Origin: Hydrolagus colliei
Taxonomy: Eukaryota
NCBI GenBank assembly: GCA_035084275.1
Contig: CM068762.1
Location: 11,718,001 to 11,782,000 of the forward strand
DNA: 64,000 nucleotides
Direction: 5' to 3'
Below the pieces are notes generated by a model that was not told the DNA's origin, ran no database searches, and saw only the letters and a program-made list of their open reading frames with translations. The position numbers and the translations under genes are program-made. Each line of letters starts with the position of its first letter. The first letter of the stretch is position 1. This document shows positions 1-64,000 of the stretch, piece by piece.

Positions 1-1751
1 GGGGAGAGATCCAGTTTCATGACCCGCTGAAGGAATCGGCACCTATCAAATGCTAGTGTGTCACTATGCGGCTGTCTGTCCTCTTTGACGTTCGGTGTAT
101 AATGTGCCGTGCTGATCAGAAGATTAAATTGTAATTCACTGAGCATTGAAATTGTGTTTTAATCCATCGTCTCCGGAGGTAATCTTCAGATTATATTGAA
201 ATGGTTCAAGCTATCAAGAAATGCTTAAACTCAAATGAGGACTGCCAACATTTATTTGTGCTCCACATTATCATGGTGCTGTTAACATTCCTGCGTTTGA
301 TTTCACTCTCTCTCGTTTGCTGTTGAAAAAGCTGGATATGTTGAGATTACAGACACAGAAACTAAGGCTCCTTCTGCCTCTAAAGGGTTGTTTCCCGATT
401 TTCGATGTTGTGTATAGATTCAATCATTACGTTTCTCCCTCAAGTATACATAATTATAGACTATAATTCACTTTATAGTGTATGCTGTGAAGCGCATTGA
501 GATGTCGATAAGATGTGAAAAGCACTATATCAAATACAAGGATTATTATTATAGTAATAACCTAGGAAAATTGAATAATTACATGAAAAGAAAATAATTT
601 TGCAAAGCTATGGGGTAAGGGAGTGGAAGGAATTGGGTCAACAACAAAATTACATTTAAAGAACGCCTTTCATGTCGGGAGGACGTCCAAGGCGCTGAAC
701 AGTCAGGTTGGGGGAATCACTCTTTCAATGAGGCATGATGCGCCGAATGGTCTCTTTCTGTGCCGTAAGATTCTATCGAAGGCGCTCGTCTCTGACTTTT
801 GTTTTTCACTGTTGGGGATTTTTGTCTGCGTTTATCTTTTTATGATCCGCTTACAGCCCAGCAACCTTCAGAACCGATCCAATTAGATTTCCCATTTTGA
901 GCTGCTGTTTTGTTGGGCCGCTTCTCATTTACCTTCCTGTGTTTTCTCCCAAGTTCCAACTCATTTCTGGAGTTTGCTCATAGTGGGGAATCAAACCATA
1001 TAGTATTAGGAAGATCCTAAGTTGTCCGCTGCTGAGTTAAAGATAGGGGAATTGGAAAGGAAAGTCAAGCAAAAAATTTTATCAACATGAACTGTTAAGA
1101 TTTCTATTTGGAGTATATATTTCCATAGAACCCCTGTACACTAGGTGTAGTTTACCGGATGTACTGAAGAGTGTGTATTCATCCAAACAGGCGAGTTCTG
1201 TTTTGTTTTCCACTTGACAAAGTAGAAAAGTGACTTCGCATTAATTACTACAATGTTCCTACATTAATATCTCTACTGTACTTGTTGTAAGACAAAGCCA
1301 AAAGATTAGAGGTAGACTTTCCCACAACCTACTCAAGGATTATAAATCCTTGTGGTATGCTGGATTTAAATACCTATGAGGCTGGGTGTGTTTAAATTAT
1401 TTACGTGCAATGTTGGTTGCGCCTTTTGTTTCCTAGTAATATTTCATATCCAAGACATTAATGCATACTTAACGAATCTCTGGGTGATTAAATCTACGTT
1501 TCAGGACTTAATCTTTTAAGCTTCAAAGCTTCAAAGTTTTTCCCACCGGATTCTCTCAAACCGGTTGAGTCTTGCTGGTAGAATCGAGCTTAATGCGTCA
1601 GACTCCGCAATTGTCGAGCACTCCGGAGTGAAGGGCGCTATACAAATGCGAGTTGTTGTAGGTGGAGAAATGAGAGAGGAGAAATCGGTGGGTTGGGGGG
1701 GGCGGGGGCGGGATATTTAGCCACTATCGAAATTGTCTTCTGTAAAGATAA

Positions 1752-13026
<11,275 letters not shown>

Positions 13027-14079
13027 GTGCACAAATTCGAAATGAATGAAAGAAGGACCAAGTTATCTGCAACCTCAATAGACGAATGTATAGTAGGCAC
13101 CAGCCAGCTGTTTGACAGCTCACTCAATGTATTTGAAGAGCACTTCTGCACTCCGAGGCGTCTTATTTCTTTAACGGCCTCAGCCTTTGCTTGTAACTTT
13201 TAATTATATACAGTAACTCGATTTCTCTTACCATTCTGTGATTATGGTCCGAAACTAGAGCATTTAACTTTGAAAAAAAAATGTAACCAATGTACTGCTG
13301 AAAGGTGCAACTGTCCCATTAGATGGCGACAAAGCAGTTCCCATCAAACCCATCAAAGTTGAGCCTGTATGATGATTGATGTCGTGATATCTAATTGTCT
13401 TGTACTTTGAGAATCTTTACCTTTTCTTTTGGCGGGGGGTGGTGGGGTATTTTTATTTTAGCCCTCAAAATTGGGAGTTTGGGGGCTCAATTCAAACTAT
13501 TCCAAAGGATTCTTTCGTGTGTTGTCTTTTTTTTGCTCTCAAAAAAACAACAAAAAGTGTGTTCTTGTTTGGCAAGAGTTGTGTGATACTGCGGCCGACC
13601 GTATCACCTATTAAATCGACCCAATTCAGCACTGAAGCAGCTGTGAATAAGCGTTGTGTTGCCAAAAGAATGTGAATGGCCTTGTGTGTCGAGGCAGTTC
13701 GGTTCACGTCACCTTCATGCAATGCAATATTCAGCCTTATTTGTACGTAATCTAGATACTGGTTAAACAATACTAGAGGAGGAATAATCGGTTCAAAATA
13801 TACTACTATTAATAATAATAATAAAATGGGTCACTTGATTCTACCACTGTTTGTGGGATACGGCTGTGCGCAATTGGCTGCCAAGTTTGGCCCACAAAAT
13901 TTGCAGTCCATTCACTTTTTTAATGTATTATGTGAAGCGCTTTGAAACATCATGAAGATGTGATAAGGTGTTGTATCAAATGCAATTATTACTATTATTA
14001 TTAATATACTTCAAGCACTAATCATTACCAATTAAGACAAAGGACTGTAGAAGCTAAAGTCCCAGAGTTTTAACAGGAA

Positions 14080-14085
14080 AATAAA
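14080..14085 (+). terminator. Candidate polyadenylation signal of the AHCYL gene
   Basis: AATAAA followed by a GT/T-rich tract (tgtcttttcaagttttttgg) about 1.05 kb after the stop codon. Confidence 0.35.
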
Positions 14086-14382
14086 TGTCTTTTCAAGTTT
14101 TTTGGGGGGTTTATTCTAATTGTAGTGGGTTACGTTTGGACAAAACCATTATAGATCAGGGTAAGAACGTGCCAAACAGTGCTTGTTGTCATCCAATGAT
14201 TTTACATCCTAATGGGGTCACATTCCACAGACGTTCTTTTGTATCCCAGCACGTCCTATTCATACTGCAACTGACCGTTTGTTGGTGAAGTGGTTATTTC
14301 TGCGGCTAATACTTTTATCCACGTGGGGGCGATGAGCGAGTGCAGAGGTGAAGAAGCATGGATTCTGCTGATCTCCACTAAT

Positions 14383-14764
14383 GGAGATCTCCTGTAGCTC
14401 AGTGTTTAGAGCACTCGCCTCGCAAGCAAGTGGACCTGGGTTTGATTCCACGCAGGGCCAAATGTTGGGCAAGTTTTCTTACTCCACACGCCTCTGTTTA
14501 ACTAGCAGGAACCCGGTTGTTAATCGATGTGACGAATCGCTTTTCCGGGAGGTAATAATCCCTTAAAAATGTGTGGATTTTTTTTAACATTGGGTCACTT
14601 AATCCATGACTGTTTATGGGACACTACTGTGCCCAATTGGCTGCCGCATTTCACCCACAAAACATATAGTCAATTCACTTTATAGTATATTCTGTGAAGT
14701 GCTTTGAAACATCTCGAAGACGTGACAATGCGCCATCTCAACGCAAGGATTATTATTATTATTA
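14383..14764 (+). mobile_element. tRNA-derived SINE, long subfamily
   Basis: Same head and tail plus an extra central segment (CTCTGTTTA...AGGAACCC). Confidence 0.85.
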
Positions 14765-15489
14765 ACACAGTGGGATTTATGCCTTTTGAACCTCAGCCGC
14801 GTGACCAGAATATACTTTCACTCCTGTTGTGTGAAAAATATATATATATTTTTTAAAAAACTAAAGAATTAAAAAAAATTAGTTGTAGGAACACTAGGAG
14901 GCAGTGCCAATTGCAACGAGAATGGTATGAATTGAGAGTAATGAAGAAAATAATCAGCCAGTTATCTTTTCCTCTCACACCACCAGAATAGTGAACGGCA
15001 GAAAGCTCGCAAAGTGTGGCAAAATGATGCAACCACTGATGTGAATAGTATTAACATCCGCTGGGTAACTCACCTGCTTACAGACAAACAACTGTGATTT
15101 GAGTTTGTGCGTTCCGCAAGTAAATTCAATGCAAAGTTGCCTGTATTTTTTTCCTTTATGATTTTTGTAAGTGATTTACTGTGTTCAATATATTCAAGTT
15201 TGACGACAGTTTTCAATCGGCATCTTTTGTTTGGCACAGCCGCCCCCCCCTCCCTCTCCCCCCAACGGCCCCCTCCCTGTACCTGTGGTTGCACTTTTGA
15301 AGACTAACAGCAATTAAGATGGTATTTAATACTCCTCCTTGCGAAAGGTACATTGTATGCGAATCGTGTGATCTTGTGGTCTTTCTAAACTGTTATCTGC
15401 TTTCCTTCAAGAGCAATGTGAATGAGACAGCAATGTGAATGAGACTGATCTCCCCACAGAATGCATGCACGGGCAAACTCTCAGAAACT

Positions 15490-15895
15490 TATTTAAGTAG
15501 CCTCTGTTTTGCATTTATCCCCTTTTGCCCATGTCTCCTTCCTATATCTGTGTCCTTGCTAACGCCCTTTCGACCTGTCCGCTCCCTCCCCTCAGCACAC
15601 TCTGGCCTGCTTCACATCCCCAGCCCAGCCCGCCATATCATCAACGATCAGGCATCTAGCCTCTCTGCCCTCATACCCTTTGAACTCTTATCTCACAGTC
15701 CCTTCACCTTGCTACTTGTCTTTTTCAAGGCTCGCTTCAAGACCCTCCTCTTTGATCGGGCCTCCTACTCCCTCCACTCCACACCCCCTGATCGCAACCC
15801 CCTACTCGGGTCCAAATCCCTAACTGTCCAGCATCTTGGGAGGTCCTCCCGACGTGAAAGGCTCTGTGTAAATGTCATTTGTTGTAGCTTTTTCT
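15490..15895 (+). mobile_element. L2 3' fragment
   Basis: RSLPSAHSGLLHIP...FKARFKTLLFDRA, then an L2-type 3' end (GGTCCTCCCGACGTGAAAGG...TTG); boundaries approximate. Confidence 0.7.
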
Positions 15896-17566
15896 TCCCT
15901 TCGCCCCCGTGACGTACCCAAGATAAGTAATTCGGAGATTAGAAACTCATTAAATAAGTCATCTCTTATTCGTAGTGGCATGAATGAAGGCATTCCAAGC
16001 CTTTTTAAGTCAACGAATTTCAAGTCCTGTTATTTAACCATGTGTAGAATTTAGAATTCAAAATTGGAAGTCTTTCATTTCGAGGTGAAAAACATCAGAG
16101 GAGGCAAGCTAACTCTTTGCCAAAGAAAGGTGCCAATCAGATGTGATAATTGTATGACTAGTATAGTTCACAATGGCTGATCCTCATGGTTTTCTGTGTA
16201 TTGCCACCAGGATACTATTGGGAGAATACCCTTTGAGAAAGATACTGTAGGTGAGTAAATGGAACTGAGTGGATTTGACTCTTTTCATTTCCCAACGATT
16301 TGAGTCCACGCCACCAGTAGACGCTTGAATGAGGGAGATCCCAGCTCATGATCGTCAAAGTCCGATTTTCCCTCATCCTTCGTTTGTTTGAGAAACGTTG
16401 GAAAGGGTAGGAAAATATCCCTTTGCAAGGTTTCCAAAGCCATTGCCTGAAAAGTTTGTGGTAGCTTGCAATACCGGGACGGTTATCAGTTATTTAACTG
16501 AATGGTCCTCGTAATACATGTGCCTCAGTAGAGCTAATCTTTGTTGGACATACCTGGACAGTTGGTTTGTTTAAACCCTGCCACTAAATTAAAAGGATTT
16601 AATTGTTGCGGTGGGATGGAGGTGTTTGGAGCTGATTAAATTAACACGATTCTGCCCGGTAGAATCATTCATCTGTATTCATTGGATATGATGCATTTTC
16701 CTGTCTTTTAATGTTAATGACTGTCCAGCGCCTTGTGACGTCCTCCTGACGTGAAAGGCACTATACAAGTGTAATTTGGTTGCTCTTGTTTTGTGTCTTC
16801 AGGCAGCCAGTATCTGGCGGTCTCTAAAATGTGATCTGAAGCTCACACGAGTGATGTTACACTTCAGTTTTTTTTGTAGCAGGTTTGATTAGAGAGGAAA
16901 GGGTTAGAGAATTCCATTTTCGTCTCTACGCAATGCAAGCGAGAGAGAGAGAGAGAGAGGGAGCAGCACGCATTTTTCTCAGCTCGTTGCGTGATGAAAG
17001 TCTAGATGAATTCACTTGCCTAGAGAATGGGTGTGAAACCACGAGCGGAATCAATTTGAGATAATTGGTAGCGTTTCGATACCTGCCACGTACAGTGTTG
17101 ACCTGCGTGAATCAGCGTACAACAGAAAAGCAATCGTTCTGGTATTGATCCAGTGTAGGTGAGTGGGAAGCACTTTAGCGGATAGTATCAAACTGCTCTC
17201 CTGCCCCCAGATAAATTAACACAAATGTATGAGTAGTCTCTACAGGTAGAGATTGAAATGACGTACTTTACATGCCACTGAAATCCATCACCTTAAGGCT
17301 GTCTGCTGTTTATTTTGAGAGTGGAATTGTTAAAAACACATTACCAACAAAGAAACTCTGTGGCTGTGCTTTTTTTTTACTGTTGCCACACCTCCCCCCT
17401 CCCCCCCCCCCCCCCCACACACACACACACACCACATATCATCAGTCTCACGCCCCAGTTAATATTCTGGGATAAGGGTACCATGTTCAAATTAATAGAT
17501 GGTGATTGAGTATATATCAGCAGTAAAAGAGGAGGCGCACAGACCTTCAGCTAATTGAGAAGTACT

Positions 17567-17595
17567 TTTATTGTATTAAAAACTACACGTTTATT
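17567..17595 (-). terminator. Candidate polyA signals of receptor A
   Basis: Two AATAAA hexamers on the minus strand (17567-17572, 17590-17595) about 700 nt after the stop. Confidence 0.4.
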
Positions 17596-18294
17596 GTTCT
17601 ACATATTATTTGGACGTTTTCTATTGCATACAACCTTTTTAATTGCTGTACTATGGAAAGCAGAAGATGAAAAATGTCTTTAAATCTTAATAAAGGTCTC
17701 CTAAATGAGCGCGTCTAAATGTTTCCTTGTCTCTCTTCAACGTCCGAACAAGTTTCACTTTTTTTTAATGAAATTTTTTTTGTTATGGAAACATGAAGGC
17801 TCACATGGAGGGTAAACACTGCTGTATATATATATAATTCTATGTAATTCTGGCAAAGAAAAGTACATTAGGCAAAAAGAAATTTAAATACAAGCACAAT
17901 GCATTTCCTATCCTTTGCTGAAAATTGTGCATTTGTACACACCTCTGACAAAACCGTTACCTGTTTTGGATAATTTCCTACGCGCATTGTTAAAGCACTG
18001 AGCTGATATGTAGAAATGATAATAATACTAATCCTTGCATTTGATTATAGCGCCTTATCACGTCTTCGAGATGTCTCCAAACAATTTGCATCCTACGTTT
18101 TTTATATTATTTACTAGCAGTAAGCTTGGAAGCGGGTGGGAATCCACAGGAGATAAAAAGACCACTGCAGTCCACACGCAATGGTTTAAAAAGAAACTGT
18201 AAGTAATCCTACTTCTGTTCCCTCCCTCCAATAAATCCTTCGCGAAACTCGAGTGAAGCCGCTGAATTCCTGCTTGACTTCTCTGGAATATTTT

Positions 18295-21200
18295 TTAGGT
18301 TCGGAACACGACTGTGGAATACTCCACGGATTCCGAAGCATCATTGAAGTTGGCGTAAGTTGCAGACCTGTCGGTGGGCGGGGTGGAGGATTGAATGTTC
18401 AGGGTGGCGTAGGTAATGGCTTCATCTGCTCCGTGAATCTAAAATCGGACAACTTGGTTAATTCGTATACGGAGGACAGAAAATGCGTATAAAATATATT
18501 GAAAATAAAAATGAATTTAAAATAATGAATTAAAAAAAGATAAATAATATATAGATGGATTAGATTATATAGATGTGTGTGTGTATATAGAAGCCTGTGG
18601 GATTGAATATATGAATATTATTTTACTCAAAGCGCTTCACAAAATATACTTTAAAGTGAATTGACTGTATATTGTGTGGGCGAAACGTACAGCAAACCAA
18701 AAACAATAAAATTACACTTGTGAATAGCGTTTTTCACATAAGGAAAATGTCGGGTCTGGACAATGTTTCAGACCCGAGCTAGGGTCAAGGAGGGGGAGGG
18801 TAGAGGGAAATGTGGGGATTTGGGGTGAACGATGGGACCGTTGAAGAGGAAGGTTTTGAGACGGAAGTTGAAAGCGGCTAGGGAGAGGGGTTCCAGATGT
18901 TGAGGGCAGAGTGGCTGAAGGCTGGCCTGCCAATGGTGGGCCGGATGGGTGGGGGGAGGTGGAGCAGGTCAGAGTCTGCTGAGTAGAGGGGGTAGGCAGA
19001 TTGGTAGGGGGTAGGAGGTCGTAGAGGTAGGGTGGGGCAAGGCCTTTATGAGGACAAGGAACTTGAATCCTCTGGGTGATGGGAAGCCAATCAAGTCGGG
19101 CAAGGATAGGGGAGATGGGGTCACGAAGCTCGGAGGGATAGAAACAATGAAGGTGAGTCATATGTTAAATAGATTTTACCATTGTGTGAGGTGGGGGATC
19201 CTCTGTATTAGCTGGCAGAGCGTGTTCTGTTTTTTTAACAAAAGAAATGAATGGATTACTCATTTAGTGATCAGAATCAAAAACCTTCGTGGGGCACCAG
19301 TCGGGTCTACAGAACTCCCTCCCATAAGGCACTACTGACGACAGACTAGTTACAATGCAGTTACAATTGGGTTTCAAACCTTTAGAATTGGTTAAACCTG
19401 GAGACGGGTTGGTTGCATATTAACTTTAACAAAATAAGTGGTAATTAAGAATATGGTGTGTTGTACATTAGATCTAACATCACAGGAATCAACACTGAAA
19501 ATACATAGCGTTAAGTGCTGTGTTATCAGAGCCCAGGTGTTTATAGCTTGAAGAAATACAGTCCTGCAAACCTCACATTGTTTGAAATCCTGTAAATGAA
19601 CAACCGCCCTCCAGTTACAAGTCAAGTGCTCGTCACAATCTCACGCCAATGTTTGCTATTAAGTTGAACGACAGTTAAATGTGGCTTACCGTTCCTTCCG
19701 ATTTTACTTCTGCTTTTCCATACGCATACCACAGTGAGCAGGGCCAGCAAGGAAAGCCCCAACACCACTGCGATGAACACGGACTTTAACAAGCTTGAAA
19801 GATCCCTGTAAGATTAAAGTGAGATGAGCTGACCTAGGCCTGGGCAAGAATTTGAGGGGATATCGGACGAAAAGGCCCGTTTGACCTGTTCAGACATTCC
19901 TACCGAACCCAAGCGTTTGACCATTGGCGCTAAAGGTAATTTGGTACCATTTTCTGAGTATTTCACTCATCTTTATAGCGGTTCCACACAAATCACCATG
20001 ATCTATGATGTGGAGTCCTGTAGCTCGGTGGTTAGAGCACTCGCCTTACAAGCGTGAGACCTGTGTCCAAATCCAGGAAGGGTGAATGTTTGGATTAAAT
20101 TCCTTATTCCACACGCCTAATAATAATTCCTCAAATAAAACCATAATAAAATTGGTCTTTTAAATCCATGACTGTTTGTGGGGGACAGTGCTGTGCGCAA
20201 TTGGTTGCCGCGTTTCACCCACAATTATACAGTCGATTCACTTTACAGTATATTCTGTGAAGCGCTTTGAGACGCTTAGAAGACTATATCAAATGCAAAG
20301 ATTATTATCGTTATGATTTCCACCTGGGTTCAGGTTTCACATTTCATTATCGAGCATGTCAGAATGCCCAGAATTTGGCCGAATCACGAACGCTGCCTGA
20401 ATTGTGAAACCCGTATTCCATAAGTTTTCTTTTCGAACTGAAACAACAACTTGAGAACAGATTCTTAATTCCAACCGTTTGCCACGCGCTTGCCCCCATA
20501 ACGTTACACAGTTAGAGTAAGTGCTGAACCAAGTTGGATTCCTCCACAATTGTGATCGGATCGCAGAACTCTGCGGTGGAATAGTCCCATTATTTTCTCA
20601 TTATAATATGAGTCATATAGATGGATTGTTGCAGTGATAACTAAATCTTACCTTGCTGTGGTACTGGTGATAGCCGCAGTGCTGGTGATAGCCGCAGTGC
20701 TGGTGGTAGCCGCAGTGCTGGTGGTAGCTGTGGTCAAAGTTGTGGTCAAAGTTGTGGCAATGAAAGGTGTGGCTGTTGACCCTGTTAGATATATCACAGC
20801 GAATTCATAATCACAACTCCCTCATCACTCTCAAGACTATGTGAAATAAATGGGGGGAGAATTAACTGCTTGAATTTTCGGTGGGACGACTATCAACAAC
20901 AACATTACATTTATCGAGCGCCTTTCACGTCGGGAGGACATCCCAAGGCGCTATCAGGCGGGTTCACTTGGTAGCAACAACTTGCGTTTATATTGGGCCC
21001 TTCACGCGGGGAAACAGTCACTTTCAACACATTTTTATTATCACCCCGTCTCAAATGTTCTTGACTCTTACCATGAGAGATCTGTAGGTGTATAACCTCT
21101 GTGATCTCTACTCGATTCTCTCTTGCTGCTCCACACCAGTATTCCCCATCATCTTCCTCCTTTGCCTTCACAGCGTAAGTAACCTGACTTTGCCATTGAT

Positions 21201-22883
21201 GAGTGATGGAAAATCTTCTTTTAAATGGTTGATTCACAACCCCTTTAGACGTGGCTATACGACTACACTCATTTTTGGAGGTTACTTTACAAAAGAACTT
21301 GTTATAATACCGTAGATTGCCGCTGTAGTTGCATGTTACACTGGTTCTCACTCCCAGTTCAGCAGGCAACATTCTTTTTATCGGTTTCTCAGAACCTGTT
21401 GGTGAATAAAATATGACGTTAAAGAGAGAGAGAACATCCTGCGTTTACTCTTGGTCCAATCCAATGCTACGTCTGTTGACAAGTATCTGACCATCTCGTG
21501 TCAGGTTCTACTGAAGCATAAATAGGTCTGCACTTGGACAGGCCTTTGTGTAAAGTGCGATGCAGACACTGATGTGTTTAAATTGCATTTTGTATGTTCA
21601 GAAAAGTACTGTTTGTATTTTCCAGCACAATTTGGTTTGCAATGAGTCAATATACTGTAAAGGCAATCTTACCTTTGATCACTTTCAGCAGCACAACCTC
21701 TGAAATTTCTATAACTCTATTACTAGCACTTCCACACCAGTATATCCCAGTGTCTTTCTCTTGAAGTTTCTTCACAGAAGCAGAAATTGACCCAACATTG
21801 CTTGCAATTATTGATACTCTCCCAGAATTTACTGAATATCCATCAGTACATGCAAAATAATTGCACTTATCATCTTTGGTTTGTTTACACAAGCAGTGAT
21901 TTGATTCCCGGAAACCGTATGTTTCCCGGTATTGACACTTTATAGTGATGTCTCCTCCCAGCCTAGCCATTAGCATTTTTGATTCAATTTGTTCTGATGA
22001 ACCTGTGGATTAAATGTAAAGTGGAAAAGTTCAGATGAACAGACAAATAAGCAAATCCTTGATCAGTCTGTCTGTGGAATATCTACAGCCAACTATCCTG
22101 AGACGCCGTCCGGCATGGAGGGCGCTATATAAATCAAAGTTGTTGTTGTTGTTGTATCCACTTGTCCCAGCCCCTGTGGGTGGGGGAGTTGAGTCCCTGT
22201 ATTGACATGAGAGGGTTGGCAGTCATTAACTGGCGGAAGGCAGAGTTCAGCCCAATTCTATCCCTAACCAATGTTCATCTGTGAGCATTTTCTAGAAGGA
22301 GCCTATGATCAATGATCAGCAGTCTCTCCAGTGAGATCAGTTCAGCTCAAAGATGCGCAAAGAAACCTGTGGCTTTAGGTCTCACAGCTAACGCAGGGCC
22401 TGACTTCCTGAGCCACCGAGCTGCCAACTTGATGTTCATTTTAAGGGACAGCAACTCACACAAGTATTGATAACAACGTGGAGCTATAACACATTTTGGG
22501 GTCGGATGCTTTTACCTGACGTGAAAGTGAGGAGCAGCAAAGCCGGTATCCACATAGTTTCCAGGGACAAGATCCACATTGAGTCTTGGAGAGAAGGACA
22601 GTTTGTATCTACTCTGTCGAAGGACTTCCTGATTGACGCTTCAGGAAATGCACAACATCAAGTGGTAAACTGTTGATTCACAAGCCAGTTTGCAAACCAA
22701 TAACTAAAGGGAAGTTCAACTGAGGAAGTCCATGTCCACAGCTGTTGCAAGAGCACAAAGGATGGGAGGATTGTGAGCGCAGTTTGTGTGACTGTAAAGG
22801 CCTGGCTAATAAAATCAAAGGGTCATTTTTAAGTGGGACAGACCCGATACTGAAGTTAGGACAAACAGAGCGATGAAATCCAT
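18295..22883 (-). CDS. Receptor A: CD300/pIgR-like inhibitory receptor with 2 IgV domains, mucin stalk, TM and ITIM tail
   Basis: Leader 22844-22883 (MDFIALFVLTSVSG); Ig1 21673-22002; Ig2 21072-21395; stalk 20652-20781 (phase 1-2); TM 19690-19805 (DLSSLLKSVFIAVVLGLSLLALLTVVCVWKSR, phase 2-1); possible 18-nt exon 19380-19397; exon 19180-19211 (phase 1-0); terminal exon 18295-18438 (ITYATL, ATYANF, VEYSTV, TAA). All phases join. Confidence 0.85.
18700..19110 (-). mobile_element. L2 3' fragment
   Basis: RDPISPILARLDWLPITQRI...GLAPPYL; boundaries approximate. Confidence 0.7.
20012..20315 (+). mobile_element. tRNA-derived SINE
   Basis: Same consensus; 3' boundary approximate. Confidence 0.85.
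20665..20756 (-). repeat. Coding tandem repeats in the receptor A stalk (18-nt unit x4, 12-nt unit x2)
   Basis: GCTAYCACCAGCACTGCG units (ATTSTA/AITSTA) and ACAACTTTGACC units. Confidence 0.85.
21072..21395 (-). CDS. Receptor A IgV domain 2 exon
   Basis: 324-nt phase 1-1 exon: VTCNY...KFFCK...EC...RRFSIT...EEDDGEYWCG; cag/gtaag boundaries. Confidence 0.85.
21673..22002 (-). CDS. Receptor A IgV domain 1 exon
   Basis: 330-nt phase 1-1 exon: ...ITIKCQY...HCLCK...KC...GRVSII...LQEKDTGIYWCG; cag/gtaag boundaries. Confidence 0.85.
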
Positions 22884-23565
22884 TTTCTGTGCCGTATTGG
22901 AACCAGGAAATCAGCATCAACTGTGGAGCCATTGAATTTGCCCCTTTTTCAATTTCACTTCATTTGCTTGGTTTCAGACTCTTCTGCTGAACAGGAAACC
23001 GAGCAGTTGGTCAACAAATCCGGTTGATGCAATGAGCTCTCCAGAGCCAAATATGGTGGGGATGTCTCACCCCACCTCCACCCCCGCCCCCCACCCTGCC
23101 CCAATAAAGATATTCAGGTTGTTTTATGCTTTGCTTGCTTTTTTTTGGAAAATAGATATTTGTACGTAAATATACTTGGTACAACAGAAATCTCAACATT
23201 AAATACATGTGTATTTCTTCATGTGGCCGAGCAAGTCCTGGTGAGCTTTTTGTATTGATATCTCTCCATCATTTAAGGAATCCGTCTGATAGCCTGTGAC
23301 CCACAGCTTGTCCTCCTGCTCTTTCCCCTCCGTTCCTCACACGTGGACCAGCTACACAGTCCTCGCGCCACCCCCAGGCAACCAAACTTTCAAACGCCGC
23401 CGCTGGCCACAACCACTGATACTCTCGCTGTAAATGCCTTCTTCCTCTCCCCCTCCCTCCCTCCCTTCCTCCATCTGCCCTCTCTCCCCGCCTTCTCCTC
23501 TATGCACTGTGACCTCTGGCACAGTCACCATTACTGGAAAATGTCTCCACTGATTGAGCAATCTC
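22884..23565 (-). promoter_or_regulatory. Putative promoter module of receptor A, shared with B and C
   Basis: Block homologous to 32884-33315 and 41964-42240. Contains ACAGGAAAC (22991-22999) and ATTGAGCAAT (C/EBP-like, 23553-23562). Confidence 0.5.
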
Positions 23566-25081
23566 GCTTGAAATCTCCTTGTTCCAACTTCCTCAATTGT
23601 AAGCCTTTCTTTACACGTTTAGGCCTGCGCCTGAAGGTCTCGTGTATAGATTTATAATAGATTTTTAACAGCTCAAAGCCTCAGAAGGTTTGTTCCTCTT
23701 TAATCGTCTTCAGGAAACAACGCAATGCCAAACGGCCCCTGCAGCCTTCGATGCCTCCGTGACTTACAGAACTCTCACAGAGTGGAGAGAACTAGGAACC
23801 ACCTGTGACGAACGTTCATTCTAAAGTGGAGGAGGAGGAGGAGGAGGGATGGAAAGTGGCTCAAGTCAGGCAACCTTTGTCAAGCCGTTGAAACCAACAA
23901 CCACGAACGATTGAAAATGGGGAACAGAAACAGACCGAGTCAAGTCATTACAGTAATAAAAACAAAAGCCAAGTGATCTTTATTTTCGAGCAAAGGACAG
24001 GCGGGAAGCGTAAATGTCCGAGTGGAAAGAAAGTCTCGAGTGCAAAGAGATAGTGAAAGCTTGAAATTTCTCTCAAACGCCATTCCCTTAAAAACACCAG
24101 GTGGGGTTCAGGTATTTATTGGTGAAAAATTGATTTACTCGTGCGCAATTTTTGATTCGCTGGGAAGCTGTGGAATTCAGGAAACGAGCAACAAACTTGC
24201 ATTTACATGGTTCCTTTTAAGTAGCAAGAGACATCCTCTCGAAGTGAAAGGCGCTAGAAATGTAATTTTGTTGTTGCTGTTGTAGCAAGAGTTTGCCACT
24301 GCAATGTATTTGTGATTTGCTTTTTTTGCGAGTTTCGTGAACTGATCGTTGATGATTCGTGCTAATTTCAGGCACAAAACCACAAGTCAAGTGTTTCAAG
24401 CAAAGGGACAGTGCATAATGAATGTATTTCCCTGCTGCATATATAAGCTTATTCTTTGCAAGAACCATTGTGTGGGAGGCTGCAGAATCATGAGAATCTT
24501 ACACGACAGAAGGAAACCATTTGGCCCATCATGCCTGTGCTGGTTCTTTGAAAGAGCTTCCAACTAGCTCCACTCCTTGCCATCTGCTCTTAATAATAAT
24601 AATAATCCTTGCATTTGATATAGCGCTTTTCACATCTTATTGATGTCTCAAAGCGCTTCACAGAATATATTGTAAAGTGAATTGACTGTATATTTGTGGG
24701 AAAAACACAGCAGTGTCCCACAAACAGTCGCGGATTGAAATGACCAATTTTTACTATTGTGGGTTTATTTTGGACGGATTATTATTGGAAGTGTGGAGCT
24801 TAACCCATAGCTCTGCACATTTCTCCTTTTTTAATTACCTGTCCAATTCTCTTTTGAAACCTATTATCGAATCTGCCTCCACCACCCTTTCAGACAGTTC
24901 ATTCCAGACCACAACAACTCTCTTGGTTCCATTCCTCTCGTCTCCCCCCTCGTCTTTAGAAATTGTCATTAAAAGCTCATTACTGCTGCTGCTTGAGAAA
25001 TCCTTACAAGGCGATGGATTTTCCTGGCTGAAGTTCATTCCCACACGTTGAAAGGAGATCTTGCAAGTGAAACGCCTTATT

Positions 25082-28000
25082 TCAGACGACTGTAGAATAT
25101 ATGACAGACTCTGAGTTGTTTTGGAGTGTGCTGGCAGCTGGCTTTCTGGCTGATTGGCTGCCTCCTCCTGCGTTGACCCCCTGAACATTAGCATATATAT
25201 CGTTCACCTCAGCCGCCGGGGCAACCTGCACGAGGGAATAGATCACTTCTCCTCCAGGTGTGGAACCCTAAAAAAAGTGAAACTCTGTCAGTACAGCAGC
25301 AAAGGCAACATCAGAAGTTACCAATAGGAAACCTTCACAACTTCCTTCTTCCTGCGTAACGTACTCAACTACTAACTTGGCTTCCAGCCCACAGTTTTCT
25401 CTTAAGACATTCTATTGTTGAGCTACAGATCTAGCCATGATCTAATATAATAATAGAAATAATAATATTCCTTGCATTTGATATAGGGCGAGTTTCCTTA
25501 CTCCACGTGACTAATAAAAATCCCTCAAACAAAATAATAAATTGTTCATTTCAATCCTCGATTGTTTGTGTGGGGACGCTGCTGTGCGCAATCGGCTGCC
25601 ACGTTTCACCCACATACTGTGCATACTGTATATGACTTTACAGTATATTACGTAAAGCGCTTTATGTGAAAAGCGCTATATCAAATGCAAGGATTATTAT
25701 TATTATTAGTGGTGTCCTTGAGGTTTACATGATAAAAAAAACCCACAACAACAACAAGTTAAACTTATAAAGCGCCTTTCACGTCGGGAGGACGTCACAC
25801 ATAAGAGCACATTTGTTGGCGTCTCATGGTGCTTGCTTCTTACCGTTCTGTTCCCCGCTTGATTTTCTAAAGGAATCTTCTCTTTCCCATTTGTACCTTT
25901 TTTAAAAAAACACATATAAAAAAGCACATTTCAGAAGAGACACTTATTGAATTTGAACTTGTTTCCTTATCTAACTTTCGTCTCGTCTTTATACCACACT
26001 TTACGCGTGAAATAAGGGGAGGGGGGGATAGGGGGTTTCTGTTAGTTCATATCAACATTTAATAGTTTGTCAAATCTGATGGAATGTAACTGATAAATTA
26101 AGATGTTACAACACAGACTGAAGTACTCTTGCAACAGGAACAGAGCTGTGTGTTGCACTGTTATTTAAAGTGATTTTAATACAGTAATAATAATAATCCT
26201 GGATTTGAACACAGGTCTCGCACTTGTAAGGCGAGTGCTCTAACCACTGAGCTACAGGAGCTCCACATGAACTGTCTCTGGTTGGCTTACTTTGCGATTG
26301 GAGAGAGAGGAGGAACGCATTCACTGGAGGCAGCTTGATTTGAGTTGGGGTTTACAGTAGACGTTTGGCTTCTATTCTCCAGTTTCCAGCCATGAGTCCC
26401 TAACAGAGGTTCAATAAGTTTGCTGCACAATCAAGGAAATGTATAACGCATTTTGTCTCATGGCTGTGTCAGATCCCTTAGATAATAATAATAATGTGTG
26501 CCTTTGATATAGCACCCTATCACATCAATAAGAGTGCTTCTCATGAATATACTGTAAGCTGAATTGACTGTATAATTTTGTGGGGCGAAACACAGCATCA
26601 TAATAATAATATTTAGGCACACTATAAGATGTGGGCCTTTCCCTTTGGTTTTCTTGTGCCTGAAACTCACCAAACTTCTTGTGCAGCCCCGCCTTAATGC
26701 AAAGGACAACAGCAGCAACAAACAGAAGCAGGAAAACTCCTCCGAGCACGGGGAGCACAATATGCCAGATGAGATTCCTGGGAAAATACAAGTACAGCAT
26801 TTGACTGGATCTTTCTCAGGCGAAACGCGACAGCCGATCCAGCAGCGTCCCGCAGACAACCGTGGTTTGAGCGAACAAATAATTTATTTGATTACTATCA
26901 CAAATACTTCCTATTCAAGCCATGATTAAGGCTGGTAAGTTCATAAATTTTTTTTTAACATTTTTTGCTGTGTGCAATGCCGGACTGAATTTGTCTTAGA
27001 AATTGATTACAAAACTTTTCAAATTTTTGACATCAAACTGGGGTGGTGGGGAATGGTGGGGGCTGGGGTGGGGTTTTGGGAGGGGTGGGAAGAATAATGG
27101 TGAGGATTGTAAAAAAAATTACAGATAAATATAAGAAGAAAAATATAATAATCCTTGCATTTGATATTGGATATAAACAGGATTGTAGAATGGCTGGATG
27201 TGTGGTAGATGAAATTTAGCCTGAAGAAATAACCCTTTTGGTAGGAGAAGTAAATAAGAGAAGTAACTAACGGCATGCCCTGAAAGGAGCTAAGAAGACT
27301 AGAAGGGAAAACGGGAAGAAGGTTTCAGTCCAGGAAGCTCCAAAAGTAGTTGCGATAACAAAAGAAAGCAAATAAATAAGGATTTTTAAAAAATAAATAA
27401 AGAATAGAGTTAGTGCAGTACTTGGTTTATGGGCAGAGGAACCGAAAAATAAGGAATTATTTTATTGATGATGATAAATTTTTCTAAATCCTTAGTCTGA
27501 CCACATTTGGAGAACTGTGCTCAGTTCTGGTCAACATGCCTCCAGATAGGACATTATAGCAATGGAGGGAATGCAGCAGAGATACAGTAGGATATTACCA
27601 CAGTCTTACACGGGAGCCTCGGTATTGGAAACGGTAGAACTTGTAGCCGACCTGCGAGTTGTACTTGTCGGTATCTCGGTAGCTGTTGATGTCCTGGTAG
27701 TTGGACCCAATGTTGTTGATGTCCTGGTAGTTGGACCCAATGTTGTCTTTCCTGCTGGGCCTGGGGACCATTGAAGAAATGGACGGTATCAGCAGAGTCA
27801 ACAACAACAACAGCAACAAAATTACAATCATGGAGCGCCTTTCACGCAGGGAGGACGTCCCAAGTTGCTGAACAGTCAGGTCAGGAACTAACAAGGGAGA
27901 GGGGCAGGGTAGGGGGCAGGGGTGGGAGAGAGTTAGGAGGGGAGGGAGAGAGTTAGAAGGGCAGCAGAAGACACGGTCGAAGAGACTGGCCTTGAAGGAG

Positions 28001-31000
28001 GTGAGGGAGGGAGCGAGGCGAAGGGACTGTGGGATGGAGTTCCAGAGTGCGGGGGCAGAGAGACTGAATAAGAACATAAGAATAAGAAGCAGGAGTAGGC
28101 CATCCGGCCCTTTGAGCCTGCCCCACCATTCAATAAGATCATGGCTGATCTTCTAATCTAACTCCACCTGCCCCGCCTTCTCCCCATATCCCTTAATCCC
28201 TTTAGTAAGATTTTATACCAAAAATATCTGGTGTTTGTTACGGGGTAGAATTCCATACGGCTCCACATTTACAATAACAGTAACAGCCTTTCATCTCAGG
28301 AGGACGTCCCAAGGCGCTGGGGTTTGTGACTCCTGTAATGTAACATTTCAGAGAGTCCAGAGTTTGTCTTAGAGTCTTTCATTCTGTAAATTCTAGAGTA
28401 CTTATTGGGTAGAGTCTGTGATTGAATTAATTGTACCTTGTTCATCATACGAAATGCCTTGCTGTGCTTTACGTGAAGTGAACAGATCTGCGTTAGTTAT
28501 TGTAATTATGTCAATTAACCAGGGCTGTCGGAGAGGCACATAGTAAGTCATATCAAAATTAATTCATCAAGCTGTTTTTTAAAAAAATCTAGACATGAGA
28601 ATGGGAGAAAACGTCCTGTGTAATGTTCCTATTGTAAATGAATAACCCAAATGTGAGTTAAAGGCATTGGTCTCATTGCTTTACTAGTCAATTTCTCCCA
28701 GTATGTGTTCAATGTTACATTTCTTGGCTGAGCAAAGATGATAGGGTTAGGAATCATCTACAGAAATCTTGTACCAAGTTCGAAAGTCAGAGAATCTGAT
28801 TCTACAGCTACAGATTGCTCTTTAATAACCTGAGACAAACGGTGAAATTCCTTCAATGCTGAAAATGTGCAACAAAAACATAAGAACATCGATAGAGATA
28901 GACACTGCCTGACCTGCTGACTGTTCCCAGCCACTTGTCTTGTTTTTATATTTAATATCCTTTGTGTTGCAGTTGTCAACTGTCCCACACCTTGCCAACT
29001 GTTAGCAATAACCTGAGATCTACTCTCATTATCAAACTGCAATAAAAATGGCAATTACCACCGTACCTTCAGCAATCTGTAATTCGACTTCAAACTTTAA
29101 ATTGGAAAACGACTTCCTTATAACACACCAGTACACGCCTCCATCGTTCCTCGTTAGATGATCCATTGTTACTGAAAACATCCCTCGCAACTTATCATCA
29201 CTGATTGACAGTCTGTGTGTTGGAGGATCACCAGCAGTAATCAGAATAGAGCAACTGGAATAAACATCACCTTTACACCAGTATTTTACATTATTCCTGT
29301 AATCCTGAGTATAGCTACAGGTGACAGTGACTGAACTTCCCGATATTCCAGACACCTCGGACGGTCCTGTTAGCTGATATATACCTGTTGGGATATGAGG
29401 AGTGAGTGAGAATCAGTTTCTAAGTGTGAACAGGAACAGTGTCTGTATTTAATACCAAATTAATAATAATAACAACAACAACAACAACAACAATGTCGAT
29501 TGGCATATGTATAGTGCCCTTCACGTAATGGAGCGCTTAAATAATAATATTAGCCCCTTGTCATGTCTTCAATTGATCTGAAAGCGTGTCACAAAATTAA
29601 CTATAAAATCAATTGACTGTATATTTTGTGAGGGAAACGCAGCAGTGAATCGTGCACTGAACTGCACGGCTCCACTCTTCCTCTGTAAATGGGGCAGCGT
29701 CCTTCTTCCCAAAGTGCTGGACAGTCAGGGGCTTGCTACTCTCCTAACGTTACCTGTAGCTCCTCTCCAAATGTACCATTTCAGAGCGGACATAGTTTAT
29801 CAAACTCTGTAAATTCCCGATAGGTATTTGGGTAGAGTCTGTGATTGAGTAAATTCTACCATGTTCTTTAGAAGGAATGCCTTGCTGTGATTCATGTTGA
29901 GGGAACAAGTCTTGGTTAGTCAATGATCTCTGAATTAACCAGGGTTGATTGAGAAGCATGTACTGAACAAGATCAAAATCAATTCTTAACACTGCTTGGA
30001 AAACAAAAAAACCCCATGAAGACTGAAGAAATCTTGTGTAATGTTCCTATTGTAACATAATAAGATATACGTGAGTTAAAGGTGTTGGTCTCATGGATTT
30101 ACTGGTTAATTTCACTCAGTAATTGTTCAATGTTACATTTCTTGGATGAGCAAAGAGTTAAGGTTAGAAATCATTAAAAAATCATTAAAACTCCATGACT
30201 GTGTGTGGGACACTGCTGTGCACGATTGGTTGTTATGTTTCACCAAAAAATACACAGTCAATTGACTTTACATTATAATCTGTGACGCGCTTTGAGAAAT
30301 CTCAACTATGTGATAAAACATAGCAAAGCAAGGATTGTCATCATCTGCGGAAATCATGCAGTGAGTTTAAAAAAAACATACAATCAGATTCCATATCTAC
30401 AGATTGGCATGTTAATATCCCTAGCACTGTAGGTGTTAACTGTCTCGTATATGGCCAACTGTTGGAAATAACCTGAGATCTATTCTTATTATCAAACTGC
30501 AATAAAAATGGCAATTACCACCGTACCTTCAGCAATCTGTAATTTGACTTCAAACGTTAAATTGGATAGCAGAGTTGGTGTCTCTATAACACACCAGTAC
30601 ACGCCTCCATCGTTCCTCATCAGATGATCCATTGTTACTGAAAACATCCCTCGCTCCTTATCATCACTGATTGACAGTGTTTGTGTTGGAGAATCACCAG
30701 CAGTAATCAGAGTAGAGCAACTGTAATAATCATCAGCTTTACACCAGTATTTTACATAATCCCTGTAATACTGAGTATAGCTACAGGTGACAGTGACTGA
30801 ACTTCCCAAAGCTCCAGACACCTTGGACGGTCCTGTTAGCTCATGTGAACCTGCTGGGATATGAGGAGTGAGAGTCTGTTACCAAGTGTAGCCAGAAACA
30901 GTGTCTGTATTTCATACCAAACTAACAATAATAACAACAACATGAATTGGCATTTATTTAGTGCCCTTCATGTGGCGCAGAATGCTTCAATAGTAATCAT

Positions 31001-32883
31001 TCTTGCACTTGATATAGTGCCTTGTTGTGTTTTTGATACATCTGAAAGCCCATCACGGAATAAACAGTAAAACAAATTGACTATATTTATGGGGGAAATG
31101 CAGCAGCCAATTGTGCACAGCTGTCCCACAAACAGTCGTGGATTAAGTGACCAAATTACTGTTATTTAAAACAGTTTTTTGAAGAGATTATTACCCTACA
31201 AAAATGATTTGCCAATAGACGAACTTACTGGGTTCCTGCTAGGTAAACAGAGGTGTGTGTGGAATAAAGAAACTTGCCGAACATTTCACGCTGCCCAGGA
31301 ATCCAATCCAGATCCTCTCAACTTGTGAGACGAGTGTTCTAACCACAGGCCTCCCTTATCCTCTGTAAATGGGACAGAATCCTTCTTCCCAAAGCGCTGA
31401 ACAGTCAGGGGTTTGCTACTCTCTTAATGTATCATTTCAGAGCGTCCATAGTTTGTCAAACTCTTAGAATTTTCTTTCTGTAAGTTCTGTAAATTCTAGA
31501 GCCATTAGTCTGTGATTGAATACCTTGTTCTTCAGAAGGAATGCCTTGCTGTGGTTTATGTTGAGGGAACAAGTCTAAGTCTCGGTCAATTAATGATCTG
31601 TGAATTAACCAGGATTGACTGAGAGGCACGTACTGAACAATATTAAAATCAATTCATAATGATGTTTAAATAAAGGTATACAATAAGATGGAAGAAAGTC
31701 TGCTGTGAGGTGTTCTTATTGTAAGATAATAACGTATATGTGAGTTAAAGTAATAATCTGAGATCTACTCTCATTATCAAACTGGAACAAAAATGGCAAT
31801 TGCCGACTTACCTTCAGCAATCTGTAATTTGACTTCAAACTTTAAATTGTATCGCAGAAATGACTTCCTTATAACACACCAGTACACGCCTCCATCGTTC
31901 CTCGCCAGACGATCCATTGTTACTGAAAACATCCCTCGCTCCTTGTTATCACTGATTGACAGTCTTTGTTTTTGAGAATCATCAGTAGCAATCAGAATAG
32001 AGCAACTGGAATAATCATCACCTTTACACCAGTATTTTACATAATCCCTGTAATACTGAATATAGCTACAGGTGACAGTGACTGAACTTCCCGATATTCC
32101 AGACACCTCGGCCGGTCCTGTTAGCTGACATGAACCTGCTGGGATATGAGGAGTGAGAGTCGGTTACTAAATGTGACCAGGAACAGTGTCTGTATTTAAT
32201 ACCAAACTAATAGCAGTGACCCCACAGACAGTCGTGGATTGAGTGACCAGATTAATATTATACAAATCGTTTATTTGGAAGAGATTATTACACCTTTAAT
32301 GTGATCCCCTTGGTTTGTAATTACTACCAAGTAACCAGAGGCCTGTGGAGTAAGGAAACCTGCCCAGTGTTTCACCCTGCCCTGGAATCAAACCCAGGTC
32401 CTCTCGCTTGTGAGGCGAGTGTTCTAGCCACTGAGCTCCAGGCCTCCACTGTTGTGCTATAAAAATGAGGTGGCATCTTTTTCCCCTCAGAGCGATTAAA
32501 ACCAGCTTTAATCGTGTTCGTTTCACCGTGTCCTGTGTTTAGTTTTCATCAATTTCGTTTCAATGACATGGTCACTTTCAAGCCCCCAAACCCACACTGT
32601 GAGATATCTGATGTGGGAGGACATTCAGGGCAAGAAAAGATAAAACAGCAGAACAAGATACAGCCAGTGAATGTGTGGACAGTGAGACACTCACACTGAT
32701 TTACAGGACGGAGTATCTCATTCTATAAGTGACCAAACCAAAGCCACCCCAGGTTCTGTGTGAGCGCAGTTTGTGTGTCTGCAAACTCCTGCCTGACAAA
32801 ATCAAAGAGTCATTTTTAAAATGGGCCTTACCTGATACTGAAGTTAGAAGAAAGAGAGCGATTAAACCCATGTTCTGCGCCAT
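25082..32883 (-). CDS. Receptor B: CD300/pIgR-like inhibitory receptor with 3 IgV domains, mucin stalk, neutral TM and ITIM tail
   Basis: Leader 32832-32883 (MAQNMGLIALFLLTSVSG); Ig 31812-32135, 30527-30850, 29067-29384; stalk 27610-27760; TM 26671-26777 (NLIWHIVLPVLGGVFLLLFVAAVVLCIK); possible exon 26291-26323; exon 25844-25896 (phase 1-0); terminal exon 25082-25267 (VIYSLV, DIYANV, VIYSTV, TGA). Phases are consistent. Confidence 0.88.
26185..26264 (-). mobile_element. Internally deleted mini-SINE (tRNA head fused to the (ATT)n tail)
   Basis: GGAGCTCCTGTAGCTCAG...GTTCAAATCCAGG followed directly by ATTATTATTATTA. Confidence 0.75.
27400..27600 (+). mobile_element. Decayed CR1 RT fragment just downstream of the B stalk donor; paralogous copy at about 36300-36430
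   Basis: LV.PHLENCAQFWS...EGMQQRYSRILP resembles CR1 LVRPHLEYCVQFWSP...EGVQRRFTRMIP. Confidence 0.65.
27684..27745 (-). repeat. 30-nt coding duplication in the B stalk (TTLGPTTRTS x2); also at about 36510-36571 in C
   Basis: GTTGATGTCCTGGTAGTTGGACCCAATGTT repeated twice. Confidence 0.85.
27800..28250 (-). mobile_element. L2 3' fragment plus adjacent CR1 3' fragment; duplicated at about 36625-37060
   Basis: FSLSAPALWNSIPQSLR...SFKASLFDR plus (TTG)n tail; CR1-type 3' UTR at 28075-28250. Confidence 0.7.
29067..29384 (-). CDS. Receptor B IgV domain 3 exon (B3)
   Basis: Same IgV motif; phase 1-1, 318 nt. Confidence 0.9.
30527..30850 (-). CDS. Receptor B IgV domain 2 exon (B2)
   Basis: Same CD300/pIgR-type four-Cys IgV motif; phase 1-1, 324 nt. 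Confidence 0.9.
31812..32135 (-). CDS. Receptor B IgV domain 1 exon (B1)
   Basis: SVTVTCSY...VKYWCK...SC...RLSISDN...FSVTMDRLARNDGGVYWC; phase 1-1, 324 nt. Confidence 0.9.
32216..32447 (-). mobile_element. SINE, long subfamily, partial; duplicated at 40621-40866
   Basis: tRNA head with CTCACAA loop; shared by B and C, so it predates the duplication. Confidence 0.75.
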
Positions 32884-33315
32884 ATTCGAACCAGGAAATC
32901 AGCATCAACTGTGGAGCTTCTGAAATAGACTTGTAGCCCTTCCGCTATTTCACGTCACTTACTTGCTTTCACTCTTTTCTGCTGAACAGGAAACCGAGCA
33001 GTTGGTCAACACATACAGGAGATGCAATGAGTCAAACGTGTTTTTTGTCCACCCCTCAACAACAACAGCAATAACTTGCAACCAAGAAAGACATTCAGGC
33101 CGTTCTACACTTTGCTACCTCAGCTGGCCGGGCTGTTCTGGTGAGCTTTTGGTGTGGAAATAACCTACTGTGCGCATGTAAAATTTTCCTGAGAATCTAC
33201 CCCCATTTTTGGCCATGGCCTCTCTCTCCCAGCCTTGCCCGCCGCTCCGTGACCTGTGTCAGAGTCACGGTTACTGGAACACGTCTCCACATCCGATTCC
33301 GCTAATTGAGCAATC
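32884..33315 (-). promoter_or_regulatory. Putative promoter module of receptor B
   Basis: ACAGGAAAC 32986-32994 and ATTGAGCAAT 33305-33314; homologous to the upstream blocks of A and C. Confidence 0.5.
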
Positions 33316-34542
33316 CCGCTTGAAATCACTAGGTTACAACTTCCTTAAGCAGACGCTTTTTGCAAAATATTGACTTAAAACAGTAAAAGGGGGAACAAAA
33401 AGATTGTGGTTTTAGGGAGGGCGCCTGTGTAGCTGCACACAGAATCCGTTGAGCTTTCAGTGGTTGCTTTGTTTCCAAGAGAGTTTCAGTCAACAACAAT
33501 GCTTTCAGACGTCTTACCAAGGCAGCAGGGTGTGAGGGCTCAGGGCTGTGAAGGAGTTTGTTGGACAGTCATGAGGAGGAATATAGCGGTAACTGACAGC
33601 CGTGATGGGTTCTCTGACCGAGGGTAGGACATTTAAACTGATCCACTTGGTGTTGAAATGGGCAGTTGGTTGTTTGGATAGTCTGGCCGTCTCTCGACCA
33701 ATGGGCCAAAGGACATGCTTGATCCAGACATGTTTGTGATGTTACTGTGAGGATTCAGTGTTATGAGGTGACACAACGCAACGTAGACGAAGAATAGACT
33801 TTAACAGATTGGAATTCACCGTTAAGTGAGAAACGAGTTGATCCTTACTGTAACCATCTGAACATTTATTACATTTGGTGTGGAACATGTTTCCACTTAA
33901 ACACGTTTGATGGTGACATTTTACAATGTGAAATTCATTAGCATTATCTTCCATGGCGCCAGGGAAAAAATGTTAAAGATCTTCATTTTGCCGGAGTCTT
34001 GCAAAGGATTGTAGATTCCTGCAGGGAATTGTTTGGAGCACTCGCCTGATCAGTGAGGTGACCTGAGTTTGATTCAGGAGGAAACGTTAGGCTCAGTTCC
34101 CTCACTCCACACACCTCTGTTGACCTCTGTTTACAATCCTCTTTTTAAACAAAAATTGTTTTGACACTGCTGTACGCAATGAATTGGGTGCGGCGTTTCA
34201 CCCACAAAACATTCAGTTAATTCACTTTATAGTATAGCATATACATTGAAGCGCTAAAGCTCGTGATCAAAAGCTACAGGAAATGCAAGGACTCTTGTTT
34301 ATGATTATAAAATGTGATGAGTCGTGCAACTGCACAGGGAACAAGAATGGACATGATCTTCTGTAATGAAAGCGAGTGATGTCCTGGCCCATTGACACAT
34401 CAGCTGCTGACCCTGATCTGTGGCCTTCAGTCAGTGATGGTTCTGATCTGTGCAGCCTCGTGCGTCTCCGTGTCAGAAATCACCACGTCTGGGAAACTGA
34501 ACGGAAGTCTCACGTTAACAATGATCCATTTATGTAATGATG

Positions 34543-34584
<42 letters not shown>

Positions 34585-35131
34585 ACACACACGCACCCAC
34601 AAATGCACACGCACATGTACTGCTTTTACAATGCCCTCTCTTATGTAAACGGTTGTAAGGTTATCGGGGGTGTTGAGTTGCACTTAATTACATTGTGGAT
34701 TGGGTGGGCAGCAGTGCTGAGCATCAGTGGAACGAGAGTCATAGAGGATATTGTTGGTAGATATTTGTTAGGTCAGGGTATTTAGGTATACAGGGCAAGG
34801 CAGATAATTGGACTTGAGGTACAGATCAGCCACAATCGTGTGGAACAGAGGATCCGGCTCGAGGAGATGAATGAACGACTTCTGTTTCTATGTTGCTCAG
34901 AAAAGGGATGTGGGTTTCCAAGTACAAATGGGGATGTGAGCACTATCGCCACCTCGTGAAAACAAAGTCTTGGATTGTTCCCACACAGAAGTCTCTCACT
35001 CTTCCCGTCTTTGTGTCATTGAGATACTTGGGCTGCAAGTGAAGCCACAGAGGAGGCTGATCATTGTCTCGCTGCTATGTACAGAGTGTTGTTTCATTCA
35101 GGTGTATGTTTGGATGCTGTGACTTGTGACT

Positions 35132-38100
35132 TTAGGAATTCCTGCCAGATTTAACTCAACCTTACCTTAGAAAAACGCCTTCAACTGTGTTAATGCCTCT
35201 TCCATTGGTTGACGTTGAGAGAATTTGGCATCAAGTGACACAGTGACAACATTCACAAGCAAACATTACAATGATTTGCTTGGTCAGAATTACAATGACT
35301 CGATTGCTTGTTCTGAGATGACAGCAGCCATCAATAAAACCCACTCCCCACGGCAAACTATACAGACACAAACACAATGAAAACCTGACCCCAATCACAT
35401 TTCTCTTCCCAGAAAGTCTTACAATCAATGCTGCCGGTTCCCTAGTCCTCCTGTTGTCCTTACCTCTCCTGAATGGACTGACGCGCTAACATTCTACCAC
35501 GAGACTGTGAGTTTACAGGAATCCTTCGTCGTCTCTTTGAGAACTTTGTGTTGATTACGACTGAAACTGTGCAGAGAGCCAGAACCCCAAAGGTGATCCA
35601 GCGGAGGATGTCCCACACATTCCATTGCCTGGATCTGAACAATCAACAACAACAACAAAATTACATTTATTGAACCTCTTTCACGTCGCGAGGACGTCCT
35701 AAGGCGCTGACGTCAAAGGTGATCATAAGAAATCTGCATCTTTGGCTACAACTTGATTTTTGTTCAGCTCATCCAACTAGCATCAGGTATCACTTAGAAT
35801 AGTGCTGAACACACCAAGCTATTAGAAACTAAAACGCAAATAATCAAGGCTATAAAGAGAACCAATATATTTACGCTACCTTACGCTACCAATGTATTTA
35901 CGCTACGCTACGTGAGGTGCTTTGAGACGTTCGAAGACGTGATTCAACGCTATATCAAATGCAAGTATTCTCATTATTACTACAAATAATTTGGTTTACC
36001 AATTTTATTTGGTTTACCTCCAGAGGAATCGAATCAGGAAGGAGGCAATAAATGGTGAATTTCCATGAAATCTTGGTTGGACCACATATGGAGAACTGTG
36101 TACTCTTCTGGTCAGCATTGCTGCAGAGAGGACTTACCAGCAGTGGAGAGTATACAGCAGAGATTTAAGACAATGTAACCATAGATTATTATCGTGGTTA
36201 CAGCGGCCAGGAAAGACTGGGCAGGTTTGAGCTTCTCTCTTGGGAGATAAAGGTGTTTAAGAAGAGATCTGATAAAATTACTTAATTTTAGTCAGGATGA
36301 TAAATTTGTCCAAAACCTTAGTCCGACCACATTTGGAGAACTGTGCTCAGTTCTGGTCAACATGGCTCCAGATAGGACATTAGGCCAATGGAGGGAATGC
36401 AGCAGAGATACAGTCGGATATTACCAGGGTCTTTTGCGGGAGCCTCGGTATTGGAAACAGAAGAACTTGTGGCCGACCTGAGAGTTGTACTTGTCGGTAT
36501 CTCGGTAGCTGTTGATGTCCTGGTAGTTGGACCCAATGTTGTTGATGTCCTGGTAGTTGGACCCAATGTTGTCTTTCCTGCTGGGCCTGGGGACCATTGA
36601 AGAAATGGACGGTATCAGCAGAGTCAAGAACAACAACAACAAAATTACAATCATGGAGCGCCTTTCACGCAGGGAGGACGTCCCAAGTTGCTGAACAGTC
36701 AGGTCAGGACCTGGTCAAGGGAGAGGGGCAGGGTAGGGTGCAGGGGTGGGAGAGAGTTGGGAGGGGAGGGAGAGAGTTAGAAGGGCAGCAGAAGGCAAGG
36801 TCGAAGTCACTGGCCTTGAAGGAGGCGAGGGAGGGAGCGTGGCGAAGGGACTGTGGGATGGAGTTCCAGAGTTTGGGGGCAGAGAGACTGAATAAGAACA
36901 TAAGATTAAGAAGCAGGATTAGGCCATCCGGCCCTTTGAGCCTGCCCCACCATTGAATCAGATCATGGCTGATCTTCTAATCTAACTCCACCTGCCCCGC
37001 CTTCTCCCCATATCCCTTAATCCCTTTAATAAGATTTTATACCAAAAGCGTCTAGTGTTTGTTACTGGGGTAGAATTCCATATGGCTCCACATTTACAAT
37101 AACAGTAACAGCCTTTCATCTCGGGAGGACGTCCCAAGGCGCTGGGGTTTGTGACTCCTGTAATGTAACATTTCAGAGAGTCCAGAGTTTGTCTTAGAGT
37201 CTTTCATTCTGTAAATTCTAGAGTGCTTATTGGGTAGAGTCTGTGATTGAATTAATTGTACCTTGTTCATCATACGAAATGCCTTGCTGTGCTTTACGTG
37301 AAGTGAACAGATCTGCGTTAGTTATTGTAATTATGTCAATTAACCAGGGCTGTCGGAGAGGCACATAGTAAGTCATATCAAAATTAACTCATCAAGCAGT
37401 TTTGTTTAAATAACTAGACATGAGAATGGGAAAAAACGTCCTGTGTAATGTTCCTATTGTAAATTAATAACCCAAACGTGAGTTAAAGGCATTGGTCTCA
37501 TTGCTTTACTAGTCAATTTCTCCCAGTATGTGTTCAATGTTACATTTCTTGGCTGAGCAAAGATGATAGGGTTAGGAATCATCTACAGAAATCTTGTACC
37601 AAGTTCGAAAGTCAGAGAATCTGATTCTACAGCTACAGATTGCTCTTTAATAACCTGAGACAAACGGTGAAATTCCGTCAATGCTGAAAATCTGCAACAA
37701 AAACATAAGAACATCTATAGAGATAGACACTGCCTGACCTGCTGACTGTTCCCAGCCACTTGTCTTGTTTTTATATTTAATATCCTTAGTGTTGCAGTTG
37801 TCAACTGTCCGACACCTTGCCAACTGTTAGCAATAACCTGAGATCTACTCTCATTATCAAAATGGCAATTGCCGACTTACCTTCAACAATCTGTAATTCG
37901 ACTTCAAACATTAAATTGGAAAACGACTTCCTTATAACACACCAGTACAGGCCTCCATCGTTCCTCGTTAGATGATCCATTGTTACTGAAAACATCCCTC
38001 GCAACTTATCATCACTGATTGACAGTCTGTGTGTTGGAGGATCACCAGCAGTAATCAGAATAGAGCAACTGGAATAAACATCACCTTTACACCAGTATTT

Positions 38101-41100
38101 TACATTATTCCTGTAATACTGAGTATAGCTACAGGTGACAGTGACTGAACTTCCCAATACTCCGGACACCTCGGACGGTCCTGTTAGCTGCCGTGAACCT
38201 GCTGGGATATGAGGAGTGAGAGTCTGTTACCAAGTGTAGCCAGAAACAGTATCTGTATTTCATACCAAACTAACAATAATAACAACAACATGAATTGGCA
38301 TTTATTTAGTGCCAATTCATATTGAATTGGCACTAGTGAGCAGTGGTGTGCCACAGGGATCAGTTTTGGGTCCATTGATGTTTGTAATCTACATCAATGA
38401 TCTGGACTTGGGTGTACGAAGTACAGTTTCCAAGTTTGCAGATGACACTAAGTTAGGGAGAATAGTAAATAGTGAGGAGGATAGTAGCCATCTGCAAGAG
38501 GATATAGACAAATTGGTAAAGTGGGCAGACACATGGCAGATGAAGTTTAATGCAGAGAAGTGTGAGGTGATGCATTTTGGGAGAAGAAATGAAGGGAGGC
38601 AATATAGGCTAGATAGTACAATTTTAAATGGTGTGAAGGAACAGAGAGACCTGGGGATTTGTGTTAGTGACTCGTTGAAGGTGGCAGGACAGGTAGACAA
38701 GGCTGTTAAGAAGGCATATGGGATACTAGGCTTTATAAATAGGGGTATAGAGTACAAAAGTCAAGAAGTGCTGACTAACCTCTATAAGACTTTGGTGAGG
38801 CCCCAGCTGGAATACTTTGTTCAATTCTGGTCACCACACTACAGAAAGGATGTGAAGGCATTGGAAAGGGTGCAGCGAAGATTTACTAGGATGGTGCCAG
38901 GATTGAGGGACTTCAGCTATGAGGAGAGGCTAGATAGGCTAGGGTTATTCTCTCTGGAGCAGAGAAGATTGAGGGGAGACCTAATAGAGGTTTATAAGAT
39001 CATGAGGGGTTTCGACAGGGCAAATAGAGAAAAACTATTTCCACTCGTGGGTGAATCTGTGACTCGTTGTCACAGATTTAAAATAGTTTCAAGGCGAAGT
39101 AGAGGGGAGCTGAGGAGAAATTTTTTCACTCAGCGAGTTGTTCGAATCTGGAATGCATTGCCTGAAAAGGTGGTGGAGGCTGATTCGATAACAACTTTTA
39201 AAAGGGAATTAGATCTTTATTTAGGGAGAACGGGTCTATTAAGCTATGGGGAGCGGGCAGGGCAGTGGGATTGAATCGCTCTTTTCAAAGAGCCGGCACA
39301 GACTAGATGGGCCGAATGGCCTCCTTTTGTGCTGTAAAATTCTATGAATCTATGAATCTATGAATCTATGTGGCGCAGGGTCCCCAAATGCTTCAATAGT
39401 AATCATTCTTGCACTTGATATAGTGCCTTGTTGTGTTTTTGATACATCTGAAAGCCCATCACGGAATAAACTGTAAAACAAATTGACTATATTTATGGTG
39501 GAAATGCAGCAGCCAATTGTGCACAGCTGTCCCACAAACAGTCGTGGATTAAGTGACCAAATTACTGTTATTTAAAACAGTTTTTTGAAAAGATTATTAC
39601 CCTACAAAAGTGATTTGCCAATAGACGAACTTACTAGGTTCCTGCTAGGTAAACAGAGGTGTGTGTGGAATAAGGAAACTTGCCGCACGTTTCACGCTGC
39701 CCAGGAATCCAATCAAGATCCTCTCAACTTGTGAGACGGGTGTTCTAACCACAGGCCTCCCTTATCCTCTGTAAATGGGACAGAATCCTTCTTCCCAAAG
39801 CGCTGGACAGTCAGGGGTTTGCTACTCTCTTAATGTATCATTTCAGAGCGTCCATAGTTTGTCAAACTCTTAGAATTTTCTTTCTGTAAGTTCTGTAAAT
39901 TCTAGAGCCATTAGTCTGTGATTGAATACATTGTTCTTCAGAAGAAATGCCTTGCTGTGGTTTATGTTGAGGGAACAAGTCTAAGTCTCGGTTAATTAAT
40001 GATCTGTGAATTAACCAGGATTGACTGAGAGGCACGTACTGAACAATATTAAAATCAATTCATAATGATGTTTAAATAAAGGTATACAATAAGATGGAAG
40101 AAAGTCTGCTGTGAGGTGTTCTTATTGTAAGATAATAACGTATATGTGAGTTAAAGTAATAACCTGAGATCTACTCTCATTATCAAACTGGAATAAAAAT
40201 GGCAATTGCCAATTTACCTTCAGCAATCTGTAATTTGACTTCAAACTTTAAATTGTATCGCAGAAACGAATTCCTTATAACACACCAGTACACGCCTCCA
40301 TCGTTCCTCGCCAGACGATCCATTGTTACTGAAAACATCCCTCGCTCCATGTTATCACTGATTGACATTCTTTGTTTTTGAGAATCATCAGTAGCAATCA
40401 GAATAGAGCAACTGGAATAATCATCACCTTTACACCAGAATTTTACATAATCCCTGTAATACTCAATATAGCTACAGGTGACAGTGACTGAACCTCCCGA
40501 TATTCCAGACACCTCGGACGGTCCTGTTAGCTGACATGAACCTGCTGGGATATGAGGAGTGAGAGTCGGTTACTAAGTGTGACCACGAACAGTGTCTGTA
40601 TTTAATACCAAACTAATAGCAGTGACCCCACAAACAGTCGTGGATTGAGTGACCAGATTAATATTATTCAAAACACTTATCATGAAGAGATTATTACCCA
40701 TTGAAGTGATTCCCCCTAATCGACCAACTGGGTTTGTACTGACTGCTGGGTAACCAGAGGCCTGTGGAGTAAGGAAACCTGCCCAGTGTTTCACCCTGCC
40801 CTGGAATCAAACCCAGGTCCTCTCGCTTGTGAGGCGAGTGTTCTAGCCACTGAGCTCCAGGCCTCCAACAACAACAACAATTTACATTTATAGAGCGCCT
40901 TTCACGTCGGGAGGACGTCCCAAGGCGCTGAACAAGAGGCGTGTGACACGAGCTGGGAGGGGAGTGTTTGGGAAGGGGTGAAACACGAAGGGGAGGTAAA
41001 AGAGTTCGGGGGTGGAACAAAAGGCACGATCGAAGGGGAAAGTCTTCAAACCGGCCTTGAAAGAGGAAAGGGAAGAGACGAAACGGAGGGATTGAGGGAT

Positions 41101-41963
41101 GGCATTCCATACGGTGGGAGCGGAGAAACTGAAGGCCCGGCCTCCGATGGTGGGGCGGGTCGGGCGGGGGGCTTGGAGCAGGCCAAGTCCTGTTGAACGG
41201 AGGGTCCGGGTGGGCGTGAAGGGGGAGTAGATCAGTTAGGTAGGATGGGGCAAGGCCGTGTAAGGCCTTGTAGGTGAGGACGAGGATCTTAAACTCGATC
41301 CTCTGGAGGATGGGGAGCCAGTGGAGACGGGCGAGGGTGGGGGTTATGTGGTCGCGGAGGCGGGTGCGGGATAGTACACGGGCTGCAGAGTTTTGGATGG
41401 CCTGCAGCCTATGAATGGAGGAACTGGGGAGGCCGACTAGTAGAGAATTTCCGTAATCCAGCCGTGAGGTGATGTAAGCATGCACAAGTGTTTCGGCAGC
41501 GTGGGGGGTAAGATAGTTGCGGAGCATGTGTCTCTGTAAATGAGACGGCCACTGTCAAGCCATTAAAACCAGTTGTTCATTTCACCACTGCCTGTGAAAT
41601 GGCCACTAAGTTTTGTTTGAATGAATTTAGTTTCTGTGACATGATTATTTTCAAGCCCCCCCCCCCAAAACCCACACTGAGAGATAGTTGACGTGGGGAG
41701 AAATTCGGAGGAAGAATAAGGGTCAGAGAAAACAGCAGAACAAAATACAGTCAGTGAACAGGTGGATAGTGAGACACTGACTTACGGAACGGTGTATCTC
41801 ACTCATTAAGTGACCAAAAAAACCAACCCCAGGTTCTGTGTGAGCACCGTTTGTGTGTCTCTAAACTCCTGCCTGATGAAATCAAAAGGGTCATTTTGAA
41901 ACGGGCCTTACCTGGTACTGAAGTTAGAAGAAACAGAGCGATTACAACCATTTTCTGTGCCAT
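35132..41963 (-). CDS. Receptor C: B-like ectodomain (2 IgV + stalk) with an activating-type Arg-containing TM and short tail; the stalk donor is mutated, so it may be secreted or nonfunctional
   Basis: Leader 41912-41963 (MAQKMVVIALFLLTSVPG); Ig 40218-40541 and 37881-38198; stalk starts at 36586 with its donor changed to AAAAG, reading through to a stop at 36357-36359; TM exon 35464-35634 (SRQWNVWDILRWITFGVLALCTVSVVINTKFSKRRRR); tentative final exon 35132-35141 (RNS*). Confidence 0.75.
37881..38198 (-). CDS. Receptor C IgV domain 2 exon (C2, B2/B3 chimera)
   Basis: 318 nt, open frame; 5' part and upstream intron resemble B2, the remainder resembles B3. Confidence 0.88.
38323..39370 (+). mobile_element. 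5'-truncated young CR1 LINE (RT C-terminus and 3' UTR)
   Basis: Uninterrupted ORF: SGVPQGSVLGPLMF...SKFADDTK...LVRPQLEYFVQFWSP...WNALP...FKRELD. Ends in an (AATCTATG)n tail. Absent at the paralogous site in B (about 30965). 5' boundary approximate. Confidence 0.95.
40218..40541 (-). CDS. Receptor C IgV domain 1 exon (C1)
   Basis: 316 of 324 nt identical to B1 by manual comparison; open frame; cag/gtaaat boundaries. Confidence 0.88.
40867..41525 (-). mobile_element. 5'-truncated L2 LINE
   Basis: AETLVHAYITSRLDYGNSLL...LQAIQNSAAR...LHWLPI.QRIEFKIL...KALHGLAPSYL with a (TTG)n tail; absent at the paralogous B site (about 32448). Confidence 0.92.
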
Positions 41964-42240
41964 ATTCGAACCAGGAAATTGGCATGAATTATGGGCCCCT
42001 TGAAATAGACTTATAGCCCTGCCTCTATTCTGGTCATTTGCTTGCTTTCACACTTTTCTGCTCAACAGGAAACCGAGCGGTCGGTCAACACATACAGGAG
42101 ATGCATCGAGCTCTGCAGAGGCAAATGTTTTTGGCCCTCAACAACCACAGCAACAACGACTTGCAGTCAAGAAAGACAGTCAGGTTTTGCCAAATCTGGT
42201 GGCCGAGCCGTTCTGGTGAGCTTTTCGTTATGGAAATATC
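41964..42240 (-). promoter_or_regulatory. Putative promoter module of receptor C
   Basis: ACAGGAAAC 42065-42073 inside a block homologous to the A and B upstream regions. Confidence 0.45.
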
Positions 42241-43363
42241 TCTCCATTATTTCAGGAATCTGTCTTTGCGTGTTTGTTGAGCGCGTTTGTGTCACTGTGC
42301 CGGGAATCCGTTGAGCTTTTCAGCGGTTGCTGTGTTTCCACAACCGAATGTAGGTCATCAAGCGTTCTGAGACGCCATCGAGTGTGGAGGGCACAATATA
42401 AATCTAAGTTGTTGTTGTTGTTGTTAAATCGTTCGATTAAAATGTTTGGCCGATTAAACACATTTTCTGTGCCGTTTTCAAAATGTGGAATTGAAAGTTT
42501 CTCCTATCTCTATTTGACATTATTTCCTCAATTGCGCCTTCTAGTAAACTGGAAACTGACCAGTTGCATAATAAATTCAGTTACAATTTAATTAAATTTT
42601 TCTTGCGTCTTTCGGGTCTAGATGCTCTAGTTTTATTTTTAGAACAGCGTCCCGAAAAGGTGGGGAGGGTTCGGGCCGGGGGTGTAACAAACGACACTGG
42701 AGTGTTATGTAATTACCAGACGTGCCTTTAATAATTGAATCCACGTGACAAATCTCTGCGTGAGTTGAACATGACTTTGCTCTGGTACAGTTCGTGGACT
42801 CGGGCAACAGAAGACGGCTTAGAAATGCGGAGGGTGAGATTTATCAGCGTGGACGTGAATGGTAACGTGTGTAACACTCCGCCACCCTTCACGCCACCGC
42901 CTGCTGTTTTCCTCCGCAAAAAAACTGTGTGGACGTGAAGTTGGTTTTGATGAAAGGGCAGCCGATTGAACACTCTCGGGTCCGATCAAGCCTGATCAAT
43001 TTACCCTCATTTGCTAACATAATAATGATAATAATCCTTACATTTGATATAGCGCCTTACCAAGTTCTTGAGACGTCTGAAAGCGCTTCAAAGGAATATA
43101 CCTTTCGCCCACAAAATACACAGTCAATTCACTCTACAGTCATGTTCCGTGATGCGCTTTGGGACGTCTCAAGGACGCGATCGTATCAAATGCCGGGATT
43201 ATTATTATTATTATCACTATTATTAATATTGATGATCACTCGTTTGGTTAAAGTTGAGGTGAATGAGGCAGCGCTACATAAATGCAGGGTGTTGTTCTTG
43301 TTGGTGATGGCTTGCACTGCACGCTCGGTGTCATGTACTGAGAGGTGCACAGTGAGCCAAACA

Positions 43364-46300
43364 TTACGGTTGGAATTGCTGGGAGGAGAATTCTACCGAT
43401 GGCGGAACAGCTCCTGAGTTGTGCACCTGGATGACGTTATTGTGTCCGTGGACGCCTTTCATTTTGGTATAAATTAGGAAGTCCTGATCCGCCTGCGAGC
43501 TCAGATTATTTGCCATCGCGCTGCACTGGTTATCTTGTCCGTCCTCTCTGAAAGACTTCAACAACAACAACAAAATTACATTTACAGAGCGTCTTTCACA
43601 TCGGGAGGACATCCCAAAGCGCTGAACAGTTAGGTTGGGACCCAAGCAGGGGGTGGTGGGGGGGGGGGAAGAGTCGGGGTAGGGGCAGGGGGAGGGAGAG
43701 TAGGAAAGGGGGAAGAGTTAGGAGGGCAGCAGAAGGCACGGTCGAAGAGGAAGGTCTTGAGACTGGCCACAGTACAATCAAACTCATTTTGTTTTTTAAA
43801 AAAGAAATTTAATTGGATTAATTTCCTTAAACCAACGAGTCACTATTGACGAAAGCAGGCGGGGAGAGCTAGTGATGTTTCATAGAGCGTTTCTTATGTG
43901 AGTTAGGTTCAGCTTGAAACCGCAAACTTTACAGCACACGGTTTGGAAATATTGGATGAATTGCACACTTACAAAAGCTTTGAAGACAGGGTCAAACTCT
44001 TCCTCTTCTGCCTTCCTTTTCCCACCTAGGAAAGGTCCAGGAACGAGATTCAGTGATATTAAATTAAATGGGCATCGTAATTAAGTATACGTTTCTGTTT
44101 AACAAATAATGCTAATAATAATCCTCACGTTTGATATAGCGCCTTGTCACGTCGTTCAAAGTGCTTCACAGAATGTATACAATGTAATCTGAATCGATTA
44201 TGTATTTTGTGCGTGAAACGCGGGAGCCAATTGCACAACAGCAATGTCCAACAAACAGTCATGGATTGAGTGATCACTTTATGGAGAGAGAGGGATTATT
44301 ACCCCCTGCAAAGCGATCCGCCAATTAACTGACAACAACAACAACAACAGCAGCAAAATGACACTTGTATAGCACCTTTGACGTCCCAAGGCACTGGACA
44401 GTCACTGCTTCAGACCCGAGCTGGGTTCATGGGGTGGGGAGGGTAGGGTGGGGGGGATTAGGAGTTGCCAATGGGAGCATCGAAGTGGAGAGTTTTGAGG
44501 CGGGACTTGAAGGTAGCCAGGGAGGGGGCGAGGCGGAGGGATTGCGGGATGGAGTGCCAGAGTTTGCGGCCAGAGTGGCTGCAGGCTCGCCCGCCGATGG
44601 TGGACGGATGGGTCGAGGGTCTGACAACCTACTGGTGTGGAGTAAGGAAACTTGCCTAAGGTTTCGCCCCAATGCCGCAAACTAGACACGAAAAATGGTT
44701 CAGTTTGATGCATTAATTCAGACCGACTCCAGCAAAAGAGCCTGAATTCTGCCTGGGTCAAATGGACGCCAAGGGATTGTAGGTGTATGTTTTGGGCAGG
44801 TGCTCTCTGCTTTGCCTCTCTCAGGGTCGTGACTGTAAATCAACCAACACAGTTCTCTTTGGAAGCGTCACTTACAGACTGCGGAGTGTTTTTCGTATCT
44901 GATGAAGAAGATGGTAATCACCAGGACTAGTAGGATTGAGCCACCAATTAATGGAATCAGCAAAGCAGTGGACATCCCATTGCTAAGAGAGGAGCAGAGG
45001 AATAAGATGCAGTTAATAATAATAATACTAATAATACACCTTATATTTGATACAGCGTCTTGTCACATTTTCTAGATGTCTCAAAGCGCTTCACATACTG
45101 TAAAGTGAAATGAATTTATATTTTGCGGGCGAAACGCGGCAACCGGTTGCGCACGACAGCCTCTCCCACAAACAGTCGTGAATCGAGTTGTTTTTAAAAA
45201 TTATTATTATTTTTTAAACAAAAAATCATGAGGGGATTATTACCCCCTGTAAAAGCCGACCGACTTCAAAGTTAAGCTAAGTGCCCACAATATCCTTCTT
45301 AACCCTATTGATTGTTACACTCATACAGTAAAAAGTGTATCGCGTTTCACAATCTATTCGAAAAAGGATCAAATAATATGTATCTTTTGAAATCGCCATA
45401 GCCATATACACACTATCCTTCTATATTGTGTGTATACACTCTCTCACACACACACCTACCTATATACGCACACAATGTACATCCTCACACAACATAATAC
45501 ACACATACATTGATTGCTTATTTGATATAGCTCACAGGATTTTCCTGACTGCGAGCTCTATGCCTTGATGTGGGGATTGAACCCACAGAATTCTGAGCAT
45601 GCCTTCAACTGAGCCAGGCTGATACATATTAGGGAACGGCGATATATCGGTATATCGGTAAAACCCGATATGATTTTCATATCGGTATGCCGATATAGAC
45701 ATTTTAAAAATACCGATATATCGAAAAACGGTATATCGAGGTAAAAAATCGGGATGCGAGCACAATCAACTTCACGACCCAGAATGCTCATCTCTATACA
45801 CAATGCACAGACCGAGGTGCAAAGCCGCCATCTTGTATTCATAGTCCTCGAATACATAATACAGGTATGCAAGGGGTGGGGGGAGAGAGACGGCTGTGGG
45901 TGGGGGGGGTGAGGGGGAGAGAGACTGCTGGGGTGGGGGGGTGAGGGGGAGAGAGACGGCTGGGGGTGGGGGGTGAGGGGGAGAGAGACGGCTGGGGGGG
46001 GTTGAGGGGGAGAGAGACGGCTGGGGGGAGAGGGAGATAGATGGATGGGGGGGGGAGAGGGGGAGAGAGACGGCTGTGGGGAAGAGGGGGAGAGAGATGG
46101 CTGGGGGGGAGAGAGATGGCTGGGGGGGAGAGAGATGGCTGGGGGGGGGAGAGGGGAAGAGACGGCTGGGGGGGGAGAGGGGGAGAGAGACGGCTGTGGG
46201 GGGGGAGGAGAGGGGGAGAGAGACGGCTGGGGGGGGAGGGAGAGAGACGGCTGGGGGGGGGGGGTGGGGGGGAGGAGAGATGGCTGGGGGGGGAGGGAGG

Positions 46301-49300
46301 AGAGACGGCTGGGGGTGGGGGGAGAGAGACGGCTGGGGGGGGAGGGAGAAAGAGACGGCTGGGGTGGTGGTGGGGAAGAGAGACGACGGGGGTGTGGGGT
46401 GCGAGAGAGGGACGGTGGGGGGGGGGAGGGGGAGAGACGGGGTGGATGTGATAATATACAGATAGACAGAGATGGGGGGGATGTGAGAGAGGAGAGAGGG
46501 AGAGAGACATAGAGAGACACAGACAGAAAAACACAGAGATGGAGAGAGTGAGAGACACAGAGAGAGAAAGATATTTACCTCCTGAGAAGATAGCCCCCGA
46601 ATGCGCGCGCACCCGGAATGCGCGTGCATTCCGGCGCTGCGCGCATGCGCGGTACGAAAAAAACGGAATATATCGGTATTTCGGTATATCTCGATATGAG
46701 CCAACCGATATATCCATATCCAGAAAATTCCCATATCGCCGTTCCCTAATACATATACAACAACAACAACTTGGATTTAATATAGCACCCTCCACGCCCA
46801 CCGGACAGTGTCTCAGAGCACTCTGTTATAACATGTACCCAGGCACGCACACACACACGCACGCACATACTTACATATACACATTGTACTATTACCTTTT
46901 GCCTCCTAGAGGATTCCTTGGCTTGTCCGGCGTATTAACTGTTGAAACAATAACACAGTGAGAGAGTTGCTGCAGACAGCTTCAGGAGCTATGTATGTAT
47001 GCCTCCACTTCCCTCCAACCTCAGCTCAAAACCAGAGACGCGTTGAGGGTGGTGCCCGCCTATGCGTGTCTGAGTGAAAGTAGAGCAAGAACAGGAGGAG
47101 GAAGCCGTTTCAGTCCCCCGAGCCTGTTCCGACGTTCTATAAGAGCATGACTGATCTGTACCTCGAAGTCCAATTACCCGTCCTTGCCCCATAATCCCTT
47201 GATACCCTGACCTAACAAACATCTGGCCGTCTCAGTCTTGGAAACGCGAACAATTCCAGCCACAATCCACAGCCTTTGGGGCGGGTAGGGACCAACGAGT
47301 CCCAGATCTCCCCTCCTCTGTAACTGTGTGCCTGACTGAGTTCCTAAATTGCACGTTGCACTTATCCCGGTAACCACAGAATACACCCCTCGCGGAACTT
47401 CCAAGACCCCGGACGGACCTTTCCCTCGTCTATCTCCCTCCCACTTTTTACAAACCAGCCGGCTTGCCGTCAACCGTGCGAGGGCTGACGAGGGTTACAA
47501 GTCGACTAGCCGGAGAAGATCCTTACGGTCGGTGATGTTCAGCTCCACGGGCACCACAATGTCGAATTTGGTTATGGTTATGCCGCACCAGTAACGGCCG
47601 GCATCCTCCATCAGCAGTTCGTTCATGGTGACCGAAAATACGCCGCTGGTCTGATTGTCCTCCAGGAGTAGCTTGCTGCCGATGTGCTCCTCCTGTAGGC
47701 CTTCGATTCTGGCCATCACGACGCACGACTCCTGCTCCAGACCTCTGCACCAATACTTCCCGTGGCTCCGGTAATGCATGTCGTACTCGCAGTCCACGGT
47801 CACCGACTTTCCCTGGAAACCCAGCACCACTTGCGGCCCGGTCAACAGGTGTGGGCCTGTGGGGCGATGAACAATAGTGAATAATAATCATTAATAATAC
47901 TGATGATGATGACGATGACGATGATTCCCTGCCCTTGATGCGGCTCTCGTCGAGTCCTTCAAACCTCTGGAAGCACTTCTTGAAAGTTTGACTGCTGTCC
48001 GTCCATCTATCCGCCGCCGAACGCGCGGCAGCTGGTTTGCGCTCGGCGACGTCCCACCGCGGGCAGCCGTGAAGTGAATGAACTTAATTTTTAAATTTAG
48101 CGGCGGCTGAAAGTGTGGTCACTGAGGTTGGATGGAGAGCAACGGGGGGGGGGGGGTGGGGGTTAGGCGGGCAGGAGGCAGGAACCAGTTGAGCGGATGG
48201 TGGATTGGGAAACGAGCAGGCGGGAGAGGCTTGGAGGGATCCCAAGAGAGGAGCGTGCGGGTTTGGCCTTACCGTCAATGACCCGCAGCTCCACCTTTGA
48301 CATCATGTCGTTGCCAATCCGATAGATGCCGCACCAGTAAGTGCCGGTGTCCTCCACTTTCAGAGCGTCCATTGTGACCGTGAACTCCCCAGCCGCAGGA
48401 TCATCCTCGACGCACGCTCGTTCGCTCATGTGGCCAGAACTCGCCACCACTCCGCATAGGATCGACCGATCGCCTCGGCACCAATATTTCCCAGAGAAAG
48501 CGTAGGCATTGCCGTACTGACACTTCAGAGTCACCGACCCTCCGACCACTCCGTAGACCTTCTGCGGTGCGGTCAGTCCGGCCGTACCTGCGGCAGGGAG
48601 AGAGAGAGAGAGCATCGCAAGTTGCCGGGAGGCTGGCGTTGGTAATAATCACATCGCGAGTTTGATGAGAAAGAGGTCCTTGGAGTCAACGCGATCTGGA
48701 GTCCTGTAGTGCTGGGGTTAGTCACGCTCGCCTCACAAAGCGAGAGGACCCAGAGTTCGATTCTCGGGCAGGTGAAGCGAACGGTTAAGCTCGTTCTGAC
48801 AAGTTTCCTCCCATCACAAGCCTCTGTTTACTTCGCGTGTAGGAACCCGTTTTTTTGGATGGCTTTCCGGGACTAATCATCCCTCGCCCGTAAAAACTGG
48901 AGTCACTCAGTCCGCGACTGTTTGTGGGGCACTGCTGTGCGTGAACTGGCAGCCACGATTCACCCACAAAACACACAGTCAAGTCCACTTTACAATATAT
49001 ATTCTGGGAAGAGCTTTGAGACGTCTAGAAGACGTGAAAAGCGCTATATCAGATTCAAGGATTATTATTATTATTATTATAGTGTAAAACTGTGTTTTAG
49101 AGTTACAGTGCGTGTGACTGGTTGTGCAAAGGTTGATGTTGACAGTTTGCTAACGGAGAGCGAAGCCAGCGCAGAACAGTAAGGAACAGTGTCAAATGTA
49201 CAAGGACATTACACTGATTGCTCATGTCACTGACACAAGCTGACTAGACTGTTTAACATTGTCCCTGTGTTGAACCTGTTTGAAATGTAAGAGCAGTAAC

Positions 49301-50923
49301 TGAGATGTATTCACTCTATGTTTCAGGAGCGGAGGGAGGGGGAGGCGAGTGGGGGTGTGTAAGGTTTCTGGTAGGTATTGGCTCAGGTAATAATAATAAT
49401 AATAAAAAGAAGAAGAAGCAGAATCCTTGTATTTTAATATTGTGCTTTTCACATTTTATCGACGTCTCAAAGCGCGTCACAGAATTTACTGTAAAGTGAA
49501 TTGACTGTGTATTTGTGGACGATACCCGAGCCAATTGCACACAGCGGCGTCCCCACAAACAGTCGTGGATTGAAATGACCAATTTTTATTATTGCGTGTT
49601 TTTGGGAGAGATTATTGTCAGGCGTGTGTGTGTGTGTGGAGTCAGGAAACTTGCTCAAGGTTCCGCCCTGATCTGCCTGGATTCGAACACAGGTCTCACG
49701 CTTGTAAGGCGAGCGCTCTAACCCACTGAGCTAGAGGAGCTCCACGATGCAGATTGGTTGGGGATCAGGAGGCCACGGGAAAGGCTGGAGACGTGGATCT
49801 TGGAAAACAGGATCAACCGACAACACTGCGGGATCTGGTTAAAGAGCTAAATCAACAGTGAGATAAACAGTTCAGAAAACACCAGATAGATAGCGAGATC
49901 AGGAAAACAGATTAGGAAAGTTTAGGGAGCAAAAGCACATGTAGTCATGTAAAATGCCTAAAATGTGTTCAAATTAAATGCAGTGAAATATTAGGGCATT
50001 TATTTGTCATTATTGTGAGGGTTTTTTGTTTTGATATACATCTTTTTTTTCCGCTCTGGCAGCACTGAAGCTGAAAGCAAATAAAACAGTGGTGTGATCT
50101 TTGTGTATGTTTGAATAGGCATATTTGACCTATCATTGGTGTTCACTTATTAACCCTTAGTTGAAAGCTAGCTTTCTCTGCGATGGTCTGTTAAAAATAG
50201 CACTGATTTATTGCAATGTCCTGTGGCACAGTGGTTAGAGCACTTGCCTCACAAGTGAGAGGACCCGAGGTTTTGATTAGGCAAGTTTCCTTACCCCACA
50301 CACCTCGGTTTACCTCGCGATAAGTAGGAACCCTGTTGTTAGTCGATTGGCGGATTGTTTGTCTGGGGGAAATAATCCCTTCAATAAAAAATTATAATTA
50401 TTTCGGTCACTTGAATCCACAATTGTTTGTGGGGGATGTTGCCGTACGCGATCGGCTGCCGCGTTTCGCCCACCAAAATATACAGTCAATCCACTTTGCA
50501 TTACATTCCGTGAAGCGCTTTGAGACGTCTAGAAGTGAAAAGCCGCGATATCAAATGCAAGGATTTTCATTATTATTATCTGAAACTCCTATCTCTTTCT
50601 CAGCAGCGTCATGAGATCCTTAAAGTCCGACTGGAACAGGGAGAAGGGAATCTCCTTGGTTTAGCGTCAGATCTGAAGGGTCGGAGAGCGAGAGAGAAAG
50701 AGCGAGAAAGAGCGAGAAAGAGCGAGAAAGAGCGAGAGGGAGCGAGAGGGAGAGATGGGATTAGATGCTGAGCTCTAGCCTCGTTCCTTCCCGTCCTGTC
50801 TTGTGAAATTCCATAAAACTGATAACTAGGAGTAGTGACATTGGAGCGAGCGGGTTCTGGCGACATTTCCTTACCTGGTAACGAGGCGACGACCAAGAGG
50901 AGAGCGAGTTGAGTGAATACCAT
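43364..50923 (-). CDS. Receptor D: CD300/pIgR-like with 2 IgV domains, short stalk and neutral TM; cytoplasmic exons tentative
   Basis: Leader 50875-50923 (MVFTQLALLLVVASLPG); Ig 48273-48587 and 47527-47856; stalk 46896-46938 (phase 1-2); TM 44876-44982 (NGMSTALLIPLIGGSILLVLVITIFFIRYEK); candidate exons 43973-44025 and 43364-43547 (LIYTKM). Tail phases are not fully reconciled. Confidence 0.75.
45630..46748. mobile_element. Non-autonomous hAT-type DNA transposon (MITE-like)
   Basis: Perfect 16-bp TIR TAGGGAACGGCGATAT (45630-45645 and 46733-46748); perfect 8-bp TSD ATACATAT (45622-45629 and 46749-46756); subterminal CGATAT/ATATCG arrays; no transposase ORF. Confidence 0.92.
45875..46445 (+). 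repeat. G-rich minisatellite, unit about GAGAGAGACGGCTG(G)n, inside the hAT element
   Basis: Roughly 20 degenerate tandem units; this is the source of the spurious poly-Pro and poly-Gly ORFs. Confidence 0.9.
47527..47856 (-). CDS. Receptor D IgV domain 2 exon
   Basis: GKSVTVDCEY...GKYWCR...SC...GVFSVTMNELLMEDAGRYWCG; phase 1-1. Confidence 0.9.
48273..48587 (-). CDS. Receptor D IgV domain 1 exon
   Basis: GGSVTLKCQY...GKYWCR...LC...FTVTMDALKVEDTGTYWCG; phase 1-1. Confidence 0.9.
48698..49080 (+). mobile_element. tRNA-derived SINE, long subfamily
   Basis: Head with CTCACAA loop, central segment and (ATT)n tail. Confidence 0.8.
49388..49743 (-). mobile_element. tRNA-derived SINE
   Basis: Full consensus on the minus strand. 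Confidence 0.85.
50217..50579 (+). mobile_element. tRNA-derived SINE, long subfamily
   Basis: Head, central segment and tail. Confidence 0.8.
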
Positions 50924-51416
50924 GTTTCAAAAGAGCAGCTGGTTGTGCCGAGAGAGTACGGTTTGTCGAGTGTATTAACTAGAATATTAACTAGAAGCTC
51001 TGACTTACAACTCCTCCCCTCCCTCCCTCCCTCCCTCCCCTCTCCAGCACTGGCAAATAAGATTCAATGGTGCAAGCAGTTATCAATCGAAAATGAAATG
51101 TTTGCGGACGGTTATGCAAGGCCCACCTCTGGCCACTTGTTCCACAGATAACAACGTTGGCTTTGGTGCGAGGGGCCGATGTTCTTATTTGCTTTCTGTT
51201 TGATAGAGCGGCAGCCCAATCGCAAACACGCTGCTCTCGTTCCAAACGGGTAATAATTAAAGATGTTAGATTCATCCGCTCAATGCGTCCTGCAAGAGGC
51301 AATGGGAGTCCATTGATGGACTGGGAACTCAGTCATACATGGATTTACCAGGTGAGCGTTGGGTCTGTGAGTTGACCACATACTTTGTGGCCAGTGGGGA
51401 GGAGGTCTGACTGTTG

Positions 51417-51780
51417 ATAATAATGACAATAACAGTAACAATCCTTCCGTTTGATGCAGAGCCTCATCACGTCTTTGAGACGTCTCAAAGGGCTTCACCG
51501 GATCTAATGCAACTGACTGTGAATTCTGTGGGCGAAAACGCGGCAGACAATTTTGCACAGCAACATCCCCACAAACAGCTGTGGACTGAATGACCAAATT
51601 ATTATTATTTAAAAAAATTTTGAGTGAATGTTATCCCCAGAAATGCGAACCGCCAATCGACTACCAACTGGGTTCCTATTTACTGCTGGGTAAACAGTAA
51701 GAAAACTTGCTAAACCTTTCTCTCTGCCCCGGGAATCTAACCCAGGGCCTCTCGCTTCCATCACTAAGCTCCAGGACTCC
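51417..51780 (-). mobile_element. tRNA-derived SINE, diverged
   Basis: Head and tail recognisable; boundaries approximate. Confidence 0.7.
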
Positions 51781-54234
51781 CACGAATACGGCAGCTATTT
51801 CACCTGTTACGTCTGTTGAACATTTTTATTGTGAATCGAAACGGTAGCCAACAGTTGGTCACGTCCGCCGTCTTTGTGTTCTTCCTCTTCTGTCTTCATT
51901 GGGAATCACCATCGCCTATGGAGGGACTTAACTGGTAACTCTAACCTTCTAAGCAACTGGCCTTTCTCCCTACTCCATCCTCAACCCCCTGGTTCGGCAT
52001 TGTACTCCACTATTGACGAGTGCTGTGTGAGGGGCACTATATAAATGCAAGTTGTTGTTGTTATTGTTTGTGGTGCTGGGTGTAAAGGATTGCGCTTCAC
52101 TCCTCAGCTCACGATTTGTATGAAATAATGTTGCATGAAACATACGCTCTCTCTCTCTCTCACTCTGCCTCTCTTTCCCTCCCTTCCTTGCCCTTTAATT
52201 CTGGAATTCTGGAGAGTATGAAGTATAGATTGGACAGCATAATTGAGGGACCTCAGTGTGTGCGTTGGGGACAACTGCTGGAGTTTTTCCAGCTAAAACC
52301 ATCCAACTTGTCATTGAAAACCTTTGGTTTGTAAGGTTAACAGGAGTTAAGTTGGACAGATTGTCAGTATAATAATGATAATAATAATCCTTGCACTTGA
52401 TATAGCGCTTTTCACATTCTACTACTGATAATATAATAAGCCTTGCAAAGCGAATTGATTGTGTATTTTGTGGGCGAAACTTTATCAGAGTGTGACACAC
52501 ATTTATTTTTGTAAACTTTTAATGTTATTTGGAAAGGAACCATTTTTACCAGGTAACGAACAGACGGCACGGTGGGCGCTGAAGGAGAACGGTTAACAAG
52601 GAGTGAAGTTACATTCGGGGGAAACCGTAAGTTAGTGAAAGGTGTCATTACATTTTCAGTAAATAAATCCCAAAACTCTGCTGAATTTTCTAAGTGCGCC
52701 GAACAGAACTATACTTAAACACCCAACTAACAGGACGTACGGGAATTTCAAAATCCATTCCACACCTTGAGAAAAAATAAAAGCAAATGATTTCAACCTG
52801 GAAGCTGCGGATTTGCCCCGTTAATAAAACAATCACTTTTATTCCCCTCCACACCCCCCTCCCCTCTACCGAATGACGGTATAAATAAAACGGTTTGCTC
52901 GTCTCCGTCGTGAAACAAACACATCAAATTCGCTCAGTCGCGTTGGGATGCCCTTAAGCACGGTGATGGGTTTCCGCAAGTGTCAGACACCCGGCTGGCT
53001 GGCTGGCTGACTGACACACAGAAACTTTTTTATAAAAAAATTCACGCCACAAGCACAGGACGCTAACTTATCTTTTCCCGTCTGTTACCGTTCGAAATAA
53101 ACGAGTTATAATAAATAAACGCCTTTTTTTTTTTTTCGGTTTCAAGCCCCCGAAATATCACAGGGCATCACGGATCATTTTTATTCATCGCCCGGCTTCT
53201 TATTGCTCCCCTGTGCCAATGGTGCCAGTCACTGCCCACCCATCAACCAGACAGCGGGAGAAGGGGGGGGGACTAGAGAGAGAGAGAGAGCCTCAGGTTT
53301 AAACTGCCATCAGTCATTCCCAGTTGGGGAACAAACAATTAGCTGTTAATGATTCTTAGTAAACTCCCCCAAAATTACTGAGGCGGGTTAAAACATCGAT
53401 TAAAAAAAGTTACGATGGTTAGTATTGTTAACGGTGAGAAAGCTGCTTACGTAAAGCCTTGTTATTTATGCTTCTTTCCGCTCGAGCATGTGCTTGATTG
53501 GCACAGCCGCTGAATCTGACACGGGACGAAAAAAATAAATAGACGTCGCCACTGACCCCACACACATCTGCCCCCCCAATCCCCCTACCCACCACCACCA
53601 CACCCCCACCCACCCCCTCTCCCTACCACCCCCAGCCCTCAACCATCCATTCTTTAATAAAAAATATATCCGTGATACTTAAGACTCCCACAAACGCTGG
53701 TCACTGCTCACATACCAAAGGGCAGTGATGCTCTCGTAACAAAATAAGAAAATCTGTCAATCCCTCTAAAGCAAAGCAGCGGGAGAACCGGCTTCCAAAT
53801 TATATGTGGGGGCGGGTAGGGGCGGGGGTAGGGGTGGGGGGGCGTGGGGCTGGGGGTGGGTGTGAGGGGGTGGGTGGGTGGGTGGGTAGGGGGTTGGAGG
53901 GTAATGCAAGAATTTCCCACGAGTCAGAAAATTGTCAGGCAAAACAGTCTTGCATCAGACTAAGAGCAGATGGAATCTCTCCCCGCCAATGCCTGGTGAT
54001 AGTTAGGAGAACAGCCCATGCTCCGATAATAAATGTACTACAATAATAATAATAATAATAATAATCCTTGAATGTGGTATATGGCGCCTTAGCTGGTCAT
54101 TGAGACGACCCAAAGCGCTTCACACGACAGATACACTGCAGAGTGGAGTGACTGCGTATTTTGACGGACGGATGAATGGGCCAGCGTTGCGGATGTTGTT
54201 TTCGAGGTACCCTGGCGCGCGCAGACGGATGGCG

Positions 54235-55191
54235 TTACTGTTTGATGATGATCGTGGAGTACTCTGTTGTTTCGGAAGCCGCTGGGCGCTGGCCGGTGGC
54301 TTGATGGCTTCCTGGCTCTGGGAAGTCTTGACTTTATCGTGCGTGGTGGACGCGTCCTGCGATGCCGGATCGCCAGGGCTGAATTGTCACCGTGCTATAG
54401 GTAACACCTTCCTCCACTTCTGTTGAACAGCTGAGTGGGGAAAGAGCATATTAATAATAATTTATTATTATAATCATCGTCAACGTTGCATTTTATTATC
54501 GTGTGTGTTTTTTCTTTGATGGATTATTATTAGGCGTGTGTGTTTATGTATGTATGTGTGTGTGTGTGTGGTGCGTGTGTGTGTGTGTGGAGTAAGGAAA
54601 CTTGCGCAAGGTTTCGCCTGACCTGCCTGGGATTCGAACACAGCGTCTCACGCCTGTAAGGCGAGTCTCGGCTCTAACCATTGAGCTACAGCAGCTCCAC
54701 AGGATGCCGTGTGACGCGGATTGACTGTGTGTTTTGCGGGCGAAACGCGGCAGCCAGTGTGCGCCCGGCAGCGGCGTCCCACGAACAGCCGTGGAGTGAA
54801 CGACCAATTTGTATTTGACGGATTGACGGCCAGGACACAGGGAGAGGGAAAGGAAGAGAGAGAGATAATAGCTCATTCTCATTTCGAATAGTGCCTTGGG
54901 ATCTAAAATGTTCACCTGAGCAGGTAGGTAAAGCCTTAGTTTAATGTCTGCAAAGAATAAGTGAAGAGTAATAACTTCCGACAATGCAACGCCCTCCCCA
55001 ACCTCTCCCCTCCCCAACCTCCCCCACTCCCCAACCTCCCACCTCGCCAATCCCCCTCCCTCCCCAGCGATGCATTGGAAATCATATGACTTCCAGGCAC
55101 AAGGGTTTAGTAAACCTTGAAGACTCTTGCATTCTTACCACCGAGTTTGAAGTTGGGATGGAGTTCTCCACTTGTGGTGTTATGTCTTTAC
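54235..55191 (-). pseudogene. Orphaned or decaying cytoplasmic exons of receptor E
   Basis: 53-nt exon 55139-55191 (same length and phase as B's 25844-25896 exon). Terminal-type exon 54235-54430 has VTYSTV and TEYSTI in one frame, interrupted by TAA at 54334-54336. Confidence 0.55.
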
Positions 55192-56349
55192 CTTTTGGGA
55201 GGGAGGGAGGGGGAGGGAGGGAGGAGAGAGGGAGGAGGGGGAGGAATAAAATAAGGTCAGATGACATTTTCAATTGACACAGCCTCTCCTCACTCCAACC
55301 CTCTTCAATCACAGGCAAGGTCCTCTGGATCCTCTGTTCCGGGCCAGAGATAAGAACTTATCTAGTTCATTTAGAATCACTTTAAAGAGCCAGGATAATG
55401 ATAATAATAATAATAACAGTGATAATCCTTGCATTTGATATGTGTCTCAAAGCGCTTCTCACAGAATACGCCTGTAAAGTGAATTAACTGTGTATTGGTG
55501 GGCGAGACGCGGCAGCCAATTGCGCACAGCAGCGTTTTCCCCCCACCCACCCACCCCAAACAGTCGTGGGTTGAGATGACCCATTTCTTTTCTGAGGCGT
55601 GCGGAGTAAGGAAACTTGTCCTAGGTTTCCCTCCCGGTGACCTTGCCCGGAATCGAACCGGGTCTCTCGCTCGCTAAGACGCTTCAATGGAGGGATAATC
55701 ATAGTCACCTTGTGTGCTGACCGAGGCCGTGGCCTTGCAGCCCCGGACGCAGATTACAGAAGACTGCGTCGACCGAGAACAATGTCCCTTTCTTATGGTT
55801 CCACGTAACACATTGCCACATTGTGAACAGGGCGAGCTTGCCATTCCAGTGGGGAGGCTGGCACCATTAGCCAGTGTAACACAGCTACTGTTTCAATCAA
55901 CCCACCCTCATCCATCCCACCACAAACACACACACACACACACACACACATACACAGACCCTGACACACACGCGCGCACACCAAGAAATAAAGAGAGCTC
56001 TTTTACACCACATAGAGGACGGTACAACTTTACTGCGACAGAGGAAAATGAAAATAAATCCCAAAGCGCTGTACGCTTCACACAAACGCCTTCCGCGAGC
56101 AGGGAAAATGTCTCAAAGAGCTTTGGGGTGTGATCGACTACATTTCGGTCCTGGTCTGTTTGTGGAGATCTCGGGAGGTCTTTCAATCCAGTGCCCTGCC
56201 CTGTCATCCACACCCTTTCAATGCCTCTGCTACCCAACTGTCCGTCCACCTCTCGGACGCAGTGGATTGCCCCGCCTCAGTGCAGATGCTCTCGAGCCGC
56301 GAGTAATACACACACACAGAGAGACTTACTGTTGCGCTGTGATGACGTC

Positions 56350-59300
56350 TTATCTTTTGACGATCAGGACCACTAGGCCGATCAACAGCAGCAACACCAC
56401 TCCAAAAATGATGCCCAGAGCGATGTGCAGGCTTGATAAATCATCGACGAGAGCGAGAGAAGAGAGAGAGACGAGAGCTACATCAGCACAGAAACAGCCC
56501 ACATTCAGGTAGAATATGTGGGTGCGGAAGCAACTCTAGACTGACCTATCTTATCCTCTCTCCACCCTTTGATGTTATTTGACCATTCAATTTAAAAAAA
56601 AATAAACAGGCTTGATGGGCTGAATAGCCTCCTGTCTCCTATCCTCCCCTGGTTTCCTATGTTACCTTAAGATTCTAATTAAGATTGCTTGAGTGAGTTG
56701 GACATGAATTGCTGAATACAATGTGTGGCTGACGAAAATCAGAGCTGATGGGCGACAGAAAAGACACAGGGAGAATGGGTTGGGTTGGGGTTTGGACTGG
56801 GAGGAAGAGAGCTGGGAGGGGAGCGGAGGTGTAGGGGAAGGGAGGGCAAGTGGGGAGGTGGGGGGGGGTTGTGGTGGTTGGGGGAAGGTTGGCTAGTAGA
56901 TCTCTCCGGGGTTCCCGGACATTTCAGATTGGATCCCTCAGTTTAAGCTTCGNNNNNNNNNNNNNNNNNNNNNNNNNNNNNNNNNNNNNNNNNNNNNNNN
57001 NNNNNNNNNNNNNNNNNNNNNNNNNNNNNNNNNNNNNNNNNNNNNNNNNNNNNNNNNNNNNNNNNNNNNNNNNNNNNNNNNNNNNNNNNNNNNNNNNNNN
57101 NNNNNNNNNNNNNNNNNNNNNNNNNNNNNNNNNTTGGAGACACACCGCTGTAATAGGCCACATCTGGCACCAAGTCTACGATCTGATCATGTGAAAAGAA
57201 GCCAACAATTGTATGTGTGTGTTGCTGATCGCTGATCGCTGCAGCTATATAATACACAGCAAAATATCAGTGATGGGTGTGACAGGGAACCAGATTATAA
57301 AGGGTTATTATGCAAAGTGCCTCCATTGTAATCTTGGTCTAANNNNNNNNNNNNNNNNNNNNNNNNNNNNNNNNNNNNNNNNNNNNNNNNNNNNNNNNNN
57401 NNNNNNNNNNNNNNNNNNNNNNNNNNNNNNNNNNNNNNNNNNNNNNNNNNNNNNNNNNNNNNNNNNNNNNNNNNNNNNNNNNNNNNNNNNNNNNNNNNNN
57501 NNNNNNNNNNNNNNNNNNNNNNNNNNNNNNNNNNNNNNNNNNTAGTGGGGGGGAGGCGGTGGGAGGGATTGTGGAAGAGTGTTCCAGAGTTTCGGGGTTG
57601 CAGTGACATACTCGGACTCTGACTACTAACGGACGAGTGGTTGAAGAATGATAGCATTAGCTTGTCAGTTGCATCTTACCTTCGTAAACTCTGAGGAATA
57701 CCGGGTGCTGTATATCCAGGAGGTGAGGTCTTTCTATACCGCACCAATACCAGCCAGCGTCTCTCAGTGTTATCTTCCGCAGAGTCACTGAGAACTCGCC
57801 CCTCTTGTTATCGGCTTTCACTGTTAGTCTGCCGTGGTGAGATGTCCTTTCATGCTCGGAGGTGATCCCCAGCACACTGCAGTACCTCCTGTAGTAGCCC
57901 TGGCACCAGTACTTCTTATAGGCTCGGTAAGAGTTGTCAAATTTACACATTATAGTGGTTTGAGATTCCACCGTTGCATTCTTTTCGCTCGGCCCCCTGA
58001 GCGAAGCATAGGTCACTGTGGAATAAATGGGCAACGTTACAGAACTATACAAGTTATACAGTTTGGGGGCATCTTCCAGTGTTGGGAGGGTAACAACAAC
58101 TACAGCAACAATATGACGTTTTTTTGTAGCGCCTTTCATGTCAGAAGGATGTCGCAAGGCGCTGGACAGTCAAGGGAGGTGGAGGGAAGAGATGCCCGAA
58201 GGTCAAAGAGCCAAGTCTAGAGATAGGTTTTGAAGATTGGGTGGAGGCTGGTTGGTTGGTTGGTTTGGTTTGGTTTGGTTTGGTGAGGAGGGGAGATGGT
58301 TGGGGGTTGTCAGGGAGAGAGAGAGCGAGAGAGAGAGAGAGTTCATTTGAACATGGAGTAAAGACATCAGATGGACAATCCTGTTTGTGTGAGATTGTCC
58401 TCTGCCCCAGTAATGGCTGTCGGTGGTGCCTGGTGCAATAGGGGAGGTCACGTGTCCAGCCAGATGTGATCCTGAGCTGACGTGTAAGTCATTTAATGAT
58501 GATCCACAGATTCTTTTTTGTCCGCTCTGAGCTATTTGAGCCACTGCCGGGCTCACACATCCTGTGTCTTTACAGAGTGTGACTCCTGCAAGCGACAAAA
58601 TCAGGAAGTGAAGCTGCTGATCGCTACTCGTGATCTCCGAGTACCAGAGTCAGGGCCTTCCCCTCCCTTTTCCCCATCCACCCTCGCCCCTCGGCCCTCT
58701 CCGTCCACACCCCCACCCTCTCCCTCCCTCGCCCTACCCCCAGTTCGGTTTTCTTCCTACAAGTTACACTCGGTGGATTGAATGGTCTACAAGAGCTGCA
58801 AGACTCTACCTGGCGTGAAGGGCTTTACATTGATAATAATACAATACACAATTACATTTGTACAGCGCCCTTCACGTCTGGAGGACATCACAAGGCCCTT
58901 GGGTCACAAGGGCCTTGGGACACTTGTTTTCGAGGGACGCTTCGTTTCTGTGGATCCTGTTTATCCCTGGAGAACGAACCTTCAGCCACTCTGCCCCCAA
59001 ACTCTGGAACTCTACCCCGCAGTCCCTTCACCTCTCCCCTTCCCTGGCCTCCTGAAGTCCCACTGCAAGACCCTTCTCTTCAATAATCCCATTGGTCACC
59101 CCTTTTCCCTCCACCCTCCCCAACCCTGTCCCCAGCTTGGGTCTGAAATAATGGCTGTCCAGCGCCTTGGGATGTCCTCCTGATGTGAATGGCGCTTTAC
59201 AAGTGTAATTTTGTTGTTGTTGCTGTTGTCAACATGTGGAGGCCCAGTAACCTATAAGGGGAGGACAGGAGGGAAGGGTGGGGTGGGGGAGAGATTTGGG

Positions 59301-59980
59301 GAAGGGTTAAATGAGTCCAATGGGTTTCTTCAACCAAAGTCAACATGAAAACTTTGGGCTGATTTCAAGCTCAGCCAAGATCGTCTACTTTGACCACAGT
59401 TTTCGGTACTAGACAGAATAAAGGTTGGTCCATCCATCTAAGATTCTGAGAAGTTTTCACATCGCTCGCCGCGTTCTGGCCACACAACACACGGTCAAGT
59501 CAATTCACTTTACAGTACATCCTGCAAAGTGTTTTGAGACGTGATAAGCGGCTATATCAAATGTAAGGATTAGAATTATTATTAGTAATATTATTATTAT
59601 TATTATTTTTTCGTCCTCTTTGTCCGGACGCAAAGATTTGGGATTTTCTTGAAGCTGATTGTCGCACAGGACTGAAGTGAGCGTCGCTAAATTTCGGCCC
59701 GTGGCCCCGTTTGAGGGATTTGTTACGTCACGGGGACTGAATACGCTGACAGTAGACACTGTTACACAGTGTTGTGTCCGGCCAATATGACACTGAGTGA
59801 GGGCACACACGTGCATTGTGGACACTGGAGCCTCAAAACGCCTGCGTCCTGTTAAAGGAACTTCCTATTTATTTACAATGGGAGCCCGAGAGACATTACT
59901 ATTCAGTGCCGAGCATGTCACAGCTCACCAAACGCACAATGGCTCCTCACAATAGCATCATACAATTCAGTCTGAGATCC

Positions 59981-60039
<59 letters not shown>

Positions 60040-61899
60040 GTTTGTGTGTGGGGGAAATTCCCAACTATTTTTTGCTTCACCTCAAGATTCTTCTCTTCGA
60101 TGGACCCATCGCCAACTCCTAATCCCCACCTTCCCTCCCCTCAACAACAACAACAACAATAACTTTGATTTCTGTCCTCAGCTCAGGTCCTGAAGCAGTG
60201 ATTGTCCAGGGACGTCCTCCTGATGTGAAAGGTGCTATGCCATTGTAATTTTGTTGTTGTTGTTGTTTGCTTTGCCTGATTGATACCTGACGAACAATAC
60301 AGTTTTTTTTGGCTTTGGTGCAACCAGTATGAGTGCATCGGTTTTGTCCAGAAAATACACGTCCAGTCCACTTTGCAGTGTATCTTGTTAAGTGCTTTAA
60401 GAAGAATCAAAGATTCGCTATCGAATGCAAGCTTTATTATTATTATTATTATTAATAATCTCTCACTTGCAAGGCGAGTGCTCTAACCACTGAGCTACAG
60501 GACTCCAATTTATAAATTACAATCACTGATTCTGCGCTAGCAAAAGGAATAACTGGACCTCAATTGAATTAATTTTTTACAGTTATATCAAGTAACAGGC
60601 AGACTCAGGGGCTGAATTGGAAATAAGTGGAACGCATCAATCACCACATTGTAAAACTGCAGTAAATGGTTACTTAAAACATATAATATTTTCCTCTTAC
60701 ATTAACAGGATTGTGTGAAAGCACACCCAATTCAGTTGACTACATTAGAAAAATCTTATTCCTCGTTCGATGAAAAGCTACTGCTTCCCACCACCGCATT
60801 TCACTCCTGTACATGTACCCTACCAGCACCAGCAACGTAGGGACAGGAGGAGGCCATTCAGCCCCTCGAGCCTGTTCCAGCATTCGACTAATCCATGGCT
60901 CATCCATACCTCGACCGCATAAAAAATCACCCCAAAAATGCAGGTTTAGTCTAACATGCTAGCTTGCTAGCTTTAACGCTAACATTCTAGCTTCAACGGC
61001 ACAGACACTTTGAGTCGCCTCGACGACGTGACAAGTCACTGTAACGAATGCGAGGATTACTCTTATTATAATTATTATTATTAGGTTCACGGGTGTTCTC
61101 ATCCGCTCATCCCCCAAGGCAAAAGAAAGGCTGCAAGGACGTTCTGAAGTTTCCGAAGTCCAGTTTGCCTGTTGCTAACGCTTTGTGTTGACATGGGTTT
61201 CATTTCCCTTTGTTACCAAATGTACAATTGCCATCTTATTTTCTCTCCACGTTAAATAATTGGATTTCACAACAGTATACAGTACCCTGCACTTGTGACA
61301 TTTGCACCCCTCAACTCACCACAGTAAACTCCCGATAACTCGTCACTGCGAGAGGGAAATTTCAATCCACGACTGTCTGTGGGGGAACGCTGCTGTGCGC
61401 AAATTGTCTGCCGCGTTTCACCCACAAATATACAGTCAATTCACTTTACAGTATATTCTGTGAAGCGCTTTGAGACACCGTCTAGAAGATGTGAAAAGCG
61501 CTATAGCAAATGCAAGGATTATTATCATTATTATTATTAAACGCATTGATGATATTGACAGCCTGATGACTTAAGGTCATAACAAATTAAACCAGGGTCG
61601 AGGTATCAGAAGTTTACTGTACTTTTATCGTCGCCTGTCTTGCGAAAGACAGAAATACATGGGGTGGGGGAGTGAGGAAGGGAAGGGAGGTTAAACTCCT
61701 AACTTCATTGCAACACTGAGATAGTTACGGTCACGCTCTACTGAGTAAAGCAAACAGTAAAGAGATTTGCTGATCCGCTAGCTGCTGTAAAGAGCCTGTA
61801 TTGTTAAAAGGATTTGGTCTCTCCTTCACATCTGAGTAAAAATGACCCCGATTCCTTACCTGATAAGTAAGCCACCCACAGGAGCACTGTGTAGCCCAT
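56350..61899 (-). CDS. Receptor E: single-IgV CD300-like receptor; TM followed immediately by a stop
   Basis: Leader exon 61860-61921 (ATG at 61899, [14 protein letters not shown]|gtaag) with an upstream acceptor; probable non-coding exon ending at 62257 (gtaag); Ig exon 57680-58015; stalk exon not securely found (gaps nearby); TM exon 56330-56431 ([29 protein letters not shown] at 56350-56352). Confidence 0.7.
56953..57133. other. Assembly gap (N)
   Basis: 181 N. Confidence 1.
57343..57542. other. Assembly gap (N)
   Basis: 200 N. Confidence 1.
57680..58015 (-). CDS. Receptor E IgV exon
   Basis: 336 nt, phase 1-1: TTIMCKF...KKYWCQG...YC...GRLTV...[21 protein letters not shown]. Confidence 0.9.
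58850..59230 (+). mobile_element. L2 3' fragment
   Basis: [18 protein letters not shown] plus L2 3' end with (TTG)n; boundaries approximate. Confidence 0.65.
59983..60037 (+). repeat. (TG)n microsatellite
   Basis: Long perfect TG run. Confidence 0.95.
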
Positions 61900-63538
61900 G
61901 TTCTTAACGATCTATATGTTCCTTTTAAAGAAAAGAAGGAAAACAAAACGAAGCAAAATAAAAGCAGACGCACAAAACGGAGGGTCTGTCAGGTCTGGTC
62001 TACTCTCGTTTTGATTCTCTGGTCCTGACTTGAGAGGTTTCGCTCTTGTAATGAGCGAGTGAGGGTTTCATTTCCTTCTATAAACAGCTGTGGCGGTTTT
62101 GTGCTGACTAAACCGACTCAACGCAAGAGCAAAGAGCGAGAGGAAGAAAGGCAGGCCGGCAACGCAAATGCCTTCTCAGACCTTACAGCATGTCTAGTGT
62201 GGAATAAATAAGTACCAGAGCATTCATGGTACAACAGCTCCTGCCTCCTGTCTTACATAAGCACCCGATTGTTCTCCCTCTCTCTCGCTCAAAGAATCGC
62301 ATCGACTGTCCAACGTTGTTGGTGACTGAAACTGACCTCAGCAGCAAGGATAAAAACTCCCACACTCTACACAGTTGTCCATTCAATCGTGCGCGTTGCT
62401 GCCCCGGTGCTCTGCCATAAGACCCGCTTTGTGATTTGAATGAATTTGCTCTTCACTCTCTTGCTGCGCACCGTTCCACAAGATCGTCTTGTGTGTGTGT
62501 GTGCGTGTGTGTGTTTTGCTAATCTGTGTTTTAGCTGCCCCCGTTTAACACGTGTAGGAACTTAACTCCGATTGTGAAAGAAGAGTTACAAGTAGAGTTG
62601 GGGGGAGGGAGGGGGGGACGGAACGACGACGACATTTTCTTTTTGTGTTAAAATAGAAGAAAGTTAACCCCTTTTTCTTTGGAGTTCTTGCCTTCCCTAT
62701 CTTTAACCTTCTCCGCGGTCTAACTCCATTCTCTGTTTGGGTTCTGTACTCAAGAAAGAGGACCTGTGATTGTGGTGACATCCGCGACAAAGGCTCAAAG
62801 TGTGTCAGCCTGGGATGTGGGTTTGAGCTGGGAGTTTTTTGAGATTGTGTTGACAGTCGAATGCAATACTGGGGAGTGGGGGGGGGGGGATACGATGCAT
62901 TGTTAGAGGAGGTCTCCTCTGGGATGGGGTGGAGGGTGTGGAGGGAGGGGACGGGAGGGAGAGGAGAGGAATAGGAGGGGGGAAGAAGAGGAGGTTTTGT
63001 TTTGTCAAACAGTGAGTCTGTGAGTCTTTGGTCGATAGCTTAAGCGCTCTGAGACGCCGTCCGGCGTGGAGGGCGCTACATAAATCGAAGTTGTGGTTGT
63101 TGTTGTTATAGCTGTGTGTGTTTTTTTTGTCATTTCTTGTTTGCTTTGTTTCCCGACAGCGCGATCAATCAAGCGAAGGAAGTACGTTCAGAACAATTGT
63201 TAATAATGAGCAATCCTCGAGTTTTGATTCATTTCCGTATCAGATCACCCACGGCTCCCGAGGGAAAGGCTTTCACAGCGCAAAGCGGGCAGAGCTGGTT
63301 GGTATAGGCTTGATTCCAAACCAGGAAGGGACAGTCCCAAACGGGTGAGAGTGAACCACAGGAGCTCGCAACAACAACAGCAATAACAACTTTGATTTAT
63401 CCAGCGCTCTGCACGCCGGACGGTTCACGACAACGGATCCCGGGACCCGAGGCATGCGGTGGGGTGGGGGGGGGGGGGGCGCGAGAGGGGGAAAAAGGTG
63501 ACCAAAGGTGCGGACGAACAGAAAGGTCTTCAGCCAAG

Positions 63539-63744
63539 NNNNNNNNNNNNNNNNNNNNNNNNNNNNNNNNNNNNNNNNNNNNNNNNNNNNNNNNNNNNNN
63601 NNNNNNNNNNNNNNNNNNNNNNNNNNNNNNNNNNNNNNNNNNNNNNNNNNNNNNNNNNNNNNNNNNNNNNNNNNNNNNNNNNNNNNNNNNNNNNNNNNNN
63701 NNNNNNNNNNNNNNNNNNNNNNNNNNNNNNNNNNNNNNNNNNNN
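63539..63744. other. Assembly gap (N)
   Basis: 206 N. Confidence 1.
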
Positions 63745-64000
63745 TGGCTGAAGGCACGGCTGCCGATGGTGGAGCGGAGGATTCGGGGGGGACAAGGAGG
63801 AGGCCAGAAGCGGAGGAGCGAGAGAAACACGATTCCTTTAGCATTTCACCATCTTTATTATCATTAGTATTATTATTATTATTAATAAGGAAAATAAATC
63901 TTTGCTTCAGACACAGCGCATTATCACGTCTCAAAGCGCTTCACGGGATGTCACTGGAAAGCGAATTGACTGTGTGTTTTGCCAGCGAAACGCGGCAGCC

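Follow-up and report, generated by a model that had tools for sequence, protein, structure and literature searches.

We found that the 64,000-nucleotide stretch of Hydrolagus colliei DNA analysed here (the window) probably carries five type I membrane receptor genes of the four-Cys V superfamily, g1 to g5, arranged as an old tandem cluster; all five are read from the minus strand, and an AHCYL1-like gene is their neighbour (Table 1). The window holds exactly 10 V-type Ig exons, all on the minus strand. Each has an AG acceptor, a GT donor, and phase 1-1 borders, and they join in frame with five leader exons. The earlier note had proposed such exons in five genes of 2, 3, 2, 2, and 1 Ig domains (g1 to g5), with five leader and five TM exons. 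V-set matches, exon borders, and in-frame joins bore out this layout, and each gene has its leader and TM exon; two in-frame stops in g5, however, leave only four genes, g1 to g4, that seem intact.

Table 1. Positions of the receptor cluster exons and neighbouring features in the window
Feature	Positions	Strand	Evidence or remarks
AHCYL1-like gene, 3′ part	1824..12639	+	13 exons found; tail to tail with g1
g1 last coding exon, 3′ part	18295..18426	-	ITYATL, ATYANF, VEYSTV, stop; aligns with shark inhibitory tails
g1 TM exon, VFIAVVLGLSLLALLTVVC	19690..19805	-	In-frame model
g1 Thr-rich stalk exon, predicted	20652..20781	-	AAG/GTAAGA donor; frame kept
g1 Ig exon D2, Trp to Phe	21072..21395	-	V-set 19 bits, below cut-off; phase 1-1
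g1 Ig exon D1, four Cys, Trp to Leu	21673..22002	-	V-set 38 bits; phase 1-1
g1 leader exon, MWIPALLLLTFTS then G	22516..22555	-	ATG, hydrophobic core, phase-1 GTAAAA donor
Decayed g2/g3-type leader copy and upstream region	22790..22960	-	About 85% nucleotide identity to g2/g3 leaders
g2 last coding exon, 3′ part	25082..25267	-	VIYSLV, DIYANV, VIYSTV, stop; motif scan
g2 TM exon, WHIVLPVLGGVFLLLFVAAVVLC	26671..26777	-	Matches TM of shark ITIM-bearing P0050, P0011, P0007
g2 mucin-like stalk exon, phase 1 to 2	27610..27760	-	Shark-stalk similarity; splice sites; in frame
g2 Ig exon D3	29067..29384	-	V-set; phase 1-1
g2 Ig exon D2, no counterpart in g3	30527..30850	-	V-set; phase 1-1
g2 Ig exon D1	31812..32135	-	V-set 51 bits; phase 1-1; AF2/Foldseek best CD300LF, 44% identity
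g2 leader exon	32832..32883	-	
g3 terminal exon, TM with Arg WDILRWITFGVLALCTVSVVI, 30-residue tail, stop	35460..35634	-	55% identity to shark P0060 TM
g3 stalk exon, predicted	36478..36586	-	CAG/GTCGGC at 36478 keeps frame
g3 Ig exon D2, counterpart of g2 D3	37881..38198	-	V-set; phase 1-1
Reverse-transcriptase ORF in g3 intron	38309..39274	+	RVT_1 51 bits
g3 Ig exon D1	40218..40541	-	93% amino-acid identity to g2 D1
g3 leader exon	41912..41963	-	
g4 last exon	43364..43555	-	68% identity to C. milii
g4 cytoplasmic exon, GKRKAEEEEFDPVFKAF	43973..44023	-	76% identity to C. milii
g4 TM exon	44876..44982	-	67-71% identity to C. milii
g4 stalk exon, predicted, NTPDKPRNPLGGK	46896..46938	-	Phase 1 to 2, good splice sites; loosely C. 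milii-like
g4 Ig exon D2	47527..47856	-	V-set 49 bits; 82% identity to C. milii D2
g4 Ig exon D1	48273..48587	-	V-set 54 bits; 56% identity to C. milii D1
g4 leader exon	50875..50923	-	Matches C. milii P0001 leader
g5 last exon	54235..54430	-	VTYSTV, in-frame TAA 54336-54334, TEYSTI, stop
g5 cytoplasmic exon core, VENSIPTSNSVV	55136..55171	-	75% identity to shark IENSIPKSNSVL
g5 stalk and TM exon	56330..56477	-	50% identity to shark TM; in-frame TAA 56352-56350
g5 Ig exon, TMIGD3-type	57680..58015	-	V-set 43 bits; clade with C. milii, sharks, tetrapod TMIGD3-like proteins
g5 leader exon	61860..61899	-	Resembles shark leader MGFTLLLSIAFLS

Exon census and gene order

Ten stop-free minus-strand segments matched Pfam V-set, nine of them at 38-54 bits and g1-D2 under the cut-off. 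A six-frame scan of 1346 stop-free segments returned the same ten and no eleventh copy (next best E=0.075); the scanning profile was built from the ten domains themselves and therefore speaks only to the absence of further copies. All ten domains have C23, C39, C47, and C90 without exception, together with the D-x-G-x-Y-W-C motif. This part of the family signature read earlier stood, but the Trp of its "KYWC" element is replaced in both g1 domains. Two N runs (56953-57133 and 57343-57542) fall in the g5 intron that separates the Ig exon from the stalk/TM exon, and they interrupt or abut no exon. The Ig exon joins the acceptor at 56477 in frame, and a hidden exon in the gaps is therefore not required, although the gap lengths are estimates and might conceal one; g5 orthologues of shark and Callorhinchus milii have one Ig domain each. 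All gene models were built from genomic sequence; in g1, g3, and g4 the stalk exon is a prediction, as are the middle cytoplasmic exons in g1 and g2.

The AHCYL1-like gene shares about 95% identity with human AHCYL1 (905 bits) and about 94% with AHCYL2 (889 bits), a marginal basis for assigning the paralogue. In Heptranchias (L001/L002), a g5-like gene is followed by one model fusing g4-like and g2/3-like genes and then by a g1-like gene. This shark order repeats the four gene types of the window, and the cluster is therefore older than the divergence of sharks and chimaeras. Elasmobranch orthologues of the g1, g2/3, g4, and g5 types exist, skates and rays included, and the TM types and signalling motifs of the cluster also occur in sharks. 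Related genes elsewhere have five domains (Narcine) or three (Mustelus). The orthologues are already annotated automatically as CMRF35-like or pIgR-like. In keeping with the chondrichthyan locus suggested earlier, the best matches came from C. milii, with 70% identity between g4 and XP_007897677 ("pIgR-like") and 57% between g5 and A0A4W3J7E6; elasmobranch orthologues scored lower in both cases. We read g4, from this identity, as the orthologue of the C. milii "pIgR-like" gene and as a chondrichthyan-conserved type.

Compared by description, the cluster resembles the skate MDIR, a chondrichthyan multigene family that Cannon et al. reportedly described in 2006 as having variable ectodomain number, charged-TM forms, and ITIM forms. 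Where the earlier note had suggested an MDIR/pIgR-like locus, the variable domain number of the cluster and its ITIM and charged-TM forms agree with the first half of the name, but the second half was not supported. The skate MDIR family is related to CD300, TREM, and pIgR (PMC3031540).

Family placement and comparison with CD300 and TMIGD3

By profile and fold comparison, all ten domains fall within the pIgR/CD300/TREM four-Cys V-domain superfamily (CD300, TMIGD3, pIgR, FcµR, and TREM), as had been supposed. Beyond the invariant Cys and the V-set matches, PDB profile scores per domain were 90-100 bits for CD300LF, 84 for CD300A, 72 for NKp44, 67 for pIgR D1, and 44 for FcµR, and Foldseek searches were topped by pIgR D1, FcµR, CD300A, and CD300LF. 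The g2 and g3 domains are most like CD300LF. For an AF2 model of g2-D1 (pLDDT 92), the top ten Foldseek matches were all CD300LF at up to 44% identity, and mouse CD300LF, at 44%, was also the best structural match. The tetrapod CD300 clade (98-99/95-97) holds none of the ten window domains; the g2/g3-type domains lie outside it, and "CD300LF-like" therefore denotes similarity, not orthology.

The cluster shares with CD300 a V domain with an extra C-C′ disulfide (in the cluster, predicted from Cys positions) and the occurrence of ITIM tails (g1 and g2) beside a charged-TM form (g3). The charged residue of g3 is Arg, however, whereas CD300 activating forms use Lys or Glu. CD300 receptors have one V domain each, as here only g5 does, and the CD300 block lies at 17q25, whereas the cluster adjoins the AHCYL1-like gene.

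The g5 gene appears to be a single-domain gene of the TMIGD3 type. In three trees (support 98/88, 94/70, and 95/78), its domain sat with those of sharks and skates and, further out, with a possum TMIGD3-like protein, a caecilian ADORA3 read-through whose best match is TMIGD3-like, and coelacanth and lungfish proteins; these last four constituted the TMIGD3 comparison set, from which human TMIGD3 was absent. Like TMIGD3, g5 has one V domain and a TM segment, and the motifs KYWC-x-GYYR-xx-C and GWYWCGI(E/Q)R are common to both. Unlike TMIGD3, g5 orthologues carry two ITIM/ITSM motifs. The g5 gene itself is interrupted by two stops, one just after the TM segment, where sharks have Ile, and one between two tyrosine motifs. 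As assembled, g5 is probably a pseudogene or a tail-less form; the stops could also be sequencing errors, with assembly gaps close by. Human TMIGD3 lies at 1p13.2, overlapping ADORA3, and human AHCYL1 at 1p13.3. The g5 gene likewise has an AHCYL1-like gene nearby, but no ADORA3 exon was matched in the window, which ends 2 kb past the g5 leader, and the 10-kb flanks of the shark orthologue gave none either.

The g2/g3 pair and signs of decay

The g2 and g3 genes are, to judge from their sequences, recent duplicates. They share 94-95% nucleotide identity across exons and introns up to a point before the TM exons (about 95% in the ectodomain exons), and their five domains are monophyletic (100/99); their 3′ ends are unrelated. 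Whereas g2 has three domains, an uncharged TM of the shark inhibitory type, and two canonical ITIMs (VIYSLV and VIYSTV), the in-frame 325-aa model of g3 has two domains, an Arg in the TM (which also matches shark P0011), and a short tail. The two genes look like a paired inhibitory/activating set. The reverse-transcriptase ORF of g3 sits where g2 keeps its middle Ig exon, and g2/g3 collinearity breaks there. Single phase 1-1 exons have been duplicated and lost here, which recently changed the number of domains.

The signalling roles we propose for g1 to g3 are drawn from ITIM and charged-TM motifs, by analogy with other receptor families. Once tyrosine-phosphorylated, g1 and g2 would recruit SH2 phosphatases and damp signalling; g3, through its TM Arg, would pair with an ITAM-bearing adaptor and activate on the same ligand as g2 or a similar one. 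Genes of the cluster would be expressed on leukocytes, and the ligands of CD300LF-like g2 and g3 could be lipids or other surface patterns. Against such an adaptor for g3, a 2014 survey saw no FcRγ chain in cartilaginous fish (PMC4016189).

Much of the cluster might instead be decaying, with g5 and possibly g3 as pseudogenes and the receptor pair as a functionless remnant of duplication, a reading we regard as possible but doubtful. It would account for the two stops of g5, the retroelement in place of a g2 exon, and the decayed leader between g1 and g2, in which the first ATG has become ACG and the donor is degraded. In g3, the donor used by the g2 stalk reads CA, and the transcript may be mis-spliced or the gene decaying. 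However, another in-frame donor is available in g3, its TM exon is intact and of a shark-conserved type, and it ends in a proper stop; open frames, splice sites, and four cysteines are preserved in every one of the ten Ig exons. Compared over their Ig exons, g2 and g3 gave a dN/dS of about 2, which would fit decay but comes from only 8-12 differences; a ratio above 1 is also compatible with diversifying selection, which is common in such receptors.

g1 and the pIgR/FcµR lineage

The g1 tail has two canonical ITIMs by motif scan (ITYATL and VEYSTV), and the region from D2 to the TM exon offers a single good phase 1 to 2 exon, the predicted g1 stalk. Shark counterparts of g1 are an exon of Heptranchias L001 and Mustelus XP_078054025. 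In trees, g1 D1 paired with the g1-type D1 of Heptranchias and Mustelus, and g1 D2 with the exon encoding D3 of Mustelus P0176, to which it is 35% identical.

Only g1 showed an affinity, a weak one, for pIgR D1-D4 and FcµR, whereas g2 to g5 had clearer affinities elsewhere. A split uniting g1-type domains with tetrapod pIgR D1-D4 (and human FcµR D1), apart from every other domain, recurred in four ML analyses (91/88, 99/88, 97/97, and 96/92) and persisted after three Mustelus g1-type domains were added, breaking long branches. An AF2 model of g1-D1 (pLDDT 83) gave mouse pIgR D1, human FcµR D1, and human pIgR D1 as the top three Foldseek matches, whereas the g2-D1 control search yielded CD300LF. 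The Heptranchias g1-type D1 also has a C′-C″ motif, GFVHREYSGR, similar to GYVSSKYAGR of pIgR D1 and NFIKAEYKGR of FcµR. These results could mean that g1 and its shark counterparts are cartilaginous-fish relatives of the PIGR/FCAMR/FCMR lineage that may bind polymeric IgM or IgW, with the cluster keeping an ancestral gene arrangement, but we consider this unlikely. AU tests rejected none of the alternatives in which the g1 type joined g2/3-type (p 0.27), g4-type (0.24 and 0.32), TMIGD3-type (0.16), or CD300 (0.18) domains, nor a pIgR+FcµR clade without g1 (p 0.32), and the affinity, at 91-99% support, is non-significant by this measure. Moreover, HHalign and BLAST placed g1-type domains closest to TMIGD3-, g4-, and CD300-type domains and not to pIgR, the branches of pIgR D1-D4 and g1 are alike long, the Y-x-G-R motif is missing from window g1 and from the Mustelus domains, and Foldseek margins were small (E 1.8e-9 vs 6.4e-9 for CD300A). 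The broader proposal, that genes of the pIgR/FcµR, CD300LF-like, and TMIGD3 types once formed the single ancestral cluster kept in the window and afterwards spread, in mammals, to 1q32, 17q25, and 1p13, seems to us improbable.

The locus is not a pIgR locus. It shares with pIgR and FcµR the superfamily and the tandem V domains, but no window domain grouped with the membrane-proximal pIgR D5, which in tetrapods joined gar PIGR D2 and eel D3, or with bony-fish pIgR D1/D2. The conserved CDR1-like loop of pIgR D1, TSVNRHTRKYWC, is not in g1, and a long sorting tail of the transcytosis type, free of ITIMs, was not found among g1 and g2, which have ITIMs, or g3, with its 30-residue tail. Synteny differs too: neither the PIGR nor the CD300 block suggested earlier was found, the sole neighbour in the window being the AHCYL1-like gene, with the far side of g5 beyond the window. 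That g4 or g2 might be a functional, transcytosing cartilaginous-fish pIgR is highly improbable: the NCBI label of the orthologues ("polymeric immunoglobulin receptor-like"), the tandem four-Cys V domains, the conserved g4 tail without an ITIM by motif scan, and the NPVY motif in its shark orthologues would fit, but such names are automatic, g4 domains lie outside the pIgR groups, the g4 tail showed no similarity by eye to bird pIgR tails, no sorting or cleavage signals were recognised, and g2 has ITIMs and pairs with g3 as if inhibitory and activating.

In reviews up to 2026, cartilaginous fish are described as having neither pIgR nor the other Fc receptors, and the question is raised by what route Ig reaches their secretions (PMC4016189; PMC13337447). 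This locus supplies no pIgR; the cluster is an ordinary member of its family and a useful evolutionary landmark. It places four-Cys V-domain receptors in chondrichthyans as an old, ordered cluster, one of whose member types (g5) appears orthologous to the poorly studied TMIGD3. No better candidate relative of the pIgR/FcµR domains is available than the g1 type, which, if truly one, would be a member of the PIGR/FCAMR/FCMR lineage where the reviews report absence (PMC4016189; PMC13337447). The g1-type and g4-type genes offer concrete proteins for IgM or IgW binding tests, and g2 and g3 a natural candidate inhibitory/activating pair for a ligand search, while the recent gain and loss of exons that sets g2 and g3 apart gives a direct view of how the family comes to vary in its number of domains.

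Gene models and Ig exons

On the minus strand of the window (G+C 44%, CpG observed/expected 0.62), ten long segments without stops, located from 20.9 to 58.2 kb, matched Pfam V-set. Nine scored 38-54 bits, and the second Ig domain of g1 (g1-D2; domains are counted from the leader) scored 19 bits, below the cut-off. All ten Ig exons are phase 1-1 and flanked by AG acceptor and GT donor sites, and five leader exons, each with an ATG, a hydrophobic core, and a phase-1 donor, splice to Ig exons with the frame open. These in-frame joins establish the architecture that the earlier note had proposed: ten phase 1-1 V-type exons and five leaders, forming the receptor genes g1 to g5 with 2, 3, 2, 2, and 1 Ig domains. 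The four-cysteine signature and D-x-G-x-Y-W-C, also claimed there, proved invariant in all ten domains. In the claimed KY/FWC signature, Trp is replaced by Leu in g1-D1 and by Phe in g1-D2. A scan of all 1346 stop-free segments on both strands, with a profile built from the same ten domains, found no further or relic Ig exon in the readable window (next best E = 0.075).

Coordinates of the receptor exons, the neighboring AHCYL gene, repeats, and gaps (TM, transmembrane)
Feature	Position	Strand	Remarks
AHCYL gene, 3′ part	1824-12639	+	13 exons; tail to tail with g1
g1 leader	22555-22516	-	
g1 Ig exons	22002-21673, 21395-21072	-	
g1 Thr-rich stalk	20781-20652	-	splice-logic prediction
g1 TM exon	19805-19690	-	
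g1 last exon	ends 18295	-	ITYATL, ATYANF, VEYSTV
g2 leader	32883-32832	-	
g2 Ig exons	32135-31812, 30850-30527, 29384-29067	-	
g2 mucin-like stalk	27760-27610	-	
g2 TM exon	26777-26671	-	
g2 last exon	about 25267-25082	-	VIYSLV, DIYANV, VIYSTV
g3 leader	41963-41912	-	
g3 Ig exons	40541-40218, 38198-37881	-	
g3 stalk	36586-36478	-	splice-logic prediction
g3 terminal exon	35634-35460	-	WDILRWITFGVLALCTVSVVI, then 30 residues, stop
g4 leader	50923-50875	-	
g4 Ig exons	48587-48273, 47856-47527	-	
g4 stalk	46938-46896	-	splice-logic prediction
g4 TM exon	44982-44876	-	defined by C. milii orthologue
g4 cytoplasmic exons	44023-43973, 43555-43364	-	defined by C. milii orthologue
g5 leader	61899-61860	-	
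g5 Ig exon	58015-57680	-	
g5 stalk + TM	56477-56330	-	
g5 cytoplasmic	55171-55136	-	
g5 last exon	54430-54235	-	
Decayed g2/g3-type leader + upstream region	22790-22960	-	about 85% nucleotide identity
Reverse-transcriptase ORF	38309-39274	+	321 aa, ~1 kb; RVT_1, 51 bits
G-rich minisatellite, g4 intron	45901-46440		~29-32 bp units, ~18 copies, 70-73% matches
N runs (n = 3)	56953-57133, 57343-57542, 63539-63744		

In g1 and g2, everything between the TM exon and the last exon is a splice-logic prediction, which gave ambiguous choices for the middle cytoplasmic exons. The first two N runs fall in the g5 intron that follows the Ig exon and touch no exon, and ORFs crossing them are artefacts. From the Ig exon, the phase-1 donor reads in frame into the acceptor at 56477 (...RVYE/ALVSLSS...), and shark orthologues likewise have E/A at this point. 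A hidden g5 exon may be present inside these gaps, whose sizes are estimates, and is not required. A separate g5 stalk exon was sought near the gaps; no convincing candidate emerged, and such an exon became unnecessary once the 56477 join was seen. The third gap falls outside the cluster coordinates, 1.6 kb past the g5 leader, and no coding sequence was recognized between 61.9 and 64 kb.

The minisatellite in the g4 intron gives rise, on either strand, to long ORFs rich in Pro/Ser and Gly/Arg that are spurious. Dispersed repeat families in many places (e.g., 27595-28077, 36424-36714, 40694-41527, and 15439-15912) produce recurring pseudo-peptides (...LTVQQLGTSSLRERRS...) and many spurious hydrophobic ORFs, by which at least one Callorhinchus milii gene model (P0002) was misled.

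The g2/g3 pair

The g3 and g2 genes are 94-95% identical at the nucleotide level over 40867-39368/32448-30970 and 38290-36285/29480-27459, in exons and introns alike, and their five Ig domains are monophyletic (100/99; paired figures are the two branch-support values of the ML domain trees). Identity is 78% in the leader region, and the similarity ends before the TM exons. The g2 TM resembles that of shark ITIM-tailed forms (WHVILPAIMVLIILLLVAAIILYVKLK), and two canonical ITIMs close the g2 tail. The g3 TM resembles that of shark short-tailed forms (IWPIFRWLLVGALVICTVSV), with Arg-Trp shared between g3 and these forms. Judged by sequence, g2 and g3 bear the classic signature of paired inhibitory/activating receptors with near-identical ectodomains.

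The segment of g2 carrying its middle Ig exon (30970-29480) is without counterpart in g3. Exactly at this position, the g3 intron holds an ORF with a reverse-transcriptase domain. Because g2-D2 branches outside the pair of g2-D3 and g3-D2 in the domain trees, the three-domain form is probably the older one, with the exon lost in g3. Between the two genes, the Ig exons show 8 and 12 differences, most of them non-synonymous, with dN/dS of about 1.9 and 2.4, values that come from too few sites for a test. The GT of the g2 stalk donor is CA in g3, where CAG/GTCGGC at 36478 preserves the frame. A decayed third leader of g2/g3 type, with its upstream region, is found a short way upstream of the g1 leader; its first ATG has become ACG and its donor GTAAGG has become GTCTGT. 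It probably remains from another gene of g2/3 type.

Homologues, conserved order, and the g5 gene

The ten-domain profile was run against the PDB, giving, per domain, 100 bits with mouse CD300LF, 90 with human CD300LF, 84 with CD300A and CD300C, 72 with NKp44, 67 with pIgR D1, and 44 with FcµR and with TLT-1; whole pIgR chains reached ~250 bits in total across their five domains (D1 61, D2 24, D3 49, D4 61, D5 52). Homologues from sharks, rays, sturgeon, gar, teleosts, amphibians, and reptiles carry the automatic names “CMRF35-like molecule N” or “polymeric immunoglobulin receptor-like,” and true avian PIGR appears alongside. C. milii proteins are the best matches (70% identity for g4, 57% for g5), and elasmobranch orthologues show 35-49%, values that suggest a holocephalan source distinct from C. 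milii.

Orthology groups were established from the domain trees, whose CD300-type references are vole, Rhynchocyon, lizard, and caecilian (human CD300, NKp44, and TREM domains are absent). In C. milii XP_007897677, D1 is the partner of g4-D1 and D2 that of g4-D2; g4-D2 also pairs with the second domain of genes from Heptranchias and Stegostoma. Sister to the g2/g3 domains are elasmobranch genes with a “MELIALLIL...” leader (97-100/93-96). In Mustelus XP_078054025, a relative that came from the g5 homology search, D1 and D2 pair with g1-D1 and D3 with g1-D2; another partner of g1-D1 is an exon in the next Heptranchias gene (98-99/87-88).

One strand of Heptranchias perlo (CM068663.1) carries a g5-type gene (protein P0247), then P0007, a single gene model fusing g4-type and g2/3-type genes, and then a gene with a g1-type first Ig exon. 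This is the order of the window: g5, g4, g3/g2, g1. In Mustelus, g5-type and g1-type genes lie ~150 kb apart on one chromosome. Because the order is common to Heptranchias and the window and the linkage recurs in Mustelus, the cluster is older than the elasmobranch/holocephalan split.

The nearest kin of g5 are C. milii A0A4W3J7E6 and one transcript (100/98), followed by shark and skate “CMRF35-like 1/2/5” proteins (98-99/86-91). Beyond these come a possum “TMIGD3-like” protein, two caecilian proteins (one of them an ADORA3 read-through model), and coelacanth and lungfish sequences (98/88 under LG+G4, 95/78 under C20). The possum protein is also the caecilian protein's best outside match. From this clade and this match, we class g5 by sequence affinity as TMIGD3-type.

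Counted from alignments, the AHCYL gene (IRBIT family) beside g1 shows about 95% identity with human AHCYL1 (905 bits), against about 94% with AHCYL2 (889 bits), and so appears to lean marginally to AHCYL1; its C-terminus is four residues longer than in human PDB constructs. In human, AHCYL1 (1p13.3) and TMIGD3/ADORA3 (1p13.2) lie ~1.5 Mb apart, and with these positions the pairing of an AHCYL1-like with a TMIGD3-type gene fits a 1p13-type synteny. The rest of the window held no ADORA3 or second AHCYL match. Around seven shark loci (from Heptranchias, Scyliorhinus, Hemiscyllium, Carcharodon, and Mustelus genes), where intergenic distances exceed 10 kb, neither AHCYL nor ADORA3 was matched in 10-kb flanks. 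Human C1orf162 adjoins TMIGD3. Precomputed Pfam matches to C1orf162 (PF27946), weak or faint, fall on shark and sturgeon relatives (L001 and L002 of the Heptranchias locus, P0247, P0248, and P0033), and a re-check of receptor tails, with a Pfam copy lacking that family, turned up nothing beyond a match to SIT (ITIM adaptor) below the threshold.

After the TM, shark g5 orthologues read ...LVILVIKKIRKHK...; there, the g5 frame is interrupted by a stop, which is followed by a good donor. The last g5 exon reads VTYSTV, meets an in-frame TAA (54336-54334), and continues in the same frame to TEYSTIIIKQ and a normal stop; its shark counterpart reads ...VTYATV...TEYSTVVFKK. Because two nonsense codons stand in an otherwise conserved frame, g5 is broken as assembled, which points to a recent pseudogene or a tail-less product; the alternative is an assembly error near the gaps.

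g1, pIgR, and receptor function

Four ML analyses placed g1-type domains, tetrapod pIgR D1-D4, and human FcµR D1 on one side of a branch and all others opposite: 109 rows under LG+G4 (91/88), 77 rows under C20 (99/88), with FcµR included (97/97), and with three g1-type domains from Mustelus included (96/92). pIgR D5 grouped elsewhere, with gar PIGR D2. In Foldseek searches, the three best matches of an AF2 model of g1-D1 (pLDDT 83) were D1 of mouse pIgR, of human FcµR, and of human pIgR, whereas the top ten for a control model of g2-D1 (pLDDT 92) were CD300LF. The split, recurring at 91-99/88-97, and the model matches favor g1-type genes belonging with pIgR D1-D4 and FcµR. However, the Foldseek margins are small, branches are long throughout the grouping, and AU tests of g1 placement rejected no alternative (p 0.16-0.32). 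By profile and BLAST similarity, moreover, g1-type domains are closer to TMIGD3-, g4-, and CD300-type domains, and the g1 tail is of ITIM rather than pIgR type. The Y-x-G-R motif of pIgR D1-D4 and FcµR is missing from window g1 and Mustelus; we rejected it as a shared derived character, as its sole g1-type carrier is the Heptranchias domain. We therefore regard the relation as unlikely and keep it as a lead.

Reviews still give PIGR as absent from cartilaginous fish (PMC4016189; PMC13337447), and our literature search found no paper on this cluster, TMIGD3 evolution, or a chondrichthyan pIgR relative. The window genes extend a known receptor superfamily by new members, whose orthologues already carry automatic annotation. 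Following established ITIM biology, g1 and g2 would inhibit through SH2 phosphatases; following charged-TM biology, g3 would activate via an ITAM adaptor held by its TM arginine. FcRγ was not found in cartilaginous fish in a 2014 survey (PMC4016189). Short-tailed Arg-Trp TM forms of g5-type and g1-type genes occur in other chondrichthyans (transcript P0120, Mustelus P0218 and P0176), and because of these forms, every gene type of the cluster seems to occur in inhibitory and activating versions.

Follow-up and report, generated by a model that had tools for sequence, protein, structure and literature searches.

Adjacent pIgR-like/CD300-like receptor genes in a chimaera-like fish with near-identical ectodomains and unrelated signalling modules

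The question raised by this locus is whether two neighbouring genes of a chimaera-like fish, nearly identical in their Ig exons, encode an inhibitory and an activating receptor with one ectodomain in common, and by what history they came to do so. The genes, B (32883-25082) and C (41963-35460), lie side by side in the window (the whole stretch of 64,000 nucleotides analysed here), and their Ig exons, introns and stalk form a near-identical body (96-97%). Every exon of the two genes reads from the minus strand, with AG/GT at its boundaries. Near-identical ectodomains on a gene with an inhibitory tail (B) and on one with an activating-type anchor (C) are confirmed as a real arrangement here. Our reading of the whole, to which we give a probability of about 0.6 with homogenisation and signalling roles included, is that B and C belong, as neighbours, to a cartilaginous-fish pIgR-like/CD300-like multigene family of the MDIR kind.

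Gene B is complete, with eight exons, canonical splice sites and a 501-aa ORF that encodes a pIgR/CD300-like protein with three V domains, predicted to be a type I receptor. Its exons are as follows.

32832-32883, minus strand: exon 1, ATG and signal peptide MAQNMGLIALFLLTSVS(G); donor CAG/GTAAGG, phase 1
31812-32135, minus strand: Ig exon 1, V-set of CD300/pIgR type; phase 1-1
30527-30850, minus strand: Ig exon 2, without counterpart in C
29067-29384, minus strand: Ig exon 3, counterpart of C Ig exon 2
27610-27751, minus strand: stalk exon, Thr/Ser/Pro-rich; phase 1 to 2, donor CGT/GTAAGA at 27610
26671-26777, minus strand: uncharged TM exon, IWHIVLPVLGGVFLLLFVAAVVLCI; phase-2 acceptor, phase-1 donor
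25844-25896, minus strand: cytoplasmic exon (G)TNGKEKIPLENQAGNRT, from exon enumeration and alignment to elasmobranch tails
25082-25267, minus strand: last exon, with VIYSLV, DIYANV and VIYSTV; stop TGA 25084-25082

The stalk exon also has an alternative phase-2 donor, CAG/GTCGGC, with which it would end at 27652. The preliminary description of this DNA had given B an uncharged TM and two ITIMs, and both features hold: the TM segment has no charged residue, and VIYSLV and VIYSTV in the last exon fit the consensus (S/I/V/L)xYxx(I/V/L) within the intact 501-aa frame. The TM and ITIM tail of B are collinear with those of pIgR-like proteins of Heptranchias (P0011, E = 3e-17), in which all three Tyr motifs align, and of Hemitrygon (P0030, E = 5e-12), in which the two ITIMs align. 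When tyrosine-phosphorylated, the ITIMs of B would be expected to recruit SH2 phosphatases and to dampen signalling.

Gene C is shorter by one Ig exon, and its predicted product would carry two V domains almost identical to those of B on the same stalk.

41912-41963, minus strand: exon 1, signal peptide MAQKMVVIALFLLTSVP(G)
40218-40541, minus strand: Ig exon 1, 316/324 nt match to B Ig exon 1
37881-38198, minus strand: Ig exon 2
36425-36577, minus strand: stalk exon, ending at 36478 (model M1) or 36425 (model M2)
35460-35634, minus strand: Arg-type TM exon, (R)SRQWNVWDILRWITFGVLALCTVSVVINTKFSKRRRR...QER; phase-2 acceptor, stop TAA 35462-35460

Self-blastn and a repeat search of the window align B with C in the blocks 27459-29480 and 36285-38290 (94.5% identity with gaps), 30970-32448 and 39368-40867 (95.3%), and 32537-33162 and 41610-42238 (77.6%), the outermost block being one of 37 bp at 33442-33477/42304-42340; these agree with the limits given before for the duplicate, 27.47-33.48 and 36.30-42.34 kb. 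The first Ig exons (32135-31812 and 40541-40218) are identical at 100 of 107 amino acids, and re-alignment returned exactly the nucleotide count reported earlier; Ig exon 3 of B and Ig exon 2 of C share 306 of 318 nucleotides and 97 of 105 amino acids. The stalks are near-identical as far as 27656 (B coordinate), and homology continues for some 150 bp past the stalk exon before it ends at 27459/36285. Beyond this breakpoint the TM/tail modules gave no cross-match by tblastn, in line with the earlier claim that they are unrelated and that homology stops just past the stalk. Two further elements lie in or beside C.

38309-39274, plus strand: LINE reverse-transcriptase fragment (Pfam RVT_1), in the C intron where B has its Ig exon 2 unit
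36068-36164, minus strand: third, older copy (77%) of the segment that follows the stalk; C's own copy lies upstream of it

The 96-97% identity of the two bodies is what would be seen if B and C were uncollapsed haplotypes of one gene. Against this, the Ig exons number three in B and two in C, the LINE insert is found in C alone, promoter identity is only 81% and the two 3' modules have no relation to each other. No gap separates the copies, runs of N being confined in the window to 56.9-57.5 and 63.5-63.7 kb, and a tandem of the same two modules is present in Carcharodon. Given these differences in exon number, insert and flanks, and a divergence of 3-19%, a haplotype artefact is very unlikely.

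The B and C domains are clearly assigned. The V-set model (Pfam PF07686) reaches 148 bits where the cut-off is 26 and matches three stretches of B, and all five Ig exons of the two genes have the pattern VTC...KYWCKG...SC...YWC, in which four Cys represent two disulfides; this two-disulfide, (K/R)YWC/YWC arrangement is a feature of CD300/pIgR-type V domains (PMC3031540). Among solved structures the best relatives are mouse and human pIgR (domains D1, D4 and D5, E = 1e-41 to 1e-37), followed by CLM-1/CD300F at about 1e-23, with antibody V domains at 1e-5 or weaker. The Ig domains of B and C are only about 40-47% identical to their best protein matches. The neighbouring gene D matches a Callorhinchus milii protein with 81% identity over one of its Ig exons, which indicates a chimaera-like source and supports the cartilaginous fish proposed in the preliminary description. 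In Carcharodon (great white shark) an Arg-type gene is followed in tandem by an ITIM-type gene, their stalk exons being 100% and their ectodomains about 99% identical. The MDIRs of skate are CD300/pIgR-type multigene families with activating and inhibitory members (PMC3031540). B and C are tied to them by that description, and the skate sequences compared here are Leucoraja RefSeq pIgR-like proteins.

The assignment of C to an activating class depends on its last exon. The ORF 35634-35464 reads ...NVWDILRWITFGVLALCTVSVVINTKFSKRRRRIPVNSQSRGRMLARQSIQER up to its stop, over 59 codons that include no Tyr, and the basic residue within its TM is the Arg that stands third in ILRWITFGVLALCTVSVVI (ILRW), within the N-terminal third of the segment. 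This is the N-terminal Arg and short basic, Tyr-free tail originally proposed for C, and that Arg is invariant in the homologues. The motif is W-x3-R-W-x2-F, with W, R, W and F invariant in an alignment of nine sequences; three residues before the Arg the TM also has an Asp, which speaks against the activating reading, although Hemiscyllium has it too. A word-index protein search, with the full C model and with the TM exon alone, gave no match; relatives were then retrieved by an exhaustive HMMER search, and by BLASTP the exon matches Hemiscyllium at E = 1e-8 and Hemitrygon at 3e-7. The same module is carried on pIgR-like/CMRF35-like ectodomains by RefSeq models from seven elasmobranchs, sharks and rays. 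Its phase-2 acceptor is found in Hemitrygon and Carcharodon also, and its AGG-TAA end in Hemitrygon (a stingray); the TM exons of genes A, B and D in the window likewise have phase-2 acceptors. Both TM/tail modules of the pair recur in elasmobranch pIgR-like proteins and are genuine modules conserved in the family.

It may be asked whether exon 35634-35464 is open by chance or part of another gene, which would leave C without a TM module of its own. Fifty-nine codons alone are not significant, the window has many hydrophobic stretches (125 at KD >= 1.9), and the acceptor region merges into a retroelement tail.

35638-35710, minus strand: 3' tail of an interspersed LINE/SINE, ending in (TTG)n; about 9 nt separate it from the Arg-type exon's acceptor AG

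This tail was absent from the four elasmobranch loci searched for it. The exon sequence itself, however, is unique and outside any repeat. The window has few TM-exon-like ORFs, so that chance would supply about 0.12 of them in the 3.2 kb region downstream of C, and there is no other minus-strand gene between C and B to which the exon could belong, a possibility that had been singled out in the preliminary description. The homology to elasmobranch pIgR-like TMs with their invariant Arg, and an acceptor phase and stop architecture as in those relatives, largely refute this alternative, which we consider improbable.

How this exon is joined to the ectodomain is a more delicate matter. The stalk donor of B, GTAAGA, is missing in C, where GTGTAAGA has become GCAAAAGA and five or six substitutions cluster exactly over the site. 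In model M1 the phase-2 donor CAG/GTCGGC at 36478 brings the charged TM and short tail into frame with the ectodomain; in model M2 the phase-1 donor CTG/GTAATA at 36425 leads to a frameshifted TM exon, an early stop and a soluble product. The two donors score 0.5 and 0.9, respectively, by a rough weight matrix, a gap of less than one bit. When all donors were enumerated with this matrix, CAG/GTCGGC was the sole phase-2 donor of the C stalk with a non-negative score. The donor ACT/GTATCT (36412), which is also in frame, scores -4.3 and is rejected, as is a C model that joins the most consensus-like stalk donor (36425, phase 1) to the phase-2 acceptor at 35634, which is a frameshift. M1 thus depends on a weak donor, with a competing one that breaks the frame. 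Neither an alternative C TM exon fitting a phase-1 donor nor an ITIM relic downstream of C was found when searched for.

These observations make it possible, though we think it doubtful, that C is a former activating partner now decaying or turned into a secreted form. With no B-type stalk donor, splicing at 36425 would yield a product ending ...AKDPDPGNGMCGTSSAGSPLGFWLSAQFQS and stop, and read-through of the stalk one ending ...GNIRLYLCCIPSIGLMSYLEPC and stop, both without a membrane anchor; the substitutions fall exactly over B's donor, a B/C dN/dS near 2 would fit relaxed constraint, and soluble members exist in related fish families, such as carp SITR (PMC3031540). On the other side, no C exon has lost its open frame or its canonical sites; the TM exon is intact, and between its acceptor and AGG TAA the TM frame is the only open one; 36478 still has a phase-2 donor, the exon side of which is a perfect CAG; and the matrix behind the donor scores is approximate.

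On the reading that we prefer, C is a membrane-anchored family member. Its Arg-type exon, if spliced in frame at the M1 donor, would let the membrane Arg pair with an acidic adaptor that bears an ITAM, of the FcR-gamma/CD3-zeta or DAP12 type, and C would then activate; no adaptor gene was found within the window. We infer that both genes are expressed and that the two receptors share a ligand. The role as a counter-measure against pathogen decoy ligands, suggested for C in the preliminary description, is likewise conjectural.

The history of the pair is recorded in layers of identity: 81% in promoter and leader, 96-97% in the body, and 89% in the last 190 bp (Fisher p = 5e-29 and 7e-5). What had been taken for a recent segmental duplicate that included the promoter is as close as described in its body of Ig exons, introns and stalk, but its promoter and leader are merely 81% identical. 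These layers suggest gene conversion or unequal exchange, and the sequence comparison points to B and C being old paralogues under concerted evolution rather than the products of a single recent duplication. The exchange may have run either way, so that the earlier proposal of B's ectodomain grafted onto an activating module gives one possible direction. The ectodomain-coding bodies would have been homogenised recently, in a tract that appears to halt just 3' of the stalk exon, and because it ends there B and C would each have retained its own signalling module. The Ig exons differ by 17.5 non-synonymous and 2.5 synonymous changes, which is not different from neutral; purifying selection on C since homogenisation is therefore not evidenced by this pattern.

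The closest parallel is the chondrichthyan pIgR-like/MDIR family, which has tandem CD300/pIgR-type V domains and is a multigene cluster of ITIM-bearing and charged-TM members. The Arg-type TM motif and ITIM tail are the same as in proteins of Hemitrygon, Carcharodon, Heptranchias, Hemiscyllium, Scyliorhinus, Leucoraja, Mobula and Narcine; these named relatives are elasmobranchs, whereas the present source appears to be chimaera-like. Mammalian CD300 proteins such as CD300A and CD300C share the two-disulfide V domain and YWC motif, and an ITIM member beside a charged-TM member with a very similar ectodomain, but they have one V domain where B has three and C two, and the likeness need not reflect orthology. 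Activating mammalian CD300 members have Glu or Lys in the TM, in contrast to the W-x3-R-W motif of C. Like pIgR, B and C have repeated V domains of the same subtype; they have ITIM or charged-TM modules in place of its long transcytosis tail, and lack the mammalian five-domain architecture. KIR, LILR, SIRP, PILR and Siglec-5/14 also combine near-identical ectodomains with opposite modules, their conversion tracts stopping short of the TM exon, and Fc-alpha-RI, GPVI, NKp46 and LILRA, which couple to FcR-gamma through an outer-leaflet Arg, have this residue in the N-terminal third of the TM as C does. The TM motifs of FcR-gamma-coupled receptors are LIRM/LLRM, compared with ILRW in C. The KIR/LILR-type and FcR-gamma-coupled receptors belong to unrelated Ig subfamilies (C2/I-type domains, LRC-encoded), and their resemblance to B and C is probably functional only.

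The paired arrangement is already known from sharks, rays and mammals and is no new kind of system. B and C illustrate cleanly, in the genome of a chimaera-like fish, the way in which paired immune receptors are constructed and kept up: tandem old paralogues, as they appear to be, with distinct signalling exons, and ligand-binding exons homogenised to a sharp boundary after the stalk. Taken with the loci of sharks and rays, they reveal that both signalling modules and the exon phases are conserved across Chondrichthyes, which helps to correct RefSeq models that are merged or named "uncharacterized", and the single invariant Arg is a candidate residue for adaptor coupling in early jawed vertebrates. 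More tentatively, the W-x3-R-W-x2-F exon may be an ancient adaptor-coupling module, common to chimaera-like fish and elasmobranchs (perhaps also sturgeon) and older than their split, that was kept beside ITIM-type genes while the ectodomains were repeatedly converted, independently here and in the great white shark; C may only just have switched towards a soluble decoy through loss of the stalk donor. If that were true, this would be the oldest documented paired-receptor system held in lock-step.

Elsewhere, tblastx among the 3' regions of genes A-E gave mostly repeat noise, and the Rfam and tRNA scans of the window identified tRNA-derived SINE heads only.

At least five Ig receptor genes of CD300/pIgR type lie head-to-tail in the window, all on the minus strand. 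Their V exons, located by tblastn with one Ig exon as the query, are as follows:

Gene A, 21958-21070, minus strand, two V exons (21958-21734 and 21354-21070)
Gene B, 32135-29067, minus strand, three V exons
Gene C, 40541-37881, minus strand, two V exons
Gene D, 48552-47528, minus strand, two V exons
Gene E, 57965-57678, minus strand, one V exon, adjoining masked N runs

The Ig domains are V-set (Pfam, 148 bits), and the solved proteins nearest to them are pIgR (1e-41) and then CD300/CLM-1 (about 1e-23). Protein searches found no orthologues of B or C at more than 50% identity.

All exon boundaries of gene B are canonical, and its exons join into an ORF of 501 aa; the small cytoplasmic exon was identified through an enumeration of exons able to link phase 1 with phase 0.

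Leader, 32883-32832, minus strand
Ig1, 32135-31812, minus strand
Ig2, 30850-30527, minus strand
Ig3, 29384-29067, minus strand
Stalk, 27751-27610, minus strand, donor CGT|GTAAGA, phase 2
Transmembrane (TM) exon, 26777-26671, minus strand, acceptor phase 2, donor phase 1
Small cytoplasmic exon, 25896-25844, minus strand
Last exon, 25267-25085, minus strand, stop at 25084-25082

The TM and tail are collinear with tails of ITIM type in Heptranchias perlo (3e-17) and in Hemitrygon akajei (5e-12), in alignments that take in the small cytoplasmic exon. The tyrosine motifs EVIYSLV, DIYANV and SVIYSTV all align to Heptranchias, and both ITIMs align to Hemitrygon. The assignment of B as an inhibitory-type receptor gene, made in the preliminary description, is thus well supported by the canonical ORF and the homologous elasmobranch tails, and B is very probably an ITIM receptor.

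Self-comparison of the window recovers the duplication between B and C that had been described, as two blocks (27459-29480 with 36285-38290, and 30970-32448 with 39368-40867) and a third, weaker one (32537-33162 with 41610-42238). The first Ig exons match at exactly the 316 of 324 nt claimed, and the third Ig exon of B matches the second of C at 306/318 nt. The middle Ig unit of B is absent from C, where a LINE reverse-transcriptase fragment (38309-39274, plus strand) takes its place. Similarity ends at 27459/36285, about 150 bp past the stalk exon and so just after the stalk as stated, and the downstream modules of the two genes, called unrelated, give no match to each other. A single recent duplication that included the promoter, as originally proposed, does not agree with the layering of identity, which is 81% from the promoter through the leader into the 5' part of intron 1 but 96-97% across the body, near 99% immediately before mid-stalk, 89% across the last 190 bp and absent beyond; the promoter and leader of A are as close to those of B (81%) as are those of C. 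This pattern fits B and C being old tandem paralogues whose ectodomain-coding parts would have been recently homogenised, in one direction or the other. The ~100-bp post-stalk segment has a third copy (77%) at 36068-36164, whose match to B continues past the B/C breakpoint and which contains an ORF ...TTIIIYGYIVLNLCCILSTAG|GTAAGT; this copy may be what is left of an earlier 3' region of C.

Intrinsic evidence that the Arg-type TM exon of C (35634-35464) is real is moderate. It has a usable acceptor, in phase 2 like those of the A, B and D TM exons; the TM frame is its only open one, running from the acceptor to a TAA that overlaps AG|GTAAGG; and it is unique sequence outside any repeat. Besides it and those three TM exons, both strands of the window hold only about five TM-exon-like ORFs, so that about 0.12 would be expected by chance in the 3.2 kb of C. 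The decisive evidence comes from homologues: an exhaustive protein search with the C model found its TM module joined to pIgR-like ectodomains in RefSeq entries from seven elasmobranchs, Hemitrygon akajei, Leucoraja erinacea, Carcharodon carcharias, Mobula hypostoma, Hemiscyllium ocellatum (VWDVIRW versus VWDILRW in C), Scyliorhinus canicula (a clean 198-aa "CMRF35-like molecule 3") and Narcine bancroftii, and sturgeon has a looser version. Pairwise BLASTP values are 1e-8 and 3e-7, and all nine sequences of an alignment share the W, R, W and F residues of the motif W-x3-R-W-x2-F. The stingray (Hemitrygon) locus has a phase-2 stalk donor, ATCAG|GTTAGT, and a TM exon whose acceptor is likewise phase 2 and whose end, ...FQR-stop, is encoded as AGG TAA, in the same manner as the ...QER-stop of C. 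The Arg exon of the preliminary description is thereby borne out as a probable genuine TM exon of the receptor family (probability about 0.9).

In the great white shark (Carcharodon carcharias) two 100% identical stalk exons lie in tandem, the first leading to an Arg-type exon and the second to an ITIM-type TM and tail, matching the transcription order here, where C precedes B; about 2 of 140 residues distinguish the predicted ectodomains. RefSeq models XP_041051254 (18717-66237 of the C. carcharias locus from CM029973.1) and XP_072886348 (10001-62925 of the H. akajei locus from CM108239.1) each have two leaders and two ectodomains and seem to combine a pair of adjacent receptor genes, the shark model apparently fusing an Arg-type to an ITIM-type gene. 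Both signalling modules already occur in publicly available gene models of sharks and rays, and for skate (MDIRs) and for zebrafish the literature describes multigene families of CD300/pIgR-type receptors, activating and inhibitory (PMC3031540). Modestly new are an Arg motif that is invariant across Chondrichthyes, ectodomain homogenisation independently in two lineages, and the donor lost in C.

The donor assigned to B is gone from C (GTGTAAGACTGTGG to GCAAAAGACCCTGG). The options in the C stalk, scored with a rough position-weight matrix of vertebrate frequencies, are:

CAG|GTCGGC, exon end 36478, phase 2, score 0.5, TM in frame (322-aa model M1), also present in B
CTG|GTAATA, exon end 36425, phase 1, score 0.9, frameshift to a soluble product ...DPGNGMCGTSSAGSPLGFWLSAQFQS-stop (M2)
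ACT|GTATCT, exon end 36412, phase 2, score -4.3, TM in frame, a very poor site
Read-through without donor use, product ...GNIRLYLCCIPSIGLMSYLEPC-stop (M3)

A search for a TM exon compatible with the phase-1 stalk donor of C found none. A retroelement tail stops about 9 nt from the Arg exon acceptor. The B/C Ig exon differences (17.5 non-synonymous versus 2.5 synonymous) are indistinguishable from neutrality. By descent and architecture C is a predicted activating-type gene; that it at present makes a membrane, adaptor-coupled form is only slightly favoured.

Gene D (42500-48552, minus strand) shares 67% identity over its whole length with Callorhinchus milii XP_007897677 and is likewise a predicted inhibitory-type gene because the tail of that protein carries NLYSTV and VEFSTL. 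The second Ig exon of D is 81% identical to a C. milii protein. Its TM exon lies at about 44982-44877, with a probable cytoplasmic exon from 44025 (GKRKAEEEEFDPVFKAF). Between its Ig and TM exons is a G-rich imperfect tandem array (45900-46510, period about 27-32 nt, about 19 copies, GGGGGAGAGAGACGGCT-like) in which all three minus-strand frames are open. Gene E (54240-57965, minus strand) has tail exons with VTYSTV and TEYSTI, and its TM exon has an in-frame TAA directly after ...LIVKR and no GT donor; the gene may have become a pseudogene, or may encode a form with a very short tail. In the gene A region (18298-23060, minus strand) the V exons are divergent, an uncharged TM exon lies at about 19805-19691, and the tail (18438-18298) carries ITYATL and VEYSTV; in a promoter/leader-like copy at about 22900 the first ATG is ACG and the leader donor is replaced by CGG|GTCTGT.

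Two interspersed repeats are abundant in the window (for example 5150-5457, 9991-10299, 11768-12105 and 49422-49745), with tails, for example, at 27800-27871, 36629-36694, 40866-40931 and 43558-43625. The first is a SINE of about 310 bp with a tRNA head (Rfam tRNA matches). The second, a LINE/SINE 3' tail, ...GGGACGTCCTCCCGACGTGAAAGGCGCT...GTAATTTTG(TTG)n, occurs nine times in the window and is absent from about 300 kb of sequence in four elasmobranch loci. Together with the match of gene D to C. milii, this indicates that the source is a cartilaginous fish, probably a holocephalan. We note that a conserved block, TTGACCAACTGCTCGGTTTCCTGTTCAGCAGAAAAG.GTGAAAGCAAG, precedes the leaders of A, B and C (22900-23010, 32900-33000 and 41980-42090); its TTCC and GAAA..GAAA motifs resemble ETS/IRF composite sites, and it may be a shared leukocyte promoter.
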